A stretch of DNA of 64,000 nt from Calditrichota bacterium (GTDB lineage: Bacteria > Calditrichota > Calditrichia > Calditrichales > J004): assembly GCA_003696775.1 (NCBI GenBank), contig RFFS01000015.1, positions 10,386-74,385 of the forward strand. The letters run 5' to 3'. This document shows positions 1 through 64,000 of the stretch, one piece after another. Under the pieces are notes generated by a model. It was not told the DNA's origin. It made no database searches and was given only the letters and a program-made list of their open reading frames with translations. Numbering within the stretch: the stretch's first letter is position 1; each line of letters opens with the position of its first letter. The translations under genes and the position numbers were made by a program.

Positions 1-1
1 T

Positions 2-6
2 AAGGA
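2..6 (+). promoter_or_regulatory. Shine-Dalgarno-like AAGGA upstream of the first gene
   Basis: AAGGA with a 5-nt spacer before ATG at 12. The preceding TAA (1..3) could be the stop of an upstream gene. Confidence 0.35.
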
Positions 7-11
7 ATATC

Positions 12-1860
12 ATGGCTGATAGTAAATATAATGATCCCCGATTCCGACCGTCCACATTAGTCGAATTATTACGCTGGCGCGCCGTCACCAAACCCAATGA
101 ACGCGCGTTTACATTTTTACTGGACGGTTCAAAAAAAGAATTACGTTTAACCTATGCCGATCTCGACCGAAAGGCCCGTGCCTTTGGCGCCATGCTGCAA
201 AAACGCGGCCTTAAAGGGGAACGCGCCCTGCTGCTTTATCCCCCGGGAATGGATTATATCATCGCGTTTTTCGGATGTCTTTACGCCGGTGTCATCGCCG
301 TGCCGGCCTATCCGCCGGACCCCAACCGCCTGAACCGCACCCTGCCGCGCCTGCAGGCGATTGTCCGTGATGCCAACGCCACCGTGGCTTTGACCAACGA
401 TTCCATTATGTATATGATCCGGATTTTAAAACTGGGCAGTCGCTTTTCAGATTCTATGGAAAAATTGCCCTTTCTGCGCAAATTCCGGACAACCATGAAC
501 TTTTTCGCCGCTTCCAAAAGCGGCGTGGCCGATGCCAATGAACTGGGTGATCTGCTCTGGATTTCTTCCGATGATGTTCTGGACCATTTTGCCGATAATT
601 GGCACGAACCCGATATCACCTCCGACACCATTGCATTTTTACAATACACTTCCGGTTCCACCGGTATGCCCAAAGGTGTTATTCTCAATCATGCCAATCT
701 ACTGGCCAATTCCGCCGATATATACACATCATTCGGTTATTCCGATAACACGGAAGGGGTGATCTGGCTGCCCATCTATCACGACATGGGCCTGATCGGC
801 GGAATCATCCAACCCATATACGGCGGCATGGCCACCACCCTGCTCTCTCCGATTCATTTTCTGCAAAAACCGTTGCGCTGGCTGGAAGCCATCAGCCGTG
901 TTAAGGGTAAAAACGTGGTGAGCGGCGGCCCTAACTTTGCCTATGACCTTTGCGTTAAAAAAGTCACCCCCAAACATCTGCAAACACTTGACCTGAGCAA
1001 CTGGTCCGTGGCCTTTAGCGGCGCGGAACCCGTCCGCTACGAGACGGTGGAACGCTTTTACCAAACATTTAAGGATAACGGGTTCCGGAAGGAAGCCTTC
1101 CTTTCCTGTTACGGTTTGGCCGAAGCCACCCTTTATGTAACAGGTGTGGATTATAAAAAAGTACCGCCCATTACCCATCTGAATTTAAAAGAACTGCGTA
1201 AAAACAAAGCCGTTGTGGTCGATCCTTCCCACCCCGATGCCCAGAATATGGTGAGCTGCGGGCGCACCCCCGAAGACCAACGCGTGGAAATCGTTAACCC
1301 GGAAACCAAAGAACGCGTTCAGCCCGGAGAAACAGGCGAAGTGTGGATACAGGGGCCGAATGTCGCCCAGGGATACTGGAAAAATGAAGAAGCCACCCGG
1401 GAAACCTTTCAGGCTTTCATCAAAGGTAGTCAGGACGGGCCCTTTCTGCGCACGGGCGACCTGGGTTGCGTGATAGACGGCGAACTGTACATCACGGGCC
1501 GGGCCAAAGACCTGATCATCATCCGCGGACGTAACTATTATCCCCAGGATATTGAATTTTTAGTGGAGAACGCCCATCCCGAAATACGTCCCGGCTGCTC
1601 CGCCGCCTTTTCCATTGAAGAAAATCAGGAAGAGAAACTGATTATTGTGGCCGAAGTACGCCATGCAAAAAACCAACCTTACGAGGAAATAATCTCGGCC
1701 ATTCGGCAAACGGTGACCGAAACCAATGACATCCGTGTTCATTCCATAGTATTGATCAAGGCACGCACCATAGCCAAAACCTCCAGCGGTAAAATTCAAC
1801 GTCATGCCGTTAAAAATGAATACCTTGAAGGAACCCTTAAGGTGGTACACAGTTGGCAGG
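12..1860 (+). other. Fatty acyl-AMP ligase (FAAL) loading domain
   Basis: N-terminal PRFRPSTLVELLRWRA..ERAFTFL, AMP-binding core YTSGSTGMPKGV, TGDLG, SSGKIQRH. Followed directly by an ACP, not a C domain. Confidence 0.8.
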
Positions 1861-4800
1861 GCGGCGCGTCCATTACCGAGGCCGCGCTGGTGGACGATCT
1901 GGACCAGGAAGAAACCGATACCATCTCTGCCGACACCGAACCGACAGAAACAGCCGCCACAGGGACGATCAAAACCGAAAACGCCCGGGAAATTGAAAAC
2001 TGGCTCATCGATCATTTATCGGAAACACTGGGCGTACAACGCGCGGAAATCGACATCAAAAAACCCTTTGTCAGTTACGGACTGGATTCCGCGCAGGCAA
2101 TCGGTCTGGTGGGCGATCTGGAGGATTATATCGGCAAGCCTCTCTCCCCCACTTTGATCTGGGATTACCCCAACATCGAATCTCTGGCCCGCTACCTGCA
2201 AGCCGAGGGCGCCGTATCACCAACCGTTACCCGTACCGTCCGCAAGGGTGACGCGAATGAACCGATCGCGGTTATTGGCTATAGTTTACGCATGCCGGGC
2301 GCGCAAAATGCCGAAGAATTCTGGCAAAATTTAAAAGAGGGGGTGGATTGTATTACGGAAGTCCCCGCGCGTCGTTGGGATGTGGACGCGTTTTATGACG
2401 CCACCCCGGGTACACCGGCGAAAATGATTACCCGTTGGGGCGGCTTTGTGGACAATGAAGATCAATTTGATCCGCAATTTTTTGGTATTTCCCCGCGTGA
2501 AGCGCCACACATGGACCCACAGCAGCGTCTGTTGCTGGAAGTTTCCTACGAGGCTTTTGAACACGCCGGTTACAATATGCAAACGGTCGCCGGTAGCAAC
2601 ACGGGCGTATTCGTCGCCATCAGCGGCGCGGACTATCTCCGTTTGCAAGTGGGTGACTTTGACAAGCTGGACGCCTATTCCGGAACAGGCAACGCCTTCA
2701 GTATCGCTGCCAACCGGCTTTCCTATGTTTTTGACCTGAAAGGGCCTTCTTTTATCATGGATACGGCCTGTTCTTCTTCTCTGGTAGCGGTACACAACGC
2801 CGTGCAAAGCCTGCGTCGAGGCGAAACGGATATCGGTCTGGCCGCCGGCGTGAACCTGGTTTTGGCGCCCGATATCACCATAACATTTTCCCAGGCGCGC
2901 ATGATGTCGCCGGACGGGCGGTGTAAAACCTTTGACGCCGATGCCAACGGTTATGTCCGGGGTGACGGCGTGGGCGTGGTTATTCTCAAACGTTTATCCG
3001 ATGCCCTGAAAGACGGCGACACCATTCATGCCCTGATCCGCGGTACCGCCATTAATCAGGATGGTAAAAGCAACGGTATCACCGCCCCCAATGGTCTGGC
3101 CCAGCAGGAATGTATCCGGTTGGCCCTGGCCGATGCCGGCGTGACGCCCAGGGAAGTTTCTTACTTTGAAACACATGGCACCGGCACGCCGCTCGGCGAC
3201 CCCATTGAAACCGAGGCCATGAAAGCCGTTATGGCCGATGGACGCACCGAAGAGCATCCCCTGGTGATCGGTTCCGTTAAAACCAATATCGGTCACCTGG
3301 AATCCGCAGCGGGCATTTCCGGTTTGCTGAAAACCATTTTAGCCCTTAAATACAAAACCATTCCCAAACATCTTCATTTTAAAAAGCTGAATCCGCATAT
3401 CCGGCTGGATAACACACATATCGAAATAGCCACGGAAACCCGGCCGTGGGATCACAACAACGGACCACGCATTGCCGGCGTCAGCGCTTACGGTTTTGGC
3501 GGGACCAACGCCCATGTGGTATTGCAGGAAGCGCCTGTGACACCGGATGTGGAAGTGGAACGTGATTTCAGCACATTCACCGGCCCGTACATCCTGCCTC
3601 TGTCCGCGCACATGGATAAGGCCCTGGATGATATGGCTCAAAGCTACCGTGACTATCTTGAAAATAAATTGGAAGATACACCCGAGGCCTTATGGGATTT
3701 CCTATATTCCGCTTCGAAACGGGCTCATCTGGATTACAGCGCCGCGGTTGTGGCACCGGACCGCGCGGCGTTGATCGCCTCGCTGCGCGCTTTCAGCGAG
3801 GGCGATGTCAACGTGGTGCGCAACACCAGTGAAGCCAATGCCCCGAATCGACTGGCATTTGTCTATTCCGGGCAGGGGCCGCAATGGTACGCCATGGGCC
3901 GTCAACTGATCGAAAAGGAGCCGGTATTCCGCGCGGCCGTGGAACAAATCGACACCTTTTTCTCGGAACATGCCGACTGGTCCATCATGGAAGAGTTGAT
4001 GCGCGACGAATCCGACACCCGGGTCGGTGAAACGGAAGTGGCCCAACCCACGATTTTTACCATACAAGTGGCGTTGACACGTTTGTGGGAATCCTGGGGC
4101 ATACGCCCCGCGGCGGTTGTGGGACATTCCGTTGGTGAAGTGGCGGCAGCCTATGTTTCCGGCACGCTTTCGCTCAAGGATGCCGTTAAGGTCATTTACC
4201 ACCGCGGCAAGCTGATGCAGCGCGCCACGGGTTTTGGTAAAATGGCCTCCGTGGCCCTTTCCGTGGAAGAAGCCCGTCAGGCGATACGCGGCTATGAAGA
4301 CAAAATAGGCGTCGGCGCCCATAATAGTCCCGAGAATACCGTGCTCTCCGGAGAACAGGAAGCCCTTCAGGAGGTAATCGACCAACTGGAGGCCAAAGGG
4401 GTTTACACCAAAATGCTGAGGGTCAACTACGCCTTCCACAGCCCGCACATGGAACCGTTTAAACAGGAATTGGCCGAACGTCTGGAAGGCATTCAAATCC
4501 ATAAGCCGATTATCCCCATCTATTCAACTCTGAGCGGGAAACGCAGCGTGGAAACGGATTACAATCCGGAATACTGGAGCCGCAATATTCGTGAACAGGT
4601 AAGTTTTGCCGATGCCATGCAGGCCATCATTTCCGACGGCTATACCTTATTTCTGGAACTCGCCCCCCACCCTGTTTTGGGTGGTTCCATACGGGAATGT
4701 CTGGCCGGCGCCCGGGCAAACGGCACGGCCTTGTACAGCCTGAAACGCAAGGAAGATGAAAAAACAACTATGTTGCGCGCTCTGGGCACCTTGTATAGCA

Positions 4801-7800
4801 AGGGCATCCGCGTGCGTTGGAATAAAGTCTATCCCTCCGGCGTGCGTTTCCGGGCTTTGCCTGCTTACCCCTGGCAGCATCAACGCTATTGGTTCGAACT
4901 TAAAAATGACGACCCCATGACGGCGCCGATTTTTAAACGTCCGCAAAGCGGATTCACCGGTGGTCATCCTCTGTTGGGACAACCGCAAGCCGACCCGCTC
5001 ATGCAGGGTAAAGTCATCTTCAAAACTACCATCGACACCGAACGTCTTCCGTGGCTTAAAGGCCATGTGATTCAGGATTCGGTGGTTTTCCCCGCCGCGG
5101 CCTATCTTGAACAGGCGGTCAGCGCGGTGGCGCAAAACGCCTCCGATTTTATCCGTGTGAGTCAATTTGATATTTTCAGCGCGCTATTCATCAGCGATGA
5201 TGAAACACCCGTGGAAGTTGTTTATACACCTTACAGCGATAAACGCGGCACCTTGCAGATTTTTAGCCTGAATCGGCAAAGTGAACAGGAACGCTGGGGC
5301 ATGCACGCCATGGGCATGGTGAGCCTGCAAGCCCATACACCGCCAGCTCAGGCAGATTGGGACGCCCTGCGCAAACAATGTCCGGAAAATCTGGATGTGG
5401 AGGAATTGTATCAGCGATTGGCGACGCGCGGTCTTAATTACCAGGACGTTTTCCGCGGCATTCGCGAGATTTACAAAGGGAACGGCGTCGCCATCGGCAA
5501 AGTCAGCCTGCCTACGGAATTTCAACGGGACGCTACAAACTTTTCCATCCATCCGGCTTTGCTGGATGCCGGGCTACAGGTTCTGTCTGCCACTCTTATG
5601 GAAGCGCTCGGCGATGATAAGGCCACCTATTTGCCGGTGCATATCGAACAACTCGATCTCTATGATACACGGGGTATTACAGAGGTTTGGTGTACCGCGC
5701 GGTTGAAAGGGACGGCCGTCCGCGGAGCACGCCATATTCATGGCGATATAACACTTGCCGATGAAAACGGTCGAATTCTGGCCGTTGTAGAAGGTTTGCG
5801 TCTGCAACGGTTTGGACAGCAGGAGCAGGAAGACCTGGCCGACTGGTATTATAAAGTGGAATGGGAAAGCATTTCCCTCGATCAAAATATCGACGACTTA
5901 TTGAATAAACAGCCCGGTAATTGGCTGGTGTTTATGGATAAACACCCCGTTGGCAAGGAGATTAGTAACCGTTTGCAACAAGCCGGTCATGAGGTCTATA
6001 TAGCCCGTCCGGCGGATGCATTCAGTCGCATAGACGGTTCACTATACGGTATCCGGCCCGATACACAGGAAGATTACCGGAAATTATTTGAAGCAGTCAT
6101 CTCCGAAAGCGGGAAACCCCTTACAGGTGTTATCTTCCTCTGGGCAATGGATATTTTATCCGACGGCAATCATCATGTGGAAACACAAACACGTCTGCTC
6201 TCTTCGGCTTTATTTGTTACACAAAATGTATTGCGTTTACCCATCAAGGAACGACCGATACTGGCGCTGGTTACCGAACAGGCCTGGCAATTGGACAACG
6301 ATAACCATGAACGTCGCGTGGAACAAAGCGCTTTATGGGGATTCGGACGGGTTGTCAGCTCTGAAAATCTTTCATTCCGTTGCCTGAAGTTGGATATTTC
6401 TCCCGCCAATGGCTTGGCCGATGGCATTGTGACCGTCATGTTGCACGATCATGATGAGGATCAATTGGCGTGGCGGGAAGGCAATGTATTTGTGGCACGG
6501 CTGGAACGATCACGGGAAGACCATCTCACCGGGGAGAGCCACGGTCATCTCATAAAAGTACCGTCCACGCCATTCCGGTTACACATTGAAACACCGGGCA
6601 GCCTGAATGCCCTGACCTATATTCCGGTTGAACGTCACGCACCCGAATCCGGACAAGTGGAGGTGGAAGTAGTGGCGGCCGGTTTAAATTTCCGGGATGT
6701 GCTGGAAGCCCTTGGTTTATACCCCGGCGGCCCCATACCGTTGGGTTCGGAATGCTCCGGTATCGTCACGGCTGTCGGGGAAGGTGTTACCGCTTTTCGT
6801 CCCGGCGATGCCGTACTGGGTATCGCGCCCCATACCTTTGGCCAATACACCGTGACCGATGCCCGTCTCCTGGCCAAAAAACCGGAAAATGTCACGTTTG
6901 AGGAAGCCGCGACCCTGCCCATTACCTATCTGACCGCTTATTACGCCATGGTTTATCTGGGACGTTTGACTAAAGGCGAACGGGTGTTGATCCATGCCGG
7001 CGCCGGCGGCGTGGGACAGGCCGCCATCCGCATAGCCCAAATGATCGGCGCGGAAGTATATACGACGGCCGGAAGTCCGGAGAAACATCAATTCCTCCGT
7101 GAAATGGGTGTTCAGCATATTATGAGTTCCCGTACGTTGGATTTTGCCGATCAGATCATGGAAGCCACGGACAACCAGGGCGTGGACATGGTGCTTAATT
7201 CGTTGGCCGGCGCATTCATACCACGCAGCATGGCCCTGCTACGTCCTTACGGACGTTTTTTGGAAATCGGCAAAACCGATTTGTTCCAAAACAGCCAACT
7301 GGATATGTATCCTTTCCGTAATAATCTGTCCTACCATGCCATTGATCTGGATATGGTTTCACGGGATAAACCGGAACTCATACATTCCCTGTTTAATGAA
7401 ATCATGGAACATTTTACCCGGAATCGATTACAGGCGTTGCCGCTCACCCGATTTACCGCGCCGGAAGTTACCCGGGCGTTCCGTTATATGGCCCAGCGTA
7501 AAAACATCGGTAAGATTGTGGTGACCATGAAAGAAGCGGAACAAACCGCCGCTGCCGCGCCTTTTATCCGCCCCAATGGACATTATGTGATAACAGGCGG
7601 TCTCGGTGATTTGGGGACACAGCTTACCGACTGGCTTATTGAAAAAGGCGCGCGTCACATCACCCTGCTATCCCGTCGTACACCGGATAAGACCATTCGG
7701 GAAAGGCTGGAAAAATGGAACCGGAGCAAGGCTGTCGTTCAGACTGCTTCCGTGGATGTTACCGATTATAACGCCTTGCGTCAGCTTATTATGGACATAC

Positions 7801-10800
7801 ATGATAAACAACCGGTCAGGGGGATCATTCACGCCGCCGGTGTATTGAGTGACAACAGTGTTTTGAATTTTGACCCGGATGCTTTTGTTAAACCATTGCC
7901 GCCCAAAATCGCCGGCAGTCAGAATCTTTATCTTATAGACCGTGACATTCATACGGACTTTGTGGTATTGTTTTCATCCGTCGCGGCAACCATAGGAAAT
8001 CCCGGACAATCCAATTATGCCGCGGCAAACATTTATATGGACGCCCTGGCCCAAAAAGCCCGTCGTGAAGGATTGAATTTTTATTCCGTCAACTGGGGTT
8101 TGTGGGCAACCGGCATGGCCGCCCGTAACAATGCCATACGCATACCCGGCGCCGGTCAAATAACACCGGCACAGGGTTTTACCATTTTGGAAAATATTCT
8201 CACCACTAAAAAAGAAAAAGCCATCATCGCCCCGGTGAGCTGGCCGGAATTTCTGGCGCCTTTCCCGGAAAATCGCATACCGGCGTTATATAAACGCTTT
8301 GTCCACCTGCGTCAATCCTCTCAGGGAAGCGGTGGCGACGCCCTGACAGCCGCTGCCTTGTCAGCCTTATCGGAAAGCGAACGGATGGAAGTGATGAGCG
8401 ATTGGCTCAAAAAGAAAATCGCCCGTGTCATCGGCGTGCCGCCCAGCAAACTGGAAGAAGATAAGCCCCTTAACAGCATGGGACTGGATTCACTGATGGC
8501 CATCGAGTTAAAGAACAGTGTCGAAAATAGTCTGGGCACCCAATTGACCATTGCCACCCTGCTAAAAGGGCCTTCCATTCGCGATCTTGCCGTTAATATG
8601 CTGGAACAAATTTTGGATGAAGATTTTGCCGAAGTGGAAGAATATGCCGGAGACGGAACGGAATTCCCTGTTTCCCACGGACAACGCGCCATGTGGTTCC
8701 AGCATCAGTTGTCCCCATCCAGCATCTATAATCAGGTGTATGCGGTACGGATTCCGGAAAAAATTGATGTGGATCTGTTGGAGCGTTCCCTTGAGGCGTT
8801 AAGCAAACGCCACGCGATGCTGCGTACCAATTTCACTCTGGAAAACGGTCAACCCGTTCAGGTGATTCATGATGAACCGCAACGCATTCTCACGATTGTT
8901 GATGCGGGTGATTTATCGGAAGAAGCTTTTCAAAATCGTTTTCAGACGGAAATCAAAAAGCCCTTCGATCTTGAAAAAGACCCGCTGACCCGCATCACGC
9001 TTTTCAATAAGGCCGACGGCTCACAGGTTTTTCTCTATGTGGCGCACCACATCGTTTCCGACATGTGGTCCCTGGCGATTTTCATGTATGAACTTAACCA
9101 GATTTATACCTCAAACGGTGTCAATAATTTGCCGCCGCTGCCTATTACCTATCTGGATTATGTCAAACAGATGAACCGGGAATTGGCTGGAAAAATCGGT
9201 CAACGCCACCTGGCCTTCTGGAAAGAGCAATTAAAAGGGCCGTTGCCCATACTTAATCTGCCAACCGACAAGCCGCGACCGTCCATTCAAACCTACAACG
9301 GCTTAACGGAAACCGCGCATATCGGCAAAGCTACCCGTCAAAAACTGGAAGCGCTGGCCGAAGCCAACGGCACCACGTTGTATGCCCTTTTGCTCAGCAT
9401 TTTTAAAGTGCTTCTGCATAAGTACAGCGGACAGGAGGATATCATCATCGGTACCGCCACGACAGGACGCACCAATCCGGAATTTGCCCCCCTAATCGGT
9501 TATTTTGTCAATCCGGTGGCCTTGCGCAGTCAGGTTCGTGATGAATACATTTTTACTGACTATTTACAGACCATGCGGGATGTGGTTTTAAACGCCCTGG
9601 ATCATCAGGATTATCCCTTCAACCTGCTGGTGGAACACCTGCAACCCAGACGGGACCCGAGCCGGACACCGATTTTTCAATTGATGTTCGTCTATCAAAA
9701 GGCTTACCTGTTGCATGAATCCGGTATGTCCGGTCTGGCCGTGGAGGAAGACGGCGGCGCCATGAAACTGGGCGATGTAACCCTGGAATCCATCTCCATT
9801 AAGGACCGGGTGGTACCCTTCGACATGACCATGTTGATGGCCGAGGTGGATGATGGTCTGGGGGCTTCCCTGCAATACAATACCGATCTGTTCACTACGG
9901 AAAGTGCCCGACATTTCCTGAACCGCTTTGTGTATCTGATTGAACAAATCGCCGATAATGCCGATGCCCGTATTGACCGGTACCGCTTGTTACCTGCATC
10001 GGATCAACAACAGTTAATCGATCAGTTAAATGCCAAAAAACAGGCTTATGACACGATACTGCCCATACATAAGGCTTTTGAAGAAACAGCCCGCAGGCAT
10101 GCCGACAAAATCGCTGTCGAGTTGGGCGACACGCGCCTGACCTACCAGGCGTTAAACGCCCGCGCCAACCAAATAGCCCGTTATTTATGCGATCAGGGGG
10201 TTCAAACCGACGATATCGTGGGTGTCTCCATGAAGCGTTCCGTCGATTTGATTGCCGCCTTGCTGGGCATCTTAAAAAGCGGCGCGGCCTATCTGCCACT
10301 CGATCATGAATATCCCGTTGAACGCCTGCATTACATGACCGAAGACGCCGGTGTGCGCTATATCCTTTGCGAGGATGCTACCGTTACCCGATTCGAAGCC
10401 GGTGTGGAAAACGTCATCAATATAAACCAGCTTGATTTTAATGCTCCGGACACAGGCAATCCCGATTGTTCGACAACCGTTGACAATATGGTTTATGTGA
10501 TATACACATCCGGTTCCACGGGCCGTCCCAAGGGCGTGATGGTCAGCCATCGTAATTTGTATAATCTGGCCAAGGCCCAGATAAAAGAATTCCGCATCAG
10601 TGAAGACAGTCGTCTGTTGCAATTCGCTTCCATCAGTTTTGATGCCGCGGCTTCGGAAATTTTTACGACCCTGTTAAGCGGTGCGACATTGGTACTCATC
10701 GATAAAGAAACGCAGGGAAGCGGTCTGGAATTGATCGATTATATCAATAACCATAACATCACCGTGGCCACGTTGCCGCCTTCGGTACTGCGTGTGTTGC

Positions 10801-11885
10801 CCGAGGATAAAATTACCAGCATCCGGACATTGATTTCAGCCGGAGAGTCCTTACCGCCGGCCATAGCGGCGCAATGGGCAAACAATCGTCACATGATCAA
10901 TGCGTACGGGCCCACCGAAGCCACGGTTTGCGCTTCCTGTTACGGTTTTGATACGTTTGACGCGGAAAGCATGTCGGTACCCATCGGCCGCGCCATAGAT
11001 AATGCCCGTCTTTACGTTCTCGATGGTTCCATGCAACCGGTACCGGCCGGAGTTCCGGGGGAATTGTACATTGGTGGCATGGGTGTGGCGCGCGGTTATC
11101 TTAATCGCCCCGCGTTAACAGCGGAAAAATTTCTGCCCGATCCCTTTAGTACGGAACCCGGCGCGCGTATGTACGCCTCGGGCGATCTGGTCATCATCAA
11201 TAATGAGGGGCGATTGGTATTCCTGGATCGTGTGGATCAGCAGGTCAAAATCCGTGGTTTTCGTATCGAATTGGGTGAAATCGAAGCACGGATTCGTGAA
11301 CAAGACTCTGTGGAAGACACTTATGTTACCGCATTTGGTGAAGCCGAGAAACGCTTGGTGGCCTATGTGATACCACGTTCCCATGAAACCTTTGACAAAG
11401 ATGCCCTTTTGTATGATCTGCATAAATCGCTACCCGATTACATGGTGCCTGGCATGATTATCCCCATTGAGTCGTTCCCGTTGACCGCCAATGGCAAAAT
11501 AGACCGGGCAGCATTGCCGAAACCCGAAGGCAGCCGTAAAGTCTTTGTGCAGGCTGAAACCGAAGAAGAACAGCAGTTGGTTGACATTTGGCGGGAAGTT
11601 CTTCAGGTGGAAACCGTTGGAACGCAGGATAACTTCTTTGAACTGGGTGGACATTCCCTGGGCATAGTTCAGGTACAAACCAAAATCAAAGAAGTAATGG
11701 GTAAGGAAGTAAATGTAGTGGATTTGTTCCGTTACCCCACCATCAATGCCCTGGCCCGATATCTTTCCGGCCACGGTAATGGAAAAGAAAAAGCGGAAGA
11801 GCGACAAAGCCGGGCGGAACGCGCCAAAAACGCCGCCGCGCGCGCGGCTCAAATGCGCGCCCGGACTCAAAAAAGGAAATCATAA
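12..11885 (+). CDS. Hybrid PKS-NRPS megasynthase (3957 aa): FAAL-ACP-KS-AT-DH-ER-KR-ACP-C-A-T
   Basis: ORF-track ORF. Motifs read in order in the translation: FAAL-like N-terminus (RFRPSTLVELLRWRA, YTSGSTGMPKGV), ACP GLDSA, KS DTACSSSL/HGTGT/NIGHLE, AT GHSVGE plus YAFHS, DH GGHPLLG and HVIQDSVVFP, ER LIHAGAGGVGQAA, KR YVITGGLGDLG and SNYAAAN, ACP MGLDSLMA, C HHIVSDMWS, A YTSGSTGRPKGV...NGKIDR, T FFELGGHSL. Confidence 0.95.
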   Translation: MADSKYNDPRFRPSTLVELLRWRAVTKPNERAFTFLLDGSKKELRLTYADLDRKARAFGAMLQKRGLKGERALLLYPPGMDYIIAFFGCLYAGVIAVPAYPPDPNRLNRTLPRLQAIVRDANATVALTNDSIMYMIRILKLGSRFSDSMEKLPFLRKFRTTMNFFAASKSGVADANELGDLLWISSDDVLDHFADNWHEPDITSDTIAFLQYTSGSTGMPKGVILNHANLLANSADIYTSFGYSDNTEGVIWLPIYHDMGLIGGIIQPIYGGMATTLLSPIHFLQKPLRWLEAISRVKGKNVVSGGPNFAYDLCVKKVTPKHLQTLDLSNWSVAFSGAEPVRYETVERFYQTFKDNGFRKEAFLSCYGLAEATLYVTGVDYKKVPPITHLNLKELRKNKAVVVDPSHPDAQNMVSCGRTPEDQRVEIVNPETKERVQPGETGEVWIQGPNVAQGYWKNEEATRETFQAFIKGSQDGPFLRTGDLGCVIDGELYITGRAKDLIIIRGRNYYPQDIEFLVENAHPEIRPGCSAAFSIEENQEEKLIIVAEVRHAKNQPYEEIISAIRQTVTETNDIRVHSIVLIKARTIAKTSSGKIQRHAVKNEYLEGTLKVVHSWQGGASITEAALVDDLDQEETDTISADTEPTETAATGTIKTENAREIENWLIDHLSETLGVQRAEIDIKKPFVSYGLDSAQAIGLVGDLEDYIGKPLSPTLIWDYPNIESLARYLQAEGAVSPTVTRTVRKGDANEPIAVIGYSLRMPGAQNAEEFWQNLKEGVDCITEVPARRWDVDAFYDATPGTPAKMITRWGGFVDNEDQFDPQFFGISPREAPHMDPQQRLLLEVSYEAFEHAGYNMQTVAGSNTGVFVAISGADYLRLQVGDFDKLDAYSGTGNAFSIAANRLSYVFDLKGPSFIMDTACSSSLVAVHNAVQSLRRGETDIGLAAGVNLVLAPDITITFSQARMMSPDGRCKTFDADANGYVRGDGVGVVILKRLSDALKDGDTIHALIRGTAINQDGKSNGITAPNGLAQQECIRLALADAGVTPREVSYFETHGTGTPLGDPIETEAMKAVMADGRTEEHPLVIGSVKTNIGHLESAAGISGLLKTILALKYKTIPKHLHFKKLNPHIRLDNTHIEIATETRPWDHNNGPRIAGVSAYGFGGTNAHVVLQEAPVTPDVEVERDFSTFTGPYILPLSAHMDKALDDMAQSYRDYLENKLEDTPEALWDFLYSASKRAHLDYSAAVVAPDRAALIASLRAFSEGDVNVVRNTSEANAPNRLAFVYSGQGPQWYAMGRQLIEKEPVFRAAVEQIDTFFSEHADWSIMEELMRDESDTRVGETEVAQPTIFTIQVALTRLWESWGIRPAAVVGHSVGEVAAAYVSGTLSLKDAVKVIYHRGKLMQRATGFGKMASVALSVEEARQAIRGYEDKIGVGAHNSPENTVLSGEQEALQEVIDQLEAKGVYTKMLRVNYAFHSPHMEPFKQELAERLEGIQIHKPIIPIYSTLSGKRSVETDYNPEYWSRNIREQVSFADAMQAIISDGYTLFLELAPHPVLGGSIRECLAGARANGTALYSLKRKEDEKTTMLRALGTLYSKGIRVRWNKVYPSGVRFRALPAYPWQHQRYWFELKNDDPMTAPIFKRPQSGFTGGHPLLGQPQADPLMQGKVIFKTTIDTERLPWLKGHVIQDSVVFPAAAYLEQAVSAVAQNASDFIRVSQFDIFSALFISDDETPVEVVYTPYSDKRGTLQIFSLNRQSEQERWGMHAMGMVSLQAHTPPAQADWDALRKQCPENLDVEELYQRLATRGLNYQDVFRGIREIYKGNGVAIGKVSLPTEFQRDATNFSIHPALLDAGLQVLSATLMEALGDDKATYLPVHIEQLDLYDTRGITEVWCTARLKGTAVRGARHIHGDITLADENGRILAVVEGLRLQRFGQQEQEDLADWYYKVEWESISLDQNIDDLLNKQPGNWLVFMDKHPVGKEISNRLQQAGHEVYIARPADAFSRIDGSLYGIRPDTQEDYRKLFEAVISESGKPLTGVIFLWAMDILSDGNHHVETQTRLLSSALFVTQNVLRLPIKERPILALVTEQAWQLDNDNHERRVEQSALWGFGRVVSSENLSFRCLKLDISPANGLADGIVTVMLHDHDEDQLAWREGNVFVARLERSREDHLTGESHGHLIKVPSTPFRLHIETPGSLNALTYIPVERHAPESGQVEVEVVAAGLNFRDVLEALGLYPGGPIPLGSECSGIVTAVGEGVTAFRPGDAVLGIAPHTFGQYTVTDARLLAKKPENVTFEEAATLPITYLTAYYAMVYLGRLTKGERVLIHAGAGGVGQAAIRIAQMIGAEVYTTAGSPEKHQFLREMGVQHIMSSRTLDFADQIMEATDNQGVDMVLNSLAGAFIPRSMALLRPYGRFLEIGKTDLFQNSQLDMYPFRNNLSYHAIDLDMVSRDKPELIHSLFNEIMEHFTRNRLQALPLTRFTAPEVTRAFRYMAQRKNIGKIVVTMKEAEQTAAAAPFIRPNGHYVITGGLGDLGTQLTDWLIEKGARHITLLSRRTPDKTIRERLEKWNRSKAVVQTASVDVTDYNALRQLIMDIHDKQPVRGIIHAAGVLSDNSVLNFDPDAFVKPLPPKIAGSQNLYLIDRDIHTDFVVLFSSVAATIGNPGQSNYAAANIYMDALAQKARREGLNFYSVNWGLWATGMAARNNAIRIPGAGQITPAQGFTILENILTTKKEKAIIAPVSWPEFLAPFPENRIPALYKRFVHLRQSSQGSGGDALTAAALSALSESERMEVMSDWLKKKIARVIGVPPSKLEEDKPLNSMGLDSLMAIELKNSVENSLGTQLTIATLLKGPSIRDLAVNMLEQILDEDFAEVEEYAGDGTEFPVSHGQRAMWFQHQLSPSSIYNQVYAVRIPEKIDVDLLERSLEALSKRHAMLRTNFTLENGQPVQVIHDEPQRILTIVDAGDLSEEAFQNRFQTEIKKPFDLEKDPLTRITLFNKADGSQVFLYVAHHIVSDMWSLAIFMYELNQIYTSNGVNNLPPLPITYLDYVKQMNRELAGKIGQRHLAFWKEQLKGPLPILNLPTDKPRPSIQTYNGLTETAHIGKATRQKLEALAEANGTTLYALLLSIFKVLLHKYSGQEDIIIGTATTGRTNPEFAPLIGYFVNPVALRSQVRDEYIFTDYLQTMRDVVLNALDHQDYPFNLLVEHLQPRRDPSRTPIFQLMFVYQKAYLLHESGMSGLAVEEDGGAMKLGDVTLESISIKDRVVPFDMTMLMAEVDDGLGASLQYNTDLFTTESARHFLNRFVYLIEQIADNADARIDRYRLLPASDQQQLIDQLNAKKQAYDTILPIHKAFEETARRHADKIAVELGDTRLTYQALNARANQIARYLCDQGVQTDDIVGVSMKRSVDLIAALLGILKSGAAYLPLDHEYPVERLHYMTEDAGVRYILCEDATVTRFEAGVENVININQLDFNAPDTGNPDCSTTVDNMVYVIYTSGSTGRPKGVMVSHRNLYNLAKAQIKEFRISEDSRLLQFASISFDAAASEIFTTLLSGATLVLIDKETQGSGLELIDYINNHNITVATLPPSVLRVLPEDKITSIRTLISAGESLPPAIAAQWANNRHMINAYGPTEATVCASCYGFDTFDAESMSVPIGRAIDNARLYVLDGSMQPVPAGVPGELYIGGMGVARGYLNRPALTAEKFLPDPFSTEPGARMYASGDLVIINNEGRLVFLDRVDQQVKIRGFRIELGEIEARIREQDSVEDTYVTAFGEAEKRLVAYVIPRSHETFDKDALLYDLHKSLPDYMVPGMIIPIESFPLTANGKIDRAALPKPEGSRKVFVQAETEEEQQLVDIWREVLQVETVGTQDNFFELGGHSLGIVQVQTKIKEVMGKEVNVVDLFRYPTINALARYLSGHGNGKEKAEERQSRAERAKNAAARAAQMRARTQKRKS
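1990..2200 (+). other. ACP (loading)
   Basis: FVSYGLDSAQAIGLVGDLE phosphopantetheine-attachment signature. Confidence 0.8.
2259..3537 (+). other. Ketosynthase (PKS module 1)
   Basis: EPIAVIGYSLRMPG, DTACSSSL, HGTGTPLGDPIE, NIGHLESAAG, GGTNAHVVLQEAP. Confidence 0.9.
3850..4700 (+). other. Acyltransferase, probably malonyl-specific
   Basis: FVYSGQGPQW, GHSVGE (about 4122..4139), YAFHS (about 4428..4442). Phe at the third position of the HAFH-type motif is the malonyl signature. Confidence 0.75.
4960..5810 (+). other. Dehydratase
   Basis: GGHPLLGQ and HVIQDSVVFPAAAY (HxxxDxxxxP variant of HxxxGxxxxP), LPVHIEQ. Confidence 0.7.
6580..7530 (+). other. Enoylreductase
   Basis: LNFRDVLEALGLYPG, VLIHAGAGGVGQAAIRIAQ (NADPH-binding), GKIVVTM. 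Confidence 0.8.
7580..8110 (+). other. Ketoreductase
   Basis: YVITGGLGDLGTQL Rossmann motif, SSVAATIGNPGQSNYAAANIY catalytic region. Confidence 0.8.
8390..8605 (+). other. ACP (PKS module 1)
   Basis: LNSMGLDSLMAIELKNSVE. Confidence 0.8.
8660..9960 (+). other. Condensation domain accepting an ACP-bound acyl donor (PKS-to-NRPS interface)
   Basis: FPVSHGQRAMWFQHQL, HHIVSDMWS (9045..9071; Met replaces the Gly of HHxxxDG), GYFVNPVALR. Confidence 0.8.
10135..11520 (+). other. Adenylation domain, Tyr-like code DASTIAAVCK
   Basis: Hand alignment to GrsA-PheA: FDAAASE (D,A,S), ATLPPS (T), LISAGE (I,A), NAYGPTEATVC (A,V,C), NGK. One conservative difference from the Stachelhaus Tyr code DASTVAAVCK. 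Confidence 0.6.
11560..11770 (+). other. T (PCP) domain
   Basis: DNFFELGGHSLGIVQV; Ser codon about 11655..11657. Confidence 0.85.
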
Positions 11886-11890
11886 ACGAA

Positions 11891-14800
11891 ATGCACACAC
11901 ATATCAACCCGGATACGGATATTGCCGTCATCGGCATGGCAGGTATATTTCCCGATGCGCCCGACGTGGCGACTTTTTGGAATAATCTGACTCAGGGGAA
12001 AGAATGTATCACGGCATTCGATCCGGAGGCGTTGCGCCAGGCCGGCGTGCCGGATGATCTCATTCAGGACCCGGCGTACATTCCCCGACGCGGCATCATT
12101 GACAACCCCACCGGTTTTGATGCCTATTTTTTTGATTACGCCCCCAACGAGGCGGAAATCATCGATCCGCAACAACGGCTGTTCATGGAAACAGCATGGA
12201 AAGCTCTGGAAGATGCCGCCTGTAATCCGGAAAGTTATGAAGGTTTGATCGGACTTTTCGGCGGTGTGAGTATGAACACCTACCTGTACCGTTATCTGGC
12301 CGCGCGCGGACAGGGTTTTTCCAGCGCCGAAGGCTATCAACTGGCCATTGGAAACGATAAGGATTTCCTGACGACCCGCCTTTCTTACAAATTCAATCTG
12401 CGCGGCCCCAGTGTGGATGTGCAAACCGCCTGTTCCACTTCATTGGTTTCCGTTGTGCTGGCCTGTCAGAACCTGCTTAATTACAGTTGCGACATGGCTT
12501 TGGCCGGTGGCGCTTCCGTTACCATACCGCAGGAACAGGGTTATATGTATCAGGAAGGGATGATCTTATCACCCGACGGTCATTGCCGCCCGTTCGACGC
12601 CAAAGCACGCGGCACCATAAGTGGAAACGGCGTGGGCGTGGTGGTTTTGAAACGCGCCGTCGAGGCGCTGGAAGATGGCGACCATATTTATGCCATCATC
12701 AAAGGCGCCGCCTATAATAATGACGGTGCGCAACGGGTGGGTTATACGGCACCAAGCGTGGATGGTCAGGCCGATGTCATCGCCACGGCACAGGCTCTGG
12801 CCGATGTTTCACCGGACGATATCAGCTATGTGGAATGCCACGGCACCGGCACGGAAATGGGCGACCCCATTGAAATAACCGCATTGAAAAGCATTTTTGC
12901 CGCGGACGGCTTCACACCAAATTCGTGCGCCATCGGTTCGGTTAAAAGCAATATCGGGCATCTCGACGCCGCTGCGGGCATCGCGGGATTTATTAAAGCC
13001 GTACTTTGTCTTTATCATAAAAAACTGGTGCCCACACTTCATTATCAGTCACCCAATCCGCAAATCGATTTTGACCAAACGCCCTTTTATGTTAATACCG
13101 CGTATCGGGACTGGCCGACAGGCGCTTTACCACGCCTGGCAGCGGTGAGTTCTTTTGGAATAGGCGGTACCAATGCCCATGTAATTGTACAGGAAGCGCC
13201 CGTACAGCCCCATGCGGAAGAGCCGGGGCCGCACTTGTTATGTCTTTCCGCTAAAACCACATCCGCCCTGGATGCCATGACCACGCGTCTCGCGGATCAT
13301 CTGGAAAACAATCCCGATATTTCCCTGGCCGATACGGCTTATACCCTATTGATCGGTCGTAAACATTTTAGTCAGCGCCGCATGGTTTGCGCGGTGGATA
13401 AACACGAAGCCGTTCGTTTGTTACGTGGGGAAGACCCTCAACGCCTGCTGGGTATGGGTCATAAAAAAGACCCCGCTCCGCCACAAACCGCCTTTTTGTT
13501 TTCCGGTCAGGGCAGTCAGTATCCTTTGATGGGCAAGGGATTGTATGAACGTTACACAGTTTACCGACAGGCGGTTGATCAATGTGCCGATTTGCTTAAG
13601 CCCCATATCAATAAGGATATCCGCGAACTGCTGTATCCCAAAGGAGATATGGAAAAAGCGGCAAAAGAATTAAACCGAACGGAGTACACGCAACCGGCTC
13701 TTTTTGTTACCGAATATGCCCTGGCGCGGCTTTGGGCTTCGTTTGGTATCCGTCCGCGGGCCATGGCCGGTCATTCCATCGGTGAATATGTAGCCGCTCA
13801 TCTGGCCGGTGTCTTTTCTCTCGAGGATGCGCTCAAGCTTGTCGCCCGCCGCGGTGCCCTTATGCAATCCTTACCCACGGGAAGCATGCTCAGCGTGCCC
13901 CTGGATGAACATGATGTCCGTGACTGGTGTACCGATGACGTGGTGGTGGCCACGGTTAACAGCAAGGGCGCCACCGTGCTTTCCGGCCCGGAAACGTCCA
14001 TCCGGGACGTGGCGGCGGCTCTGCGAGAAAAAGGTATTGAAAGCCGTTTGTTGCATACTTCACATGCCTTTCATTCTCCGATGATGACGCCCATTTTGGA
14101 TGAATTTGAAGCCTATTGCCGCACCATTGCATTTAAGGCGCCCACACTCGATTATTTGTCCAATGTAAGCGGTACCTGGATTACAGCGGAAGAGGCCACC
14201 GACCCCGCATATTATGCCCGTCACCTGCGATCCACCGTCCGTTTTTATGACAACCTGACGGCACTGTATCGTGACTTTAAAGGAATTTTACTGGAATGCG
14301 GGCCGGGTAAAACACTGCAATCGTTTGCTACCCGACATCCAGAAAAAAGTCTGGATCAGGTTCTTCTGACCTCGATGCGTCATCCGAAAGACGCAACCGA
14401 TGACGTGATATTTTTTATGACAGCGCTGGGGCGTTTCTGGCTGGCGGGCCAGCCATTGGAAGCCGATACTTTATTCCATGTTTCCGAACGACGTAAATGC
14501 CCGTTGCCCACTTATCCGTTTGAGAAAAAACATTATTTACTGCCCATACCCAAAGGCGATGTTATTCCACCCACAACGGCAAACCATCCCCCCACACAAT
14601 GGTTTTACACCGGTTATTGGAAACCGGATTTCAGCCAACTTAGGCATGATGAGCCGCTTAAAGCACGACGGAGCGGCGTTACGGCTACGGAATTAAAGAA
14701 TATACAGGATGTGTCCGCGGATGAAGCCATCGTAACGGTTTGGCAGCCGGACCCTACACGCCCCCTGAATGATCTGTACGGTGAATTAGCCAATCTTTGT

Positions 14801-16231
14801 ACTCAATTAAGTTATAACCCGGGTCATCGCCTTATCGTCGTCAGTGATAAGGTATTTCGGGTACTACCCGGAGAAGAGGGCGTGCCCCATGTGGCCGCAT
14901 TGACCGGCCTGTTGCGTTCGTTTGTTGTGGAAGAAAGTCGTTTTTCCTTTACCTGGATCGATACGGATGATTTGCCCCGGTTGGCACCCGGCGCTTTTAA
15001 CAACGGCATCTATGTCAACCGAATTATTGCCCTGCGCGGCGGCCAGCCCTACCGTAGGGAATTTGAACATATAAACGTTTCTTCCAACATATCCTTCCGG
15101 ACACAAGGCCACCCACGGGTGTTGATCACAGGTGGCACCGGCCAACTGGGGGCCTTGTGGGTGGATTACATCAGCAAACAATCCCCCGCGGATTTTTACC
15201 TGTTGAGTCGCAACGGTTTTCCTCCGGCTGAGCAATGGCCTTCCATGGGTAAAACCCATACGGCTTATAACCGGGCGATGATTTTCAGCGCGGCAGAAAA
15301 GCGTGGCAGCCGCATTCGTTTCATTACAGCGGATATGGGCGACACACAACAATTGGATCATACACTGAACAATTTAGACAAGCCCGATATCATCATCCAT
15401 GCCGCGGGACTGGTGGGTGAGGCCGCCATTCATCCTTTGTCTCAAGCAAAACAAGAGAATCCGGTTGTATTTGATGCCAAGGTGAACGGTACCAACCATC
15501 TTATCAAGTGGGCACGTGACAAAAAATGCCCTCTGGTTATTTTACAATCGTCCTTATCAGCGGAACTTGGCGGATATGGATTTTCCGCTTATGCCACAGC
15601 CAATGCCTATATGGATCAATTAACCGGCACATCGGATGAAACCCATATCATTACAATCAACTGGGATGGATGGCGTTTTGATACGGAAGATACAGATAAT
15701 GGTATCCCCAGAGAAGCCGCCGTTACCTTGTTTGACGGAGTTTTTAGCAACAGTCATCTTACACAAATCATTGTCTCTACCGAACCGTTACGGCAACGCA
15801 TGTTGACCTGGCAATACGATCGATCCAAAGCGGATGAAACTGTTACGGAAAACCGTGCTTTATATGATCGTCCCAATTTGCCCACGGCCTATGTGCCGCC
15901 AGAAAATGATCTGCAGGAAGAAATCGCTGCCGTTTGGCAAAATCTCCTGGGTATAGGTCAGGTGGGCATCCATGACGATTTCTTTGATCTCGGAGGCAAT
16001 TCCCTGATGGGCACGCAGCTCATCTCTCGAATGCGGGAACGTTTTAAGGTGGATGTGCCGGTTAAAGCTCTTTTTGAGAACCCGACAATCGCGGGAGTCA
16101 GTGCATTGATCGAAGCAGAACGGGAAAAAGGTCAAAAGCAGGAAGATGTTTTGGCCGACATGCTAAACAAAGTGGAAAACATGAGTCCCGAACAAATCGC
16201 GGCTATGTTAAATCAACAAAAAAAAGATTAA
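11891..16231 (+). CDS. PKS module (1446 aa): KS-AT-KR-carrier, no DH or ER
   Basis: ORF-track ORF starting 5 nt after the upstream stop. KS QTACSTSL/CHGTGT/NIGHLD, AT GHSIGE plus HAFHS, KR VLITGGTGQLG and SAYATANAY, carrier DFFDLGGNSL (NRPS-type T signature). Confidence 0.93.
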   Translation: MHTHINPDTDIAVIGMAGIFPDAPDVATFWNNLTQGKECITAFDPEALRQAGVPDDLIQDPAYIPRRGIIDNPTGFDAYFFDYAPNEAEIIDPQQRLFMETAWKALEDAACNPESYEGLIGLFGGVSMNTYLYRYLAARGQGFSSAEGYQLAIGNDKDFLTTRLSYKFNLRGPSVDVQTACSTSLVSVVLACQNLLNYSCDMALAGGASVTIPQEQGYMYQEGMILSPDGHCRPFDAKARGTISGNGVGVVVLKRAVEALEDGDHIYAIIKGAAYNNDGAQRVGYTAPSVDGQADVIATAQALADVSPDDISYVECHGTGTEMGDPIEITALKSIFAADGFTPNSCAIGSVKSNIGHLDAAAGIAGFIKAVLCLYHKKLVPTLHYQSPNPQIDFDQTPFYVNTAYRDWPTGALPRLAAVSSFGIGGTNAHVIVQEAPVQPHAEEPGPHLLCLSAKTTSALDAMTTRLADHLENNPDISLADTAYTLLIGRKHFSQRRMVCAVDKHEAVRLLRGEDPQRLLGMGHKKDPAPPQTAFLFSGQGSQYPLMGKGLYERYTVYRQAVDQCADLLKPHINKDIRELLYPKGDMEKAAKELNRTEYTQPALFVTEYALARLWASFGIRPRAMAGHSIGEYVAAHLAGVFSLEDALKLVARRGALMQSLPTGSMLSVPLDEHDVRDWCTDDVVVATVNSKGATVLSGPETSIRDVAAALREKGIESRLLHTSHAFHSPMMTPILDEFEAYCRTIAFKAPTLDYLSNVSGTWITAEEATDPAYYARHLRSTVRFYDNLTALYRDFKGILLECGPGKTLQSFATRHPEKSLDQVLLTSMRHPKDATDDVIFFMTALGRFWLAGQPLEADTLFHVSERRKCPLPTYPFEKKHYLLPIPKGDVIPPTTANHPPTQWFYTGYWKPDFSQLRHDEPLKARRSGVTATELKNIQDVSADEAIVTVWQPDPTRPLNDLYGELANLCTQLSYNPGHRLIVVSDKVFRVLPGEEGVPHVAALTGLLRSFVVEESRFSFTWIDTDDLPRLAPGAFNNGIYVNRIIALRGGQPYRREFEHINVSSNISFRTQGHPRVLITGGTGQLGALWVDYISKQSPADFYLLSRNGFPPAEQWPSMGKTHTAYNRAMIFSAAEKRGSRIRFITADMGDTQQLDHTLNNLDKPDIIIHAAGLVGEAAIHPLSQAKQENPVVFDAKVNGTNHLIKWARDKKCPLVILQSSLSAELGGYGFSAYATANAYMDQLTGTSDETHIITINWDGWRFDTEDTDNGIPREAAVTLFDGVFSNSHLTQIIVSTEPLRQRMLTWQYDRSKADETVTENRALYDRPNLPTAYVPPENDLQEEIAAVWQNLLGIGQVGIHDDFFDLGGNSLMGTQLISRMRERFKVDVPVKALFENPTIAGVSALIEAEREKGQKQEDVLADMLNKVENMSPEQIAAMLNQQKKD
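11915..13200 (+). other. Ketosynthase (PKS module 2, aminoacyl-accepting position)
   Basis: DIAVIGMAGIFPDAP, QTACSTSL, CHGTGTEMGDPIE, NIGHLDAAAG, GGTNAHVIVQEAP. Confidence 0.9.
13487..14340 (+). other. Acyltransferase, malonyl-type
   Basis: FLFSGQGSQY, GHSIGE (about 13767..13784), HAFHS (about 14060..14077). Confidence 0.8.
14600..15680 (+). other. Ketoreductase (structural plus catalytic subdomains)
   Basis: VLITGGTGQLGALW (about 15115), SSLSAELGGYGFSAYATANAY. No DH or ER motifs between AT and KR. Confidence 0.75.
15905..16115 (+). other. NRPS-type T domain terminating a PKS module
   Basis: AYVPPENDLQEEIAAVWQNLLGIGQVGIHDDFFDLGGNSLMGTQLISRMRERF. This is the YVAP..E..W..L..G..D.FF.LGG.SL pattern of PCPs rather than the GxDSL pattern of PKS ACPs. 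Confidence 0.75.
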
Positions 16232-16242
16232 GGGATTTAAAA

Positions 16243-16296
16243 CCACAAAGACACGAAGACACTAAGGTTTTTCTTTGCGCCTTAACATCTTTGCGG
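16243..16296. repeat. Intergenic imperfect palindrome, cassette 1 unit 1
   Basis: CCACAAAGACACGAAGACACTAAGG-TTTTT-CTTTGCGCCTTAACATCTTTGCGG. The outer arms CCACAAAGA / TCTTTGCGG pair (one G-U). Confidence 0.75.
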
Positions 16297-16308
16297 TAAA
16301 AAATAAAA

Positions 16309-16361
16309 CCACTAAGGCACGAAGACACTAAGTTCTTCTTTGCGGCTTAGCGTCTTTGTGG
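16309..16361. repeat. Intergenic imperfect palindrome, cassette 1 unit 2
   Basis: CCACTAAGG CACGAAGACACTAAG ttcttctttgcgg CTTAGCGTCTTTGTG G. The 15-nt arms give 13 Watson-Crick pairs, 1 G-U and 1 mismatch. Confidence 0.85.
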
Positions 16362-16384
16362 TAAAAAAAAATAAATGAATAAAA

Positions 16385-16448
16385 CTACTAAGGCACAAAG
16401 ATACAAAGGCACTAAGTTCCTTTTCTTTGCGTCATGGTTGTCTTACTA
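16385..16448. repeat. Intergenic palindrome, cassette 1 unit 3 (degenerate)
   Basis: CTACTAAGGCACAAAGATACAAAGGCACTAAGTTCCTTTTCTTTGCGTCATGGTTGTCTTACTA. The left half is conserved and the right arm is decayed. Confidence 0.55.
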
Positions 16449-16471
16449 TTAAAAGTGTGAGTTTTTAAACT

Positions 16472-19400
16472 ATGAGTTCTGTTTACGAACAAATTGCAAA
16501 CCTGCCCCCCGAAAAACGGGCGGTTTTGGAAATGATGTTACAGGAACAGGGTGTGGACCTGAGTCAGATGCCTATTTTGCCCGGGTCCGGTGACACCAGC
16601 GATTATCCGCTGTCATTTGCTCAGCAGCGTTTATGGTTTTTGGATCAACTGGAACCCGGATCGGCATTATATAATATCTGTTCGCCGGTACGCCTGCGTG
16701 GTAATTTGGATACCGACACCTTACACACTTCACTGGAAACCATCGTCCGGCGACATGCCGTTTTACGCACCACCTTTTACAAGGATGGCGCCGAACCCCG
16801 CCAAAAGGTACATGATGATATCCCCCTGAATTTCAAAATCATCGAATCATCCGATCCTGAAAAAATAAACGATCTGATCCGGGATGAAGCAGCCTACTCA
16901 TTCAACCTGGAACAGGAAGCGCCTGTCCGCATTCGTTTGTTTGTATTCGGACCAACGGATCATCTGTTGGTGGTCACCCTCCACCATATAGTTTCCGATA
17001 ACTGGTCAACCGGTGTGTTGATTCGTGAATTCATGGAATTGTATAATCAATCGCATCAAGGGCAAACACCTCAACTGACACCTTTAAAAGTGCAGTATGG
17101 TGATTTTGCCGCCTGGCAACGCAAATGGCTCAGTGGCAAAACCCTGGAACGGGAAGTAGCCTATTGGAAAGAAAAATTAGAGGGCTTGCCTCCTTTTTTG
17201 GATTTGCCCACCGATTTTCCACGACCGGCCTATCAAACGCATAATGGCGCGGCACAAAAACGTACGCTGGAAGCATCAACCGTTTCGGCACTGCGCTCCC
17301 TGGCCGATCAGAATGATGCAACCTTGTTTATGGTTTTAACAGCGGTATTTGAAGTTTTGCTATATCATTATAGCAAGCAAGATGATTTTGCCATAGGCAC
17401 ACCGATCGCTAACCGCAACCGGGTGGAAACGGAAGCCCTGATCGGTTTTTTCATAAATACTCTGGTGATCCGCGCGGATTTACAGGATATGCCAACGGTG
17501 AAAACACTACTGCAAAAAGTACGCGCTACCCTGCTCGAAGCCTATGCCCATCAGGATGTCCCTTTTGAGACCCTGGTGGAAAAACTCGATCCCGAACGCA
17601 GTATGAGCCATTCGCCGCTGTTTCAGACAATGATTGTATTAAACAATGCCCCGGTGGATACATTGAAACTTTCGGGACTCGAGCTGGAATTGCTTCATGC
17701 GGAAGACACTTCAAGTAAATTCGATCTGATCTTTAATTTTTATGAAGAAGAGGATCATATTTCCACTAAAGTCGAATACAATACCGATTTATTCCGTTCG
17801 GATACCATTACGCGCATGATCGACCACTTTCAACGACTGGCTTGCTGGATGGCTGAACATGCCGACACGTCAATTGACCGGGCCCGGCTCATGTCCACGG
17901 AAGAAGAGAGCGCCCTGTTGCAACAACTTGCGCGAAACGAAAGGATACTCCATTCCGAATCCTTACTGACGGATCTGATCCTGCAACAATGTAAGGTGCA
18001 GGGTGCCAAAGTAGCCTTAAAAAACGCGGAACATAGCCTGGATTATGCCGGTCTGGCACAGAGTATCCACGCCGTAAACACAATGTTAGCCGCAAAAAAC
18101 ATAACATCCGGTGATGTGGTGGCTGTTATGGCCCGCAGGCATCCGCTGACTGTGGCGGCCATGTTGGGCATCATGGCCCGGGGCGCTGTATTTTTGCCCC
18201 TGGACCCCGCCTATCCTGCTGAACGCCTGCGTTTTATGCTGGAAGACAGCGGCACACAATGGATATTATCGAATGATCCCACATCGCCAATCGAACTACA
18301 GCTTGTGGCCGGGCGTCCCTTGGAAATATTGGAAATACCCACTACCGCACCCGAAAAATTACCTGACATCGCGCGGACACCCGAAGCTCAGGCATATCTG
18401 ATTTATACATCAGGATCCACCGGACACCCCAAAGGGGTACGGGTCAACCAACAGGCCATCACCGACCACAGCGTGGATATGAAAAACTATTTTGAACTGA
18501 ATGAAAACGACGTAACATTACAATTCGCCGCCATGAATTTTGACGCGGCGCTGGAACAGCTATTTAGCCCCTTGCTGGCCGGCGCAACCGTGATCCTACG
18601 CGATGATGATATCTGGGCGCCGGAAATATTTTGCGACAAAATCAACGAACTGGGACTGACGGTTATCAACCCAACGACCGCTTACTGGAATCAATGGTGC
18701 GCCCATTTACCCGATAAAGACCACACGGGCTGTCCATCTCTGCGCCTTGTTATTTCCGGTGGCGATGCCATGCAACCTGCCGCCCTGGAAAAATGGCGGC
18801 ACTCATCATTAAGCAAAGTGCGGCTGATCAACGCGTACGGACCCACGGAAACCGTCATAACGGCAAGCTGTTATGATGTACCATCCGATGCACAGGCCCT
18901 GAAAGCCTATTATACTTTGCCCATCGGAACGGTAAACGCCAACCGTCATGCTTATATATTAGACGCTTCCGGACATTTGGCCCCACAGGGCATTCCCGGC
19001 GAACTCTGTATTGGCGGGACCAATGTAGCCATGGGGTACCATAACCGCCCGGAAGAAGAAGCCCGCGTCTTTGTCAACGATCCCTTTCATAAAGGTCGCC
19101 GTATGTATCGCACGGGTGATAAAGCACGCCTGGCCGCGGACGGCATGCTGGAATTTCTGGGGCGTATCGACCAACAGGTAAAAATACGCGGTTTTCGCGT
19201 GGAACCCGGTGAAATTGAATCCATACTGGCCGGTCATCCCGATTTGAGCGCCGTGGCGGTAGCGGTAAAGGAAGACGCCTTGGGCGAAAAACAACTGGTG
19301 GGGTATTTCATCCCCAAGGCAGGCAGTCAACCGGCCATACACGATCTGCGTGCTTTTATGCAAAGTCAATTACCCGCGTACATGGTGCCGGCGGCATTCA

Positions 19401-19825
19401 TCCAAATGGACACATTTCCCACATTGCCGGGCGGCAAAATCAATCGCCGCGCCTTGCCTGTTCCGGAAGACCTGCGCAGTCAGTTGAGCGCCGAATATGT
19501 GGCGCCGCGAACGGAAACGGAAGAGCAACTGGCCGCGATTGTGGCAAATGTGTTGCGCATCGAGAAAGTGGGCATACACGACAATTTTTTCGAACTCGGC
19601 GGTCATTCCATGCTCGGCACACAGGTCATGAGCACCATCCGCGAAACTTTCGGCGTGGAAATTCCCCTGCGCACCCTTTTTGAAAGCCCCACGGTGGAGG
19701 GCATAGCCCTGGCCATTACCGAAGCGTTGGCAGCCGGCATGGATAACGAAGAACTGGCCGGGATGCTGGATGAACTGGATGATTTATCCGATGATGAATT
19801 AAACGCCATGTTAAATGAAGAATAA
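16472..19825 (+). CDS. NRPS, one module (1117 aa): C-A-T with docking-like termini
   Basis: ORF-track ORF. C1 motif YPLSFAQQRLWFLDQ, HHIVSDNWS, A YTSGSTGHPKGV...GGKINRRALP, T FFELGGHSM, acidic C-terminal tail DELDDLSDDELNAMLNEE. Confidence 0.93.
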   Translation: MSSVYEQIANLPPEKRAVLEMMLQEQGVDLSQMPILPGSGDTSDYPLSFAQQRLWFLDQLEPGSALYNICSPVRLRGNLDTDTLHTSLETIVRRHAVLRTTFYKDGAEPRQKVHDDIPLNFKIIESSDPEKINDLIRDEAAYSFNLEQEAPVRIRLFVFGPTDHLLVVTLHHIVSDNWSTGVLIREFMELYNQSHQGQTPQLTPLKVQYGDFAAWQRKWLSGKTLEREVAYWKEKLEGLPPFLDLPTDFPRPAYQTHNGAAQKRTLEASTVSALRSLADQNDATLFMVLTAVFEVLLYHYSKQDDFAIGTPIANRNRVETEALIGFFINTLVIRADLQDMPTVKTLLQKVRATLLEAYAHQDVPFETLVEKLDPERSMSHSPLFQTMIVLNNAPVDTLKLSGLELELLHAEDTSSKFDLIFNFYEEEDHISTKVEYNTDLFRSDTITRMIDHFQRLACWMAEHADTSIDRARLMSTEEESALLQQLARNERILHSESLLTDLILQQCKVQGAKVALKNAEHSLDYAGLAQSIHAVNTMLAAKNITSGDVVAVMARRHPLTVAAMLGIMARGAVFLPLDPAYPAERLRFMLEDSGTQWILSNDPTSPIELQLVAGRPLEILEIPTTAPEKLPDIARTPEAQAYLIYTSGSTGHPKGVRVNQQAITDHSVDMKNYFELNENDVTLQFAAMNFDAALEQLFSPLLAGATVILRDDDIWAPEIFCDKINELGLTVINPTTAYWNQWCAHLPDKDHTGCPSLRLVISGGDAMQPAALEKWRHSSLSKVRLINAYGPTETVITASCYDVPSDAQALKAYYTLPIGTVNANRHAYILDASGHLAPQGIPGELCIGGTNVAMGYHNRPEEEARVFVNDPFHKGRRMYRTGDKARLAADGMLEFLGRIDQQVKIRGFRVEPGEIESILAGHPDLSAVAVAVKEDALGEKQLVGYFIPKAGSQPAIHDLRAFMQSQLPAYMVPAAFIQMDTFPTLPGGKINRRALPVPEDLRSQLSAEYVAPRTETEEQLAAIVANVLRIEKVGIHDNFFELGGHSMLGTQVMSTIRETFGVEIPLRTLFESPTVEGIALAITEALAAGMDNEELAGMLDELDDLSDDELNAMLNEE
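18036..19460 (+). other. Adenylation domain, unassigned code DAENIGAITK (acidic pocket residue; basic substrate suspected)
   Basis: FDAALEQ (D,A,E), VINPTT (N), VISGGD (I,G), NAYGPTETVIT (A,I,T). Shares D-A-E-x-I-G with the Lys code DAESIGSVCK as I recall it. Confidence 0.35.
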
Positions 19826-19845
19826 AAAGGATACGGCTTCTTTAT

Positions 19846-22800
19846 ATGAGTGATATTTCTAAAAAGCTGCAAAATCTGACACCGGAACAACGGGAACTGT
19901 TACTAAAAAAGCTGCGGGCCAAAAAAGCACAACAACAAACAACCCCGGAGACGGGTATTCCGAAGCGTCCGGAAAGTGCCGGCTATCCCCTGTCCCATGC
20001 CCAGGAACGGCTATGGTTCTTTGATCAACTGGCGCCCGGCAGCGCCTTATATAACATCAGCGCGGCTGTTTTATTCAGCGGCAGACTCGACACCCTAGCC
20101 CTCGAAAAAAGCATTCAAGCCGTGGTGGAACGTCATCAGGTGTTACGTGTCGCGTTTAAAACCGAAAACGGCGCGCCCGTTCAGGAACTCAACAAAAACC
20201 TTACCATCCCGCTTCAGGTAACCTCCGCTGACGGTCGCCCGCTGGAAGAGATCGCAGCCGAAGAAGCCCAAACACCATTCGATCTTACCCGCGCGCCGTT
20301 GCTGCGTGCCCGTTTAATCACACTCGACGATGAACGCAACGCGCTTTTACTAACCATCCATCATATCGTTGCCGATGGCTGGTCCATGGGGGTCTTCATC
20401 AACGAAACAGCCCGATTCTATCGCCGTTTTACGGGCGATGAGTCGGTTACGGTCGATCCGTTACCCATCCAATACTTCGACTATGCCCATTGGCAAAAAG
20501 AACGCATGGATCGTCCCGAACTAAAACAACAACTGGATTACTGGAGCGATGCCCTTAAAGGCATGCCGGTTCTTCTGGAACTCCCCCTGGATCATCCGCG
20601 CGGCGCGCTGCAAACATTTAAGGGGCGACACCATCATTTTACAATTGACTCAAAAACCACACAGGCCTTGCGTGATCTTTCCAGGCAAGAAGGCACAACT
20701 TTATTTATCACTCTGTTGGCCGCTTTCCAAACCCTGCTATATCGTTATGCCAATCAGGATGATTTTGGCGTGGGCATTCCCATAGCCAACCGTAATAAAA
20801 AAGAATTGGAAGCCCTTATCGGCTTTTTTGTCAACACACTGGTCATCCGCGCCCAACCCCGCGCCGACCAAACATTTGGCGCATTTCTTCAACAGGTCAG
20901 GCAAACCGCTTTCCGGGCATACGATAATCAGGATATCCCCTTTGAAAAAGTTGTGGAACGGGTTCAACCTAATCGCGATAATCAGGTTGCTCCTTTATTT
21001 CAGATGATGTTTGAACTTCAGGGTGACGCCCTCGGCGGCTTGAATTTTGGCAATCTAACACTGGAAAACATTCCCTTCGAAACGGGCACGGCCAAATTTG
21101 ACCTGCTGTTAATTATGGAAGAAAGCCGTGAAACACTCGGCGGCATCATGGAATATAATGCCGATTTATTCGAATCTTCCACGATTGAAAGGATGATGGG
21201 ACATTTTACACACATACTGAAACAGGTCGCCCGCCATCCCGATACACCTTTATCCGCCATCCGTTTGTTGGACGAAAAAGAGCAACGCCATATCCTGAAG
21301 GATTGGAACGATACGGCTGTGCCCTACCCCGCAAAGCCCTTTATCCATCAATATACAAAGCAACATGCACTAAAACGTCCCGGTCATCCCGCCCTTGTTT
21401 ATGATGAAGGCATTATGGATTACGCGCGTTTTGAGGCCCTGACCAACAAACTGGCCCATGCTTTGATCAAAATGGGCATAAGTTGTGACGACCGTATAGG
21501 CGTTTGCATGGAACGCGCTCCGGAAATGGTGATCGCCCTGCATGGCATCCTAAAAGCCGGCGGTGCTTATGTGCCATTTGATCCGCATCATCCGGAAGAC
21601 CGCCGCGCATTCATGATGGAAGATTCCGGTATCCGTTTGATGCTGACACAACCGGCTTTGCACCATTTATTTGATAATAAACCCATCGAATGCCTGGTGC
21701 TCGACAGAACTTTTGAAACCCTGGGTGATTATCCGGAAGATGAGCCGGGCATCAAGATAGACGGTGATCAATTGGCCTATATGATTTATACTTCCGGTTC
21801 CACCGGCAAGCCAAAGGGCACCCTTTTGGCCCATAAAAGCATCCTTAACCGCCTGCAATGGATGCAGGAGGCCTATAAGCTGACTCCGGACGATGTAGTT
21901 CTACAAAAAACACCCTACAGCTTTGATGTTTCGGTATGGGAATTTTTCTGGCCGTTTATGCAAGGCGCCACACTCGTGGTGGCCCGGCCGGAAGGTCATA
22001 AGGATACGGGATATTTAACCGATGTGATACGCCGACAAGGTGTAACCACCATGCATTTTGTTCCACCCATGCTTAAGGTATTTCTGGAAGACCCGGACAG
22101 CCGGTCCTGTGTTTCCCTTAAGCGGGTAATATGTTCCGGCGAGGCCTTGCCCTATGCCCTGAGTGAGAAATTTTACGAACAGTTACCCCGGGCTACCCTC
22201 TACAACCTGTATGGCCCCACGGAAGCCGCTGTGGATGTTACCGCCTATACATGTCCCGTAAAACGAGCTGACATGCGCTTGCCCATAGGCGTGCCCATAG
22301 CCAACACCGGCATTTACATACTCGACAAAGCCTTAAACCCTGTACCGCCGGGTGTGGGGGGCGAATTACATATCGCGGGCGTGCAGTTGGCCCGCGGCTA
22401 TGCCAACCGCCCTGATTTGACAGCGGAGAAATTTATACCCGACCCGTATTCCGAACAACCCGGCAGCCGTATGTACAAAACCGGTGATTTATGCCGCTAT
22501 CTTGACAACGGAGAAATCGAATACCTGGGACGTTTGGATCATCAGGTCAAGATTCGTGGTTTCCGTATTGAACTGGGCGAGATCGAGACCACTTTGCGCC
22601 AACATCCGGATATTCAAGATGCCCTGGTCCTGGCACGCGGTCAGGGTGAAGAGAAGACCTTAATCGCCTGGTATATCACACCTGACGGAGACGATCCGGG
22701 CAGCGAAAACTTATCTGTTCATTTACGTCAACATATGCCGGACTATATGGTGCCGTCGTTTTTCGTTAAAATCGATACCTTTCCACTGACCGCCAACGGA

Positions 22801-25800
22801 AAAATTGACCGCCGTGCCCTGCCCGATCCCAAGCGCGCCGTTCAAGAAAACAATGTGCGCTTTGTTTCGCCCCGAAACCGCCTGGAAGCCTACCTCGCCG
22901 AACAATGGAAGGATGTGCTCGGTGTGGACAAATTGAGCATGTATGATAATTTCTTTGATCTGGGGGGCAATTCCTTAAAAGCGGCCGTTTTGATAAACCG
23001 TTTGCAGGAAATCGTTAAAAAGCGGTTGCATGTCGGCATGGTTTTTCAGGCCCCGCGCATCGCGGAATTTGCCATGTTCGCCCAGGAATATTTTAGCGAG
23101 GATGTTCTGGAAAAATTCGGCCCCACATCCATTAAAAATCAGGATTATTTTAAAATCAGCAAAATATCCGCCGCTTATAATCTGAGTGATAACGAATTCG
23201 AAAAATTCCGATCCATAATCCACCCGATTTCCACACAAACCGTTAAGGCGCAACGTCAGGCCAAAAACCCGCCGGCCGTATTCATTTTGTCGCCGCCCCG
23301 TTCCGGTTCCACCCTGCTGCGGATCATGCTGGCGGGGCATAATAAATTGTTTTCCCCTCCGGAACTGGACCTGCTTTCTTTTAACACAATGAAAGAAAGA
23401 TATGAATTCTTTAAAGCCAATAAATTGGACCTGTGGCTCGAAGCGACCACCCATGCGCTAAAGGAAACCCTGCATCTTACCACCGAAGAGGCGGAAAAAC
23501 GCATGCGGGAAATCGTAGAACAGGACATGGCTGTTAAAGACTTTTATTATCTTCTTCAAAGCGAACTAAGGGATCGTCTGCTGGTGGATAAAACCCCCTC
23601 CTATGCCCTGGATGAAAACATTTTAAATAAAATGCTGCGGGATTTTGATAATCCCTATTTCATACATCTTTCCCGTCATCCTTATGCCATGATATATTCA
23701 TTTATAGAAGCGAAGCTGGATAAAAACTTCTTTAAATACAAACATAGCTATAACCGCCAGCAGCTTGCTGAATTGATCTGGACAACCAGCCATCAAAATA
23801 TCACGCATTTTTTGGAAAAGGTACCGGCCGATCGTCAGATTCATCTGCGTTTTGAAGATATTTTACAACACCCTGAAGCTGCCATGCGCCAGATTTGTGA
23901 TGTATTGAACATCGAATTTGATCCGGAGATGCTCCGCCCCTATCAGGGACAAAAGATGACCGAAGGCCTTAAAGACCATTCTCAAATGGTAGGCGATTTC
24001 AAATTCTATCTTCATCAGGATATCAACCGTAATGTGGCGGACAAATGGCGTTCCTTCCATAAGGAAGATTTTTTGGCGGATGTAACGGAAAATCTGGCTG
24101 AAAGTCTGGGCTATGTCCCTCAAACCGAACAGTTGGATAGAGGGCTGGTGAACAACGTCATTCAGGAGATAACACCTGTCGAACGGCAGACGTATATGCC
24201 CTTATCTTTTGCCCAGCAACGGTTGTGGTTTATAGATCAACTGGAACCCGGTTCCACGCAATATAATGTCCCCGGCGCGGTACGTATTCACGGCCCCATC
24301 GATGCGGAACGTTTCCGTGAAAGCATGCGCCTTCTTGTGGAACGGCATGAAATTTTACGTACCAGTTTCCATACGGTGGAAGGCCAGGGCATGCAAAAAA
24401 TTCACGCAACCATGCCCGTGCCGTTCAAAGTGATCGATTTAAGGCACCTGCCGGCTGATCAGGCGGAAAAAGAAGCGGCCCAAATGGTTTCAAAAATGAC
24501 CGCCACCGTGTTCCGTCTCGATACGTTGCCGCTGTTTAAAACATTTTTATACCGCCTGACCGATGATGAGGCCATCCTGTTGCTGATTGCCCATCATATC
24601 ATTACAGACGGGTGGTCCAATTCTATTTTTATACAAGAAATCAGCGATCATTACCAGGCGCTGGCCCGTTCCGGCGCATATCATGCGCCGCGCTTATCCG
24701 TTCAATATGTGGATGTGGCCGATTGGCAACACCGTTGGATCGAGTCGCAACATGCGCGCCAACAATTGGCCTACTGGCAAAAAGAGCTGGCGGACGCTCC
24801 GCCTCTACTCGAAATACCCACCGACTTTCCGCGTCACCCGCATCGAGATCGCAAAGGGCGCAGGCTTTACTTTTCATTGTCCCCGGACCTTTCACGGGCC
24901 ATTAGGCAGTGTTGTACAAAAAACGGGCAGACGGCATTTATGATGCTTGTGGCCGCCTTCAAAACCCTTATGCACCATTATGCCCGTCAGAACGATGTGC
25001 TGATAGGAACACCCGTGGCCGGACGTACCCGTAAGGAAATGGAAGAATTGATTGGCTTTTTTGTGAACACTTTGGTTTTGCGCACGGTTTTCCAATCTCA
25101 CGATCGTTTTAAGGATATCCTGGAACGGGTTCGGCATACGGTTTCCAACGCTCTTAAAAACCAGGATTATCCTTTTGACACCCTGCTCGAAGCACTAAAA
25201 ATTGAACGTCATCTGGAACACAGTCCCCTGTTTCAGGTGATGTTTGCCATGCAAAGCGATGATACCAGGGCATTCAGCGGAGACTTACGGGTAACCCCCT
25301 ATCAAACCGATACGGGTGCCGCCAAGTTCGACCTGATGCTGGAAATGTATGACAGTGATACCCTGCATGGTGTTTTTGAATACGATACTTCCCTTTTTCG
25401 CGAATCCACCATTGAGCGAATGAAAAATCATTTCCTTTTGCTGCTGGAAGTCGTCAGCAAACAACCGGATGCCCGGATCGGCAGCCTCTATTTTCTGACC
25501 GCCGGGGAAGAACAACGCATTCTGCATGACTGGAATGCCACCCACACCCCCTGGCCCGTCGATAAGATGATTCCGGAGCTAATCCGTGAACAGGCCCGGC
25601 GTACCCCAATGGCCCCGGCCCTGAAAGATGCGCACAAAACCTATACCTACGCCGAATTTGACTCGAACGTTTCACGTTGGGCGGCCTGTCTGAAAAACAA
25701 AGGTCTTAAAACAGAACAACGTGTCGGTATTTACATGCAACGCTCCGCGGACCTTGTACTGGCCTTGCACGCGGTGATGCGCGCCGGAGGTGTTTATGTA

Positions 25801-28752
25801 CCGTTGGACCCGGGCCATCCGCCGGAACGCACCCGGTTTATGATCGAAGACGCCGATGCGGTAATGATAATAACCGATTCCGTAAATCACAACAAAGGGG
25901 CTTTCACGGATATTCCGGTTTTAACAACGGCAACCCTTCACGAGGAAGCCGCATCATTAAAAGAGGATACACCGCTCCCCTCTTATGATCCGCAACAACT
26001 GGCCTATATGATATACACCAGCGGCTCCACGGGAAAACCCAAGGGTACGTTGTTGCAACATGCTGGTTTTCTTAACCGTTTACAATGGATGCAGGATGCC
26101 TATCCCCTGGATGAAAACGACCGCGTTTTGCAAAAAACACCTTTTAGTTTTGATGTCTCCGTTTGGGAATTTTTCTGGCCGTTTATGACCGGAGCCACGC
26201 TTGTTGTGGCTAAACCGGAAGGCCATAAAGACCCGGCTTACCTGGCCGATCTGATCCGGGAAGAACAGATCACAACCCTGCACTTTGTACCGCCCATGTT
26301 AAAAGCCTTTCTGGAAGAGCCTACGGTACCCGGGTGCGTCAGCCTGAAAAATGTCATCTGCTCAGGTGAAGCTCTGCCTTATACCCTTAGCCGCCGTTTT
26401 TATGAATTGCTGCCCGACTGTCGTCTACACAACCTGTACGGCCCCACGGAAGCCAGCATTGACGTCAGCCATTACACCTGTCCTGTTTCAAGGGAAGATG
26501 AAAAACTCCCCATCGGGAAACCCATTGCCAATACCCGTCTTTATATCCTGAACGACGCCTTGCAACCGGTTCCCGTAGGAGTAAGCGGCGAACTCCACAT
26601 CAGCGGAATACAATTGGCCCGTGGCTATGCCAACCGCCCGGATTTGACAGCGGAAAAATTTATTCCCGACCCGTTTACCAACACACCAGGCGCGCGCATG
26701 TATAAAACCGGCGATTTATGTCGCTATCTGGAAAACGGCGAAATTGAATACATCGGCCGGATCGACCACCAGGTAAAAGTGCGGGGTTTCCGTATCGAAC
26801 TGGGGGAAATTGAAGCGGCCCTGCGTAGTCTCGATCCGGTGGAGGATTGTAGCGTACAGGTGCGGGCCTACGGGGGGCAGGATAAAGCGCTGGTAGCCTA
26901 TATCGTTGCCGCCGATACCGGAACCACACCGGGCGCTTTACGCGACGCATTGAAAGACAGCCTTCCGGATTATATGATTCCAGCCGCCTGGATATTTTTG
27001 GACGCCATTCCTCTCACCGCCAACGGAAAAGTGGATCGCCGGGCCCTGCCCGATCCCTGGGAATTGGGGCGCAGCACGCTCGAAACCGAATATGTGGCCC
27101 CGCGTAACGAAAAAGAAGAACTTTTGGCGGGTTTGTGGCAATCCCTTCTTAAACTGGAAAAGGTCGGCGTGAAGGATAACTTTTTTGAACTGGGTGGTGA
27201 TTCCATCGTCGGCATTCAATTGATTTCCGCGGCCGGGCGCGCCGGACTCACGTTTACCCCGCGCGAACTGTTTGAATATCCCACAATAGAAGGACTGGCT
27301 GCCATTGCCCGGCAGGGTGTGGCCATTCATGCGGAACAGAATACGCTTACCGGTCCGGTTGGGAAACTTCCTATTCATTACTGGTTTGACGCATTGGATT
27401 TACCCCAACGCCACCATTGGAACCAATCGGTGATGCTGCAAAGCCATGCTCCCCTGAATCCCGATATGCTCAAACAGGTAACGCGCCTTCTGCTGGAACG
27501 TCATGACATGCTGAGATGGCGTTATGCCGATGACGAACAGACTATCCTGCCGTTATCGGAAGACACGCCGTTTGTATATCATGACTGGCGGGAAGTACCC
27601 GTGACGGAACAAAAGTCCAAGCTTGCTCAAACCGTTACGGCATTACAAAGCGGCCTGGACCCGACACGTGGTCGTGTATTTTCCGTTGCCTATTTCAGTC
27701 TCTCTCCGGAAACAGGCGACCGCCTGCTGATCGTGGCTCATCATCTTGTGGTGGACGCGGTTTCCTGGCGGGTAATTTTGGAAGACCTGCAACTGGCCTA
27801 CACACAACTAGCCGAAGGTAAATCCGTCGCCTTGCCGGAGAAGACGACTTCCTTCCCTTATTGGGCAGAACGTTTACAGCGTTACATTCAGGAAACCGAT
27901 CTGCAAAACGAACGGACCTATTGGCTGAAAAGCATCCCCGAAACGGCACACACCCTGCAGGTGAAACATCCCGCGCACAATGTTCAGAAAAACGTCACCG
28001 TATTGGAACGGGAACTGGACGCTATGCAAACCAACCGCCTGCAACAGGACGTACCCGACGCTTACAACACACGGACACAGGAAAACCTGCTGGCCGCCCT
28101 TTACCGGGCCTGGTATAAAATAAGCGCTCAACCCGATTTATTGATTGATATGGAAAGTCATGGGCGGGAGGCACTATTCGCCGAAGTGGATTTATCACGC
28201 ACCGTCGGTTGGTTCACAACACTGTATCCGGTGGTTTTAAAGACCTCTGCACCGGATAACATGGAAGTGGTCATCAAGGAGATCAAGGAAGGTCTTCGGG
28301 GCATACCGTCCAACGGTTTTCACTACGGATTGTTGCGCTATCTGGGCCCGGCATCCGATGTAAAAGCCCTGGCGGACAAACCCATTTCAGGCATCTTATT
28401 CAATTATCTCGGCGTGTTTGAACAGGATGAAGCCCTGCGCCGTCGTTTTGAAATACGGCCGGAAGAATCAGGTCCGGAAATAGGCCCGGAGAACCGACGC
28501 AGCCACGCATTGGAAATAACCGCCAGCATTGTGGACGGCGTACTTAAATTCAGGTTTATTTATTGCCCTCCAGCCGTGGACGCAACCCTGATTACCCGAC
28601 TGGCCGATACATTGATGGATGAATTGAACGCACTAATCGAGCACTCGCTATCGGAAGAAGCGGGCGGCTATACGCCCTCCGATTTTGCCGAGGCGGGTCT
28701 TGATCAGGACGAACTGGATGATGTTTTATCCGAATTGGATGATTTGGAATAA
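19846..28752 (+). CDS. NRPS, two modules with embedded sulfotransferase (2968 aa): C-A(Ser)-T-ST-C-A(Ser)-T-E
   Basis: ORF-track ORF. [30 protein letters not shown], then [15 protein letters not shown] / FSPPELDLL / [11 protein letters not shown] (sulfotransferase), then [45 protein letters not shown] (T preceding an E domain), [17 protein letters not shown] (E). Confidence 0.93.
   Translation: [2968 protein letters not shown]
21415..22823 (+). other. Adenylation domain, Ser code DVWHISLVDK
   Basis: FDVSVWE (D,V,W), MHFVPP (H), VICSGE (I,S), [11 protein letters not shown] (L,V,D). Compare Stachelhaus Ser DVWHLSLIDK. Confidence 0.7.
22870..23080 (+). other. T domain immediately upstream of the ST domain
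   Basis: [23 protein letters not shown]; Ser codon 22972..22974. Confidence 0.85.
23269..24115 (+). other. Embedded sulfotransferase (ST) domain, CurM/olefin-synthase-like
   Basis: [44 protein letters not shown] (PRSGST = 23296..23313; Glu of PPEL = 23362..23364), [38 protein letters not shown]. Flanked by a T domain upstream and C1 motif [12 protein letters not shown] downstream (about 24195). Confidence 0.8.
25641..27050 (+). other. Adenylation domain, Ser code DVWHISLIDK
   Basis: [30 protein letters not shown]. Confidence 0.7.
27340..28690 (+). other. Epimerisation domain (predicts D-Ser)
   Basis: Preceded by T with GGDSI. [26 protein letters not shown] (HH at about 27738), [17 protein letters not shown]. 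Confidence 0.85.
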
Positions 28753-28768
28753 TTTGGTACCCCTTGCC

Positions 28769-29722
28769 ATGAATGATAAACAAATACCCAACGGTATTCT
28801 TGTAAGCGGATTGGTGCGTTCCGGCACCACCTGGACAGCGCGCATGCTGAATTTTTCCCCACAAACCATTTTTGTGCTGGAACCTTTCAACATATTGCGT
28901 GATCCCATCCATTTGCTCAAGGCCGGCACCAATTATCCCTATTGGTCTCATCCGGATGCACACATTTTTCAAAAAATCCGAAGCGGCGTCGGTTTAAGTT
29001 TTACACCGGAAGAGTTCAGGATTTTCATGAAAGAATCTTCCTCGTTCAAATATCATCTGTATCATCTCGTACGCTATATAACACTCAACCGCCGTATAAA
29101 AAAAGGGATGCGCCCGGTGGTTCAGGACCCGTTCGCCATATTCATGGCCCCCTGGCTTTACGAAAAGCTAAGTTTGCGTCCCCTGTTTCTTTTTCGTCAT
29201 CCGGCGGCCTATATCAACAGCATGAAACGCATGAAATGGGGCTTTAATTTTGACTGGCTGGCGCGACGGGAATCCTTGATGGAGGGGGTGTTATCTCCTT
29301 TCAAGGATGAAATCCTGAAATGGGCGCCGAAGGCATTCATCCCTTTTTCCATTGAAACCCAGTGTCTGGTCTGGAATATCTTTACCGGCATCATGCTAAC
29401 CTACCGTGATACTTATCCGGACTGGTTGTTTTTTCGCCATGAAGACCTTTCCATGGAACCGGTGGCTCATTTTAAAAAAATTTATCACGAATTGGGTTTC
29501 CCTTTCAGCGCACCGATTATAAAAAAAATAGAAGAATTCACGGGTACCGGGAACACGGTCGAAGCCAAATCCGGTAAAATGCATACCCTTAAACGAAACA
29601 ACCGCGCCAATGTAAAATTATGGCAAAAACAACTGGAACCGGCCGAAATCACGCTTATTCGCAAACAGACGGAACAGGTGGCCGCACGTTTATATGACGA
29701 CGACTCCTGGCCGAAATTATGA
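28769..29722 (+). CDS. Stand-alone PAPS-dependent sulfotransferase (317 aa from ATG 28769)
   Basis: In frame with ORF-track ORF 28685..29722. N-terminal GILVSGLVRSGTTWTARML (5'-phosphosulfate-binding loop). FVLEPF, FLFRHPAAYINSMKR and FFRHEDLSMEP parallel [21 protein letters not shown] and [11 protein letters not shown] of the embedded ST domain. ATG 28769 lies 16 nt after the upstream stop. Confidence 0.8.
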   Translation: MNDKQIPNGILVSGLVRSGTTWTARMLNFSPQTIFVLEPFNILRDPIHLLKAGTNYPYWSHPDAHIFQKIRSGVGLSFTPEEFRIFMKESSSFKYHLYHLVRYITLNRRIKKGMRPVVQDPFAIFMAPWLYEKLSLRPLFLFRHPAAYINSMKRMKWGFNFDWLARRESLMEGVLSPFKDEILKWAPKAFIPFSIETQCLVWNIFTGIMLTYRDTYPDWLFFRHEDLSMEPVAHFKKIYHELGFPFSAPIIKKIEEFTGTGNTVEAKSGKMHTLKRNNRANVKLWQKQLEPAEITLIRKQTEQVAARLYDDDSWPKL

Positions 29723-29737
29723 GGACTTTTTAATTTA

Positions 29738-32700
29738 ATGAACGCCAAAAAATCTCAAAAAAAGAATATTGAAGCGATCTACCCCCTTTCGCCCATGCAG
29801 GAGGGGATGCTTTTTCATTCCTTGTTGGAACCGCAAAGCGGTACTTATACGGAACAGCTCTATTTTGATATAAACGGCAATCTTGACATTGAATTATTTA
29901 AAAAAGCCGTTGGCGATCTTATAAAACGCCATACCATTTTACGCACATCCTTTATCTATAAAAAAAGCGCCAAACAACTTCAGGCCGTGTTTAAGGATGT
30001 ACCGTTGCCCCTGCATATATCGGACTGGCAAGAAAAAGATGCCTCCGGCATGGATCGGGCATTTCAGGAATTACTGGAAGAAGACCGAACCCGCGGATAT
30101 GATTTAAGCAAGGCGCCGTTGCTTCGCATTTATCTCATTCGGATCGGCGCGGAAAAATGGCGTTTGTTATGGAGCAACCACCATATCATTCTCGACGGTT
30201 GGTCCACACCGATCCTGCTTCAGGAATTATTCATACTTTATGAATCCGCCTTCCGCGGCCATCCCGTCACCCTGCCACCCGCCCGGCCGTTTAAGGAATA
30301 TATCATGTGGCTAAACCGGCAAAACCCGGAAAAAGCCATGACGCATTGGCGGTCCTTACTGGCGGATATTCAGGCGCCCACGCCGTTTAACATTGACAAA
30401 TTACCGTTCAGGGATCAAAACACACCGGCATACGCTAAGGCGGAAATTCAACTCGACAACGTGCTGACACAACGTCTGAAAGAACTTGCCAGGCAAAACG
30501 GCATAACCCCCAACACCCTTATGCAAGGCGCCTGGAGCCTCCTGCTCCATCATTACAGCCGGGAAAACAAGGTCGTCTTCGGGGTAACGGTTTCCGGACG
30601 CCCCGCCGAAATCCCGGAAGTGGAAAGGATGGTGGGACTGTTCATCAATACTCTGCCCTTGTGTGTGGAAACAAGGCCGTCCGCGGAAACAGATGACTGG
30701 TTGCGTGACATTCAAAAACAGGCCGTTGCCATGCGTGACTTCGAATACAGCCCCCTGGCCGATGTGCAACGACAAAGCGGTATTAAGGGGCACGCGCCTC
30801 TGTTTGAAAGTATCCTGGTTTTTGAAAATTACCCGGTGGAAGAGGAAATGGCCAAACAGAAAAGGACGGTCTCCTTCTCCGGTTTCGGCGGTTATGAACA
30901 AACCAATTTCCCCCTGACCCTGCTGGTGGGTATTCGTGATAACTGGGTCATCGAGGCGTCGTATCAAACCCAACGTTTCAGCGCGGACCTTATTAACCGC
31001 ATGTTAGCACATCTCAAAAACTTATTGATTTCCTTTGCCCAAAATATTACCGCGCCGTTGGCCGCTCATTCCTGCTTATCCGGGGAAGAATACAACACCC
31101 TGTTGGCCCGGTCCGTTGGCCCCGCCAAATCGTATGACCCGAACGCCTATATCATTCCTGCTTTTGAAAACACGGCACAACGTCTTCCCGATCATCCGGC
31201 GTTGATTTTTGAAAATCAATCCATCCCCTACGCCACCTTTCATACCGCCGTGAATAATCTGGCAAAAAACTTAACGGATGCCGGTGTACGCCCGGAAGAC
31301 CGGGTGGCTGTTTTTATGGAACGTTCGCCGGAAATGGTTACAGCACTGTACGCGGTTATGAAATGCGGGGCGGTGTATGTCCCCGTCGATCCGACCAACC
31401 CCGCGGAACGCATTCGCTATATGCTCAACGATTGCCAGTCAAAATTGCTTTTAACGCAAGATAAGTGGCAGGATCACCCTGTTCTCAACGACCATAAAAG
31501 CCTTTTGGTGGATTTTGACAGTCTTTCAGCGACCGCCGGTACGGGCGCCCCGTCGGTTCCCCTTTTCGGACAGCAGGCGGCTTATATGATTTACACCTCC
31601 GGTTCCACCGGCGCGCCCAAAGGCACACTTGTCAGCCACCAGGCCATACGTAACAGACTGAAATGGATGCAGGAAACCTTTTCTCTGACGACTGAGGATA
31701 AAGTATTACAAAAAACACCTTACACGTTTGACGTGTCTGTTTGGGAATTTTTCTGGCCGCTCACAAACGGCGCCACGCTTGTCATCGCCCGCCCGGAAGG
31801 CCATAAAGACCCTGAATATCTGATCCATGTCATCAGGGAAACGGGCGTGACAACGTTACACTTCGTTCCTCCCATGCTTCAGGTTTTCCTGGAATCGCCT
31901 CATGTGGGACAATGTACATCCTTAAAACGAGTCATCTGCTCAGGTGAAGCGCTCCCTTATGCCCTTAAAGAGCGATTTTACAAATTATTGCCGGAAAGCC
32001 GGTTGCATAACCTCTACGGCCCCACGGAAGCGGCGGTGGATGTAACCCACTATGCCTGCCCTGAAGAATCGCCTTATGCCCTTTTACCCATCGGAAAAGC
32101 CATAGCCAACACATCCATTTATATTCTGGATCACCGTCTTCATCCGGTACCGGATGGCGTGCCGGGAGAATTGTTCATCGGCGGCATACAGGTGGGTCGG
32201 GGTTATTTTAACCGACCCGGTCTTACCGCTGAAAAATTCATTCCGGACCCCTTTTCTTTCCAATCCGGCGCCAGAATGTACCGGACAGGCGACCTGGTAC
32301 GCAAACTGCCAGACGGTGAAATCGATTATATCGGCCGCATGGACTTTCAACTGAAAATCCGCGGATTCCGCATCGAACTGGGCGAAATAGAACATCAGCT
32401 TACACGGTTTGAATCCATACGCGAGGCCGTGGTACTGGCGGTTGAACCCCACCCCGGCAACAAACAACTGGCGGCTTATTTTATCCCGACTTCAGCGGAA
32501 TCAGTCCCTGGCCCGGATGCACTTAAATCCTTTTTAAGTAAACATCTGCCTGATTATATGATTCCCACCTATTTTATACCGATGGACGCTTTTCCACTGA
32601 CACCCAACGGTAAAATCGACCGACGCGCTCTGCCCCGGCCGAAAGCCCCGGAATCCAATGAAAGCCATGTGGCGCCGGCCAATGCCACCGAGGCCACCCT

Positions 32701-35700
32701 GGCAGTCATCTGGTCGGCTTTGTTAAACAGGGAAAATGTCAGTTGTGATGCCGCCTTTTTTGACCTGGGCGGTCATTCCATTCTTGCCATTAAAATGATT
32801 GCCCGCATTCGCGACGCGTTTGAGGTGGAACTGCCGATCAATGAGTTGTTTAACGCGCCAACCATTCGCGAGTTGGCTTTAAAGATAGAAGAATTGCGCC
32901 GCCGCGGCGATGCGCAGGTTATCCCGCCCATAAACAAAGGCGATTATGATGATGAGGTGCCGGTTTCGCTGCCGCAGCAGCGTTTGTGGTTCATCGATCA
33001 ATTCAGCGAAGGCAACGCCATATACAATATTCCCTATGTTCTCCGAATACGGGGCGCGCTGGATACCGAACGACTGGAACACAGCATTCGCAATGTGATC
33101 GCACGACATGAAAGCCTGCGCACCCGATTCATTAACAAAGACGGTGTGCCTTATCAAAAAATCAGTCCGGATATCCCCTTTGACCTGAAGATTAACGATG
33201 TAAGCGCGGATACGGAAGCACAAATAAAACAACGTATCGCTTCCATAGTCAACCACGCCTTTAATCTGGAAACAGGCCCATTATTTAAAATAGAACTGCT
33301 GCGCGAAGACGCCACATCGCATATTCTCGCCGCCGTCATGCATCATATTATCTCCGACGGCTGGTCTATGAATATCATGGTGCGCGAAGTGCTTCATTTC
33401 TATCAAACACAGGATTACGCAACCGCTCAATCCCTGCCGTTGCCGTCACTTGAAATCCAATACGCCGATTTTGCCCTGTGGCAACGGGCATGGTTACAGG
33501 GCGACGTTTTAGACAAACAGATTCAATACTGGAAGGAAACCCTGGGGTACAATCCGCCGGTACTGGAATTGCCCGCGGATAAACCCCGTCCGGCGGTTCA
33601 AACGTTTAATGGCGCCGAATATATTTTTGAACTCCCCAGGAATTTGGCGTCACAGGTGCATGCCCTTGGCAAAAAAGAAGGGCTTACGCATTTTGTCATC
33701 TTGTTGGCCGCTTTTCAAACATTGTTGCATCGTTACAGCGGCCAGCAAAGAATACTGGTCGGTTCACCCGTTGCCGGCCGGCATCATCAGGCCACACAAA
33801 ACCTGATCGGTTTTTTTGTCAACACGCTGGTACTCAAGGCCGATTTTGAACCGGCGCTCACATTCCGCGCCTTAACCCGACAGGTTCGCGAAACCCTGCT
33901 CGATGCCTTTGCCCATCAGGATATCCCCTTTGAACAACTGGTGGAAAGTTTACAGGTGGAACGCGACCTGGCGCATCCGCCATTGTTCCAGGTGGCTTTC
34001 ATCCCGCAGGATACACCGGACGATATACCGGAAATAGCCGGGCTCTCCTTTGAAGCCTACAAAAGCGAGAATGTTGTGGCCAAGGTGGATTTAAGCGCCT
34101 ATGTTACCGAAACATCCGACAGTTTCCTGTTCCGGATGGAATACAACAGGGACCTGTTTCATGAGGCGACCATACGTCGAATGTGCCAACATTATATGTA
34201 TCTGATGGAACAATTTTTAACCGACCCCAAAACATCGGTCAGCCACGCCTCCCTGCTAACTTCCGAAGAAGAAAATCAATTACGGCTATGGAATGCCCTA
34301 AGCGCCGATTTTGACGCGACCTTGTGTGTGCATCAACAATTTGAGCGTGTGGCCACCACTCAACCCGGGGCCGTCGCCTTGCGGCACATGGGACAAGAAA
34401 TGACGTACGGCACTTTAAACGCCCGGGCCAATCAACTGGCCTGTCTTCTTCGGGAACACGATGTCACGGCCGATGATATCATCGGTATCTGCATGGACCG
34501 TTCTTTTGAAATGATTACGGCCATGCTGGCCATCCTCAAAGCCGGCGCCGCATACCTCCCGTTGGACCCGGCGTATCCGGCTGAACGGTTGCGATATATG
34601 TTAGCCGATTCCGGTGCCCGTTTAGTGATTACCGATAGGCTTACCCACTCCATGATCAGTGCCCTTGTTGAGGATTTATCCGATACGACAACGGTGCTCC
34701 CGATCCACCGGGCCGCCGCCCGGCTTGAAACCCTTTCAACGGAAAACAGTCCCACGACAGTTACGCCGTTGAATCTGGCTTATGTGATTTATACGAGCGG
34801 TTCCACCGGTAAGCCCAAAGGCACCCTGTTGCCGCACATTGGTTTGCTGAATCTGGCCAATGAACAGCGTAAGGCTTTTGACATCACCAATCAAAGCCGG
34901 ATATTCCAGTTTGCCTCATTGGGCTTTGACGCCGCCACATGGGAAACCGTTATGGCATTGCTGAACGGGGCCGCGCTGCATCTTACCCAACGCGAGGTTA
35001 CCGCTTCCGGAGACCAACTGGCCGACGCTCTGAGAAACGAAAGGGTCACCACTATCACCCTGCCCCCTTCGGTGCTGGCCGTTTTACCGGAGACAGAACT
35101 GCCTGAATTACAAACGATTATCACCGCCGGTGAAAAATGCCCGGCCGAACTGGTAAAAAAATGGCAACCCGGCCGACGTTTTGTCAACGCGTACGGTCCC
35201 ACGGAAACCACGGTGTGTGCCTCCATATATTCGGCGCGGGCCGATGAAGACCGCGACCCGCCTATCGGGAGCAATTTGGCCAACTTTCGTTTGTACATCC
35301 TGGATGCCAGCGGCATGCCTGTACCGGTCGGCGTGCCCGGTGAGTTGTGTATCGGTGGTATCGGTCTGGCGCGCGGCTATCTCAATCGGCCGGATTTAAC
35401 CGCCGAAAAATTTATACCCGACGCCTTCAGCGGTAAGGCGGGCGAGCGACTGTACCGCACCGGCGACCGTGTTAAACGCCTGCCGGACGGTAATATTGAA
35501 TTCCTGGGACGGATTGATTTTCAGGTCAAGCTGCGTGGTTTCCGAATCGAACTGGGTGAAATCGAAGCAGCCCTGCTGACCACGGCCCGGGCACAGGACG
35601 CTCTGGTCATGCTAAGGGAAGACAACCCCGGTGATCCGCGTCTTGTGGCTTATCTTGTTGCCGACACTCCGATGGAAATCGCCCGTTTACGCGAAACACT

Positions 35701-36208
35701 CGCTAAAACATTACCGGATTATATGATTCCCTCCGCTTTTGTCTATCTCGACGCCATGCCGCTGACGCCCAATGGCAAGATCGACCGTCGCGCTCTGCCT
35801 GTCCCGGAACAGGATCGTTCCAACCTGCGGCAGGAATATGTGGCGCCACGAAATGAAACGGAAGAACAACTGGCCGGGGTGGTACGGGAATTGTTGCATA
35901 TTGAAAAAGTGGGTATCCACGACAGTTTTTTTGAATTGGGCGGCCATTCCCTGCTGGCCACGCAGTTTGTTTCCCGACTGCGTGACCTCTTTAAGGTGGA
36001 TATTCCCTTGCGCGTTCTTTTTGAGAAACCGACCGTGGCCGGAATCGCCGAAGCCCTGGCCGGCCCCGATGTCCGTCGAATTGACGCGGACGAACCGGCT
36101 CTGGAAGCCGTGGAAACGGACAACGCCTTGCTGGAGGCATTGGATGATCTGAGTGACGAAGAATGGGATGCTTTATTAGACGAGGATGATGAATTAAGCG
36201 ATGACTAA
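29738..36208 (+). CDS. NRPS, two modules (2156 aa): DCL-A(Ser)-T-LCL-A(Phe)-T
   Basis: ORF-track ORF. N-terminal YPLSPMQEGMLFH plus HHIILDGWS (DCL-type C, consistent with the upstream E domain), YTSGSTGAPKGT, FFDLGGHSI, VSLPQQRLWFIDQ, HHIISDGWS, YTSGSTGKPKGT, FFELGGHSL, acidic tail DDLSDEEWDALLDEDDELSDD. Confidence 0.93.
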   Translation: MNAKKSQKKNIEAIYPLSPMQEGMLFHSLLEPQSGTYTEQLYFDINGNLDIELFKKAVGDLIKRHTILRTSFIYKKSAKQLQAVFKDVPLPLHISDWQEKDASGMDRAFQELLEEDRTRGYDLSKAPLLRIYLIRIGAEKWRLLWSNHHIILDGWSTPILLQELFILYESAFRGHPVTLPPARPFKEYIMWLNRQNPEKAMTHWRSLLADIQAPTPFNIDKLPFRDQNTPAYAKAEIQLDNVLTQRLKELARQNGITPNTLMQGAWSLLLHHYSRENKVVFGVTVSGRPAEIPEVERMVGLFINTLPLCVETRPSAETDDWLRDIQKQAVAMRDFEYSPLADVQRQSGIKGHAPLFESILVFENYPVEEEMAKQKRTVSFSGFGGYEQTNFPLTLLVGIRDNWVIEASYQTQRFSADLINRMLAHLKNLLISFAQNITAPLAAHSCLSGEEYNTLLARSVGPAKSYDPNAYIIPAFENTAQRLPDHPALIFENQSIPYATFHTAVNNLAKNLTDAGVRPEDRVAVFMERSPEMVTALYAVMKCGAVYVPVDPTNPAERIRYMLNDCQSKLLLTQDKWQDHPVLNDHKSLLVDFDSLSATAGTGAPSVPLFGQQAAYMIYTSGSTGAPKGTLVSHQAIRNRLKWMQETFSLTTEDKVLQKTPYTFDVSVWEFFWPLTNGATLVIARPEGHKDPEYLIHVIRETGVTTLHFVPPMLQVFLESPHVGQCTSLKRVICSGEALPYALKERFYKLLPESRLHNLYGPTEAAVDVTHYACPEESPYALLPIGKAIANTSIYILDHRLHPVPDGVPGELFIGGIQVGRGYFNRPGLTAEKFIPDPFSFQSGARMYRTGDLVRKLPDGEIDYIGRMDFQLKIRGFRIELGEIEHQLTRFESIREAVVLAVEPHPGNKQLAAYFIPTSAESVPGPDALKSFLSKHLPDYMIPTYFIPMDAFPLTPNGKIDRRALPRPKAPESNESHVAPANATEATLAVIWSALLNRENVSCDAAFFDLGGHSILAIKMIARIRDAFEVELPINELFNAPTIRELALKIEELRRRGDAQVIPPINKGDYDDEVPVSLPQQRLWFIDQFSEGNAIYNIPYVLRIRGALDTERLEHSIRNVIARHESLRTRFINKDGVPYQKISPDIPFDLKINDVSADTEAQIKQRIASIVNHAFNLETGPLFKIELLREDATSHILAAVMHHIISDGWSMNIMVREVLHFYQTQDYATAQSLPLPSLEIQYADFALWQRAWLQGDVLDKQIQYWKETLGYNPPVLELPADKPRPAVQTFNGAEYIFELPRNLASQVHALGKKEGLTHFVILLAAFQTLLHRYSGQQRILVGSPVAGRHHQATQNLIGFFVNTLVLKADFEPALTFRALTRQVRETLLDAFAHQDIPFEQLVESLQVERDLAHPPLFQVAFIPQDTPDDIPEIAGLSFEAYKSENVVAKVDLSAYVTETSDSFLFRMEYNRDLFHEATIRRMCQHYMYLMEQFLTDPKTSVSHASLLTSEEENQLRLWNALSADFDATLCVHQQFERVATTQPGAVALRHMGQEMTYGTLNARANQLACLLREHDVTADDIIGICMDRSFEMITAMLAILKAGAAYLPLDPAYPAERLRYMLADSGARLVITDRLTHSMISALVEDLSDTTTVLPIHRAAARLETLSTENSPTTVTPLNLAYVIYTSGSTGKPKGTLLPHIGLLNLANEQRKAFDITNQSRIFQFASLGFDAATWETVMALLNGAALHLTQREVTASGDQLADALRNERVTTITLPPSVLAVLPETELPELQTIITAGEKCPAELVKKWQPGRRFVNAYGPTETTVCASIYSARADEDRDPPIGSNLANFRLYILDASGMPVPVGVPGELCIGGIGLARGYLNRPDLTAEKFIPDAFSGKAGERLYRTGDRVKRLPDGNIEFLGRIDFQVKLRGFRIELGEIEAALLTTARAQDALVMLREDNPGDPRLVAYLVADTPMEIARLRETLAKTLPDYMIPSAFVYLDAMPLTPNGKIDRRALPVPEQDRSNLRQEYVAPRNETEEQLAGVVRELLHIEKVGIHDSFFELGGHSLLATQFVSRLRDLFKVDIPLRVLFEKPTVAGIAEALAGPDVRRIDADEPALEAVETDNALLEALDDLSDEEWDALLDEDDELSDD
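29770..31060 (+). other. DCL-type condensation domain
   Basis: IYPLSPMQEGMLFH, HHIILDGWS (HH at about 30178). Follows the E domain of the previous protein. Confidence 0.75.
31222..32634 (+). other. Adenylation domain, Ser code DVWHISLVDK
   Basis: YTFDVSVWE, LHFVPP, VICSGE, NLYGPTEAAVD. Confidence 0.7.
34400..35800 (+). other. Adenylation domain, Phe code DAWTIAAVCK
   Basis: FDAATWE (D,A,W), ITLPPS (T), IITAGE (I,A), NAYGPTETTVC (A,V,C). Identical to the consensus Phe code. Confidence 0.7.
36201..36208 (+). promoter_or_regulatory. 8-nt start/stop overlap (ATGACTAA), probable translational coupling
   Basis: ...agc gat gac TAA of the upstream gene overlaps ATG act aag of the downstream gene. 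Confidence 0.5.
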
Positions 36209-39200
36209 GAAGAATCTGACTGAAGCACAAAAAAAAGCACTGGCCGCGCGGCTAAAAGAGAAAAAAGCCCTAAAAGTTTATCCGCTTTCGTTCGCGCAGG
36301 AACGCATGTGGTTTTTACATGCCCTCGATCCGGAAAGCCCGGTTTATAATTTACCCTTTGCCGTACGCATACACGGCACATTAAACCCGGAAAAATTCCG
36401 GGCCGCCATTGAAAAAATCATAAAACGCCATGACATACTGCGCACCGTATTCCGCAATGTTAAAGAGGAAGTCCGGCAAATTGTCGGCCCGGCGTCCCGT
36501 GTAAAAATCACCTTTCTTGACAGTACCAACCAGGATGCGCAAACCCTTATCCGTACCCGTGCCGCCGAGACGTTCGATCTGGAAAAAGGACCGCTGGGCA
36601 GCATCACTCTGGTACGGGAAAAAGAGAATCAATATCTGATGATCATGGTCATGCACCATATCATTTCGGATGGTTGGTCCATGTCTGTCCTGTTCCGTGA
36701 ATTCGCCCTGCTTTACGAAACGGATAACCCCGCACTGCCTCCCCTTAAAATTCAATACGGTGATTTTGCCCAATGGCAGCGTAAATGGTTACAGGGTGAA
36801 CGCCTTCAACAGCAACTTAACTTTTGGAAAAATCAACTGACCGCTCATCCGCCGGTGTTGGAACTTATGGGCGATAAGCCGCGCCCCCGGCAATTGTCGG
36901 CAAACGGCGCGCAATGTTACACAACGCTGGACGCCCGGACCTGGCAGGCTCTTAAACAATTGGCCGCGCGTTATGAGCTGACGGATTTTATGCTGCTACT
37001 GGGCCTTTTTTATCACCTGTTGCACCATTACACCCGCCAGGATGACATCTGTATCGGTACGCCCGTGGCCAACCGCAACCGCGCGGAAACAGAACCGTTG
37101 ATCGGTTTTTTTGTCAACACCCTTGTGCTGCGCACGGCCTTTGAGGCCAACGATTCAACGGAGACCTTTTTCCAACGTGTCAGGCAAACCGCTCTCGATG
37201 CATACGCCCATCAGGACATTCCTTTTGAAATGCTGGTTCAGGCCCTGCAACCGTCACGGGATATGAGCCATTCACCCCTTTTTCAGGCGTTCTTCACGCA
37301 TACACCGCATAGCGATGCCCTGCCTGCCCTGGGTAATCTAAAATTCGAACCGGTCGGGATGAAGGTGGAAACCGCCAAATTTGAACTTTCCCTGTTTACA
37401 CAGGAAACCGACGACGGTTTAAATATCACATTTGAGTATAATACGGACCTTTACAGCGCTGTTTTCATGGAACGGCTTAGCGGTCATTTTACGCACCTGG
37501 CCCGGCAATGGGCCTTTGACGATATCCGGCGAATTGATCAGACCGTGTTGTTACGAGATGCGGAGCGACATCAGATAATCGGGACATTTAACCGCACCGA
37601 ACGGGACTATCCTCCCGCGCGACCGCTAACGGCCCCGTTTTTGGATCGCTGCGCGGAACATCCCGACGCGCCGGCGCTGATGTATGAGCAAGAGGTCATC
37701 AGCTATGAATCAATGCGTCAACAGGTCTTATCTCTGGCCGGTGTATTACAGGCACGGGGTATCCGTCCCGGCGATTTTGTAGGACTTTGCGTGGAACGGT
37801 CGCCGGAGTTGGTGATGGCCATGTACGCCATCAGCCTGTGCGGGGCGGCCTATGTACCGATGGACCCCGATTATCCCGAAGACCGCTTACGCTATATGGT
37901 GGAAGACAGCGGCGCGCCCGTGGTCTGTGTCTCCGCCCAAACGGAGGGCTTTGCAGTCCTGCAACACACCACCAAAATCCGCGTGGATCAAAAAGACGAC
38001 AGCATCCGCCCATTTGAAAAGCCCGACACGGATGTGGACGGACCGGCCTATATGATTTACACCTCAGGCTCTACGGGTAAACCCAAAGGCGTTGTCATCA
38101 GTCACCGTGCCATCTGGAACCGGTTGCAATGGATGCAGGAAGCCTTTACCCTGACAACCGAAGACCGTATCCTGCAAAAAACACCTTACAGTTTTGATGT
38201 TTCCGTATGGGAATTTTTCTGGCCCTTGCAGCAAGGCGCGGCGTTGGTTATCGCCCGTCCCGGCGGACATAAGGAACCGTTATATCTTGAAGAATTGATC
38301 CGTGAGGCGCGGATTACCACCATCCACTTTGTGCCGTCCATGTTGCAGGCCTTTCTTAATTTGGCCGATATCGGGGCCTGTTCATCTTTAAAACGTGTGA
38401 TCTGCTCCGGAGAGGCCTTATCGCGAGAGCTGGTACAACAGTTCCATAATCAAAAACCGTCCGCTACCTTACACAATCTGTACGGCCCCACAGAGGCCGC
38501 GGTGGATGTCACCTGGTGGCCCTGTTCCGCGGATGACGCCCACGCCTCCACGCCTATCGGCTACCCCATCGCCAACACGCGCATTTATATCATGGACGCG
38601 GCCATGCGTTTGCTCCCCCCGGGCGTGGCCGGTGAATTGGTTATAGCCGGCGTGCAGGTTGCAAACGGTTATCATAACCGGCCGGAACTGACCGCGGAAA
38701 AATTCATCCCCGATCCCTTTGACAAACGAACGGGCGCCACCATGTATCGAACAGGCGATCTGGCCCGTTTTATGCCCGACGGCGCCATTGAATTTTTGGG
38801 CCGCATCGATCATCAGGTAAAACTGCGTGGCCTGCGCATAGAGTTGGGCGAAATCGAAAACGCCCTGAAAGCCCTGGATGTGGTGCGGGATGCCGTGGTT
38901 TTGGTCAAAGACTTTAACGCCGGTGATCAACGACTCGTGGCCTATATTCAAAGCCCGGAGAAACCCGACACGACGGTTCTGCAAAAAGCGCTTTCTCAAA
39001 CCCTGCCCGACTACATGGTACCCGCCCTTTATGTATATGTGACGGCCATTCCGGTAACGCCCAGCGGCAAAGTAGATCGTCGCGCCTTACTGGCCCTGGA
39101 ATTGGAAACGCGCCATGACGCCGCCTATGAGGCCCCACGGGGTGAAACGGAAGAAACCATCGCCGCGATATTCCGTGAACTGCTTGGCGTGGAACGCGTG

Positions 39201-42200
39201 AGCGCCACGGACAGTTTTTTCGATCTAGGAGGGCATTCCCTGCTGGCCACGCGGCTTATCCGCCGTTTACAACAGGAAACGGGCAAAGCCTATTCCTTAA
39301 AATCCATTTTTGAAGCGCCCACACCGCGACTCCTGGCCCGAATGGAATTAAGCGCCGATGCATCACCTGAACTTCCGGTTGTGGATCGTAACATTGAACA
39401 GCCCCTTTCTTTTTCACAGCAGCGTATTTGGTTTCTGGAGCAATTGGAACCGGGAAGCCCCTTTTATAATATTCCCATGGCTTATAAACTGAATGGCCCC
39501 GTTGATACCGGCACACTGGAAAAGGCCTTTCAATTTTTAATTGCGCGGCACGCATCATTAAGAACGGCTATTTTGACCTGTGAAGGCAAAGGGTTTCAAA
39601 AAATTATCGAAGAAGTCCCGTTTGAATTGGAAATCCGTGATATGCAGGCTCAGGAGCCGAATGAACAAAGGCAAAATATAACAGATGCCCTGCGTAAACT
39701 GGCCCGGCACACGTTTAAATTAGACCGGCCGCCTTTGTTTAAAGTTTTACTCATCCAGACCGCTCCGGATGCTTGTGTGTTGCTATCCGTTATCCACCAC
39801 ATCATTTCGGACCAATGGTCCAATCAGATTATTTTGAATGAGTTGCTCACCGTTTATGAAGCGCTTTTGAACAACAAGAAACCTCTCTTACCCGTGCTTA
39901 CCCATCAATTTGTGGATTTCGCGGCATGGCAGCGAACCATGTTGGAAAATGGTGCCATCGAGCGTCAGAAAAACTATTGGAGCCGGGCCTTGAACGGCTT
40001 GCCGGGTTTGTTGGAATTACCGACGGACAAACCGCGACCCGCCAATCAAACTTTTAACGGTACCATTCATACATTTCAAATCGATGTGGATTTAAGCAGG
40101 CGTTTAAAGGCACAAAGCAAACAATTCGGCATGACCGAATTCATGCTTTTATTGGGATATTTCGGCATATTACTGCAAAAACTCAGCAATCAGGATGATT
40201 TCGCGGTCGGTATTCCCGTTGCCAACCGAACCCTGCCGGAAACCCAATCCATCGTCGGCTTTTTCGTGAACACACTTGTGATTCGCCTGAATCCGGATGC
40301 CGGTCGGAAGCTATCCCACTATCTCAATCATGTGCGTCAAAATGTAACCGAAGCGCTTGATCATCAGGATATCCCTTTTGAGAAACTGGTGGATGACCTG
40401 CACCCTCAGCGTGATATGAGCCATTCGCCTCTGTTCCAGGTGATGTTTGTGTTTCATGAACAATCGGAGATAACCCAAACCGAATACACGAATTGGCGGG
40501 TGGAAGCGCTCAACGAGCATAATGGCACCGCCAAGTTTGATCTGACACTTTTCCTAAGCGATACGCCGGAGGGCTATCAGGGCATCTTTGAATATAATAC
40601 CGATTTGTTTGAACAGGAAACCATCCGTAAATGGTCTGAATACTTTGTTGACCTGTTGAAGCAAATAACCGGGCACACGGACGAGGTATTGGGCCGTCTG
40701 AATCTTATCAATACGTCGGATAAACGTTTCTTAAAGGAACATTTACAACCGGCTTTCGCTCCACAAATCTTTACGGATATGTTTCCGCGTGTTTTACGTG
40801 ATACCGCCCTGCGCCAACCCGACAAACCCGCTGTTATCTTTAAAAACAACAGCTTAACTTTTAAGGCTTTGGAAGAGCAAAGCAATCAACTGGCGCATCT
40901 GTTTAAACAATCCGGAATCCAAACGGAACAACGGATCGCCATTGCCTTACCCCGTGGCATCGAACAGATTATCACTTTAATGGGTGTGTTAAAATCCGGC
41001 GCGGCCTGGCTGCCTATCGACACAAGCTATCCGGAAAACCGCATCCGTTATATTTTGGAAGATGCCGGGGCGTCGCTCATCATTACCGACCAGGAACACC
41101 AGGCGCGGCTCGCCGAAACCCTCATCCCGATCCGTACCGTTGAAAATCTGTTCGATTCCATGCGGACATTGCCCCCCACACCACCGGAGGCACCCGATCC
41201 CGATCAATTGGCCTATATGATCTATACTTCCGGTTCAACCGGGACACCCAAAGGCACTCTGCTCACGCATCAGGGACTGATGCATTACATCAATTGGTGC
41301 GCCGCGGCCTATCCGATGGATGCGGGACAAGGCGCGGTAGTCCATGCTACCATTGCCTTTGACGCCACCATTACATCCATTTTCGCGCCGCTTGCGGCGG
41401 GACAATCGTTAACGCTTGTTCCGGAAAGTGATGACCTGGGCATACTCACCGATTTGTTAACTCAGACTGATGAACCGTTTAGCATAATCAAAATCACACC
41501 GGCGCATCTCGATGTGATCCGGCAGCAAATCGATGCCGGACAAGCGGTCCGTATTACACGTTCTTTTGTCATCGGTGGTGAAAATCTTACTTCGGATCAA
41601 ATCCGTTTTTGGCAGGAACATGCGCCGGCCACACGCTTATTCAATGAATACGGCCCCACGGAAACAGTGGTCGGATGTGTGGTTTTTGACGCCACCGGCT
41701 GGGCGGGAGAAGGTTCCGTTCCCATAGGCCGGCCGATCAACGGAACGCCGGTTTATGTTTTGGATGAGTATTACAATCCCGTGCCGCCCGGTGTAAGCGG
41801 AGAATTATATATCGGCGGACCGGCGCTGGCTCGTGGTTATCACAATCGTCCGCATGTGACCGCTGAACGTTTTTTACCCGATCCGTTCACCACCACACCC
41901 GGTGCCCGCATGTACCGTTCCGGAGATAAAGTGCGTCTGTTAAAAGACGGCACCCTGCTATTTCTTGGACGGATGGACCAACAGGTAAAAATCCGCGGTT
42001 ATCGAATCGAACCAGGCGAGATCGAAGCGGTATTGAATCAACATCCGGAAATCGAACAATGCGTGGTGATCGCCAAAGGGCAACCCGCGCGGCTTGTGGC
42101 ATATTATAAAACAGATCATGACAAAGCCGTTCCCATCGCGGATTTACGCCGTTTTTTAGGACAATCATTACCCGATTATATGATTCCTGCTGTGTTTATC

Positions 42201-43976
42201 CACTTACCGGCCATACCCTTGACGCCCAATGGCAAAGTGGATATAAAAGCGCTGCCGGAGCCTTCCGCGGAACGCGGTGCCGTAAGCACGGAATATGTCG
42301 CGCCCTCCACGGAACGTGAAAAGATTTTGGCCGATATCGTTGCCGATTTATTAAAAAAAGAACAAGTCGGCGTCCACGACAACTTCTTCGAACTGGGCGG
42401 CGATTCGATCATGAGCATACAGGTTATCTCACGGGCCCGGGACAAAGGTTTGTTTATCACGCCTTTGCAAATGTTTCAGAACCAAACTATTGCCGAACTG
42501 GCACAGGTGGCCCGCGAAGAACAAAAAGCGGAAACGGAACAAGGCGTGCTCGAAGGCCCCGTTCCCCTTACGCCCATCCAACACTTTTTCTTTGAACAGG
42601 ATTTTGTTGACGCTCACCATTGGAATCAGTCGGTGTTGTTTAAAACAGCCCAACCAATGGATGAAACCGCCCTGCGGAACGCGGTGGACGCTCTTTTGCG
42701 ACAGCATGACGCGCTTCGGCTGCGCTTCAAACATACGGATCAGGGGGTTGAAGCGGTGTATGACGCCGATCCCGCTGCCGATACGGTTTTTACGGTCGAG
42801 GATATTAAAGCGCAGGATGTGCCAACCCATCGTGAACAGTTGACCGCCGCATGCACCCGACTGCAGGGAAGTCTGAACCTGCTTAACGGGCCTTTGGTGC
42901 GCGTGGCCTGGCTCCGTTCCGACTTTGGCGATCATCTGTTGATCGTGATCCATCACCTGGCCGTGGACGGGGTCAGTTGGCGTATTCTGCTGGATGATTT
43001 CATAACGGCTTACGCCCAGGCACGGACGGGAGGCACGGTTCATTTTCCGCCCAAGGGCAGTTCCTATCGTCAATGGGCTCATATATTGATGCATTTCGCC
43101 GAAAAAGAAGCCCGGGACGTCCTAGCCTTTTGGCGGAAAACGGTTGCCACCGCAACGGAATTCCCCGTGGATTTTCCCGGGGGAACCAATGCGGAGAGCG
43201 AGGCCGAGACCGTTACCATGACCCTGGATGAGGCCACCACGCACCTGCTGCTTAGCGATGCCCATAAAGCATACAATACGGAAATCAACGATCTGTTGCT
43301 GACTGCATTGATGCGCGGCTACAACCGATGGAGCGGTAAACGCCGGCTCATGGTTCACATGGAAGGACATGGCCGCGAAGCGATTCATCCCCTGATGGAT
43401 ATTTCCCGCACAACAGGCTGGTTTACAGCCTTATGGCCGCTGACCCTGGATCTGGGTCGCGCCGTGGATATGGGGGATCATATCAAAGAAATTAAGGAAC
43501 AGATTCATGCGGTTCCGCACAATGGGTTAAGCTACGGTGTGTTACGTTATCTCGCTTCGGACAAAAGCATCCGGGAGAGCCTGAAAGCCGCCGATAACCC
43601 GACGGTTATCTTCAATTATCTCGGTCGTTTTGACGATGGTAACACGGAGGGGCCTTTTCTGCCTGCCGACGCCACGCAGGGCCCGGATCACAGTCCGCGG
43701 GCGCGACGCCTGGCGCAGGTGGAAATCAACGGCAGCATCACCGGCGGCCTTCTGCGGTTCACGTTCGGTTACAGTCGCGCCCGGTATAAGCAGGCATCTA
43801 TTCAAGCCTGGGCCGTCGCCTTTGCCGATGAACTGAAAGCGGTGGTCAAACATTGCCAAAATCCGCAACAAACCGTTAAAACCGCTTCCGATTTCAAAAT
43901 GGCCGGGTTAGATAATAAAAAACTGGACAAAGTGTTAAGTCAACTGGGAAAAAAGAAAAAGGGACGCCGTCGCTGA
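36201..43976 (+). CDS. NRPS, two modules (2591 aa): C-A(Ser)-T-C-A(Asn)-T-E
   Basis: ORF-track ORF whose start overlaps the upstream stop by 8 nt. YPLSFAQERMWFL, HHIISDGWS, YTSGSTGKPKGV, FFDLGGHSL, LSFSQQRIWFLEQ, HHIISDQWS, YTSGSTGTPKGT, FFELGGDSI, HHLAVDGVSWRILLDDF (E). Confidence 0.93.
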   Translation: MTKKNLTEAQKKALAARLKEKKALKVYPLSFAQERMWFLHALDPESPVYNLPFAVRIHGTLNPEKFRAAIEKIIKRHDILRTVFRNVKEEVRQIVGPASRVKITFLDSTNQDAQTLIRTRAAETFDLEKGPLGSITLVREKENQYLMIMVMHHIISDGWSMSVLFREFALLYETDNPALPPLKIQYGDFAQWQRKWLQGERLQQQLNFWKNQLTAHPPVLELMGDKPRPRQLSANGAQCYTTLDARTWQALKQLAARYELTDFMLLLGLFYHLLHHYTRQDDICIGTPVANRNRAETEPLIGFFVNTLVLRTAFEANDSTETFFQRVRQTALDAYAHQDIPFEMLVQALQPSRDMSHSPLFQAFFTHTPHSDALPALGNLKFEPVGMKVETAKFELSLFTQETDDGLNITFEYNTDLYSAVFMERLSGHFTHLARQWAFDDIRRIDQTVLLRDAERHQIIGTFNRTERDYPPARPLTAPFLDRCAEHPDAPALMYEQEVISYESMRQQVLSLAGVLQARGIRPGDFVGLCVERSPELVMAMYAISLCGAAYVPMDPDYPEDRLRYMVEDSGAPVVCVSAQTEGFAVLQHTTKIRVDQKDDSIRPFEKPDTDVDGPAYMIYTSGSTGKPKGVVISHRAIWNRLQWMQEAFTLTTEDRILQKTPYSFDVSVWEFFWPLQQGAALVIARPGGHKEPLYLEELIREARITTIHFVPSMLQAFLNLADIGACSSLKRVICSGEALSRELVQQFHNQKPSATLHNLYGPTEAAVDVTWWPCSADDAHASTPIGYPIANTRIYIMDAAMRLLPPGVAGELVIAGVQVANGYHNRPELTAEKFIPDPFDKRTGATMYRTGDLARFMPDGAIEFLGRIDHQVKLRGLRIELGEIENALKALDVVRDAVVLVKDFNAGDQRLVAYIQSPEKPDTTVLQKALSQTLPDYMVPALYVYVTAIPVTPSGKVDRRALLALELETRHDAAYEAPRGETEETIAAIFRELLGVERVSATDSFFDLGGHSLLATRLIRRLQQETGKAYSLKSIFEAPTPRLLARMELSADASPELPVVDRNIEQPLSFSQQRIWFLEQLEPGSPFYNIPMAYKLNGPVDTGTLEKAFQFLIARHASLRTAILTCEGKGFQKIIEEVPFELEIRDMQAQEPNEQRQNITDALRKLARHTFKLDRPPLFKVLLIQTAPDACVLLSVIHHIISDQWSNQIILNELLTVYEALLNNKKPLLPVLTHQFVDFAAWQRTMLENGAIERQKNYWSRALNGLPGLLELPTDKPRPANQTFNGTIHTFQIDVDLSRRLKAQSKQFGMTEFMLLLGYFGILLQKLSNQDDFAVGIPVANRTLPETQSIVGFFVNTLVIRLNPDAGRKLSHYLNHVRQNVTEALDHQDIPFEKLVDDLHPQRDMSHSPLFQVMFVFHEQSEITQTEYTNWRVEALNEHNGTAKFDLTLFLSDTPEGYQGIFEYNTDLFEQETIRKWSEYFVDLLKQITGHTDEVLGRLNLINTSDKRFLKEHLQPAFAPQIFTDMFPRVLRDTALRQPDKPAVIFKNNSLTFKALEEQSNQLAHLFKQSGIQTEQRIAIALPRGIEQIITLMGVLKSGAAWLPIDTSYPENRIRYILEDAGASLIITDQEHQARLAETLIPIRTVENLFDSMRTLPPTPPEAPDPDQLAYMIYTSGSTGTPKGTLLTHQGLMHYINWCAAAYPMDAGQGAVVHATIAFDATITSIFAPLAAGQSLTLVPESDDLGILTDLLTQTDEPFSIIKITPAHLDVIRQQIDAGQAVRITRSFVIGGENLTSDQIRFWQEHAPATRLFNEYGPTETVVGCVVFDATGWAGEGSVPIGRPINGTPVYVLDEYYNPVPPGVSGELYIGGPALARGYHNRPHVTAERFLPDPFTTTPGARMYRSGDKVRLLKDGTLLFLGRMDQQVKIRGYRIEPGEIEAVLNQHPEIEQCVVIAKGQPARLVAYYKTDHDKAVPIADLRRFLGQSLPDYMIPAVFIHLPAIPLTPNGKVDIKALPEPSAERGAVSTEYVAPSTEREKILADIVADLLKKEQVGVHDNFFELGGDSIMSIQVISRARDKGLFITPLQMFQNQTIAELAQVAREEQKAETEQGVLEGPVPLTPIQHFFFEQDFVDAHHWNQSVLFKTAQPMDETALRNAVDALLRQHDALRLRFKHTDQGVEAVYDADPAADTVFTVEDIKAQDVPTHREQLTAACTRLQGSLNLLNGPLVRVAWLRSDFGDHLLIVIHHLAVDGVSWRILLDDFITAYAQARTGGTVHFPPKGSSYRQWAHILMHFAEKEARDVLAFWRKTVATATEFPVDFPGGTNAESEAETVTMTLDEATTHLLLSDAHKAYNTEINDLLLTALMRGYNRWSGKRRLMVHMEGHGREAIHPLMDISRTTGWFTALWPLTLDLGRAVDMGDHIKEIKEQIHAVPHNGLSYGVLRYLASDKSIRESLKAADNPTVIFNYLGRFDDGNTEGPFLPADATQGPDHSPRARRLAQVEINGSITGGLLRFTFGYSRARYKQASIQAWAVAFADELKAVVKHCQNPQQTVKTASDFKMAGLDNKKLDKVLSQLGKKKKGRRR
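37698..39092 (+). other. Adenylation domain, Ser code DVWHISLVDK
   Basis: FDVSVWE, IHFVPS, VICSGE, NLYGPTEAAVD. Confidence 0.7.
40854..42257 (+). other. Adenylation domain, Asn code DATKVGEVGK
   Basis: FDATITS (D,A,T), IKITPA (K), FVIGGE (V,G), NEYGPTETVVG (E,V,G). Compare Stachelhaus Asn DATKLGEVGK. Confidence 0.7.
42545..43900 (+). other. Epimerisation domain (predicts D-Asn)
   Basis: Preceded by T with GGDSI. HHWNQSVLF, HHLAVDGVSWRILLDDF (HH at about 42951), MEGHGRE, TTGWFTALWP. Confidence 0.85.
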
Positions 43977-44014
43977 CCCTTTACATACGTTTTATTTGAG
44001 GATTGCAACCGTAT

Positions 44015-47000
44015 ATGGAAAATGTACAGGATATTTATCCCCTGTCGCCCATGCAGCAGGGGATGTTGTTTCATACTTTATACGCACCGGAAAGCGCGAA
44101 TTATACCGAACAAATGAGCGCTGAATTTAACGGGCCGCTTAACATTACAGCCTTCCGGCAGGCCTGGCAATGCGTGCTCGATCGTCATGATGTGCTGCGC
44201 AGCGCCTTTGTCTGGGAAGATGTGGATGAACCGCTGCAGGTGGTGCATGAATCCCTGGAAATCCCTTTTGAACTCCTGGACTGGAGCGGCATCCCGGATG
44301 AGACTTTTCGCGACCGTTTTGAAAAGTTGAAAATTAAAGAACGTGAGCAGGGGTTCGATCTGACCGACGCGCCGCTGTTGCGTGTAAAAATTGTTAAGCA
44401 GGACGCACATCGCCACGGATTTCTTTTCACCTATCATCATATTTTATTAGACGGATGGGCCATGCCCATCGTACTCGGCGAATTATTTAGTCTGTACGAC
44501 GCCAATGATAAAAACAAAACACCCGATTTGCCTCCTGTCCGCCCTTTTAAACACTATATCGCCTGGCTGCGGGAACAGGACAAGGATCAAGCGGATCGCT
44601 TCTGGCGCGATCGATTAAGCGGCTTTTACAGCACCACGCCTCTTGTGGTGGATCATCCGCCGTTGGAAGGCGTCCGACCATACATCAAAAAACATTATGA
44701 ATGTGGCGTGGAAACGAGCCAGGCCCTGCATTCCTTTGTCCGCGAAAATAAATTGACTTTAAATACGGTCATGCAAGGCGCGCTGGGTTTGGTACTGGCC
44801 TATTACAACCGCACCGATGATGTGGTGTTCGGCGCGACGGTTTCCGGACGTCCCTCGGAAATTCCGGGCATCGAAAGCATGGTGGGTTTGTTTATCAACA
44901 CCCTGCCCGTGCGCGCGCGTTTCGATTACAGGGAAAAACTGATCGATTATCTCAAACGGCTGCACGCGGAACAAAATGAAGCCCGGGTTTACGAATACAC
45001 CCCTTTGGTGGATATAAAAAAAGTCAGTGAACTCTCCGATGATCAACCGTTATTCGAAACGCTGTTTGTATTCGAAAACTATCCGGTGGATGAATCGGTC
45101 AAACAGCAAAAATCGGATATCCATATTACCGATGTGGCTGTTTTTGAACGTAGCAACTATCCTTTAACCGTAGTGGCGTCTTCCGGCATGCCGTTAGCAT
45201 TGCAAATGGCTTTTGATACCGCCCGTTTATCCGAAAAAGCGGTGGATCGGCTGGCCGGTCACCTCATCCGTGTCCTACAAACCCTGATTGAGCAACCCGA
45301 CGTTTCGATAAAGGACATACGCTTTATAACCGAAGCCGAGGAGAAGAAACTTCTTGAAGAGATGAATGCCACCCGACGGCCGTATCCAGCGGATAAAACC
45401 GCCATTCAATTATTTGAAAAAATGGTCGCTTTGTATCCCCGCAATCGGGCCGTGGAGCATAATGATGATCATTTAACCTATGAAGCCCTTAACCATCGCG
45501 CCAACGGATGGGCCGCTTATTTGCGCAAACAGGGTGTGACCCCGGGTGGTTTCGTGGCGCTTTGCCTGCCCCGTTCCGTCGATATGATCACGGCCACCCT
45601 GGCCATACTGAAATGCGGCGCGGTGTATATTCCCATCGATATGGAATATCCCGTGGAGCGCATTCAATACATCGTCAACGATTCCAATGCCGGTCATGTG
45701 ATCACTACCGATGCCATCCATGACGCCGCCGGATTGGATGTGACGTTGATCTCCTTAAAGGAATTGCGGCAACAAGAGGCGGTGAACGAAAATCCGCCTG
45801 TCATGATAAGTGCCGATGCCCCGGCCTATATGATATATACTTCCGGTTCCACCGGAAAACCCAAAGGCGTTCTTTTACATCACAAAGGTCTTTCCAATAC
45901 CATCCACGCCCAAATAGAAGATTTTGGCATCACACCGCAATCCAACGGGCTGCAATTTGCCAGTTACGGTTTTGACGCGGCGGTCAGCGAGGTCTTTTCC
46001 TGTCTGATGGCCGGCGCCACGCTGCATATCGTGGAAAAGGAAACCATTCTTAACATAGACGCCTTCAGCGCGTTTTTAAAAGAGCATAAAATTTCATATG
46101 TCACCTTGCCGCCATCCCTGCTGACGCTCCTGGCCAACAGGGATTTTCCCGATCTTAAAACCGTTATTTCCGTGGGCGAGGCCTGCTCCCGCGCCCTGGC
46201 CCAAAAATGGAAAGACCGTTACCGCTTCATCAACGGATACGGCCCCACCGAGGCCACCATCGGCTGTGTTTGGAGTGTTGTAGAAAACTTGCCGGTCGAA
46301 GCGCGCACGGCGCCCATCGGCCGTCCCATATACAATGACAGGGTTTATATAGTGGACCCGTTTATGCGCCCCACACCCGTGGGCGTCCCCGGTGAGTTGT
46401 GCATCGCCAGTCCCGGATTGGCCATCGGATATCATAAACGCCCCGATCTCACGGCGGAAAAATTCATCAACAACCCTTTTTCCACGGATGAAGGCGCCCG
46501 AATATACCGCAGTGGCGACCTGGCCCGCTGGCTCGATGACGGGGTAATTGAATTCATCGGACGAATTGATTTTCAGGTAAAAATTCGCGGTAACCGTATT
46601 GAATTGGGTGAAATTGAAGCGGTTTTAAATGACTATGAAGCCGTTCGTGACGCTGTGGTCATCGCTCTGGGTGACGCGCCGGAAAGGATGCGACTGGCAG
46701 CTTATATCATCCCCGCCGGGGATAGCGTGGACCTGACCGCTTTGCGCGGTTATCTGACCGAAAAGCTACCCGACTATATGCAGCCCGCAGCTATCACCGT
46801 CATGCAGGCTTTTCCTCTCACACATAACGGAAAAGTAAACCGCCGCGCGTTGCCGGAACCCGACTGGGAGGCTCAAAGCGAAGATAACACCACGACCGCG
46901 GCCACCACTCCCGTGGAGGATGTGTTGCTTTCTCTGTGGCGCGATGTGTTAGGGGTAACAACCTTGTCAGTACATGATAACTTCTTCCATTTGGGCGGGC

Positions 47001-50000
47001 ATTCCCTGCTGGCCACCCAATTGGTATCCCGTATCCGTGATGCCTTTGATGTGGAAATCCCCCTAAAGAAACTCTTTGAACAGCCGACCGTCGCGCATCT
47101 GGCCGGGCTCATCCAACAAGCCCGACAAAACGAACGGGGCTTTACCCTGCCGCCGCTTACCGCAGGCCCGCGTCCGGAACATATCCCCTTATCCTTTGCC
47201 CAGCAACGTTTGTGGTTTCTGGATCAGCTCCAACCCGGCGGCACTTTTTACAATATCCCGTCCGCTTTCCGGATCGAAGGACCGCTGCAAGACAAGGCGC
47301 TGGAAAATGCGCTGGCTTCGCTCATGCAAAGACATGAAATCCTGCGCACCACTTTCGCTGAAAACGGTGGTAAACCACGTCAGATCATACATGAAGATAT
47401 GCCTCTGCCCCTGTCCCGTGAAGACCTGAGCGACGTGCCCCGGACAACCCTTGACGATGAAATCCGTGAACGGGTTCGAAAGGATGCGCTTCATGTGTTC
47501 GATTTAACAACCGGCCCTCTTTGGCGGGCATGTTTGTACAATATCGGAGATAATCAACATATATTCTCCCTTAACCTGCACCATAGCATCGCCGACGGTT
47601 GGTCGATGGGTATTTTCATGGCCGAACTTGCCGAACTGTATCGTTCCGCGGTGGAAGGGTCGCCCGCCCGTTTGCCGGACCTGGAGGTTCAATATGCCGA
47701 CTATGCCTTATGGCAACAAAACTGGCTGCAGGGTGAAATACTCACACAACAACTGAACTATTGGCGTGAAACGATCGGTGAAGACCCGCCTGTTTTGGAA
47801 CTGCCGCTGGATTGCCCGCGTCCGGCTGTACAAACCTTTAACGGCGCGGCTTTGACGCACACCCTGCCCGATGATCTCAGCCGGAAAATTTTTGAAGAAA
47901 GCGCCGCTTTCGGTGTAACGCCCTATATGCTGATGCTGGCCGCCTTTCAGGCCCTGTTGCATCGTTACAGCGGTCAGGATACCGTCATCGTCGGTTCCCC
48001 GGTGGCCAACCGGAACCATAGCGGCACCGAAGGGCTTATCGGCTTCTTTGTCAACAATCTCATCATTAAAAGCGATTTTTCCCAACAACAGGCTTTTGAA
48101 ACGCTATTACTTGATGTACGCGATACCATGCTGGAGGCCTACGCCCATCAGGATGTGCCCTTTGAGAAAATAGTGGATGCCCTGGTCACCCGTCGCGACA
48201 CCAGTCATGCGCCCATTTTTCAGGTAATGTTCGTCTATCAAAACCTGCCACAACAGGAGGCCACGACTTCCGATATCCACTTGCAACAACTGGAATATGA
48301 ATCCGTTACATCAAAATTCGACTTGTCCGTGACCATTAATCCCGCGGAAACGGGCATGGCCTGGCAATTCGAATACAATACGGACCTGTTCAATGCCGAT
48401 ACCATTGAACGTATGATGCACCATTATGAAAACTTTTTGCGTGAAGCGTTGGAAGATAGCGAGCAATATATTCATGAAATCGATTATTTAAGTGAAGAAG
48501 AAACCCGTTTATTAACGGAAAACTGGAACCGGACATCTTCTCCTTTTGAACAGGAAAAATGTGTTCATGAACGATTTGCCATGCACGTAAGCGCGCAGCC
48601 GGATCATCCCGCGTTGCAATTCGGCGAGAAACGCATGAGTTATCGGGAGCTGGATCAACGCTCTTCGGAGCTGGCCGCTCAACTTTTGGAAAAAGGCGTG
48701 CATACGGAAACACGGGTCGGCATCTGCCTGCATCGTTCCTTTGAGATGTTCATCTCCATTCTGGGGGTGATGAAGGCCGGTGGCGCTTATCTGCCTCTGG
48801 ACCCGGGTTATCCCTCCGAACGGCTGGCTTATATGATGGACGACGCCCGCACACCGGTTGTATTGACAAGCGGTGATACGCAAACCCTTTTGGAACCGGT
48901 GATTACGACATTACAACAGCCCCCCGTCTTGTTAAATGTGGAAGAATTGACCACCGCGCCTCCGTCGGCCTCGTTACCGGATATCTCACCGGAAAATCTG
49001 GCTTATGTGATCTATACATCCGGTTCCACGGGCCGTCCCAAGGGGACATTGCTGAACCACAAGGGTTTGGTGAACCTGGCTGAAATTCAACGTCAAAAGT
49101 TCGGAATCTCCCCCCAAAGCCGTATCCTGCAATTTTCTTCTTTCAGTTTTGACGCCTCCGTATGGGAATTGGTTATGGCATTGTTAAATGGCGCTACCCT
49201 GGTGTTGATGCAACAGGAAACAGCCGTTTCCGGAGACGCCCTGACCGATTTGATGGCGCAGCAGTCTGTTACGACCGTCACCTTGCCGCCGTCGGTTTTA
49301 TCCGTATTCCCGGATAAGGAACTGCCAGACTTACAAACCATCATAACCGCCGGCGAAGCGTGCAGCGCGGAGTTGGTTAAAAAATGGGGCCGCGGCCGTC
49401 GTTTTTTCAACGCTTACGGTCCCACGGAAACAACCGTTTGCGCGTCCATGTACGAAGCCTCTCCGGAGGCGGATACCGCGCCGCCCATCGGCAACGCCAA
49501 TCCCAATTTTCGCTTATATGTTCTGGATGACCACGGCGCCCTTGTTCCGGTGGGCATACCCGGTGAATTATGTGTGGGCGGTGTGGGACTGGCCCGCGGT
49601 TATCATAACCGTCCGGAACTGACCGCCGAAAAATTCATTCCCGACAGATATTCAGGCATCCCAGGCGCGCGGTTGTACCGTACCGGTGATCTGGTGAAAC
49701 GACGACCGGACGGTAACATTGAATTTCTGGGACGCATCGACCATCAGGTGAAGGTACGCGGTTTTCGTATTGAACTGGGCGAAATTGAAGCGGTGCTGGC
49801 CGGCATGGATGGGATTCGTGATGTGATTGTCCTGGCCCGTGAAGACCGGCCGGGTGAAAAACGTCTTGTGGCCTATTGTGTCACCGATCCTTCCATGGAG
49901 ATCAATGTTTCGGCTGTAAAGAATCATGCGCGGAAACATTTACCGGATTATATGGTGCCGGTGCATTTTATGATGTTGGCATCCATGCCTTTAACGCCCA

Positions 50001-50392
50001 ACGGTAAAGTGGATCGAAAAGCCTTGCCCGCCCCGGAGGGAGATCGTAGTCAGTTGAATGTTGAATTCATTGCCCCGAGAAATGAAACCGAAGAAAAACT
50101 GGCGGCTATCGTCAGTGAATTACTCCATGTGGAAAAAGTGGGGGTTTATGATAACTTTTTCGATCTCGGTGGGCATTCGCTTTTGGCCACGCAATTCATG
50201 TCGCGCATACGAAGCACGTTCGACATCGAACTGCCTTTGATGACCTTATTTGAAAAGCCGACCATTGCCGACTTAAGCGATCAGGTGGAGATAGCCAGGG
50301 CCAGTGGCATGAAAGCCAAGCCTAAAATTGAAAAGATTGAAAGGGCCGCGCGTCCGACGGCACGTCGCCCTGCGCGCCGGTCAAGAAAATAA
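44015..50392 (+). CDS. NRPS, two modules (about 2125 aa from ATG 44015): DCL-A(?)-T-LCL-A(Phe)-T
   Basis: ORF-track ORF 44003..50392. I prefer ATG 44015 because GAGGA at 43997..44001 is 13 nt upstream of it, whereas TTG 44003 is only 1 nt after that motif. [13 protein letters not shown] plus HHILLDGWA (DCL), [66 protein letters not shown], basic C-terminal tail. Confidence 0.9.
   Translation: [2125 protein letters not shown]
44030..45310 (+). other. DCL-type condensation domain
   Basis: [23 protein letters not shown] (HH at about 44434). Follows the E domain of the previous protein. Confidence 0.75.
45472..46857 (+). other. Adenylation domain, unassigned code DASTIVGIGK
   Basis: FDAAVSE (D,A,S), VTLPPS (T), VISVGE (I,V), [11 protein letters not shown] (G,I,G). 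The D-A-S-T start resembles Tyr-type codes, but Gly at 322 and 331 does not match any code I can recall. Confidence 0.3.
48635..50030 (+). other. Adenylation domain, Phe code DAWTIAAVCK
   Basis: [30 protein letters not shown]. Confidence 0.7.
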
Positions 50393-50401
50393 TGCATTAA
50401 A

Positions 50402-50449
50402 CCACGAAGTCACTAAGTTCTTTCTCTTTGCGTCTTAGAGTCTTTGTGG
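50402..50449. repeat. Intergenic imperfect palindrome, cassette 2 unit 1
   Basis: CCACGAAGTCACTAAG ttctttctctttgcgt CTTAGAGTCTTTGTGG. About 13 of 16 arm positions pair, plus one G-U. Confidence 0.8.
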
Positions 50450-50471
50450 TAAAAAAATTAAATGAATAAAA

Positions 50472-50527
50472 CTACTCAGGCACGAAGACACTAAGTTCTT
50501 TCTCTTTGCGTCTTAGAGTCTTAGCGG
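50472..50527. repeat. Intergenic imperfect palindrome, cassette 2 unit 2
   Basis: CTACTCAGGCACGAAGACACTAAGTTCTTTCTCTTTGCGTCTTAGAGTCTTAGCGG. Confidence 0.8.
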
Positions 50528-50550
50528 TAAAAATAATTAAAAGAACAAAA

Positions 50551-50598
50551 CCACTCAGGCACGAAGACACTAAGTTCTTTCTCTTGGCGTCTTTGTGG
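50551..50598. repeat. Intergenic imperfect palindrome, cassette 2 unit 3
   Basis: CCACTCAGGCACGAAGACACTAAGTTCTTTCTCTTGGCGTCTTTGTGG. Confidence 0.8.
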
Positions 50599-50622
50599 TA
50601 TAAATGAAAAAAACGAACGCAT

Positions 50623-53600
50623 ATGGCTGAATACGAAATTACCGAAGAACAATCGTACAGTTTTCCCACATCGTTTGCCCAGCAACGCTTATGGTTTTTA
50701 GATCAGTTTGAGCCAGGCAGTCCCTTTTACAACATCCCCACGGCGGTACGTATCATCGGGAAATTGGACATACCGGCCCTGCAGGATACGATAGATGAAA
50801 TCGTCTATCGTCACGAATCGCTGCGCACAACCTTCGACAAAGTGGATGACGAACCTGTACAGGTGATTCATGCCGATATGGTTTGTCCGTTGGAAATTGT
50901 GGACCTGCGCGCCTTACCCGCCGATGAACGCGAGGCCGAGGCGCAACGCATGGCCACCAACGAAGCGCGTACACCCTTTGATCTAAAAACAGGTCCCCTG
51001 TTCCGTTCAAAACTGATCCGTTTGAAAGATGATGAAGCCATCATGCTCGTCACCATGCATCACATTATCAGCGATGGCTGGAGCATCGGTGTTTTTATGC
51101 GTGAAGTGGCTCTGATTTACGACGCCTTTAGCAAAGACCGCGATGTGCCTCTTCCCGATTTGCCCATCCAATACGCCGATTTTTCCAAATGGCAAAGGGA
51201 CTGGTTGCAAGGGGAAGTGCTGGAAAAACAGATGCGTTTTTGGAAGGAGACACTCGGCCCGGTGCCGCCGGTGTTGGAATTGCCCACGGATAAACCACGT
51301 CCGGCCATCCAGTCGAATCGTGGCGCCAACTATCATCACCGCATCCCGCGTGCCCTATATGACCAACTGGTGGCTCACGCCCGTCAACAGGGTGTCACCC
51401 CCTTTATGGCTTTGTTGGGCATATTCTACTTGTTGTTGCATCGATACAGCGGACAGGACGATATATGTGTCGGTACCCCCATTGCCAACCGCACCCAGGC
51501 CGAAACAGAAGGTTTGATCGGTTTTTTTGTCAACACTCTTGTTTTGCGCGCCCAAATAAAAGATGGTATTTCTTTCAATCAATTGTTGCAGGAAATCCGT
51601 CAACATACCCTGCAAGCCTACGCCCATCAGGATGTGCCGTTCGAAATGCTGGTGGAAGCCCTGCAACCGGAACGCAGCATGAGCCATTCCCCGCTGTTTC
51701 AGGTGATGTTCATTCTGCAAAACGCCACCGGTGACGGCCACGCCATGCAAAATGTGTCCGCCGCCGATACCATCCGGATGGAACAAATAGAAGTGGATGC
51801 CGGCACATCCACCTTTGACATTACGGTTTCCCTGGCGGAACAAAACACGCATCTTCTCGCTTCAGTGGAATATTGCACCGACCTGTTTGAAAAAGAAACC
51901 ATGGCGCGCTTCATACAACATTATGAGAATTTGATCCGTGCCGCGCTGTCGCAACCGGATGTTCCTGTTTTCAGGTTACCCGTGCTCAATCAACAGGAGC
52001 AGAAGGTCATCCTGCAAGACTGGAACAACGGGCCTGTTCACTATGAATGGCGGCGCTGCATGCACCATCTGGTGTCGGAGCACGCCCGGCAAACACCCGA
52101 AGCCGTTGCCGTGGCGATCGACGGCCGGCATCTCACATACGGCGCATTGGAACGCCGCGCCAATCAATTGGCCCGACGCCTGATCAAGGAAGGCGTTCAA
52201 CCCGAAACAGCGGTGGGCATCTGTCTGGAAAAATCGCACGATTTGATGATCGCCGTGTTAGCCGTGCTCAAAGCGGGGGGCGGTTACGTCCCCATGGACC
52301 CGGATTATCCCCCGGAACGGCTGGCCTATATGATAGGGGATGCCCAAACACCGGTGTTACTCACCCATACTTCCCTTCTGGAACGCCTGCCGCAAAGTCC
52401 GGCACGGCCGATTTGTCTTGATCATGAAGCGGCGGCCCTGGACGCCCTGCCGGACACCGACCCACAAGTAGCGGTCGCCCCGGATAACCTGGCCTATATG
52501 ATCTATACCTCGGGAACCACGGGAAAAGCCAAGGGTGTTTGCATCGCCCATCAAAGCTGGGTGAATTCCTATTTTGCCTGGGAAAGCGCTTACGAATTAA
52601 AAACCCGTTGCCGTTCACATCTGCAAATGGCCAATTTTTCTTTTGATGTTTTTGCCGGCGATACCATCCGCGCCCTGGCTTCCGGAGGCAAACTGACCCT
52701 GATCCCCAGGGATACCCTGCTCAACGCTGAAAAATTGTATGCCGAAATGCTGCGGGAACAGGTAACCATCGCCGAATTCGTGCCGGCGGTTCTACGCAAC
52801 CTGACCGCTTATCTCGACAGCATCGGCAAAGACCTCTCTTTCATGCGCTGTCTGATCGCCGGTTCCGATGCCTGGTATGTGGGTGAATACCGTCAATTTT
52901 TGGAATACGGCGGCGCCGATACCCGTCTGATCAATTCCTTCGGCTTAACAGAAGCGGCCATTGATAGTACCTATTTTGAAGCGGCCCAACTGGACCTGCC
53001 CGCCGACAGGCATGTCCCCATAGGTAAACCCTTTAGCAATATGCAGGTTTATATTGTGGATCGCTATCTCAATCCCCAACCCATCGGTGTACCGGGGGAA
53101 ATATGCGTGGGCGGAGCGGGAGTGGCCCGCGGCTATCATCATCGCCCGGAACTGACGGCGGAAAAATTCATCCCCGATCCGTTCAGCGGGCAACCCGGCG
53201 CGCGCCTCTACCGTACCGGCGACAAAGGAAAATTTTTGCCGGACGGCAACATCGAATTTATGGGAAGAATCGATTTTCAGGTCAAACTACGCGGTTTCCG
53301 CATCGAACTGGGCGAAATCGAATCCAATTTGTCCCGCCATCCCAACATCAATCATGCCGTGGTGATTGTCCGCGAAGATACGCCGGGTGATAAACGGTTG
53401 GTGGCGTATTACACAACGGAAGATGATCAATCGCTGGAAATCACCGTACTGAAGCGATTTCTGTTGGAGAAGTTGCCCGACTATATGATCCCCAATGCCT
53501 TTGTCCGACTGGACAGCATTCCCTTAACGCCCAATGGCAAGGTGGATCGCAAAGCGTTACCGGTGCCCGGCGACAAAGACTACGGCGCATCACAGGAATA

Positions 53601-56600
53601 TGTGGCGCCACGCAACGCCACGGAGGAAAAACTGGCGGCGGTTTACTGTAAGGTGCTATCCCTGGACAAGGTGGGCATTTTCAATAATTTTTTCGATCTG
53701 GGCGGTCATTCGTTGTTGGCCACTCAACTGGTTTCACGGGTGCGCGAAGCCTTTGATATGGATATTCCGTTACGCAATGTTTTCGAATACCCCACCGTGG
53801 CGGCCCTGGCCGAACATATCGAAATTGCACAGCGTGGCGCCACGACCGTGCAGGCGCCACCCATTCTCGCGGTATCCCGGCAACAAAAGCTGCCCCTATC
53901 CTTTGCCCAGCAACGTCTGTGGTTTCTGGAGGAATTGGAACCGGGCACATCGAATTACAATATTCCCGAATCGATCCGCGTGCGTGGTGATCTCGATCCC
54001 GATATACTGGAACGCTGCCTGAATACCATTATCCGGCGACATGAAAATCTGCGTACCAATTTCATCAGCCGCAATGGCGAACCGGTACTGATCATCCACA
54101 AAGAACGCACCATAAAGCTCGAGCGATTCGACCTGCGCGACCGTCCCCGGGAAGAAAGAGAAGCCGAAGCGTTGCAACGGGCCGCGGATTTTGCCCGCAC
54201 AGTGTTCAATCTGTCGGAAGGCCCCCTGTTGCGCGTGGGTATTATCCACATGGATACCCGTGAATATATCCTGCTCACCACCATCCACCATATTATCAGT
54301 GATGACTGGTCCAGTCAGGTTTTCATGCGTGAAATAGGCATATTGTACGAAGCCTTTTTACGCGATGAAGCATCCCCCCTGCCGCCTTTGCCCATTCAGT
54401 ACGCCGATTTTGCCCACTGGCAACAAACCTGGCTGTCCGGCGAGGTTCTACGGGAGCAAATCGATTTTTGGCGGCAATTGCTGGCCCACAGCTCGGATGT
54501 TTTGGAATTACCCACCGACCGGCCGCGGCCCAAAACGCCCACTCAGCGCGGCGATTACCTGACCTTCCGTTTCAGCACGGAAGAATCCGAACGGATCAAC
54601 ACATTCACCCGTGATCATAATGTGACGCCGTTTATGTTGCTTCTGTCCATCTTCCAAACCCTGCTCTATCGTTACAGCGGTCAGGAAAGTTTTAATATCG
54701 GTACGCCCATCGCCAACCGGAACCGGGCCGAAATCGAACCGTTAATCGGTTTTTTCGTCAACACACTCGTTTTACCGGCTCGTTTTGAAAACCGCCCCAC
54801 ATTTTTGCATGTGTTGGAACAAACCCGTGACACGTCCCTGAACGCCTTTGCTCATCAGGATGTGCCTTTCGAAAAAATCGTCGATGCCCTGCAGCCGGAA
54901 CGTTCCATGAGTCATACGCCCCTTTTCCAGGTGATGTTTGCCTTGCAAAACGCCGGTACGCCTGCCGGTAACAATCCGGACGCGGCCTTTGTACTCGAGC
55001 CTGTAGAGGCGCACAGTGGCATGTCCAAATTCGATCTGACTCTGTTCATGATTGAACAGGATAAACAATGGGCCGGTGCCTTTGAATTCGCCACCGATCT
55101 GTTTGATAAGGAAACCGTGGAACGCATGGCGGCCCATTTCAGAGCATTGACCAATGCCCTGATCAATCACCCCCATGTGTCGGTGGATGAAGTCCGTTTT
55201 ATCGATGATGAAGAACAGGATAAGCTGCTTAGAGGCTTCAATAGCCTTGCCAAACCCGTATTAAAACATGCGCATGTCATCGCCTTGCTGGAAGAACAGG
55301 CCGCACGTCACGCCGATCGTCCTTTTATACGTCAGGGCGACCTTGTGATCAGCTACGGTGCATTCAATCGCGAAGTCAACCGCTGGGCGCGTTATCTGAA
55401 CCAACAGGGCATCGGAGCCGGGCAACGGGTGGCGCTCTGTTTCCAACGTCGGCCGGAAATGTTAAGCGCCATGTTTGCCGTACTGAAATCCGGCGCGGCC
55501 TGGGTCCCCATCGATCCATCCTATCCCGTAGAACGGATCCGCTATATCGTGCAGGACGCCGATGTAGCCCTGATTTTATGTCACGATGCCACCCGTGCCT
55601 TGTTTGAAACGCTTGTGCCCGACGACAAAATGTGTAACATGTCCCGGGTGGATGTGACCCCGTTTGCCGACAGTAATCCGCAAATCGAAATCGATCCGCG
55701 GCAGGTGGCCTATATGATTTACACATCCGGTTCCACCGGCCGGCCCAAGGGTACGCTTATCCCACATGCCGGATTGATGCATTATCTTAACTGGACGGCA
55801 ATCGGTTATCCATTGGAACAGGGCAACGGATCGCTGCTACATGCCACAATCGCGTTTGACGCCACCATCACGGCGGTTTACACCCCGTTGATTCATGCTC
55901 AATGCCTTACCCTGGCCGGTGAAGAAGAAGGCCTGGAGGCGTTGTCGCGGGCCTTATTAACCTATCGGGATTTCAGCATCGTAAAAATCACACCGGCTCA
56001 TCTGGAATTACTTACCCATCAGATTCCGCCGGAAAAAGCGGCCGGTTTAACCCGTGCCTTTGTCATCGGCGGTGAAAACCTGACGGCCGACCAGATTTCT
56101 TTTTGGCAACGCCACGCGCCCGAAACCCATTTATATAACGAATACGGTCCCACGGAAACGGTGGTGGGCTGTGTTGTCTTCGACGCGCGGGACTACAAAG
56201 GTAGCGGATCGGTGCCAATTGGTCGTTCCATTCCCAATAGCCCGGTTTATGTGCTGGACAACCGCATGCAACCGGTTCCAATGGGGGTGCCGGGTGAACT
56301 TTACATCGGTGGCGCCGGCGTTTCGCACGGTTACCATAACCGCCCTGATTTAACGGCGGAGCGTTTTCTGCCCGATCCGTTCAGCGCACAACCGGGCGCG
56401 CGCATGTACAAAACCGGCGATATCGTCCGTTATGGAAACGACGGCCGCATGGTCTTTCTCGGCCGTGTGGATGATCAGGTCAAAATCCGCGGGTACCGCA
56501 TCGAACCTGGCGAAATCGAAGCCGTACTGGCCGCCCAACCGCAGGTTAAGGATGCAGTGGTGGTTGTGCATACGTCCGCCGGGGGCGATAAACGCCTTAC

Positions 56601-59600
56601 CGCCTATTGGGTACCCGCCGATGAAAAGGCCGCCTGGTCGGATATTCAGGCCGCTCTGAAAGCCGCCCTGCCGGAGTATATGATTCCCGCCTATCAGGTG
56701 GCGTTGGAGGAAATTCCGCTCACGGCCAACGGCAAGGTGGATCGCAAGTCCCTGCCCGCGCCACGCATGGAACGGGAGAGCCTTTCCCGACCGTATGAGG
56801 CCCCGCAAGGAGAGACCGAAACCCTGTTGGCCGCAATATGGCAGGAACTGCTCGGCGTGGAAAAAATCGGCCGCGATGACAACTTTTTTGAATTGGGCGG
56901 GCATTCTCTGCTGGCCACGCGTCTGATGGCCCGCCTGCGGGAATCCCTGGACAAGGAAGTGCCTCTGCGTCTGTTGTTTGAAGCCCCCACCCTGCGGGAA
57001 TTGGCCGGCCTGATCGACAGTGGCGCCCATCTGCAACAAGCGGACTGGCCACCGTTGCGTCCCATGGAACGCCCCGATCCTGTTCCCCTTTCCTTTTCCC
57101 AACAAAGATTGTGGTTTCTGGATCAGTTGAATCCGGGCAGCGCCCAATACAACATTCCCATGGCGGTCATTTGGCACGGCCCGCTTGATGAAGAGGCCCT
57201 GCGCCGCACCATCGGGCATATTGTCCAACGCCATGAAGCGCTGCGTACCACATTTGACGCCGATCAGGGCAAACCGTTTGTTGTTATTCACGAACAACTG
57301 GAACCGGATATTCAGTTCAGCGATCTTCGTAATTTGCCGGAAGCGGATCGGGAGCGCCAGGCGCGGCGCCTGACCAGGGAAAACGCCCTGCGCCCCTTTA
57401 ATCTGCAACAAGGTCCCCTGTTACGGCTGCACATCGCCAGGTTGGATGACCAACGTTATCTGCTTGCTCTGACCATGCATCACATTATCAGCGACGGATG
57501 GTCGGCCAATGTCTTGATGCGGGAAGTTCAGGAACTGTACACCGCCTATCACGGCAAACGGACACCTGATCTGCCGCCGTTGCCCATACAATTTACGGAC
57601 TACGCCATCTGGCAGCGATCCTGGCTAAAGGACGAACGGTTGGAAGAACAACTGGACTACTGGCGTCGAAAGATCGGAATGAACCCGCCGTATCTGGAGA
57701 TGCCGACGGATTTTGAACGCCCGGCCATGCAAACATTTAACGGCGCGGTGATGGAATACACCTTTTCCGTGGAAACGCTGCACAAATTAGAAGGCCTGGC
57801 CCGTCAAAACAACCACACCCTGTTTATGATAATGATGGCCGCCTGGAATGCGCTGTTGTTCAAGTACAGCGGTCAGGAGCTTTTTCTGGTGGGCACCCCC
57901 ACCGCCAACCGGCGCTTCCGGGAAACCGAACCCCTGATCGGCTTTTTTGTCAATACGCTGGCCCTGCGGGCCGATCTGGACGCCGACACGCCTTTTCATA
58001 AGGTGGTGGAACAGGTTAAGCAAAACCTGCTGGAAGCGCAGGCCCGCCAGGATGTACCCTTCGAGATGATTGTCGATGCCCTGGTTTCCACCCGCGACAT
58101 GAGTCGGTCACCCCTTTTTCAGGTAATGTTCGCTTACCAGAATAACCGGCAAACCGTATCCGGAGGACAGGACGAAGCGATACACATAACCCCTTTTGAA
58201 AGCGATGAACCGGTAGCCAAATTCGATCTGTCCCTGTCGGTGATTGAACATGACAATGGCGTCTCGGCCCAACTGGAATACAACACCGATTTGTACAGGG
58301 AAAGCACCGCCCGCCGGTTACTGGATCATTATGCCTTTCTGTTGCAACAAATTGCCGCGCATCCGCAAAAACCGGTCGGAGCCTATCCACTGGTCGATCT
58401 TTCAGAGGAAACATCCCTCCATGCACTGATGCGTGGCGCGCGCCATCCCTATCCGGATCATACAACCATTCATCGTTGGTTTGAAGAAACCGTCCGCCAA
58501 TACCCGGATCGGGAAGCTCTGCGTTACAACGGCCGGGGCCTTACCTTCGACGCCCTGAACCGACGCGCCAACCGTTTTGCCCGACATTTGATAAAAAAAG
58601 GCGTCCGGCCCGAACAATTGATCGGTATTTCCCTGGAACGTAGTCCGGAAATGGTGGTGGCCCTGTTGGCGGTACTAAAAGCCGGCGGTGTTTATGTACC
58701 CATCGATCCCGCTTACCCCGCCGAACGCATCCGATATATTTTTGAAGACGCGGGCATAACCATGTTACTGACCACCCAATCCGTGTGGCCGCTAATCAAA
58801 AACGCCCTGTCGCGGATCGAAATCAAAGAAACCGTATTGCTCGACGGACCCGTTCCGGAAGAATCCGAAACCAACCCCGACAGCCCGGTGCTACCGGGCA
58901 ATCTGGCCTATATGATTTACACCAGTGGCTCCACGGGGCTGCCCAAAGGCACCATGGTGCAACATCAGAGCTTGTGCAACCTGACCCGTTTTCAAATCAA
59001 GGATTTTCAATTGGAAGCCGGCAAGCGTTGCCTGCAATTTGCCAGCTTCAGTTTCGACGCCAGTGTATCGGAAATATTCACCACATTGATCAGCGGCGCT
59101 ACCCTAATTCTTGCGGATAAAGACGCGCTTTTACCCGGACAAGGTTTGGAAAATCTCCTGCGCGATGAAGCGGTAACTACCGTTACCCTGCCGCCCTCGG
59201 TCAGCGCGCTGTTAGACCCAGAAATGTTTCCGGGGCTGGAAACGCTGGTTTCCGCCGGGGAAGCCCTGCCACCGGAAACCGCCCGTCTTTGGCACACAGG
59301 CCGCCGACTGATTAACGCATACGGGCCGACGGAAAACACCGTCTGTGCCACCCGCCATGTGGTCACCCGGGCGCCGCAAGGTTCCACCGTTCCCATCGGC
59401 GTGCCCATAAATAATGTGGACGTGTATGTGCTGGATGCTTATCTCAATCCCACGCCACCCGGCGTACCCGGCGAACTTTACCTGTCGGGCGCCAGCCTGG
59501 CGCGCGGCTACCATAAGCGCCCCGGGTTAACGGCTGAACGCTTTCTACCCGATCCCTTTAGCACACAACCCGGCGCACGCATGTATAAAACCGGCGACAG

Positions 59601-62600
59601 AGTACGGCGCAACAACGACGGTGTGCTGGAATTTCTGGGCCGTGTTGATGACCAGGTAAAATTGCGCGGTTTCCGCATCGAACCCGGGGAAATCGCCCAT
59701 GTGCTTCGGCAATATCCGGGCATCAAAGACGCGCTGGTGCTGGTTCGGAATGACATGCTGATCGCTTATTATATTCCCACGGAAGAAAACGCGCCCAAAA
59801 CCAACACGTTACGGGACCACATGAAGGAACGTTTACCCGCTTATATGCAGCCCGGCGCCTACCAGGCCCTTTCCGTCTTTCCGCTGACGCCAAACGGTAA
59901 AGTGGACACCCGTGCCCTGCCCGTCCCCGATCACTCGGACGCCGATGCCGGACGTCCGTATGTGGCACCGCGTAATGAGGATGAAGCTGCCATGCACGCC
60001 ATCTGGTGCGCACTGCTTAAACGTGAAAAGATCAGCATCCATGATAATTTCTTTGAAATCGGCGGCCATTCCCTGCTGGCCACCCAGTTAATTAGCCGTG
60101 TGCGCGATCACTTCCAAACCGAGGCGGATGTCCGGTTGCTGTTCGAAGCGCCGACCATCAGCGCCTTCACTCTGCGGGTATTGCATAACGCCGCCGCAAC
60201 AGCCGGCAACACTTTACCGCTGGTGCCCGTGGATCGATCCCGGGAACTGCCGCTCTCCTTTGCCCAGCAACGCTTGTGGTTCCTCGATCAACTGGCTCCG
60301 GACCAGGCCTTTTATAACATCCCGGCATCCCTGCGTCATCGCGGTAAAATCAACCTGAAAGCCTTTCGTCAAACCGTGGAAGCGCTGATTATGCGCCATG
60401 AATCCCTGCGTACCACCTTCAGCGCACGGGACGGCCGTCCTTATCAGATTATTCACCCCGCGCCCCTGTCGGAAGTGGATGTCATCGATCTGCGCCATAT
60501 TGAGGCGGAAAACCGGGAAGATGAAGCCCAACGTCTGGTGGATGAAGAAGCCAACGAACCCTTTGACCTGGAACTGGGCCCCCTGTTCCGTTCCAGGGTA
60601 ATCATTCTGGCGCCAGACGATCATATCGTGTTGTTCACCATGCACCATATCATTTCCGATGGCTGGTCGGTGGGCATCCTGGTGCGGGAATTTACCGTAT
60701 TGTACGAGCATTTCGCCCATAACAGTCCCAATATTTTGCCACCGTTGCCCATCCAATACGCGGATTATGCCGCCTGGCAACGGGCGTGGTTAAAGGATGA
60801 CGTCCTGCAAAGGCAAATCGATTACTGGAAAAACCGTCTGGGTATGAATCCGCCTCCGTTGCAACTACCACTCGATTTTCCGCGTCCGGCTGTGCAAACC
60901 TTTAACGGCGACAGCATTCTTTATACCGTTGATCCGGAAATTATGGAGGCGTTGAATATCTACAGCCGGGAACAGGGTGTTACCCTTTTTATGACCCTGC
61001 TCACCGCCTTTCAGGCCCTGTTACATTTTTACAGCGCGCAGGAAACGATACTGGTCGGTTCGCCCATCGCCAACCGCACGCGTTCCGAAACGGAAGCCCT
61101 GATCGGCTTTTTTGTCAACACCCTGGTGTTCCGGGCCGATATCGACAGGAAGCTCTCCTTTGATCAACTGCTGAGCGAAACACGCCGCCATACCCTGTCC
61201 GCCTACGCTCATCAGGATTTACCGTTTGAGCAACTGGTGGAAATCCTTCAGCCGGAAAGGGACATGAGCCACTCACCCATTTTTCAGGTGATGTTTGTCA
61301 TGCAAAACACGCCCAGCGGCGAAGTGGATATGAAAGACAGCCGCATACGCCCCATCGAAGCGCGACAAAAAATCGCCAAATACGATCTGTCCTGCGTGGC
61401 GATGGAAAGCACGCAGGGGCTTTTGATCGACTTCGAATTCAATACCGACCTGTTCCGTCCGGCTACCATTCGCGCCATGCAGCATCATTTTGATATGTTG
61501 CTGCGGCAAATCATCGAGCGGCATGCCCGGCCGCTGAGCAGTTATCATTTGGTTAGCCCGGAAGCGCGGGAACGCGTGTTGCAACACGGCATGGGCACCG
61601 TCCATCCCGAACCGGGACAACCTCTTATACAACATCTGTTCGAACAAACCGTTTTGCGCTATCCGGAACAAACCGCCGTCGTATTCAACGATCAGTCGAT
61701 CACATTCCGTGAATTGAACATGCGCGCCAACCGTCTGGCCCGTTATCTTCGGGATCAGGGAGTCAAAGCGGAACAACGGGTGGCCATTTCCGTGCCCCGT
61801 TCACTGGAAATGGTCATTGGCTTACTGGCCATCATCAAAGCCGGCGGCGTTTATGTTCCCGTGGATCCGGATTACCCGGAAGAACGCGTCCGTTATATTC
61901 TTGAAGATGCCGGCAGTCCCTGGCTGTTAACCACAAGCGCCCTGCGTGCACGGCATGACAACTTATCCGTTCAAGCCCTGCTCCTGGACGAACCGTTGCC
62001 CGCGGAATACACACAACAAACAGACAATCCGCAACCGGTGAATACACCGGACCATCTGGCTTACATCATCTATACCAGCGGTTCCACCGGCCGTCCCAAA
62101 GGCACCATGCTGCATCATCGCGGCTTGTGCAACCTGACCCTGCGTCAGATAGAAGATTTTGAACTGACGCCGCAAAGCCGTTGCCTGCAGTTCGCCAGTT
62201 TCAGTTTCGATGCCTCCGTTTCGGAGATTTTTACCACCTTGATAAGCGGCGCCGCGCTTTATCTGATGAGCCGTGAGGTCCAAACATCCATGAGCAAACT
62301 GGCCGGTCTGCTGCGTGACGCGCGCATCACCACCGTCACCCTGCCGCCCTCGGTTTTATCTCTCTTGCGTGAGGAGCCCCTGCCGGATATGCATACCGTC
62401 GTATCCGCGGGCGAGGCGCTGGCTCCCGACCTGGCCGCCCACTGGTCGGCGAAATGTCGCCTGATCAATGCATACGGCCCAACGGAAAACACCGTGTGCG
62501 CCAGCCGATATGTAGTGCCGCCGGATGAAAAAGCCTCCGCCACCGTGCCCATTGGCCAGGCCCTGGGCAATGGGCGTCTTTACGTGCTCGATGAACAGAT

Positions 62601-64000
62601 GCGGCCCGTACCGGAAGGCATCCCCGGCGAATTATATCTCTCCGGCATCAATGTGGCGCGCGGGTATTTGCATCAACCGGCCCTGACCGCCGAACGCTTC
62701 CTGCCCGATCCGTTCAGTAAAACACCCGGCCAACGCATGTACCGCACCGGCGACCGTGCCCGTTGGCGGATGGACGGTCAACTGGAATTTTTAGGTCGGG
62801 TGGACACCCAGCTCAAAGTACGCGGTTTCCGTATAGAGCCGGGTGAAATAGAAGCCCGCCTACGCGCCCAAAAAGAAATTCGCGACGCTGTGGTGACCGT
62901 CAGGAACAACGCACTGGCCGCCTATATCATCTGGCGGGAACAGGTCGATCCGGCGGCTATCAAACACCGTCTGCAGTCGGAACTACCGGATTATATGGTA
63001 CCCGCGCTCTGGGTATCCCTGGAACACATCCCCCTCACCCCCAACGGCAAAGTGGATTACCGCGCTTTACCCGATCCGGATCAGGAAACCGCTACCGCGC
63101 CCACGGAACATGTGGCGCCACGCACAGCCATGGAAAGCACCATTGCCGAAATCTGGGAAAACGTACTGGGACGCACCAACATCGGCGTGCGTGATAACTT
63201 TTTTGACCTCGGCGGGCATTCCCTGTTAGCCATGCAATTATTGAACGCCCTGGAAAAACATTTTGAAAAAGACATCACGCTGGTGGAATTCTTTAAAGAA
63301 CCCACCATCGAACATCTCGGACGTCTGCTTTCCGGGGAAGCCGAAAGCGCAAGTGGCGTGCAACTGCAACTGCTGGCAAAAGGCGACACGGCCCGGCCGG
63401 CACTCTTTTTCGTTCACCCGTCCGGAGGCGCCGTGCACCATTATCAGGAACTGGCCAACCGCATGGAAAGCGGGCGCCGCTTTTTCGGCATTCAGGCCCA
63501 GGGTCTGGATGGCAAAATGCCCTTACACAAAACCATTGAGGAAATGGCCGAAGCCTATATCGACGCCATGAAAAAAGAACAGCCGGAAGGACCGTATCTG
63601 ATCGGCAGTTGGTCCCTGGGTGTGATCATATCCTATGAAATGGCCCGTCAATTGCGTGCCCGTGGCGAAGAAGTGGCCTTGTTGTTGCAGTTTGATCAGG
63701 GCCCCTTTGTGCAACATAAAAGTCCGGAAGATACGGCCGAAATGCTGACCGAAATGTTCAAGCGTTATTTTAAAGTGGATACGGACGCGTTACGCCGTTT
63801 ACCCGAGGCCGAACAGTTTAAAACCGTTCTGAAAAAAGCAAAAAAAGTAAAAGTAGTGCCACGTTATGTACGGGTCGCCGATTTTCGGCGTTACATCACC
63901 GTAAACGAAACTCAGATACAGGCCTGGCTGAAATACAAACACAAACCTTATCCGGGCACGGTTCATCTGTTCCGTTCAGAGGAAAATAAGGATAAGCGGG
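50623..64000 (+). CDS. NRPS, four modules plus thioesterase, 3'-truncated by the window edge: (C-A-T)x4-TE, predicted Orn-Asn-Tyr-Tyr
   Basis: Not in the ORF track. Hand translation from ATG 50623 gives MAEYEITEEQSYSFPTSFAQQRLWFLDQFEPGSPFYN... The track lists no + strand ORF in this phase after 50392, consistent with one frame open to 63999. Four sets of C (HHIISDGWS, HHIISDDWS, HHIISDGWS, HHIISDGWS), A (YTSGTTGKAKGV, YTSGSTGRPKGT, YTSGSTGLPKGT, YTSGSTGRPKGT) and T (FFDLGGHSL, FFELGGHSL, FFEIGGHSL, FFDLGGHSL) motifs, then a TE (LFFVHPSGG, LIGSWSLG). Confidence 0.9.
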   Translation, partial: MAEYEITEEQSYSFPTSFAQQRLWFLDQFEPGSPFYNIPTAVRIIGKLDIPALQDTIDEIVYRHESLRTTFDKVDDEPVQVIHADMVCPLEIVDLRALPADEREAEAQRMATNEARTPFDLKTGPLFRSKLIRLKDDEAIMLVTMHHIISDGWSIGVFMREVALIYDAFSKDRDVPLPDLPIQYADFSKWQRDWLQGEVLEKQMRFWKETLGPVPPVLELPTDKPRPAIQSNRGANYHHRIPRALYDQLVAHARQQGVTPFMALLGIFYLLLHRYSGQDDICVGTPIANRTQAETEGLIGFFVNTLVLRAQIKDGISFNQLLQEIRQHTLQAYAHQDVPFEMLVEALQPERSMSHSPLFQVMFILQNATGDGHAMQNVSAADTIRMEQIEVDAGTSTFDITVSLAEQNTHLLASVEYCTDLFEKETMARFIQHYENLIRAALSQPDVPVFRLPVLNQQEQKVILQDWNNGPVHYEWRRCMHHLVSEHARQTPEAVAVAIDGRHLTYGALERRANQLARRLIKEGVQPETAVGICLEKSHDLMIAVLAVLKAGGGYVPMDPDYPPERLAYMIGDAQTPVLLTHTSLLERLPQSPARPICLDHEAAALDALPDTDPQVAVAPDNLAYMIYTSGTTGKAKGVCIAHQSWVNSYFAWESAYELKTRCRSHLQMANFSFDVFAGDTIRALASGGKLTLIPRDTLLNAEKLYAEMLREQVTIAEFVPAVLRNLTAYLDSIGKDLSFMRCLIAGSDAWYVGEYRQFLEYGGADTRLINSFGLTEAAIDSTYFEAAQLDLPADRHVPIGKPFSNMQVYIVDRYLNPQPIGVPGEICVGGAGVARGYHHRPELTAEKFIPDPFSGQPGARLYRTGDKGKFLPDGNIEFMGRIDFQVKLRGFRIELGEIESNLSRHPNINHAVVIVREDTPGDKRLVAYYTTEDDQSLEITVLKRFLLEKLPDYMIPNAFVRLDSIPLTPNGKVDRKALPVPGDKDYGASQEYVAPRNATEEKLAAVYCKVLSLDKVGIFNNFFDLGGHSLLATQLVSRVREAFDMDIPLRNVFEYPTVAALAEHIEIAQRGATTVQAPPILAVSRQQKLPLSFAQQRLWFLEELEPGTSNYNIPESIRVRGDLDPDILERCLNTIIRRHENLRTNFISRNGEPVLIIHKERTIKLERFDLRDRPREEREAEALQRAADFARTVFNLSEGPLLRVGIIHMDTREYILLTTIHHIISDDWSSQVFMREIGILYEAFLRDEASPLPPLPIQYADFAHWQQTWLSGEVLREQIDFWRQLLAHSSDVLELPTDRPRPKTPTQRGDYLTFRFSTEESERINTFTRDHNVTPFMLLLSIFQTLLYRYSGQESFNIGTPIANRNRAEIEPLIGFFVNTLVLPARFENRPTFLHVLEQTRDTSLNAFAHQDVPFEKIVDALQPERSMSHTPLFQVMFALQNAGTPAGNNPDAAFVLEPVEAHSGMSKFDLTLFMIEQDKQWAGAFEFATDLFDKETVERMAAHFRALTNALINHPHVSVDEVRFIDDEEQDKLLRGFNSLAKPVLKHAHVIALLEEQAARHADRPFIRQGDLVISYGAFNREVNRWARYLNQQGIGAGQRVALCFQRRPEMLSAMFAVLKSGAAWVPIDPSYPVERIRYIVQDADVALILCHDATRALFETLVPDDKMCNMSRVDVTPFADSNPQIEIDPRQVAYMIYTSGSTGRPKGTLIPHAGLMHYLNWTAIGYPLEQGNGSLLHATIAFDATITAVYTPLIHAQCLTLAGEEEGLEALSRALLTYRDFSIVKITPAHLELLTHQIPPEKAAGLTRAFVIGGENLTADQISFWQRHAPETHLYNEYGPTETVVGCVVFDARDYKGSGSVPIGRSIPNSPVYVLDNRMQPVPMGVPGELYIGGAGVSHGYHNRPDLTAERFLPDPFSAQPGARMYKTGDIVRYGNDGRMVFLGRVDDQVKIRGYRIEPGEIEAVLAAQPQVKDAVVVVHTSAGGDKRLTAYWVPADEKAAWSDIQAALKAALPEYMIPAYQVALEEIPLTANGKVDRKSLPAPRMERESLSRPYEAPQGETETLLAAIWQELLGVEKIGRDDNFFELGGHSLLATRLMARLRESLDKEVPLRLLFEAPTLRELAGLIDSGAHLQQADWPPLRPMERPDPVPLSFSQQRLWFLDQLNPGSAQYNIPMAVIWHGPLDEEALRRTIGHIVQRHEALRTTFDADQGKPFVVIHEQLEPDIQFSDLRNLPEADRERQARRLTRENALRPFNLQQGPLLRLHIARLDDQRYLLALTMHHIISDGWSANVLMREVQELYTAYHGKRTPDLPPLPIQFTDYAIWQRSWLKDERLEEQLDYWRRKIGMNPPYLEMPTDFERPAMQTFNGAVMEYTFSVETLHKLEGLARQNNHTLFMIMMAAWNALLFKYSGQELFLVGTPTANRRFRETEPLIGFFVNTLALRADLDADTPFHKVVEQVKQNLLEAQARQDVPFEMIVDALVSTRDMSRSPLFQVMFAYQNNRQTVSGGQDEAIHITPFESDEPVAKFDLSLSVIEHDNGVSAQLEYNTDLYRESTARRLLDHYAFLLQQIAAHPQKPVGAYPLVDLSEETSLHALMRGARHPYPDHTTIHRWFEETVRQYPDREALRYNGRGLTFDALNRRANRFARHLIKKGVRPEQLIGISLERSPEMVVALLAVLKAGGVYVPIDPAYPAERIRYIFEDAGITMLLTTQSVWPLIKNALSRIEIKETVLLDGPVPEESETNPDSPVLPGNLAYMIYTSGSTGLPKGTMVQHQSLCNLTRFQIKDFQLEAGKRCLQFASFSFDASVSEIFTTLISGATLILADKDALLPGQGLENLLRDEAVTTVTLPPSVSALLDPEMFPGLETLVSAGEALPPETARLWHTGRRLINAYGPTENTVCATRHVVTRAPQGSTVPIGVPINNVDVYVLDAYLNPTPPGVPGELYLSGASLARGYHKRPGLTAERFLPDPFSTQPGARMYKTGDRVRRNNDGVLEFLGRVDDQVKLRGFRIEPGEIAHVLRQYPGIKDALVLVRNDMLIAYYIPTEENAPKTNTLRDHMKERLPAYMQPGAYQALSVFPLTPNGKVDTRALPVPDHSDADAGRPYVAPRNEDEAAMHAIWCALLKREKISIHDNFFEIGGHSLLATQLISRVRDHFQTEADVRLLFEAPTISAFTLRVLHNAAATAGNTLPLVPVDRSRELPLSFAQQRLWFLDQLAPDQAFYNIPASLRHRGKINLKAFRQTVEALIMRHESLRTTFSARDGRPYQIIHPAPLSEVDVIDLRHIEAENREDEAQRLVDEEANEPFDLELGPLFRSRVIILAPDDHIVLFTMHHIISDGWSVGILVREFTVLYEHFAHNSPNILPPLPIQYADYAAWQRAWLKDDVLQRQIDYWKNRLGMNPPPLQLPLDFPRPAVQTFNGDSILYTVDPEIMEALNIYSREQGVTLFMTLLTAFQALLHFYSAQETILVGSPIANRTRSETEALIGFFVNTLVFRADIDRKLSFDQLLSETRRHTLSAYAHQDLPFEQLVEILQPERDMSHSPIFQVMFVMQNTPSGEVDMKDSRIRPIEARQKIAKYDLSCVAMESTQGLLIDFEFNTDLFRPATIRAMQHHFDMLLRQIIERHARPLSSYHLVSPEARERVLQHGMGTVHPEPGQPLIQHLFEQTVLRYPEQTAVVFNDQSITFRELNMRANRLARYLRDQGVKAEQRVAISVPRSLEMVIGLLAIIKAGGVYVPVDPDYPEERVRYILEDAGSPWLLTTSALRARHDNLSVQALLLDEPLPAEYTQQTDNPQPVNTPDHLAYIIYTSGSTGRPKGTMLHHRGLCNLTLRQIEDFELTPQSRCLQFASFSFDASVSEIFTTLISGAALYLMSREVQTSMSKLAGLLRDARITTVTLPPSVLSLLREEPLPDMHTVVSAGEALAPDLAAHWSAKCRLINAYGPTENTVCASRYVVPPDEKASATVPIGQALGNGRLYVLDEQMRPVPEGIPGELYLSGINVARGYLHQPALTAERFLPDPFSKTPGQRMYRTGDRARWRMDGQLEFLGRVDTQLKVRGFRIEPGEIEARLRAQKEIRDAVVTVRNNALAAYIIWREQVDPAAIKHRLQSELPDYMVPALWVSLEHIPLTPNGKVDYRALPDPDQETATAPTEHVAPRTAMESTIAEIWENVLGRTNIGVRDNFFDLGGHSLLAMQLLNALEKHFEKDITLVEFFKEPTIEHLGRLLSGEAESASGVQLQLLAKGDTARPALFFVHPSGGAVHHYQELANRMESGRRFFGIQAQGLDGKMPLHKTIEEMAEAYIDAMKKEQPEGPYLIGSWSLGVIISYEMARQLRARGEEVALLLQFDQGPFVQHKSPEDTAEMLTEMFKRYFKVDTDALRRLPEAEQFKTVLKKAKKVKVVPRYVRVADFRRYITVNETQIQAWLKYKHKPYPGTVHLFRSEENKDKR
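52131..53563 (+). other. Adenylation domain, Orn code DVGEIGSIDK
   Basis: Hand translation: ANFSFDVFAGD (D,V,G), IAEFVPA (E), LIAGSD (I,G), NSFGLTEAAID (S,I,D). Identical to the Stachelhaus Orn code DVGEIGSIDK. Confidence 0.7.
55348..56757 (+). other. Adenylation domain, Asn code DATKVGEVGK
   Basis: Hand translation: ATIAFDATITA, SIVKITPAHL, AFVIGGENL, NEYGPTETVVGC. Confidence 0.7.
58540..59922 (+). other. Adenylation domain, Tyr code DASTVAAVCK
   Basis: Hand translation: FSFDASVSE, TVTLPPS, LVSAGE, NAYGPTENTVC. Identical to the Stachelhaus Tyr code. Confidence 0.7.
61698..63072 (+). other. Adenylation domain, Tyr code DASTVAAVCK
   Basis: Hand translation: FSFDASVSE, TVTLPPS, VVSAGE, NAYGPTENTVC. 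Confidence 0.7.
63390..64000 (+). other. Thioesterase domain (truncated at the window edge)
   Basis: PALFFVHPSGGAVHHYQELA, nucleophile elbow LIGSWSLG (Ser codon 63613..63615). The frame is still open at 63999. Confidence 0.75.

Follow-up and report, generated by a model that had tools for sequence, protein, structure and literature searches.

A hybrid FAAL-PKS-NRPS gene cluster from an uncultivated Calditrichota bacterium, with a sulfotransferase embedded in a serine module and a predicted sulfated lipopeptide product

The 64-kb stretch of DNA analysed here (64,000 nucleotides, hereafter the window) derives from an uncultivated Calditrichota bacterium and is taken up almost entirely by one intact fatty-acid/polyketide/peptide assembly line. 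Nine open reading frames (g1 to g9), all on the plus strand, make up 99.1% of the window, in agreement with the nine colinear same-strand genes claimed in an initial annotation of this DNA. Domains were called with Pfam on chunks of about 1000 amino acids and, in a second pass, with HMMs made from the window's own domains, and the earlier domain string was reproduced exactly. In total, the line contains 14 adenylation (A) domains, two epimerisation (E) domains, one in-line sulfotransferase (ST), one free ST and one thioesterase (TE). The core motifs and Lys517 were found in 14 A domains, HHxxxD in 14 condensation (C) domains, and the serine of GG(H/D/N)S in 14 carrier domains; in four of these C domains, the last residue of HHxxxDG is M, N, Q or D rather than G. 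Judged from these sequence features, the window very probably makes up the central part of one hybrid FAAL-PKS-NRPS biosynthetic gene cluster with a proposed sulfated-lipopeptide pathway. The five largest ORFs on the minus strand (185-353 aa) had no match in Pfam and were treated as antisense artefacts rather than genes, and an Rfam search of the window gave no match. Two intergenic gaps in the window are filled with repeats, and neither a sigma-70 promoter consensus nor an intrinsic terminator consensus was found in these two gaps.

The first gene, g1 (12..11885, 3957 aa), encodes FAAL-ACP-KS-AT-DH-ER-KR-ACP-C-A-T, as assigned from Pfam, our own HMMs, PDB matches, active-site motifs and the A-domain code. 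The best PDB matches of its FAAL domain (12-1871) were all FAAL structures (7r7g, 3kxw and FadD32, E values 1e-158 to 1e-97), and the NCBIfam FAAL models were the top specific matches, yet they scored under their full-length cut-offs. In Pfam, the domain is followed by PF23024 and a PP-binding domain (the ACP, 2001-2198), so that the claim of FAAL initiation is well founded. The subsequent PKS module consists of KS (2247-3536), AT (3849-4811), DH (4962-5846), ER (6627-7541), KR (7572-8141) and ACP (8400-8603). It had been described as fully reducing, and the catalytic motifs of all six domains were indeed found, including DTACSS, HGTGT and NIGH (Cys/His/His) in the KS, GHSVG in the AT, HxxxDxxxxP and DxxxQ in the DH, HAGAGGVG in the ER, and GGLGDLG and YAAAN in the KR. 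The gene ends with C1 (8661-10019), A1 (10005-11528), which has the Tyr code DASTIAAVCK, and T1 (11559-11774). The second gene, g2 (11891..16231, 1446 aa; Pfam and motifs), encodes KS (11906-13201), AT (13481-14446), KR (15101-15706) and ACP (15914-16126). The AT motif is HAFH, a malonyl signature, while the KR lacks both the LDD and the W motif and is ambiguous as to its stereochemical type. Because the Tyr module is followed by KS-AT(malonyl)-KR-ACP, a gamma-amino-beta-hydroxy (statine-type) unit is predicted; going by domain order, g2 would extend Tyr by C2 and reduce the ketone to give the Tyr-derived statine-type unit that had been proposed. Since the line contains no aminotransferase, the lipid is expected to be an N-acyl cap and not a beta-amino fatty acid.

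The remaining large genes encode NRPS modules. The product of g3 (16472..19825, 1117 aa; Pfam and code alignment) is C2-A2-T2, in which C2 carries HHIVSDN, not HHxxxDG. The A2 code, DAENIGAITK, was left without an assigned substrate, although its acidic residue at position 239 would fit one that is basic or polar. Three genes were assigned from Pfam, the codes and our own HMMs: g4 (19846..28752, 2968 aa), encoding C3-A3(Ser)-T3-ST-C4-A4(Ser)-T4-E4; g6 (29738..36208, 2156 aa), encoding C5(DCL)-A5(Ser)-T5-C6-A6(Phe)-T6; and g8 (44015..50392, 2125 aa from ATG), encoding C9(DCL)-A9-T9-C10-A10(Phe)-T10. The ORF of g8 begins with TTG at 44003, and its A9 has the code DASTIVGIGK, also without an assigned substrate. 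Between the latter two lies g7 (36201..43976, 2591 aa; Pfam, codes and TIGR01720), which encodes C7-A7(Ser)-T7-C8-A8(Asn)-T8-E8, and the line ends with g9 (50623 to beyond 64000, at least 4459 aa), which encodes C11-A11(Orn)-T11-C12-A12(Asn)-T12-C13-A13(Tyr)-T13-C14-A14(Tyr)-T14-TE. To read out the Stachelhaus codes, the A domains were aligned to GrsA-PheA, in which the 10 reference positions had been verified, and this re-derivation agreed with the codes previously derived by hand at all 14 A domains, including two positions that had been left open. The order of the A domains is thus Tyr, ?, Ser, Ser, Ser, Phe, Ser, Asn, ?, Phe, Orn, Asn, Tyr and Tyr. The Ser, Phe, Asn, Orn and Tyr codes agree with the canonical codes of the Stachelhaus/NRPSpredictor literature, and literature searches for DAENIGAITK, DASTIVGIGK and near variants found nothing.

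Both E domains scored well above the TIGR01720 cut-off of 74.2 bits. E4 of g4 (27346..28647; HHLVVDA, ESHGRE and FNYLG) reached 126.7 bits, from which D-Ser is predicted at residue 4, and E8 of g7 (42549-43874) reached 138.6 bits. C5 and C9, each of which stands right after an E domain, form a separate clade of C domains with a DCL-typical N-terminus (PLSPMQEGMLFH); they are 36% identical to each other and only 21-28% identical to the other 12 C domains. These pairings of an E domain with a DCL-type C domain substantiate the earlier placement of D-Ser and D-Asn. The single TE that had been noted at the end of g9 is present (63373-63999, nucleophile motif SWSLG), but it is not complete in the window, as its C-terminal part falls outside. 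Because homologues of g9 are 4518-4519 aa long and 4459 aa are visible in the window, about 59 residues are lost at the window end, among them the GDH motif with the catalytic His. A search for homologues of T14-TE recovered nothing longer than fragments of up to 501 aa, and no full g9.

The in-line ST of g4 (23266..24165) belongs to the CurM/OLS type according to PDB matches and motif alignment. It matched 4gbm (E = 3.9e-68) and 4gox (E = 1.2e-64) with 38-43% identity to both, and its motifs include the PAPS 5'-PSB loop PPRSGSTLLR, the Glu in SPPELD, DKTPSY and the 3'-PB motif RHPYAMIYS. The fold, the PAPS motifs and the catalytic Glu of the activating STs of CurM (curacin A) and OLS (the Synechococcus olefin synthase) are therefore all kept. 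McCarthy and co-workers reportedly identified this Glu as the catalytic base of CurM ST in 2012. Glu60 and His62 both have roles in CurM ST, with the His two residues past the catalytic Glu (PPELH). The window ST and three Calditrichota homologues instead have PPELD, in which Asp replaces His62 of CurM, and terminal alkene chemistry is not expected here. The surroundings differ as well. In the ACP-ST-TE arrangement of CurM and OLS, the ST is likewise fused straight after a carrier, but it is preceded by KR-ACP (beta-hydroxyacyl substrate) and followed by a dedicated TE for decarboxylation and sulfate elimination, whereas the g4 ST has neither neighbour and lies inside an NRPS elongation module in the context A(Ser)-T-ST-C. 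NRPS-embedded STs occur in cyanopeptolin OciA (Planktothrix) and dysinosin DysB, where their proposed role is to turn a unit on a carrier domain into a stable sulfate ester (PMC2533009; PMC6520454). As described, they share with the g4 ST the embedding in an NRPS protein; however, they act on a glyceric-acid starter (GA/FkbH-type loading), whereas the g4 ST follows the standard C-A-T amino-acid module of elongation module 3, and Pfam detected no glyceric-acid (FkbH/GA) loading domain anywhere in the window, g4 included. In the sulfazecin system (SulN/SulM), a T-domain-bound peptide is sulfonated before release by SulN, a free enzyme that N-sulfonates Dap. As described, SulN differs from the in-line g4 ST in being free and N-sulfonating, while both would act on a carrier-bound intermediate.

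Because the hydroxyl of Ser3 would be beta to the thioester, as is the substrate hydroxyl in CurM, Ser3 is the favoured target of the in-line ST, and by this analogy it is the most likely one. The ST module codes for Ser in all four Calditrichota clusters for which the region was available. The label 'Ser(ST)' given to residue 3 in the initial annotation is nevertheless an assumption, and we infer that the sulfate is kept in the final product. To place the domain among its relatives, we collected the in-line ST clade, which comprises 1,097 representative clusters at E below 1e-30, and examined the best 150 for context; nearly all of these 150 were in NRPS contexts of A-T-ST-C or A-T-ST-TE. The in-line ST type is apparently widespread and little studied, and we found no biochemical study in the literature of such an ST domain in an amino-acid module. 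In the 150 representatives, 35 of 99 ST modules had Ser or Thr codes, whereas 9 of the 79 modules that lack an ST in these proteins did (odds ratio 4.3, p = 2e-4). On the other side, more than half of the homologous in-line ST modules are predicted to load residues free of hydroxyls (Val/Ile-like, Gln, Dab and Gly), among them that of P0142, a close architectural twin of g4. An ST therefore need not act on the residue of its own module.

The enzyme might accordingly spare Ser3 and sulfate an earlier hydroxyl on the T3-bound chain, either the statine-type secondary alcohol or the Tyr1 phenol. The alcohol made by the KR would be the closest chemical analogue of the CurM substrate, and in some representatives (KS-AT-KR-ACP-ST-C) the ST directly follows a KR. 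In proteins that share the architecture C-A-T-ST-C-A-T-E with g4 and whose STs are 52-64% identical to its own, the code of the ST module is Val/Ile-like, Gln or Tyr-like. P0152 has its ST after a module coded DAENIGAITK, the code that belongs in the window to A2, one module earlier. Although these cases make an upstream target conceivable, the presence of Ser in the ST module of every available Calditrichota cluster and the significant enrichment of Ser/Thr overall speak against it, and the statine hydroxyl would lie at a distance of two residues from the pantetheine arm. We consider such a target rather unlikely and retain Ser3.

A different question is whether the sulfate on Ser3 would stay. 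If the in-line ST were an activating enzyme, the sulfate would leave, spontaneously or during C4 catalysis, to form dehydroalanine, and the retained sulfates would come from the free STs only. The two nearest solved relatives, CurM and OLS, are the two known activating STs, and the position of the Ser hydroxyl beta to the thioester would suit this chemistry equally. Moreover, Ser and Thr, the precursors of dehydroalanine (Dha) and dehydrobutyrine (Dhb), are the commonest two codes in ST modules, and the C domains after STs are mutual nearest relatives in 45 of 72 cases, against a base rate of 40%. However, 70 of these 72 C domains have a canonical HHxxxDG without a special motif, many ST modules load residues that are not dehydratable, and the known in-line NRPS STs of the cyanopeptolin (Oci) and dysinosin pathways leave stable esters. 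The position of His62 in the activating STs is mostly Glu or Asp in the NRPS clade, with His in only three of about 160 NRPS-context ST domains. We also considered a CurM-like decarboxylating TE at A-T-ST-TE termini and rejected it, as the TE after the ST in the NRPS P0164 matched generic NRPS and Pks13 TEs, and the CurM TE was not among its PDB matches. Loss of the Ser3 sulfate is on balance improbable, and a stable ester on Ser3 is preferred. The same low expectation applies to the broader proposal of a so far undescribed tailoring logic in NRPSs, in which O-sulfonation of carrier-bound Ser or Thr creates a leaving group for dehydroalanine or dehydrobutyrine formation, here at residue 3 and more generally in the metagenomic A-T-ST-C/A-T-ST-TE clade; were this doubtful idea true, sulfation-elimination would be a counterpart of the phosphorylation and glutamylation routes of lanthipeptides and of alkene formation by CurM. 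Structure predictions for many orphan clusters would gain from knowing whether in-line STs decorate or activate.

The free ST is encoded by g5 (28769..29722, 317 aa from the ATG at 28769), for which the JGI gene call gives 327 aa with a start at 28739. Its match to PF13469 was marginal (28.7 bits, cut-off 27). In 14 homologues, the PAPS motifs GxxRSGTTW and RHPxxxxxS do not vary, and their fuller forms, GLxRSGTTW and RHPAAYINS, vary little or not at all; hhalign related g5 to the in-line ST with 83% probability (E = 8e-6). In addition, the top 50 PDB fold matches of an AlphaFold model (pLDDT 84) were all PAPS sulfotransferases at TM values of about 0.5, with TPST1/2 first. From the motifs and the model, g5 is a member of the PAPS-dependent sulfotransferase superfamily. 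Homology and motifs thus uphold both sulfotransferases that had been proposed, one in cis and one in trans.

The observed domain order, motifs, codes and E/DCL pairing suggest the following pathway. The FAAL would adenylate a fatty acid and load it onto ACP1, the fully reducing PKS module would add one saturated C2 unit, and C1 would N-acylate Tyr1 with the product. The g2 module would turn Tyr into a unit of the statine type, 4-amino-3-hydroxy-5-(4-hydroxyphenyl)pentanoyl, and 13 further C-A-T modules would add X-Ser-D-Ser-Ser-Phe-Ser-D-Asn-X-Phe-Orn-Asn-Tyr-Tyr, a residue order that matches the chain proposed earlier at every position. After T3, the in-line ST would carry out PAPS-dependent sulfation of the carrier-bound intermediate, most plausibly on the side-chain hydroxyl of Ser3, and assembly-line timing would pick out one of the four Ser residues. 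Further sulfate would be added by g5, and probably also by two more STs that synteny places just beyond the window; candidate targets for these enzymes are the phenols of the three Tyr residues, the statine hydroxyl and the Ser residues other than Ser3. Finally, the type I TE would release the chain by hydrolysis or cyclisation. The predicted product, an N-acyl tetradecapeptide that is rich in Ser and Tyr, contains a statine-type unit and bears as many as four sulfates, would be chemically unusual.

FAAL-initiated PKS-NRPS lines make lipopeptides such as puwainaphycin/minutissamide and mycosubtilin/iturin, and statine-type NRPS-PKS-NRPS units occur in didemnin and thalassospiramide. The present line shares with the former the FAAL-ACP start, the PKS extension of the lipid and the long NRPS, and with the latter an amino acid extended by KS-AT-KR-ACP; however, its residue order, its four STs and its Calditrichota origin match none of these examples. 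Full-text literature searches (Calditrichota NRPS, ST domains in NRPS, and sulfated lipopeptides) yielded no characterised match, and as far as we found, no natural product has been tied to any Calditrichota NRPS cluster. The earlier remark that no known compound could be matched to the product therefore holds as judged by literature searches, and on that basis we regard it as an orphan product that follows ordinary assembly-line logic with one under-studied mechanistic twist.

A g5 with 100% identity places the window on the JGI metagenome contig Ga0181961_1059580, while an exact 41-mer search of the GTDB genome collection gave no match, so the source is not one of its species representatives. 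Exact look-ups of the g1 and g3 products likewise gave no record, and a metagenome scan brought up relatives but not the window's own contig. The closest relatives of the locus are in MAGs of Calditrichia, Calditrichales and Calditrichaceae. Syntenic clusters are present in several Calditrichota MAGs, in which the free ST is 54-71% identical to g5, and the architecture of g4 recurs in three relatives (L002, L006 and L007). Just downstream, the relatives have genes for an MFS transporter, an MbtH protein, a type II TE, a PPTase, two STs and a sigma-54 activator. These accessory genes were read in the flanks of three lineages and not on the window's own contig, whose transporter an MFS search did not bring up. 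Going by synteny, the g9 tail there would be followed by MFS, MbtH, DUF2238, type II TE and PPTase genes and by the beginning of an ST gene. The suggestion that genes of this kind lie outside the window was thus borne out in three syntenic lineages for MbtH, PPTase, transporter and regulator but not for PAPS synthesis, for which no gene was seen near any relative. Since the window is part of a metagenome contig and repetitive modules can confuse assemblers, we also weighed a decayed or mis-assembled locus that makes no product. This is highly improbable, because the nine ORFs remain open across 64 kb, every catalytic motif checked is intact, and independently assembled MAGs of several lineages repeat the gene order, sizes and codes, with proteins 47-71% identical. 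The cluster family is kept in these lineages and its residues differ slightly from one to another, a pattern suggestive of a functional and evolving metabolite.

Nine long open reading frames on the + strand, g1 to g9 in order, make up 99.1% of the window, which has a G + C content of about 52%; its minus-strand ORFs had no family matches. Domains were called by Pfam on chunks of approximately 1000 aa and then re-annotated with HMMs made from the window's own domains. By these means g1 was read as FAAL-ACP-KS-AT-DH-ER-KR-ACP-C-A-T, g2 as KS-AT-KR-ACP, g3 as C-A-T, g4 as C-A-T-ST-C-A-T-E, g6 and g8 as C-A-T-C-A-T, g7 as C-A-T-C-A-T-E, and g9 as four C-A-T modules followed by a TE; g5 encodes a short stand-alone protein whose Sulfotransfer_3 match in Pfam is marginal. 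The string was identical to that of the initial annotation, with the sole correction that the TE (63373-63999) is cut by the window end. Homologues of g9 are 4518-4519 aa in length, which places about 59 residues of g9, including the GDH His motif, beyond the window. The nucleophile motif of this TE is SWSLG instead of GxSxG, as in the close relatives L097 and L101.

The best-supported reading of the cluster would be standard colinear assembly. The FAAL would activate a fatty acid, which would gain one fully reduced C2 unit and N-acylate Tyr1, and addition of C2 to this Tyr with reduction of the ketone would generate a statine-type unit. X-Ser-D-Ser-Ser-Phe-Ser-D-Asn-X-Phe-Orn-Asn-Tyr-Tyr (X, a residue without an assigned code) would then be joined on, and the TE would release the finished chain. 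The in-line ST would act on the chain while it is bound to T3, and free STs would contribute further sulfation. The PDB matches of the putative FAAL of g1 were FAAL structures (E 1e-158 to 1e-97), and the assignment is supported. The KS domains of g1 and g2 both possess Cys/His/His. The AT of g2 has the malonyl-type motif HAFH. That of g1 (3849-4811) has YAFH, which partly resembles both HAFH (malonyl) and YASH (methylmalonyl); what the first PKS module uses as extender unit is therefore slightly uncertain. The expected motifs were present in the DH, ER, and KR of g1, and this KR carries LSD and is of the B type, consistent with the DH after it. The KR of g2 has the NADPH and Ser/Tyr/Asn motifs with neither LDD nor W, so that the configuration of the predicted statine hydroxyl is not fixed.

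For the residue order, the 14 A domains were aligned to GrsA-PheA, whose ten Stachelhaus positions had been checked beforehand, and the codes were assigned from the canonical codes. The codes were DASTIAAVCK (Tyr) for A1, DVWHISLVDK (Ser) for A3, A5, and A7, DVWHISLIDK (Ser) for A4, DAWTIAAVCK (Phe) for A6 and A10, DATKVGEVGK (Asn) for A8 and A12, DVGEIGSIDK (Orn) for A11, and DASTVAAVCK (Tyr) for A13 and A14; DAENIGAITK of A2 and DASTIVGIGK of A9 were left unassigned. This re-derivation gave the same call as the initial annotation at all 14 positions, and its placement of D-Ser and D-Asn was borne out as well. The proteins g4 and g7 each end in a Condensation-family domain, and both of these are E domains with HHxxxD, E(S/G)HGRE, and FNYLG motifs and scores above the TIGR01720 cut-off, and the C domains that come next, C5 (opening g6) and C9 (opening g8), bear a DCL-type N-terminus. 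C5 and C9 form a separate clade, with 36% identity to each other versus 21-28% to the other twelve C domains. Assignment of residues 4 and 8 as D-Ser4 and D-Asn8 is therefore well supported at the sequence level. The Gly of HHxxxDG is replaced in four C domains, namely C1 (8661-10019, HHIVSDM), C2 (16601-17920, HHIVSDN), C8 (39396-40733, HHIISDQ), and C12 (53887-55230, HHIISDD); of all the C domains, only C8 and C12 have Asn as the acceptor.

The cluster is no isolated case, since related lipopeptide clusters form a small family with it in one phylum. The g5 protein is 100% identical to one from JGI metagenome 3300014822 (contig Ga0181961_1059580, 70,069 bp; window position + 891 = contig position), and its closest homologues (54-71% identity) all come from MAGs labelled Calditrichia, Calditrichales, Calditrichaceae, or Calditrichota. 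These MAGs retain the g3-tail/g4/g5/g6/g7 synteny, including the T-ST-C arrangement, with 62-65% identity for g4 and 47-56% for g6. According to their codes, the core Ser(ST)-Ser(E)-residue 5-Phe-Ser is conserved, residue 5 being Ser in two lineages and Asn in two others; it is Ser in the window, L006, and L007 and Asn in L002 and L005. L008 is more divergent, its codes for residues 5 and 7 being DVIIVGGVCK and DAEDVGSIIK, respectively. The tail Asn-Tyr-Tyr-TE is kept in the closest relatives, and L085 has DAETIAGVAK in place of the second Tyr. These changes are natural module-level diversification within the family.

The best solved relatives of the in-line ST of g4 (23266..24165) were, by a wide margin, the ST domains of CurM of curacin A biosynthesis and of the Synechococcus olefin synthase (OLS) (E 4e-68 and 1e-64, respectively; 38-43% identity). 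The PAPS-binding loops and the catalytic-base Glu are conserved, and in place of the His two residues past this Glu the window and all three Calditrichota homologues carry Asp. When 1.84 billion representative proteins were searched exhaustively with HMMER, 1,097 representative clusters had a CurM-like ST at E < 1e-30, and the best 150 of these were annotated with our own HMMs. Nearly all of the 150 were NRPS proteins with the ST behind an A-T pair, followed by C in 68, TE in 28, and the protein end (often fragmentary) in 31; several had two STs or an ST-T-ST arrangement, and just a handful had KR-ACP-ST. Among the NRPS-embedded ST domains of these 150, the His62 position was Glu or Asp in approximately 80%. 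As judged from these annotations, NRPS modules with an embedded CurM-like ST are plentiful in public (meta)genomes. In our literature search, the only in-line NRPS STs described were those of cyanopeptolin and dysinosin biosynthesis, where the starter is a sulfated glyceric acid, and nothing was found on an ST within an amino-acid elongation module. The STs of cyanopeptolin OciA and dysinosin DysB stand in an FkbH context, which the in-line ST of g4 lacks.

The in-line ST most likely catalyzes stable O-sulfation of Ser3. This reading is favoured because Ser is conserved in the ST module of the Calditrichota clusters, because the Ser3 hydroxyl is beta to the thioester, because in-line stable sulfation has precedent, and because assembly-line timing would provide regioselectivity among four Ser residues. 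It is also favoured by enrichment of Ser/Thr codes, which occurred in 35 of 99 ST modules and in 9 of 79 of the remaining modules in those proteins (odds ratio 4.3, p = 2e-4; 44/99 and 12/79, respectively, with Tyr-like codes added). More than half of the ST modules had Val/Ile-like, Gln, Dab, Orn-like, or Gly codes, and proteins with the exact architecture of g4 were among them. Because relatives' ST modules thus include residues without a hydroxyl, the ST might instead sulfate an upstream hydroxyl, on the statine or Tyr1, which we consider unlikely; the Dab- and Orn-like codes also hint at possible N-sulfonation. The CurM ancestry would suit sulfation-elimination to dehydroalanine, since the CurM and OLS STs are "activating" enzymes that sulfate a beta-hydroxyacyl-ACP for decarboxylation and elimination by a TE (PMC3903477). 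Those STs are preceded by KR-ACP and followed by a dedicated TE, and the in-line ST of g4 has neither. The C domains after STs were modestly clustered but retained a canonical HHxxxDG, and the TE after the ST in one NRPS example was a generic NRPS TE with no match to that of CurM. We regard elimination as improbable and rank it below the upstream hydroxyl and both below a stable Ser3 sulfate; sequence alone cannot decide among the three.

Pfam gave g5 (28769..29722) marginal support, at 28.7 bits where the cut-off is 27. Its two PAPS-binding signatures, GxxRSGTTW and RHPxxxxxS, are invariant across 14 homologues, and profile-profile comparison of the family with the in-line ST aligned 240 columns (83% probability, E 8e-6). 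The top 50 PDB matches of its AlphaFold model (pLDDT 84) were all sulfotransferases, led by tyrosylprotein sulfotransferases (TPSTs) and including the STs of CurM and OLS. The modelled TPST resemblance (TM ~0.5, 15% identity) would fit a peptide with three Tyr residues and is too low to show Tyr specificity.

In the initial annotation, no MbtH, PPTase, transporter, regulator, or PAPS-synthesis gene was noted within the window. Relatives carry genes for an MFS transporter, MbtH, PPTase, and a sigma-54 activator downstream of the cluster, and no PAPS-synthesis gene was seen in those flanks. The MFS gene directly follows the g9 homologue in three lineages. In L097-L101 it is followed by MbtH, DUF2238, a type II thioesterase, PPTase, two STs (~355-365 aa, with solid PF13469 matches), a 325-aa hypothetical protein without a family, a GAF/sigma-54 activator, a Ser/Thr kinase with a PEGA domain, and then a 260-aa protein without a family. 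This block spans 11413-20836 in L097, 11413-20781 in L101, and 11069-20692 in L085, where the gene order is the same except that no MbtH/DUF2238 ORF of at least 80 aa was found; the L084 locus stops shortly past the MFS gene. The window's contig runs 5.2 kb further, which by the relatives' order leaves room for genes up to the first downstream ST. With one in-line and three free STs (g5 and the two downstream in relatives), the cluster family has four. As a pair, the sigma-54 activator and the kinase are candidate regulators of the cluster.

Orphan NRPS-PKS clusters are common in MAGs, and all enzyme classes of this one are known and its logic is textbook. It is distinguished first by its phylum, second by the predicted chemistry of an N-acyl statine-type head, Ser-rich core, Tyr-Tyr tail, and up to four sulfates, and third by an amino-acid module with a CurM-type ST built into it.

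The only sizeable intergenic gaps in the window, 16232-16471 (g2-g3) and 50393-50622 (g8-g9), are filled by an imperfect palindrome of 65-79 nt (CCACGAAGACACTAAG ... CTTAGAGTCTTTGTGG with an A-rich tail) in two to three tandem copies. Its 22-mer core had five matches against zero expected, and its 15-mer core was not found in the 96 loci searched. Neither gap had an Rfam match or a promoter or terminator consensus. The g8-g9 gap folded better than its shuffles (z = -3.0), and the palindromes look like REP/MITE-like hairpin elements of the source genome.

Follow-up and report, generated by a model that had tools for sequence, protein, structure and literature searches.

Two arrays of tandem palindromes in a Calditrichota PKS-NRPS operon share their arms with genes of the GxxExxY (PDDEXK_3) protein family: possible REP/MITE-like relatives of a nuclease cassette

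Several described kinds of repetitive or mobile DNA come close to the intergenic palindromes reported here, the arms of which are built of 8-nt sub-repeats. REP and REPIN sequences with their RAYT genes (Bertels & Rainey 2011, PMC3116915) are, like the arms of this study, short imperfect extragenic palindromes that are often clustered or in tandem and lie between co-directional or convergent genes, and in both cases inverted copies of the repeat flank a protein gene of the single-copy type, gene-less copies far exceed the gene, and no target-site duplication is seen. MITEs and their parent insertion sequences resemble the arms in that terminal inverted repeats are common to a coding element and to short non-coding copies, and the coding element which shares its arms with the units described below would be the autonomous one; also MITE-like is that the elements are A+T-rich, intergenic, and present or absent between related genomes. 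PD-(D/E)XK homing endonuclease genes, such as that of I-Ssp6803I, are either free-standing or intron-borne, and they are similar in that a small nuclease is the sole gene of a selfish element and is located in the middle of a pseudo-palindromic site. The 23S rRNA intervening-sequence cassettes that encode the 'four helix bundle protein' TIGR02436 consist of a gene of ~120 aa bracketed by inverted repeats, are multicopy in Bacteroidota, Cyanobacteria and Leptospira, and are inserted into transcribed units; as they are generally described, they share with the present element a small, inverted-repeat-bracketed gene within transcribed units.

The window, i.e., the whole 64-kb stretch of DNA which was analysed, consists of one long plus-strand PKS-NRPS operon with a GC content of 0.52, and orthologues of its genes carry the label Caldithrix. 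For the proteins of genes 2 and 3, and for one further protein (P0121), no exact match was on record. An earlier note on this DNA had described most junctions of the operon as short and had singled out 16232-16471 as long. Other junctions are indeed short (5, 20, -68, 15, -8 and 26 nt, the -68 nt junction being probably due to a mis-called start). One more long junction, between gene 8 and gene 9, is not mentioned in that note; there is no third one in the operon, and it holds a second array (Table 1). The GC content of the gap is 0.35 for array 1, in comparison to 0.52 for the window, and 35% for array 2. With regard to the negative junction, the sulfotransferase-like ORF at 28685-29722 (TTG start as listed) overlaps gene 4 (19846-28752) by 68 nt, and its true start is probably further downstream because its orthologues are a protein of 313-315 aa that begins after gene 4.

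Table 1. Positions of the two arrays, their units and the neighbouring genes in the 64-kb window
Feature	Position	Strand	Description
gene 2	11891..16231	+	PKS module KS-AT-KR-ACP; upstream neighbour of array 1
array 1	16232..16471		240-nt gene 2/gene 3 junction; three gene-less units in A-rich spacers
array 1, unit 1	16243..16296		F arm CCACAAAGACACGAAGACACTAAG, short loop, R arm TCTTTGCGCCTTAACATCTTTGCGG (GCG variants)
array 1, unit 2	16309..16361		F arm CCACTAAGGCACGAAGACACTAAG, loop TTCT, R arm TCTTTGCGGCTTAGCGTCTTTGTGG
array 1, unit 3	16385..16448		F arm with four octamers; R arm decayed
gene 3	16472..19825	+	NRPS module C-A-T; downstream neighbour of array 1
gene 8	44003..50392	+	two-module NRPS; matches NCBI RMH66210.1 (Calditrichota MAG); upstream neighbour of array 2
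array 2	50393..50624		232-nt gene 8/gene 9 junction; three units collinear with array 1
array 2, unit 1	50402..50449		from sequence, folding and arm profile
array 2, unit 2	50472..50527		from sequence, folding and arm profile
array 2, unit 3	50551..50598		from sequence, folding and arm profile
gene 9	50625..64000	+	large NRPS running off the window; 4504 aa in locus L211; downstream neighbour of array 2

The earlier note had placed three units in array 1 at 16243-16296, 16309-16361 and 16385-16448 and had quoted a consensus for them, and both were found to be right when checked directly against the sequence; its description of the third unit as having a decayed right arm was also seen again, the F arm of that unit being composed of four octamers. 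Tandem Repeats Finder reported a period of 65 with 2.0 copies and 87% matches for array 1, plus the diverged third unit, together with sub-repeats of period 8 and period 16, the arms being composed of 8-nt sub-repeats with the sequence CACNAAGN in one arm and NCTTNGTG in the opposite one. Because the arms consist of 8-nt units, alternative pairing registers are available, and the best fold of unit 2 is in fact a shifted register, so that the period of 8 and this fold together bear out the proposal that the sub-repeats permit two registers.

The folding check against shuffled controls which the earlier note had proposed came out in favour of the palindromes. The whole gap of array 1 folds better than its dinucleotide shuffles on both strands, with z of -3.6 on the plus strand and -4.5 on the minus strand, while single units have z values between -2.9 and -4.0 (plus strand) and between -1.2 and -6.2 (minus strand). 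For unit 1 the folding energy is -13.5 kcal/mol on the plus strand and -24.9 kcal/mol (z -6.2) on the minus strand, and for unit 2 the z is -4.0 and -3.5, respectively; neither strand of the window units consistently folds better. When the window was searched for CACGAAGACACTAAG with up to 3 mismatches, 13 matches were found in comparison to 0.76 expected, and all of them are located in the two long gaps. Arrays 1 and 2 can be aligned over their full length, with the spacers, at an identity of 83%, and all six units read CCAC/CTAC, loop, GTGG/GCGG, i.e., with their RCCAC ends outward. Since the two arrays are collinear, either one junction received its three-unit block of ~200 nt as a copy from the other, or both arrays descend from one common block.

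To see how the arrays compare with the same operon elsewhere, orthologous loci from related MAGs and metagenome contigs were examined. The gene 2/gene 3 junction is 38-47 nt long and free of repeats in five orthologous loci, two of which have duplicate records (L121, L124), and in two of these loci the junction between genes 8 and 9, with lengths of 35 and 78 nt, is free of arms; in addition, no arm was found anywhere in the six related loci scanned (L120, L122, L126, L207, L208; ~86 kb). As the orthologous junctions are short and arm-free, both arrays are insertions specific to the lineage of the window. Among near-identical strains, a contig with 99.83% identity to the window carries the same array 1, and L211 (JGI 3300014822), which is 99.94% identical to window positions 34015-60235, on both sides of array 2, has five units in its array 2 (16379-16765, a gap of 387 nt; Tandem Repeats Finder period 79, 4.4 copies) in comparison to three in the window. 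The Logan contigs L212 and L213 break off inside unit 1 of array 2. The difference between three and five units could be a copy-number polymorphism or an assembly collapse or artefact; the unit number is thus polymorphic or assembly-sensitive, and in either case it is not constrained. The repeat-free orthologues and the five units in a strain of 99.94% identity indicate that the arrays are recent, unstable and dispensable, and they would thus appear to be tolerated passengers of the operon.

The arms are not confined to the window, and the suggestion of the earlier note that the units could belong to a dispersed repeat is supported by the second array as well as by arms of this kind in many phyla. 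When species-representative genomes were scanned for the exact 15-mer, at least 119 loci were found. Although ~1100 chance 15-mer matches are expected in the whole genome collection, a chance origin of the cross-phylum matches was ruled out, because nearly all of the sampled matches lie within further in-phase CACNAAGN octamers and thus carry a third octamer. Among the matches listed, the arm consensus is 5'-RC(CACNAAGN)3, with exactly three octamers in the modal arm, and the six core positions of the octamer are ~99% conserved, while N4 is near random and N8 is mostly A or G; the outer end of the arm is marked by TT-W-R-C ahead of the first CAC. The hosts named among these matches include Bacteroidota, Planctomycetota, Cyanobacteria, Nitrospirota, Acidobacteriota, Chloroflexota, Desulfobacterota, Verrucomicrobiota, Ignavibacteria, Calditrichota and others, and no genome of Firmicutes, Actinobacteria or Enterobacteria is named in 80 record titles among the matches listed. 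The arm pairs lie in tight intergenic gaps, 24 of them between co-directional, 12 between convergent and 4 between divergent genes (matches listed).

The arrangement of the arms was also informative. Pairs of the order F-loop-R numbered 62 in comparison to 17 of the order R-F among the matches listed, and the loops of these 62 pairs are 0-237 nt long and mutually unrelated in sequence; single arms and direct tandem arms are present among the same matches. At N4, the positions of the two arms are Watson-Crick compatible in 48 of 173 comparisons (28%), which is the chance level for the matches listed. Mismatches compatible with G.U pairing showed no strand bias (28 vs 26 at N4 and 26 vs 21 at N8, matches listed), as measured on the arbitrary strand of each locus and not by the direction of transcription. 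Since pairing at the variable positions is at chance, it is the octamer core of each arm that is conserved and not the pairing between arms, and the hairpin itself, as the selected feature of the family, was ruled out by this chance pairing at N4 together with the single and direct tandem arms. The family consensus further includes, on both strands, a T-run ahead of the element and an A-run behind it (matches listed). No matching family was found in Rfam 15, where a permissive threshold gave only noise, the best match having 22 bits in comparison to a gathering score of 122 and all E values being at least 0.3.

Some individual loci depart from the usual arrangement. In a Flavobacteriaceae MAG (L028, 943-1653), six single arms in direct tandem are located directly upstream of a GxxExxY gene, with a period of 47-48 nt and identical T-rich spacers, in a non-hairpin arrangement. 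In a Thermoanaerobaculales MAG (L078, 7696-7822), there is an unbroken run of ~13-16 octamers (CACGAAGA..., CACTAAGG...), where three per arm are usual, and a Chloroflexia MAG (L010, 4767-5176) has four tandem repeats of 109 nt with one arm pair in each. The loop of a CACNAAG-type pair holds a nested pair of another type (CGCAAAG/CGCAGAG, CACAGAG) at L082 (3874-4011) and L063 (2378-2526), which suggests insertion into the centre of existing elements. The 15-mer is also contained in two bins labelled as archaeal (L018, L069), which could be due to bin contamination or to transfer; the Methanocellaceae MAG L069 also has a GxxExxY gene, ~200-250 nt away from the arms and not abutting them.

A protein partner of the arms was found by searching for ORFs between arms that are 260-4500 nt apart in the 15-mer loci listed. 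Three ORFs of 130-133 aa are enclosed by an F arm and an R arm with almost no spacer, and two further small ORFs adjoin arms, among the matches listed. All five belong to Pfam PF13366 (PDDEXK_3), with E values of 1e-36 to 1e-42, and to NCBIfam TIGR04256 ('GxxExxY protein'), with 135-149 bits in comparison to a cut-off of 35, and they are the sole PDDEXK_3 genes among the matches listed for the at least 119 loci. No RAYT was found among the 10 arm-adjacent ORFs scanned against Pfam. One of the loci, in a Nitrospiraceae MAG (L080, 1927-3541), has a complete arm-GxxExxY-arm cassette between nuoI (Fer4) and nuoJ (Oxidored_q3) of the NADH dehydrogenase operon, with more gene-less arm pairs downstream of the cassette.

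Since these loci had been picked by a DNA motif, an independent sample of 80 GxxExxY genes was drawn from metagenome contigs by protein similarity alone; interrogating the flanks of a gene for a repeat is the approach which was used for RAYTs (PMC3116915). The results showed that 40 of the 80 genes have arms of the CACNAAG type within 150 nt, typically with F upstream and R downstream, and that most of the other genes have the same architecture with a variant unit, such as CGCNAAG, CACNGAG, CGCAGAG, CACAACG or the 9-nt CACCAAGGN. A motif-free test gave a similar picture, as 56 of the 75 genes with both flanks available are bracketed by an inverted repeat with z of at least 4 over shuffles, and the bracketing repeats are outward-facing arms of three units of 8-9 nt of the form C[AG]CN[AG][AG]GN. 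The density of arms is 3.08/kb near a GxxExxY gene in comparison to 0.095/kb elsewhere in the same loci, a 32-fold difference. The type of arm follows the similarity of the protein, with CACNAAG-type arms at 29 of the 40 closest homologues in comparison to 11 of the 40 more distant ones (p = 1e-4), a correlation that may in part be due to genome GC content and phylogeny. The same arrangement is found in RefSeq isolates, in Bernardetia between ade and a guanylyltransferase gene and in Bacteroides finegoldii between radA and a gene for a FAD-protein. The GxxExxY genes of loci L127-L206 are mostly co-directional with their neighbours (45 of 58 upstream and 47 of 54 downstream, counts that have no genomic baseline set beside them), with median gaps of ~80 nt, which is consistent with promoter-less cassettes that are expressed by read-through.

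The connection to the window was made through a profile built from 48 gene-flanking arms, which gave 11 matches in the 64 kb, located only in 16242-16417 and 50398-50603, with a best E value of 1.6e-6. In array 1, the arm-profile match of unit 1 has an E value of 1.7e-6, and that of unit 2 has 1.6e-6 on the plus strand and 8e-4 on the minus strand. No PDDEXK_3 ORF was found in the window or in the related loci examined.

The GxxExxY protein has ~125 aa and is a predicted PD-(D/E)XK nuclease, in which the catalytic D...ExK residues (D74, E84 and K86) are invariant. No solved structure matches the protein by sequence; its AlphaFold model has a pLDDT of 73, and a Foldseek search of this model against the PDB gave weak PD-(D/E)XK matches, the best of which (Cas4 SSO0001, E 0.06) is too weak to name the closest enzyme. 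The family is very large, with at least 8000 candidates by protein search, and a survey of PD-(D/E)XK proteins in 2012 listed the function of PF13366 as 'Unknown' and noted 'multiple transfers' between divisions (PMC3424549). No relative was found in IMG/VR, and one was present on 8 of 72,556 plasmids, all non-mobilizable, so that phage or plasmid vectors are unlikely. In the literature searched by family, motif, variants and related concepts, neither the arms nor their association with GxxExxY genes was found described, and the matches to the motif strings and to the degenerate motif were only primers and unrelated texts.

On balance, the evidence leans slightly towards the view that the window units are REP/MITE-like, non-autonomous and gene-less arm pairs of a minimal nuclease cassette. 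The full cassette would consist of one gene, for the ~125-aa GxxExxY protein (PDDEXK_3, TIGR04256), between outward-facing arms (RCCAC...GTGGY), and in the window a block of ~200 nt with three units was inserted into two intergenic junctions of the operon. Judged from the sequences, the nuclease may recognise each arm as a duplex through its conserved CAC and AAG triplets, and such recognition would explain the conserved cores with free N positions as well as the persistence of single arms. By analogy with the dependence of REPINs on RAYT and of MITEs on transposase, the nuclease, acting in trans, might make the breaks through which gene-less arm pairs are copied, after which the unit number would drift through unequal recombination; the 125-aa nuclease has no obvious strand-transfer activity. 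In the sense mRNA, the units would form moderately stable hairpins followed by A-runs, and the arrays should therefore not terminate transcription. An origin of the gene-less pairs by internal deletion of a full cassette is unsupported, because there is no target-site duplication, the lengths of direct repeats abutting the 62 pairs among the matches listed being equal to the shuffled expectation, and because no GxxExxY gene remnants were found in the loops of gene-less pairs.

In terms of known systems, the description of the units as a REP/MITE-like selfish element in the earlier note thus stands in its broad meaning, as the units are dispersed, absent from orthologous junctions, variable in copy number, and share their arms with a cassette. 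Strictly speaking they are not REP elements, since the gene that goes with the arms encodes a PD-(D/E)XK nuclease instead of a RAYT; no target-site duplication was found. The gene between the arms encodes a ~125-aa nuclease here and a Y1/HUH transposase (RAYT) in REP/REPIN systems; the arm consists of three 8-nt direct sub-repeats with free N positions, in comparison to a G+C-rich stem in REP; the octamer is essentially the same across phyla, while REP sequences are lineage-specific; and pairing between arms at the variable positions is not maintained, unlike in REP. The units also differ from MITEs in that target-site duplication is absent from the 62 pairs among the matches listed, the loops are mutually unrelated and hold no remnant of a coding element, and the encoded protein is outside the known transposase classes. 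In contrast to the PD-(D/E)XK homing genes, there is no intron or intein, and the sites are multicopy, intergenic triplets of octamers. The TIGR02436 cassettes, as generally described, differ from the GxxExxY element in the fold of their protein.

One alternative is that the gene-less pairs are target sites, and that GxxExxY is a free-standing homing endonuclease gene copying itself into the centres of palindromes, which would themselves spread otherwise, e.g., by recombination or duplication. The position of the gene, always in the place of the loop between outward-facing arms, agrees with this idea, as do the absence of target-site duplication and the gene-less loops that hold nested elements with other octamers (L082, L063), which suggest that the centre does receive insertions. 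It leaves unexplained, however, how arrays of three units appeared at two formerly empty junctions, and single arms and tandem direct arms (L028) exist besides palindromes; we therefore regard it as an unlikely account. About as improbable, in our estimate, is that the units are exapted RNA elements, i.e., hairpins in the operon mRNA that stabilise it against 3'-exonucleases, serve as processing sites or, as spacers, keep the translation of neighbouring megasynthase genes uncoupled. Stabilisation of upstream mRNA is known for REP elements, and this possibility gains from that precedent, from the better folding of the units than of their shuffles, and from the presence of both arrays within one operon, with A-runs and not U-runs after them on the sense strand, so that they are not like a sense terminator. 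Against it, the arrays are absent from orthologous operons and vary in unit number, pairing between arms is no better than chance at the variable positions (N4 48/173, matches listed) and shows no strand bias of G.U pairs, neither strand of the window folds consistently better, and there is no Rfam match. The role in mRNA processing or stability that the earlier note had considered is hence possible but not needed, since orthologous operons work without the repeats and pairing is not maintained.

Two regulatory interpretations have still less in their favour. Hairpins on the minus strand followed by a U-rich run could terminate antisense transcription into the operon, and on the minus strand units 1 and 2 of array 1 are indeed followed by GTGGTTTTATTTTTT, the spacers of array 2 are U-rich, and the gap folds with z -4.5; but a terminator scan of 16100-16600 gave 0 sites on either strand, and in the family consensus the T-run comes first and the A-run last on both strands, the reverse of a terminator, which makes such antisense insulators very improbable. 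The same scan disposed of an intrinsic terminator with a G+C-rich stem and U-tract, as 0 sites were found on both strands and, on the sense strand, A-runs come after the hairpins; a scan for sigma-70 promoters found nothing. The notion that the arrays are operators for a regulator of the biosynthetic cluster, although conserved octamers are repeated at two junctions of one operon, is hardly credible when genomes of many phyla have this arm at unrelated loci, such as the nuo operon or next to radA or ade, and orthologous clusters lack it; no cluster-encoded gene for a DNA-binding protein of such arrays was seen in the window. The protein-binding array which the earlier note had offered as a third role is plausible for the cassette's own nuclease: cores that are ~99% conserved, with N free and without co-variation of N between arms, fit recognition by that nuclease and not by an operon regulator.

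To return to the gene-less arm pairs of a nuclease cassette, a broader claim can be made tentatively, at somewhat less than an even chance and from sequence comparison: GxxExxY genes and RC(CACNAAGN)3 arms may form a class of minimal mobile elements in many phyla for which no description was found in the literature searched, with gene-less pairs as REP-like repeats in the FCB and PVC groups, Cyanobacteria, Nitrospirota, Acidobacteriota and others, the arrays of the window being passengers. As far as the literature searched shows, the link between arms and nuclease is new for the protein and the repeat families, and for the operon itself it is ordinary; the arrays can probably be dropped when the gene cluster is refactored for heterologous expression. 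Such palindromes break short-read assemblies and insert even in essential or giant operons (nuo, PKS-NRPS). If the link holds, a very large family with no assigned function would gain both a function and a DNA partner, the three CACNAAGN octamers of each arm, and an explanation would be at hand for a class of palindromes frequent between genes in phyla that do not as a rule have classical REP/RAYT systems. It would also offer a possible new route of DNA mobility which proceeds via a nuclease and not a transposase.

Follow-up and report, generated by a model that had tools for sequence, protein, structure and literature searches.

A CurM/olefin-synthase-type sulfotransferase domain fused behind the carrier of a serine module in a Calditrichota lipopeptide synthetase

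The window, i.e. the whole stretch of 64,000 nucleotides analysed here, holds a near-complete megasynthase that lacks the C-terminal part of its TE domain. The whole line is a FAAL/PKS-primed 14-residue lipopeptide synthetase, and all features given below lie on the forward strand. Its upstream part (12..19825) comprises g1, with the domains FAAL-ACP-KS-AT-DH-ER-KR-ACP-C-A-T and a Tyr code, g2 (KS-AT-KR-ACP), the source of a gamma-amino-beta-hydroxy unit, and g3 (C-A-T), whose code DAENIGAIT belongs to residue 2. Modules 5–14 are encoded by g6–g9 (29738..64000). The last of these genes starts near 50620 and runs off the window; the TE domain at its end is the only one of the line.

Module 3 of the 14 contains a sulfotransferase (ST) domain. 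It is encoded by g4 (19846..28752), a single ORF of 2968 aa with the order C-A(Ser)-T-ST-C-A(Ser)-T-E, which was read with profiles made from the window's own domains. By Pfam, g4 comprises three Condensation, two AMP-binding and two PP-binding stretches and one Sulfotransfer_3 domain; FkbH-like glycerate loading is absent from this set of C, A, T, ST and E domains. The C domain of module 3 (19948..21309, HHIVADG at 20359..20379) is followed by an A domain (21355..22836) with the canonical Ser code DVWHISLVD and by a T domain (22852..23100) with an intact Ppant serine (GGNSL at 22963..22977). This T domain is atypical inside the window, yet it is the best-conserved domain across orthologs. A linker of about 50 aa (23101..23244) leads to the ST domain (23245..24114), behind which are a C domain of ordinary LCL type (24166..25539, HHIITDG at 24592..24612) and the A(DVWHISLID, Ser)-T-E part of module 4 (25561..28725). 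The ST's own module has no KR, and the closest KR product arises two modules upstream, in g2. The initial annotation had placed a sulfotransferase mid-line in an NRPS, right behind the T domain of a Ser module and ahead of a C domain; the Pfam match, the profile order and the A-domain code all bear this out.

The region 23245..24114 encodes an intact PAPS-type sulfotransferase domain of the CurM/olefin-synthase (OLS) family. Sulfotransfer_3 matches aa 1143–1360 of g4 with an E-value of 6.9e-30 (105 bits, cut-off 27). Comparison with the PDB returned the ST domains of CurM (4GBM, E 1.1e-67 across 290 residues) and OLS (4GOX, E 9.9e-65), a resemblance well outside what chance would give; identity to them is roughly 40–47%, and 38–40% in the Foldseek structural alignment. 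The next matches are tyrosylprotein sulfotransferases with E-values of about 1e-4. An AlphaFold model of the domain (pLDDT 90, pTM 0.89) adopts the ST fold, and 4GBM and 4GOX are its top Foldseek matches (TM 0.83–0.91). The earlier assignment to the CurM/OLS type rather than to the cytosolic sulfotransferases thus stands in sequence and in structure.

All strings quoted in the initial annotation are present and align with CurM. The 5'-phosphosulfate-binding loop SPPRSGST (23290..23313) contains the equivalent of CurM Arg39 (23299..23301), and the Lys of VDKTP (23590..23592) corresponds to Lys133. RHPYAMIYS (23674..23700) forms the 3'-phosphate-binding region. Within PPELDLL (23356..23376) the Glu at 23362..23364 (Glu1173 of g4), already singled out as candidate catalytic residue, aligns with CurM Glu60, which McCarthy et al. 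are reported to have proposed as the catalytic base in 2012; the residue roles given here are assigned by alignment with CurM. Arg39, Thr43, Glu60 and Lys133 are each kept in 100 of 100 aligned ST domains from several phyla, and in the same set the PAPS loop, the Lys133 equivalent and RHPY..S, all of which the window ST possesses, were rated invariant. Two residues after the proposed catalytic Glu, CurM and OLS have a His (PPELHLL), in contrast to the Asp (23368..23370, Asp1175 of g4) of the window ST. This position 62 defines subtypes: NRPS-embedded relatives carry D, E, A, Q, Y or N, and the window ST belongs to the Asp62 subtype.

Mid-line T-ST-C is a recurrent arrangement, and the window's ST is one member of a large family. 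Scans with one genome per species yielded 324 relatives; 78 loci contained 97 ST domains, almost always in the order T-ST-C. At E<=1e-30 a library of 50%-identity representatives contains 1,095 matching protein clusters, and the best 148 of these are mostly megasynthases with the ST mid-line. The hosts are mainly uncultured Calditrichota, Chloroflexota, Acidobacteriota and Bacteroidota; the closest relatives are Calditrichota MAGs. A metagenome scan with the T-TE region retrieved distant relatives only (<=40% identity), with an ST in 1 of 80 loci, and an exact 44-mer taken from the end of the window matched none of the metagenome contigs. Full-text searches of the literature found no description of a mid-line NRPS T-ST-C, of O-sulfoserine in non-ribosomal peptides or of the A-domain codes of this line. 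The previous suggestion of an unprecedented T-ST-C within an elongation module consequently holds for the literature searched; among sequences the arrangement is common, and these inserts are apparently an unstudied family. The family also includes T-ST proteins that stand alone, in a Phormidesmis MAG and in Thiothrix nivea, a cultured relative with T-ST genes. The cluster of T. nivea DSM 5205 (L079) encodes an A-T-ST-C line as well. One locus (L060) has a gap of about 190 aa in the module after the ST. Apparent A-A splits in ST modules were considered as interrupted A domains and turned out to be profile fragmentation; no inserted domain was present in those examined.

The 78 loci are flanked almost exclusively by NRPS genes, and the few border genes encode PAPS synthase, transporters and regulators. 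In one locus (L030) a gene for a bifunctional ATP-sulfurylase/APS-kinase lies directly 5' of a C-A-T-ST(Asp62)-C gene, which argues for real PAPS use by the family. Homologs of g1 are preceded by feoAB and a regulator. Another ST, an MFS transporter, MbtH, a type II TE and a PPTase are encoded 3' of a TE with 60% identity. Directly behind g4, the window itself contains g5 (28769..29722), a stand-alone divergent sulfotransferase with an RSGTTW loop and RHP..S, whose likely start is the Met at 28769 and not the TTG at 28685. It is unrelated to the stand-alone ST of another locus (L083), and its weak similarity to any in-line ST (E about 1e-6) led us to discard a detached copy of the in-line A/Q type as its origin. 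If active, g5 would add further sulfation to the product.

Several characterised systems come close to the window ST. CurM, from curacin A biosynthesis, and OLS are the founding members of the family and use sulfate as a leaving group (PMC11730487). Fold, family, PRSGST loop, Glu60 and Lys133 are shared, and in both cases the ST is fused directly behind a carrier; theirs acts on a thioester-tethered substrate, at the beta-hydroxyl that a KR of the same module has generated. In contrast, their upstream module is KS-AT-KR-ACP and that of the window ST an NRPS C-A-T, and their ST is followed by a TE, whereas here C-A-T-E and ten further modules follow. The window ST is accordingly not part of an ACP-ST-TE tridomain, whose TE hydrolyses the chain with decarboxylation and loss of the sulfate. 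Its context makes it unlikely that the sulfate serves decarboxylative chain release. In OciA (cyanopeptolin/oscillapeptin; PMC2533009) and DysB (dysinosins; PMC6520454) an ST domain in the NRPS loading region gives sulfated glyceric acid. These also place the ST beside a carrier domain of an NRPS protein and keep the sulfate in the product; as far as their descriptions go, however, they rely on FkbH-type loading of glycerate, while the window ST lies in an amino-acid elongation module. SulN of sulfazecin biosynthesis sulfonates a carrier-tethered peptide on the assembly line with PAPS (PMC11298585), as we propose for the window ST. SulN, however, is a separate protein that acts in trans and N-sulfonates Dap on the last module, after which the TE forms the beta-lactam. 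The window ST lies inside the NRPS polypeptide and is therefore not of this type; g5 is a candidate for such a description. Finally, TPST1/2, the next-best relatives by sequence and structure (Foldseek 1e-9), likewise use a Glu as catalytic base and peptides as acceptors, but are distant (14–20% identity) Golgi enzymes with free proteins as substrates.

We propose that the fused T-ST pair of module 3 is a conserved unit in which the ST would act in cis on the intermediate bound to T3 as a thioester, with PAPS as sulfate donor. Activity, cis action and retention of the sulfate are what we infer from these data. For the complete proposal, namely a cis-acting ST that sulfates the T3-tethered chain, a sulfate that probably stays there and a sulfated lipopeptide as product, the chances appear about even. 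ST homologs without TE are expected to yield sulfated products (PMC11730487). The same would be presumed here, since the domain behind the ST is an ordinary LCL C domain and neither a TE nor a specialised C domain.

The acceptor group was assessed from the way in which ST subtypes relate to the residues of their modules. Over the whole family, Ser/Thr/Tyr codes occur in 51 of 107 ST modules compared with 14 of 78 non-ST modules of the same proteins (p 2.5e-5, kinship ignored). Ser is the commonest own-residue code of the 107 (20), before Thr (19) and Tyr-like codes (9), and in Acidobacteriota lines with several STs all ST modules are Thr, Tyr or Ser. This enrichment fits on-line side-chain sulfation in the family at large. 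Position 62 moreover co-varies (kinship again ignored) with the residue class of the own module, which suggests that the side chain comes near the catalytic centre.

The Asp62 type departs from this pattern. Of its 40 typed cases, 31 follow a Val/Ile-like code, the assignments being taken solely from A-domain specificity codes, and it also occurs behind Gln-like and Asn-like modules; sister types follow Tyr- and Hpg-like modules. Val/Ile-type clusters lie on the contigs CAZIBE010000001.1, CAZIVP010000002.1, JAJRSO010000063.1 and CAYPHA010000003.1, among others. A Ser code among Asp62-type STs is confined to the clade of the window. The cassette occupies the same syntenic position and its T-ST pair is highly conserved: the closest representative ortholog (P0248) has a Val code at 63% ST and 78% T identity, and orthologs with 63–67% ST identity have Val codes as well. 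In one relative (L003), T and ST are 77% and 67% identical to those of the window, compared with 43% for C and 39% for A. Within the bimodule, conservation thus peaks at T-ST, with C and A more divergent. Lineages derived from the Asp62 type whose own residue is Thr- or Tyr-like show Glu62, with V or L in place of W81 and L in place of F267; in the window clade, D62, W81 and F267 are all retained. Three loci (L025, L028, L045) and one library representative (P0245) combine an E- or A-type and a D-type ST within a single module, in the order T-ST(E/A)-T-ST(D). Re-specialisation of the window-clade ST for Ser was considered, but exchanges such as M90K and W124E/G are shared with Val/Ile-partnered sisters and give no clean signal.

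Since the orthologous cassette sits behind Val/Ile-coded modules in syntenic clusters, the conserved acceptor of the Asp62 cassette is more likely to lie in the upstream chain. One candidate would be the KR-derived hydroxyl of the gamma-amino-beta-hydroxy unit from g1/g2, another the side chain of residue 2 (DAENIGAIT), and Ser-3 may serve as an additional or alternative acceptor. An upstream hydroxyl or amine is a good possibility, somewhat short of even. Against it, in-line tailoring domains usually act on the residue of their own module, and for the KR-derived hydroxyl in particular an ST two modules after the KR-ACP would be an odd route, as other lines (P0355, P0361, P0365) have the ST directly behind KR-ACP. 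Stated more broadly, the Asp62 T-ST pair could sulfonate something other than the own side chain, either a hydroxyl left by a KR further back in the chain or a side-chain amine or hydroxyl on the residue before. Alternatively, it could prepare a vicinal amido-alcohol or a backbone oxygen for cyclisation by activating it; the leaving-group route to dehydroalanine of the initial annotation falls into the same group of readings. We consider this reading rather unlikely, and offer it tentatively.

The obvious candidate within the window is the O-gamma of Ser-3, and it is a plausible acceptor although the odds are against it. The more specific version, in which the T-tethered Ser-3 side chain is O-sulfonated at the aminoacyl or peptidyl stage and O-sulfoserine is retained in the product, is doubtful. 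The A domain of module 3 has a Ser code, the seryl beta-hydroxyl is placed with respect to the thioester just like the substrate hydroxyl of CurM, and both the family-wide Ser/Thr/Tyr enrichment and the usual own-residue tailoring favour Ser-3, as does the tracking of the own-residue class by position 62. However, the window ST retains all Asp62-type signatures of its Val/Ile-partnered orthologs, and the Ser-coded modules 4, 5 and 7 of the same line have no ST. Moreover, where Thr is the residue in this lineage, the ST has Glu62 or a second ST is added. The on-line O-sulfonation of carrier-bound Ser put forward in the initial annotation hence agrees with the wider family but much less with its own cassette, and judging from sequence comparison the window ST is probably not there to sulfate or dehydrate the adjacent serine.

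Also put forward at the outset was a sulfate on Ser-3 that acts as a leaving group, so that dehydroalanine would form, or an oxazoline or other ring would close, at the following C domain. Chemically, a sulfate beta to a thioester is readily eliminated, and the founding members CurM and OLS do use the sulfate as a leaving group. In the window, however, no eliminating partner comes after the ST. Post-ST C domains are ordinary LCL domains with HHxxxDGWS that group with neighbours of the same clusters, and clustering of the C domains found no distinct post-ST clade. The window's own HHIITDGWS is unmodified, so that by motif and by clustering within these clusters it does not qualify as a specialised dehydrating C domain. 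There is no TE partner after the ST, the sole TE being more than 39 kb 3' of it, and behind the Val/Ile, Gln-, Asn-, Tyr- and Hpg-like modules listed above elimination is impossible. The dehydroalanine idea is thus without support, and the leaving-group role as a whole is improbable.

An equally small chance is given to a beta-hydroxyl of the own residue as universal acceptor, provided by Ser in the window and by a trans hydroxylase, as beta-hydroxy-Val/Ile, in the orthologs. In Thiothrix nivea and the Phormidesmis MAG, the stand-alone T-ST genes adjoin Cupin_8 (JmjC-type oxygenase) genes, and an Asp62 shorter than Glu, together with the aromatic pocket Y168, F267 and Y270, would accommodate residues with bulkier substituents at the beta carbon. 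Against this, neither the 10-kb surroundings of the 78 loci nor the cluster borders of window-like relatives showed an oxygenase, which weakens the case for a trans beta-hydroxylase in Val/Ile-type clusters, the borders seen being those of window-like relatives. In addition, a Thr module (L025), itself beta-hydroxy, has both a Glu62 and an Asp62 ST, and the anoxic sediments from which many hosts come would be a poor setting for O2-dependent hydroxylation. Least probable of all is an ST that is silent on the chain, as a relic or purely structural insert: an acceptor is not evident in many Val/Ile-type orthologs, but the invariance of Arg39, Thr43, Glu60 and Lys133, the conservation of T-ST within the bimodule and the adjoining PAPS synthase gene in L030 all speak for catalysis.

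Non-ribosomal peptides seldom carry sulfate, and the on-line sulfonations known so far each belong to a special setting: chain release by CurM/OLS, glycerate loading modules and SulN in trans. The carrier-fused ST cassette is, by contrast, a recurrent NRPS/PKS building block with more than 1,000 50%-identity clusters, most of them in phyla without characterised natural products. The sequence subtypes of the ST go with the amino acid that the host module encodes; they provide a testable genome-mining rule for sulfated Ser, Thr, Tyr or Dab positions, and at the same time pose the puzzle of what the Asp62 type sulfonates behind Val or Ile. The near-complete megasynthase in the window and the cultured Thiothrix nivea open this question to experiment. 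If the Asp62 pair does sulfonate something other than its own side chain, the NRPS lines of uncultured phyla would possess, in their carrier-fused STs, a modular tool for tailoring at defined positions, and the position-62 subtypes D, E, A/Q and Y would encode the acceptor class.

The sulfotransferase (ST) insert of g4 (19846..28752, + strand), a single ORF of 2968 aa, is a real domain. Pfam assigns three Condensation, two AMP-binding and two PP-binding stretches to g4, with Sulfotransfer_3 at aa 1143-1360 (E 6.9e-30) between the first carrier and the second C domain, and the domain order, read with profiles made from domains of the window itself, is C-A-T-ST-C-A-T-E. When all PDB sequences were searched with the insert (23245..24114), the best match was the CurM ST (4gbm, E 1.1e-67, 290 residues aligned), followed by the olefin-synthase (OLS) ST (4gox, E 9.9e-65); tyrosylprotein sulfotransferases rank next at E about 1e-4. 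A structure search with its AlphaFold model (pLDDT 90, pTM 0.89) likewise placed 4gbm and 4gox first (TM 0.83/0.90 and 0.83/0.91). Judged by these matches of sequence and predicted fold, the insert is a member of the CurM/OLS family; NCBIfam holds no model for the domain. The initial annotation had named it correctly, in an unusual context, and all strings it quoted were found in place, with the Glu codon at 23362..23364. Equivalents of CurM Arg39, Thr43, Glu60 and Lys133 are kept, and they are invariant in 100 of 100 aligned domains. CurM and OLS, however, combine His62 with an ACP-ST-TE context and the window ST has neither feature; Asp stands at position 62, two residues past the Glu.

All large genes of the window lie on the + strand. 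g1 (12..11885) encodes FAAL-ACP-KS-AT-DH-ER-KR-ACP-C-A(Tyr code)-T with a fully reducing PKS module, g2 is KS-AT-KR-ACP, g1 and g2 together covering 12..16231, and g3 is C-A(DAENIGAIT)-T, its C domain given as 16472..19825. Genes g6-g9 supply modules 5-14, and the terminal TE runs past the window end. From this order g2 is predicted to elongate residue 1 into a gamma-amino-beta-hydroxy (statine-like) unit, N-acylated at the N-terminus, which would resemble aspartic-protease inhibitors. The C domain of g3, to which the PKS ACP passes the chain, reads HHxxxDNWS with Asn for Gly, and this is kept across the syntenic family. In both loci examined (L081, L082), the g1 homolog, a FAAL-PKS gene, is immediately preceded by feoA-feoB (ferrous iron uptake) and a small regulator; this may reflect genome synteny or a metal-related role of the lipopeptide. 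Between g4 and g6 lies g5 (28769..29722, + strand), a stand-alone divergent ST, which probably starts at Met 28769 rather than at the listed TTG 28685 overlapping g4. Its RSGTTW and RHP..S motifs are intact, its Pfam match is weak (1.4e-6), and no PDB sequence matched it. Orthologs of g5 were seen in L001 and L004 only, both Ser-type relatives; in other syntenic clusters the next gene has, in its first module, an in-line ST of the Ala/Gln62 type instead. At L083:11283-15752, 3' of a terminal TE 60% identical to that of the window, we found a stand-alone ST, an MFS transporter, MbtH, a type II TE and a PPTase. This Sulfotransfer_3 gene is a third kind, unrelated to g5, and no tailoring enzymes other than sulfotransferases were seen in this cluster family.

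A one-genome-per-species scan returned 324 stretches coding for ST relatives. We kept 78 loci from MAGs of Calditrichota, Anaerolineae and other Chloroflexota, Acidobacteriota, Bacteroidota/Ignavibacteriota and others, the closest relatives being Calditrichota (64-71% identity). Nearly all of the 97 ST domains annotated there are A-T-ST-C. Searched exhaustively, a set of 1.84 billion cluster representatives yielded 1,095 proteins at E<=1e-30, and the best 148 of these are mostly megasynthases of 1,000-7,000 aa with the ST mid-line. Since only 1 of 80 unrelated NRPS-terminus loci has an ST, the insert is rare per NRPS and numerous in absolute terms. The commonest matches in the first homolog search were stand-alone carrier-ST didomain proteins of ~430 aa with Tyr62. 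The cases already known are CurM/OLS, the ST domains found where glycerate is loaded (PMC2533009; PMC6520454), and SulN, which sulfonates in trans (PMC11298585). Our full-text literature searches found no description of a mid-line NRPS T-ST-C insert. The arrangement, for which the initial annotation knew no precedent, is new to the searchable literature, yet widespread in uncultured phyla.

What these domains modify was approached through A-domain codes, read by aligning all A domains to a GrsA ruler; its use is supported by the return of its own code, DAWTIAAIC, and of canonical codes elsewhere. The Ser code reported before the ST was confirmed (DVWHISLVD). Four window modules (3, 4, 5 and 7) carry a Ser code, and module 3 alone has an ST. 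In the representative set, 107 A-T-ST modules include Ser 20, Thr 19, Tyr-like 9, Dab 6, Hse-like 2 and Hpg-like 1; the share of hydroxy residues is 51/107, as against 14/78 among the non-ST modules of those proteins (p 2.5e-5, without correction for phylogeny). Some Acidobacteriota lines carry ST modules in runs of two or three; there all ST modules are Thr, Tyr or Ser, and the non-ST modules are Gly-like. Across the family, STs thus appear often to act on the side chain of their own module. As elimination of sulfate is impossible from Tyr- and Hpg-like residues, these STs would be decorating enzymes.

NRPS-embedded STs split into types by the residue at position 62. The Glu62 type has Ser, Thr, Tyr or Hpg-like own residues in 30 of 33 typed cases and the Ala/Gln62 type has DAE-type codes, whereas the 40 typed Asp62 cases comprise Val/Ile-like 31, Asn-like 2, Gln-like 1, unknown code 2 and Ser 4 (Glu62 versus Asp62: Fisher p 7e-13, uncorrected for phylogeny). 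The four Ser cases are the window and its closest relatives (L001, L002, L004); L077 also has a Ser code, its ST being cut by the contig end and so outside these counts. The Asp62 cassette occupies one syntenic place across phyla, [KS-AT-KR-T][C-A(DAENIGAIT)-T][C-A(x)-T-ST-C-A-T-E], in which x, residue 3, varies. This head is kept in at least four phyla; the tail is variable. Within the bimodule, conservation among orthologs is highest in T and ST: in L003 these are 77% and 67% identical to the window (C 43%, A 39%, next C 39%), and in P0248, the closest representative ortholog, 78% and 63%, yet its code is Val. The carrier before the ST, T3 (22852..23100, + strand), is atypical for the window, with GGNSLKAA in place of GGHSLLA. 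It scores 28 bits against the g3 T domain (other carriers 48-98 bits) and nonetheless shows the highest conservation of any domain among orthologs (up to 88% for T2, 83% for T1), which suggests that T and ST are a co-evolving pair.

Asp62-derived lineages with Thr- or Tyr-like x (L019, L025, L034, L045, L050 and others) have acquired Glu62 along with the changes W81V/L and F267L, or alternatively a second T-ST within the same module (L025, L028, L045, P0245). In these tandems, which lie ~10 kb into the locus in L025, L028 and L045, a Glu62 or Ala62 ST comes first and an Asp62 ST second, which points to two distinct sulfonations, or a pair of acceptors, on the one module. The window clade keeps D62, W81, Y168, Q262, F267 and Y270, and shows no substitution absent from its Val/Ile-partnered sisters. 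Since the cassette is kept while x varies, and the ST shows no re-specialisation for Ser, the simplest reading is that its acceptor would be independent of residue 3.

If Val/Ile at residue 3 stays unmodified, only the upstream chain can hold the acceptor, for which the KR-derived hydroxyl from g2 and the side chain of residue 2, itself conserved, would be candidates. This evidence from the lineage speaks for an acceptor at another place on the chain tethered to T3, a reading that we hold tentatively. Partial support comes from P0355, P0361 and P0365, representative proteins in which a CurM-family ST follows KS-AT-KR-ACP as in CurM, but precedes a C domain where CurM has the TE. Against it, the residue at position 62 changes with the residue-3 class, which suggests that the side chain of residue 3 is close to the catalytic centre, and a trans-acting hydroxylase may serve the Val/Ile-type clusters. 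The 10 kb around each ST of the 78 loci showed no oxygenase gene. Elsewhere in the family, Tyr62-type stand-alone T-ST genes adjoin Cupin_8 oxygenase genes in both loci examined (L079, Thiothrix nivea, JH651384.1; L080, a Phormidesmis MAG), so a hydroxylate-then-sulfonate logic may exist there. Besides two further STs, the Thiothrix locus encodes an Asp/Glu racemase and an A-T-ST-C-A-T-Ox NRPS; Asp235 is missing from the loading A domain of this NRPS.

Sulfation of the Ser-3 side chain, the on-line O-sulfonation originally proposed, is possible but somewhat doubtful for the window: the family-level association with hydroxy-residue codes makes it plausible, whereas the Asp62 type is mostly Val/Ile-partnered and the window ST keeps its residues. 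The further proposal that sulfate leaves to give dehydroalanine or a ring found nothing in its support and is very unlikely, because no TE, dehydratase or other eliminating partner adjoins the ST and the following C domain has a canonical HHIITDGWS motif, such post-ST domains grouping with the ordinary LCL domains found in the same clusters and forming no separate class among 240 C domains (reference dehydrating C domains lay outside the comparison). In CurM/OLS, sulfate is the leaving group in a TE-catalysed decarboxylative elimination, and for ST homologs without a TE sulfated products are expected (PMC11730487).

In a Bryobacterales MAG (L030:4645-6450), a fused PUA/ATP-sulfurylase/APS-kinase (PAPS synthase) gene directly precedes a C-A-T-ST(Asp62)-C NRPS gene, which argues that T-ST domains would truly consume PAPS. 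We consider the chances about even that the window ST is a cis-acting, PAPS-dependent enzyme which sulfates the T3-tethered chain with the sulfate retained. The specific mechanism first proposed is thereby supported in part only. The most interesting lead is what the Asp62-type ST sulfonates behind Val/Ile.
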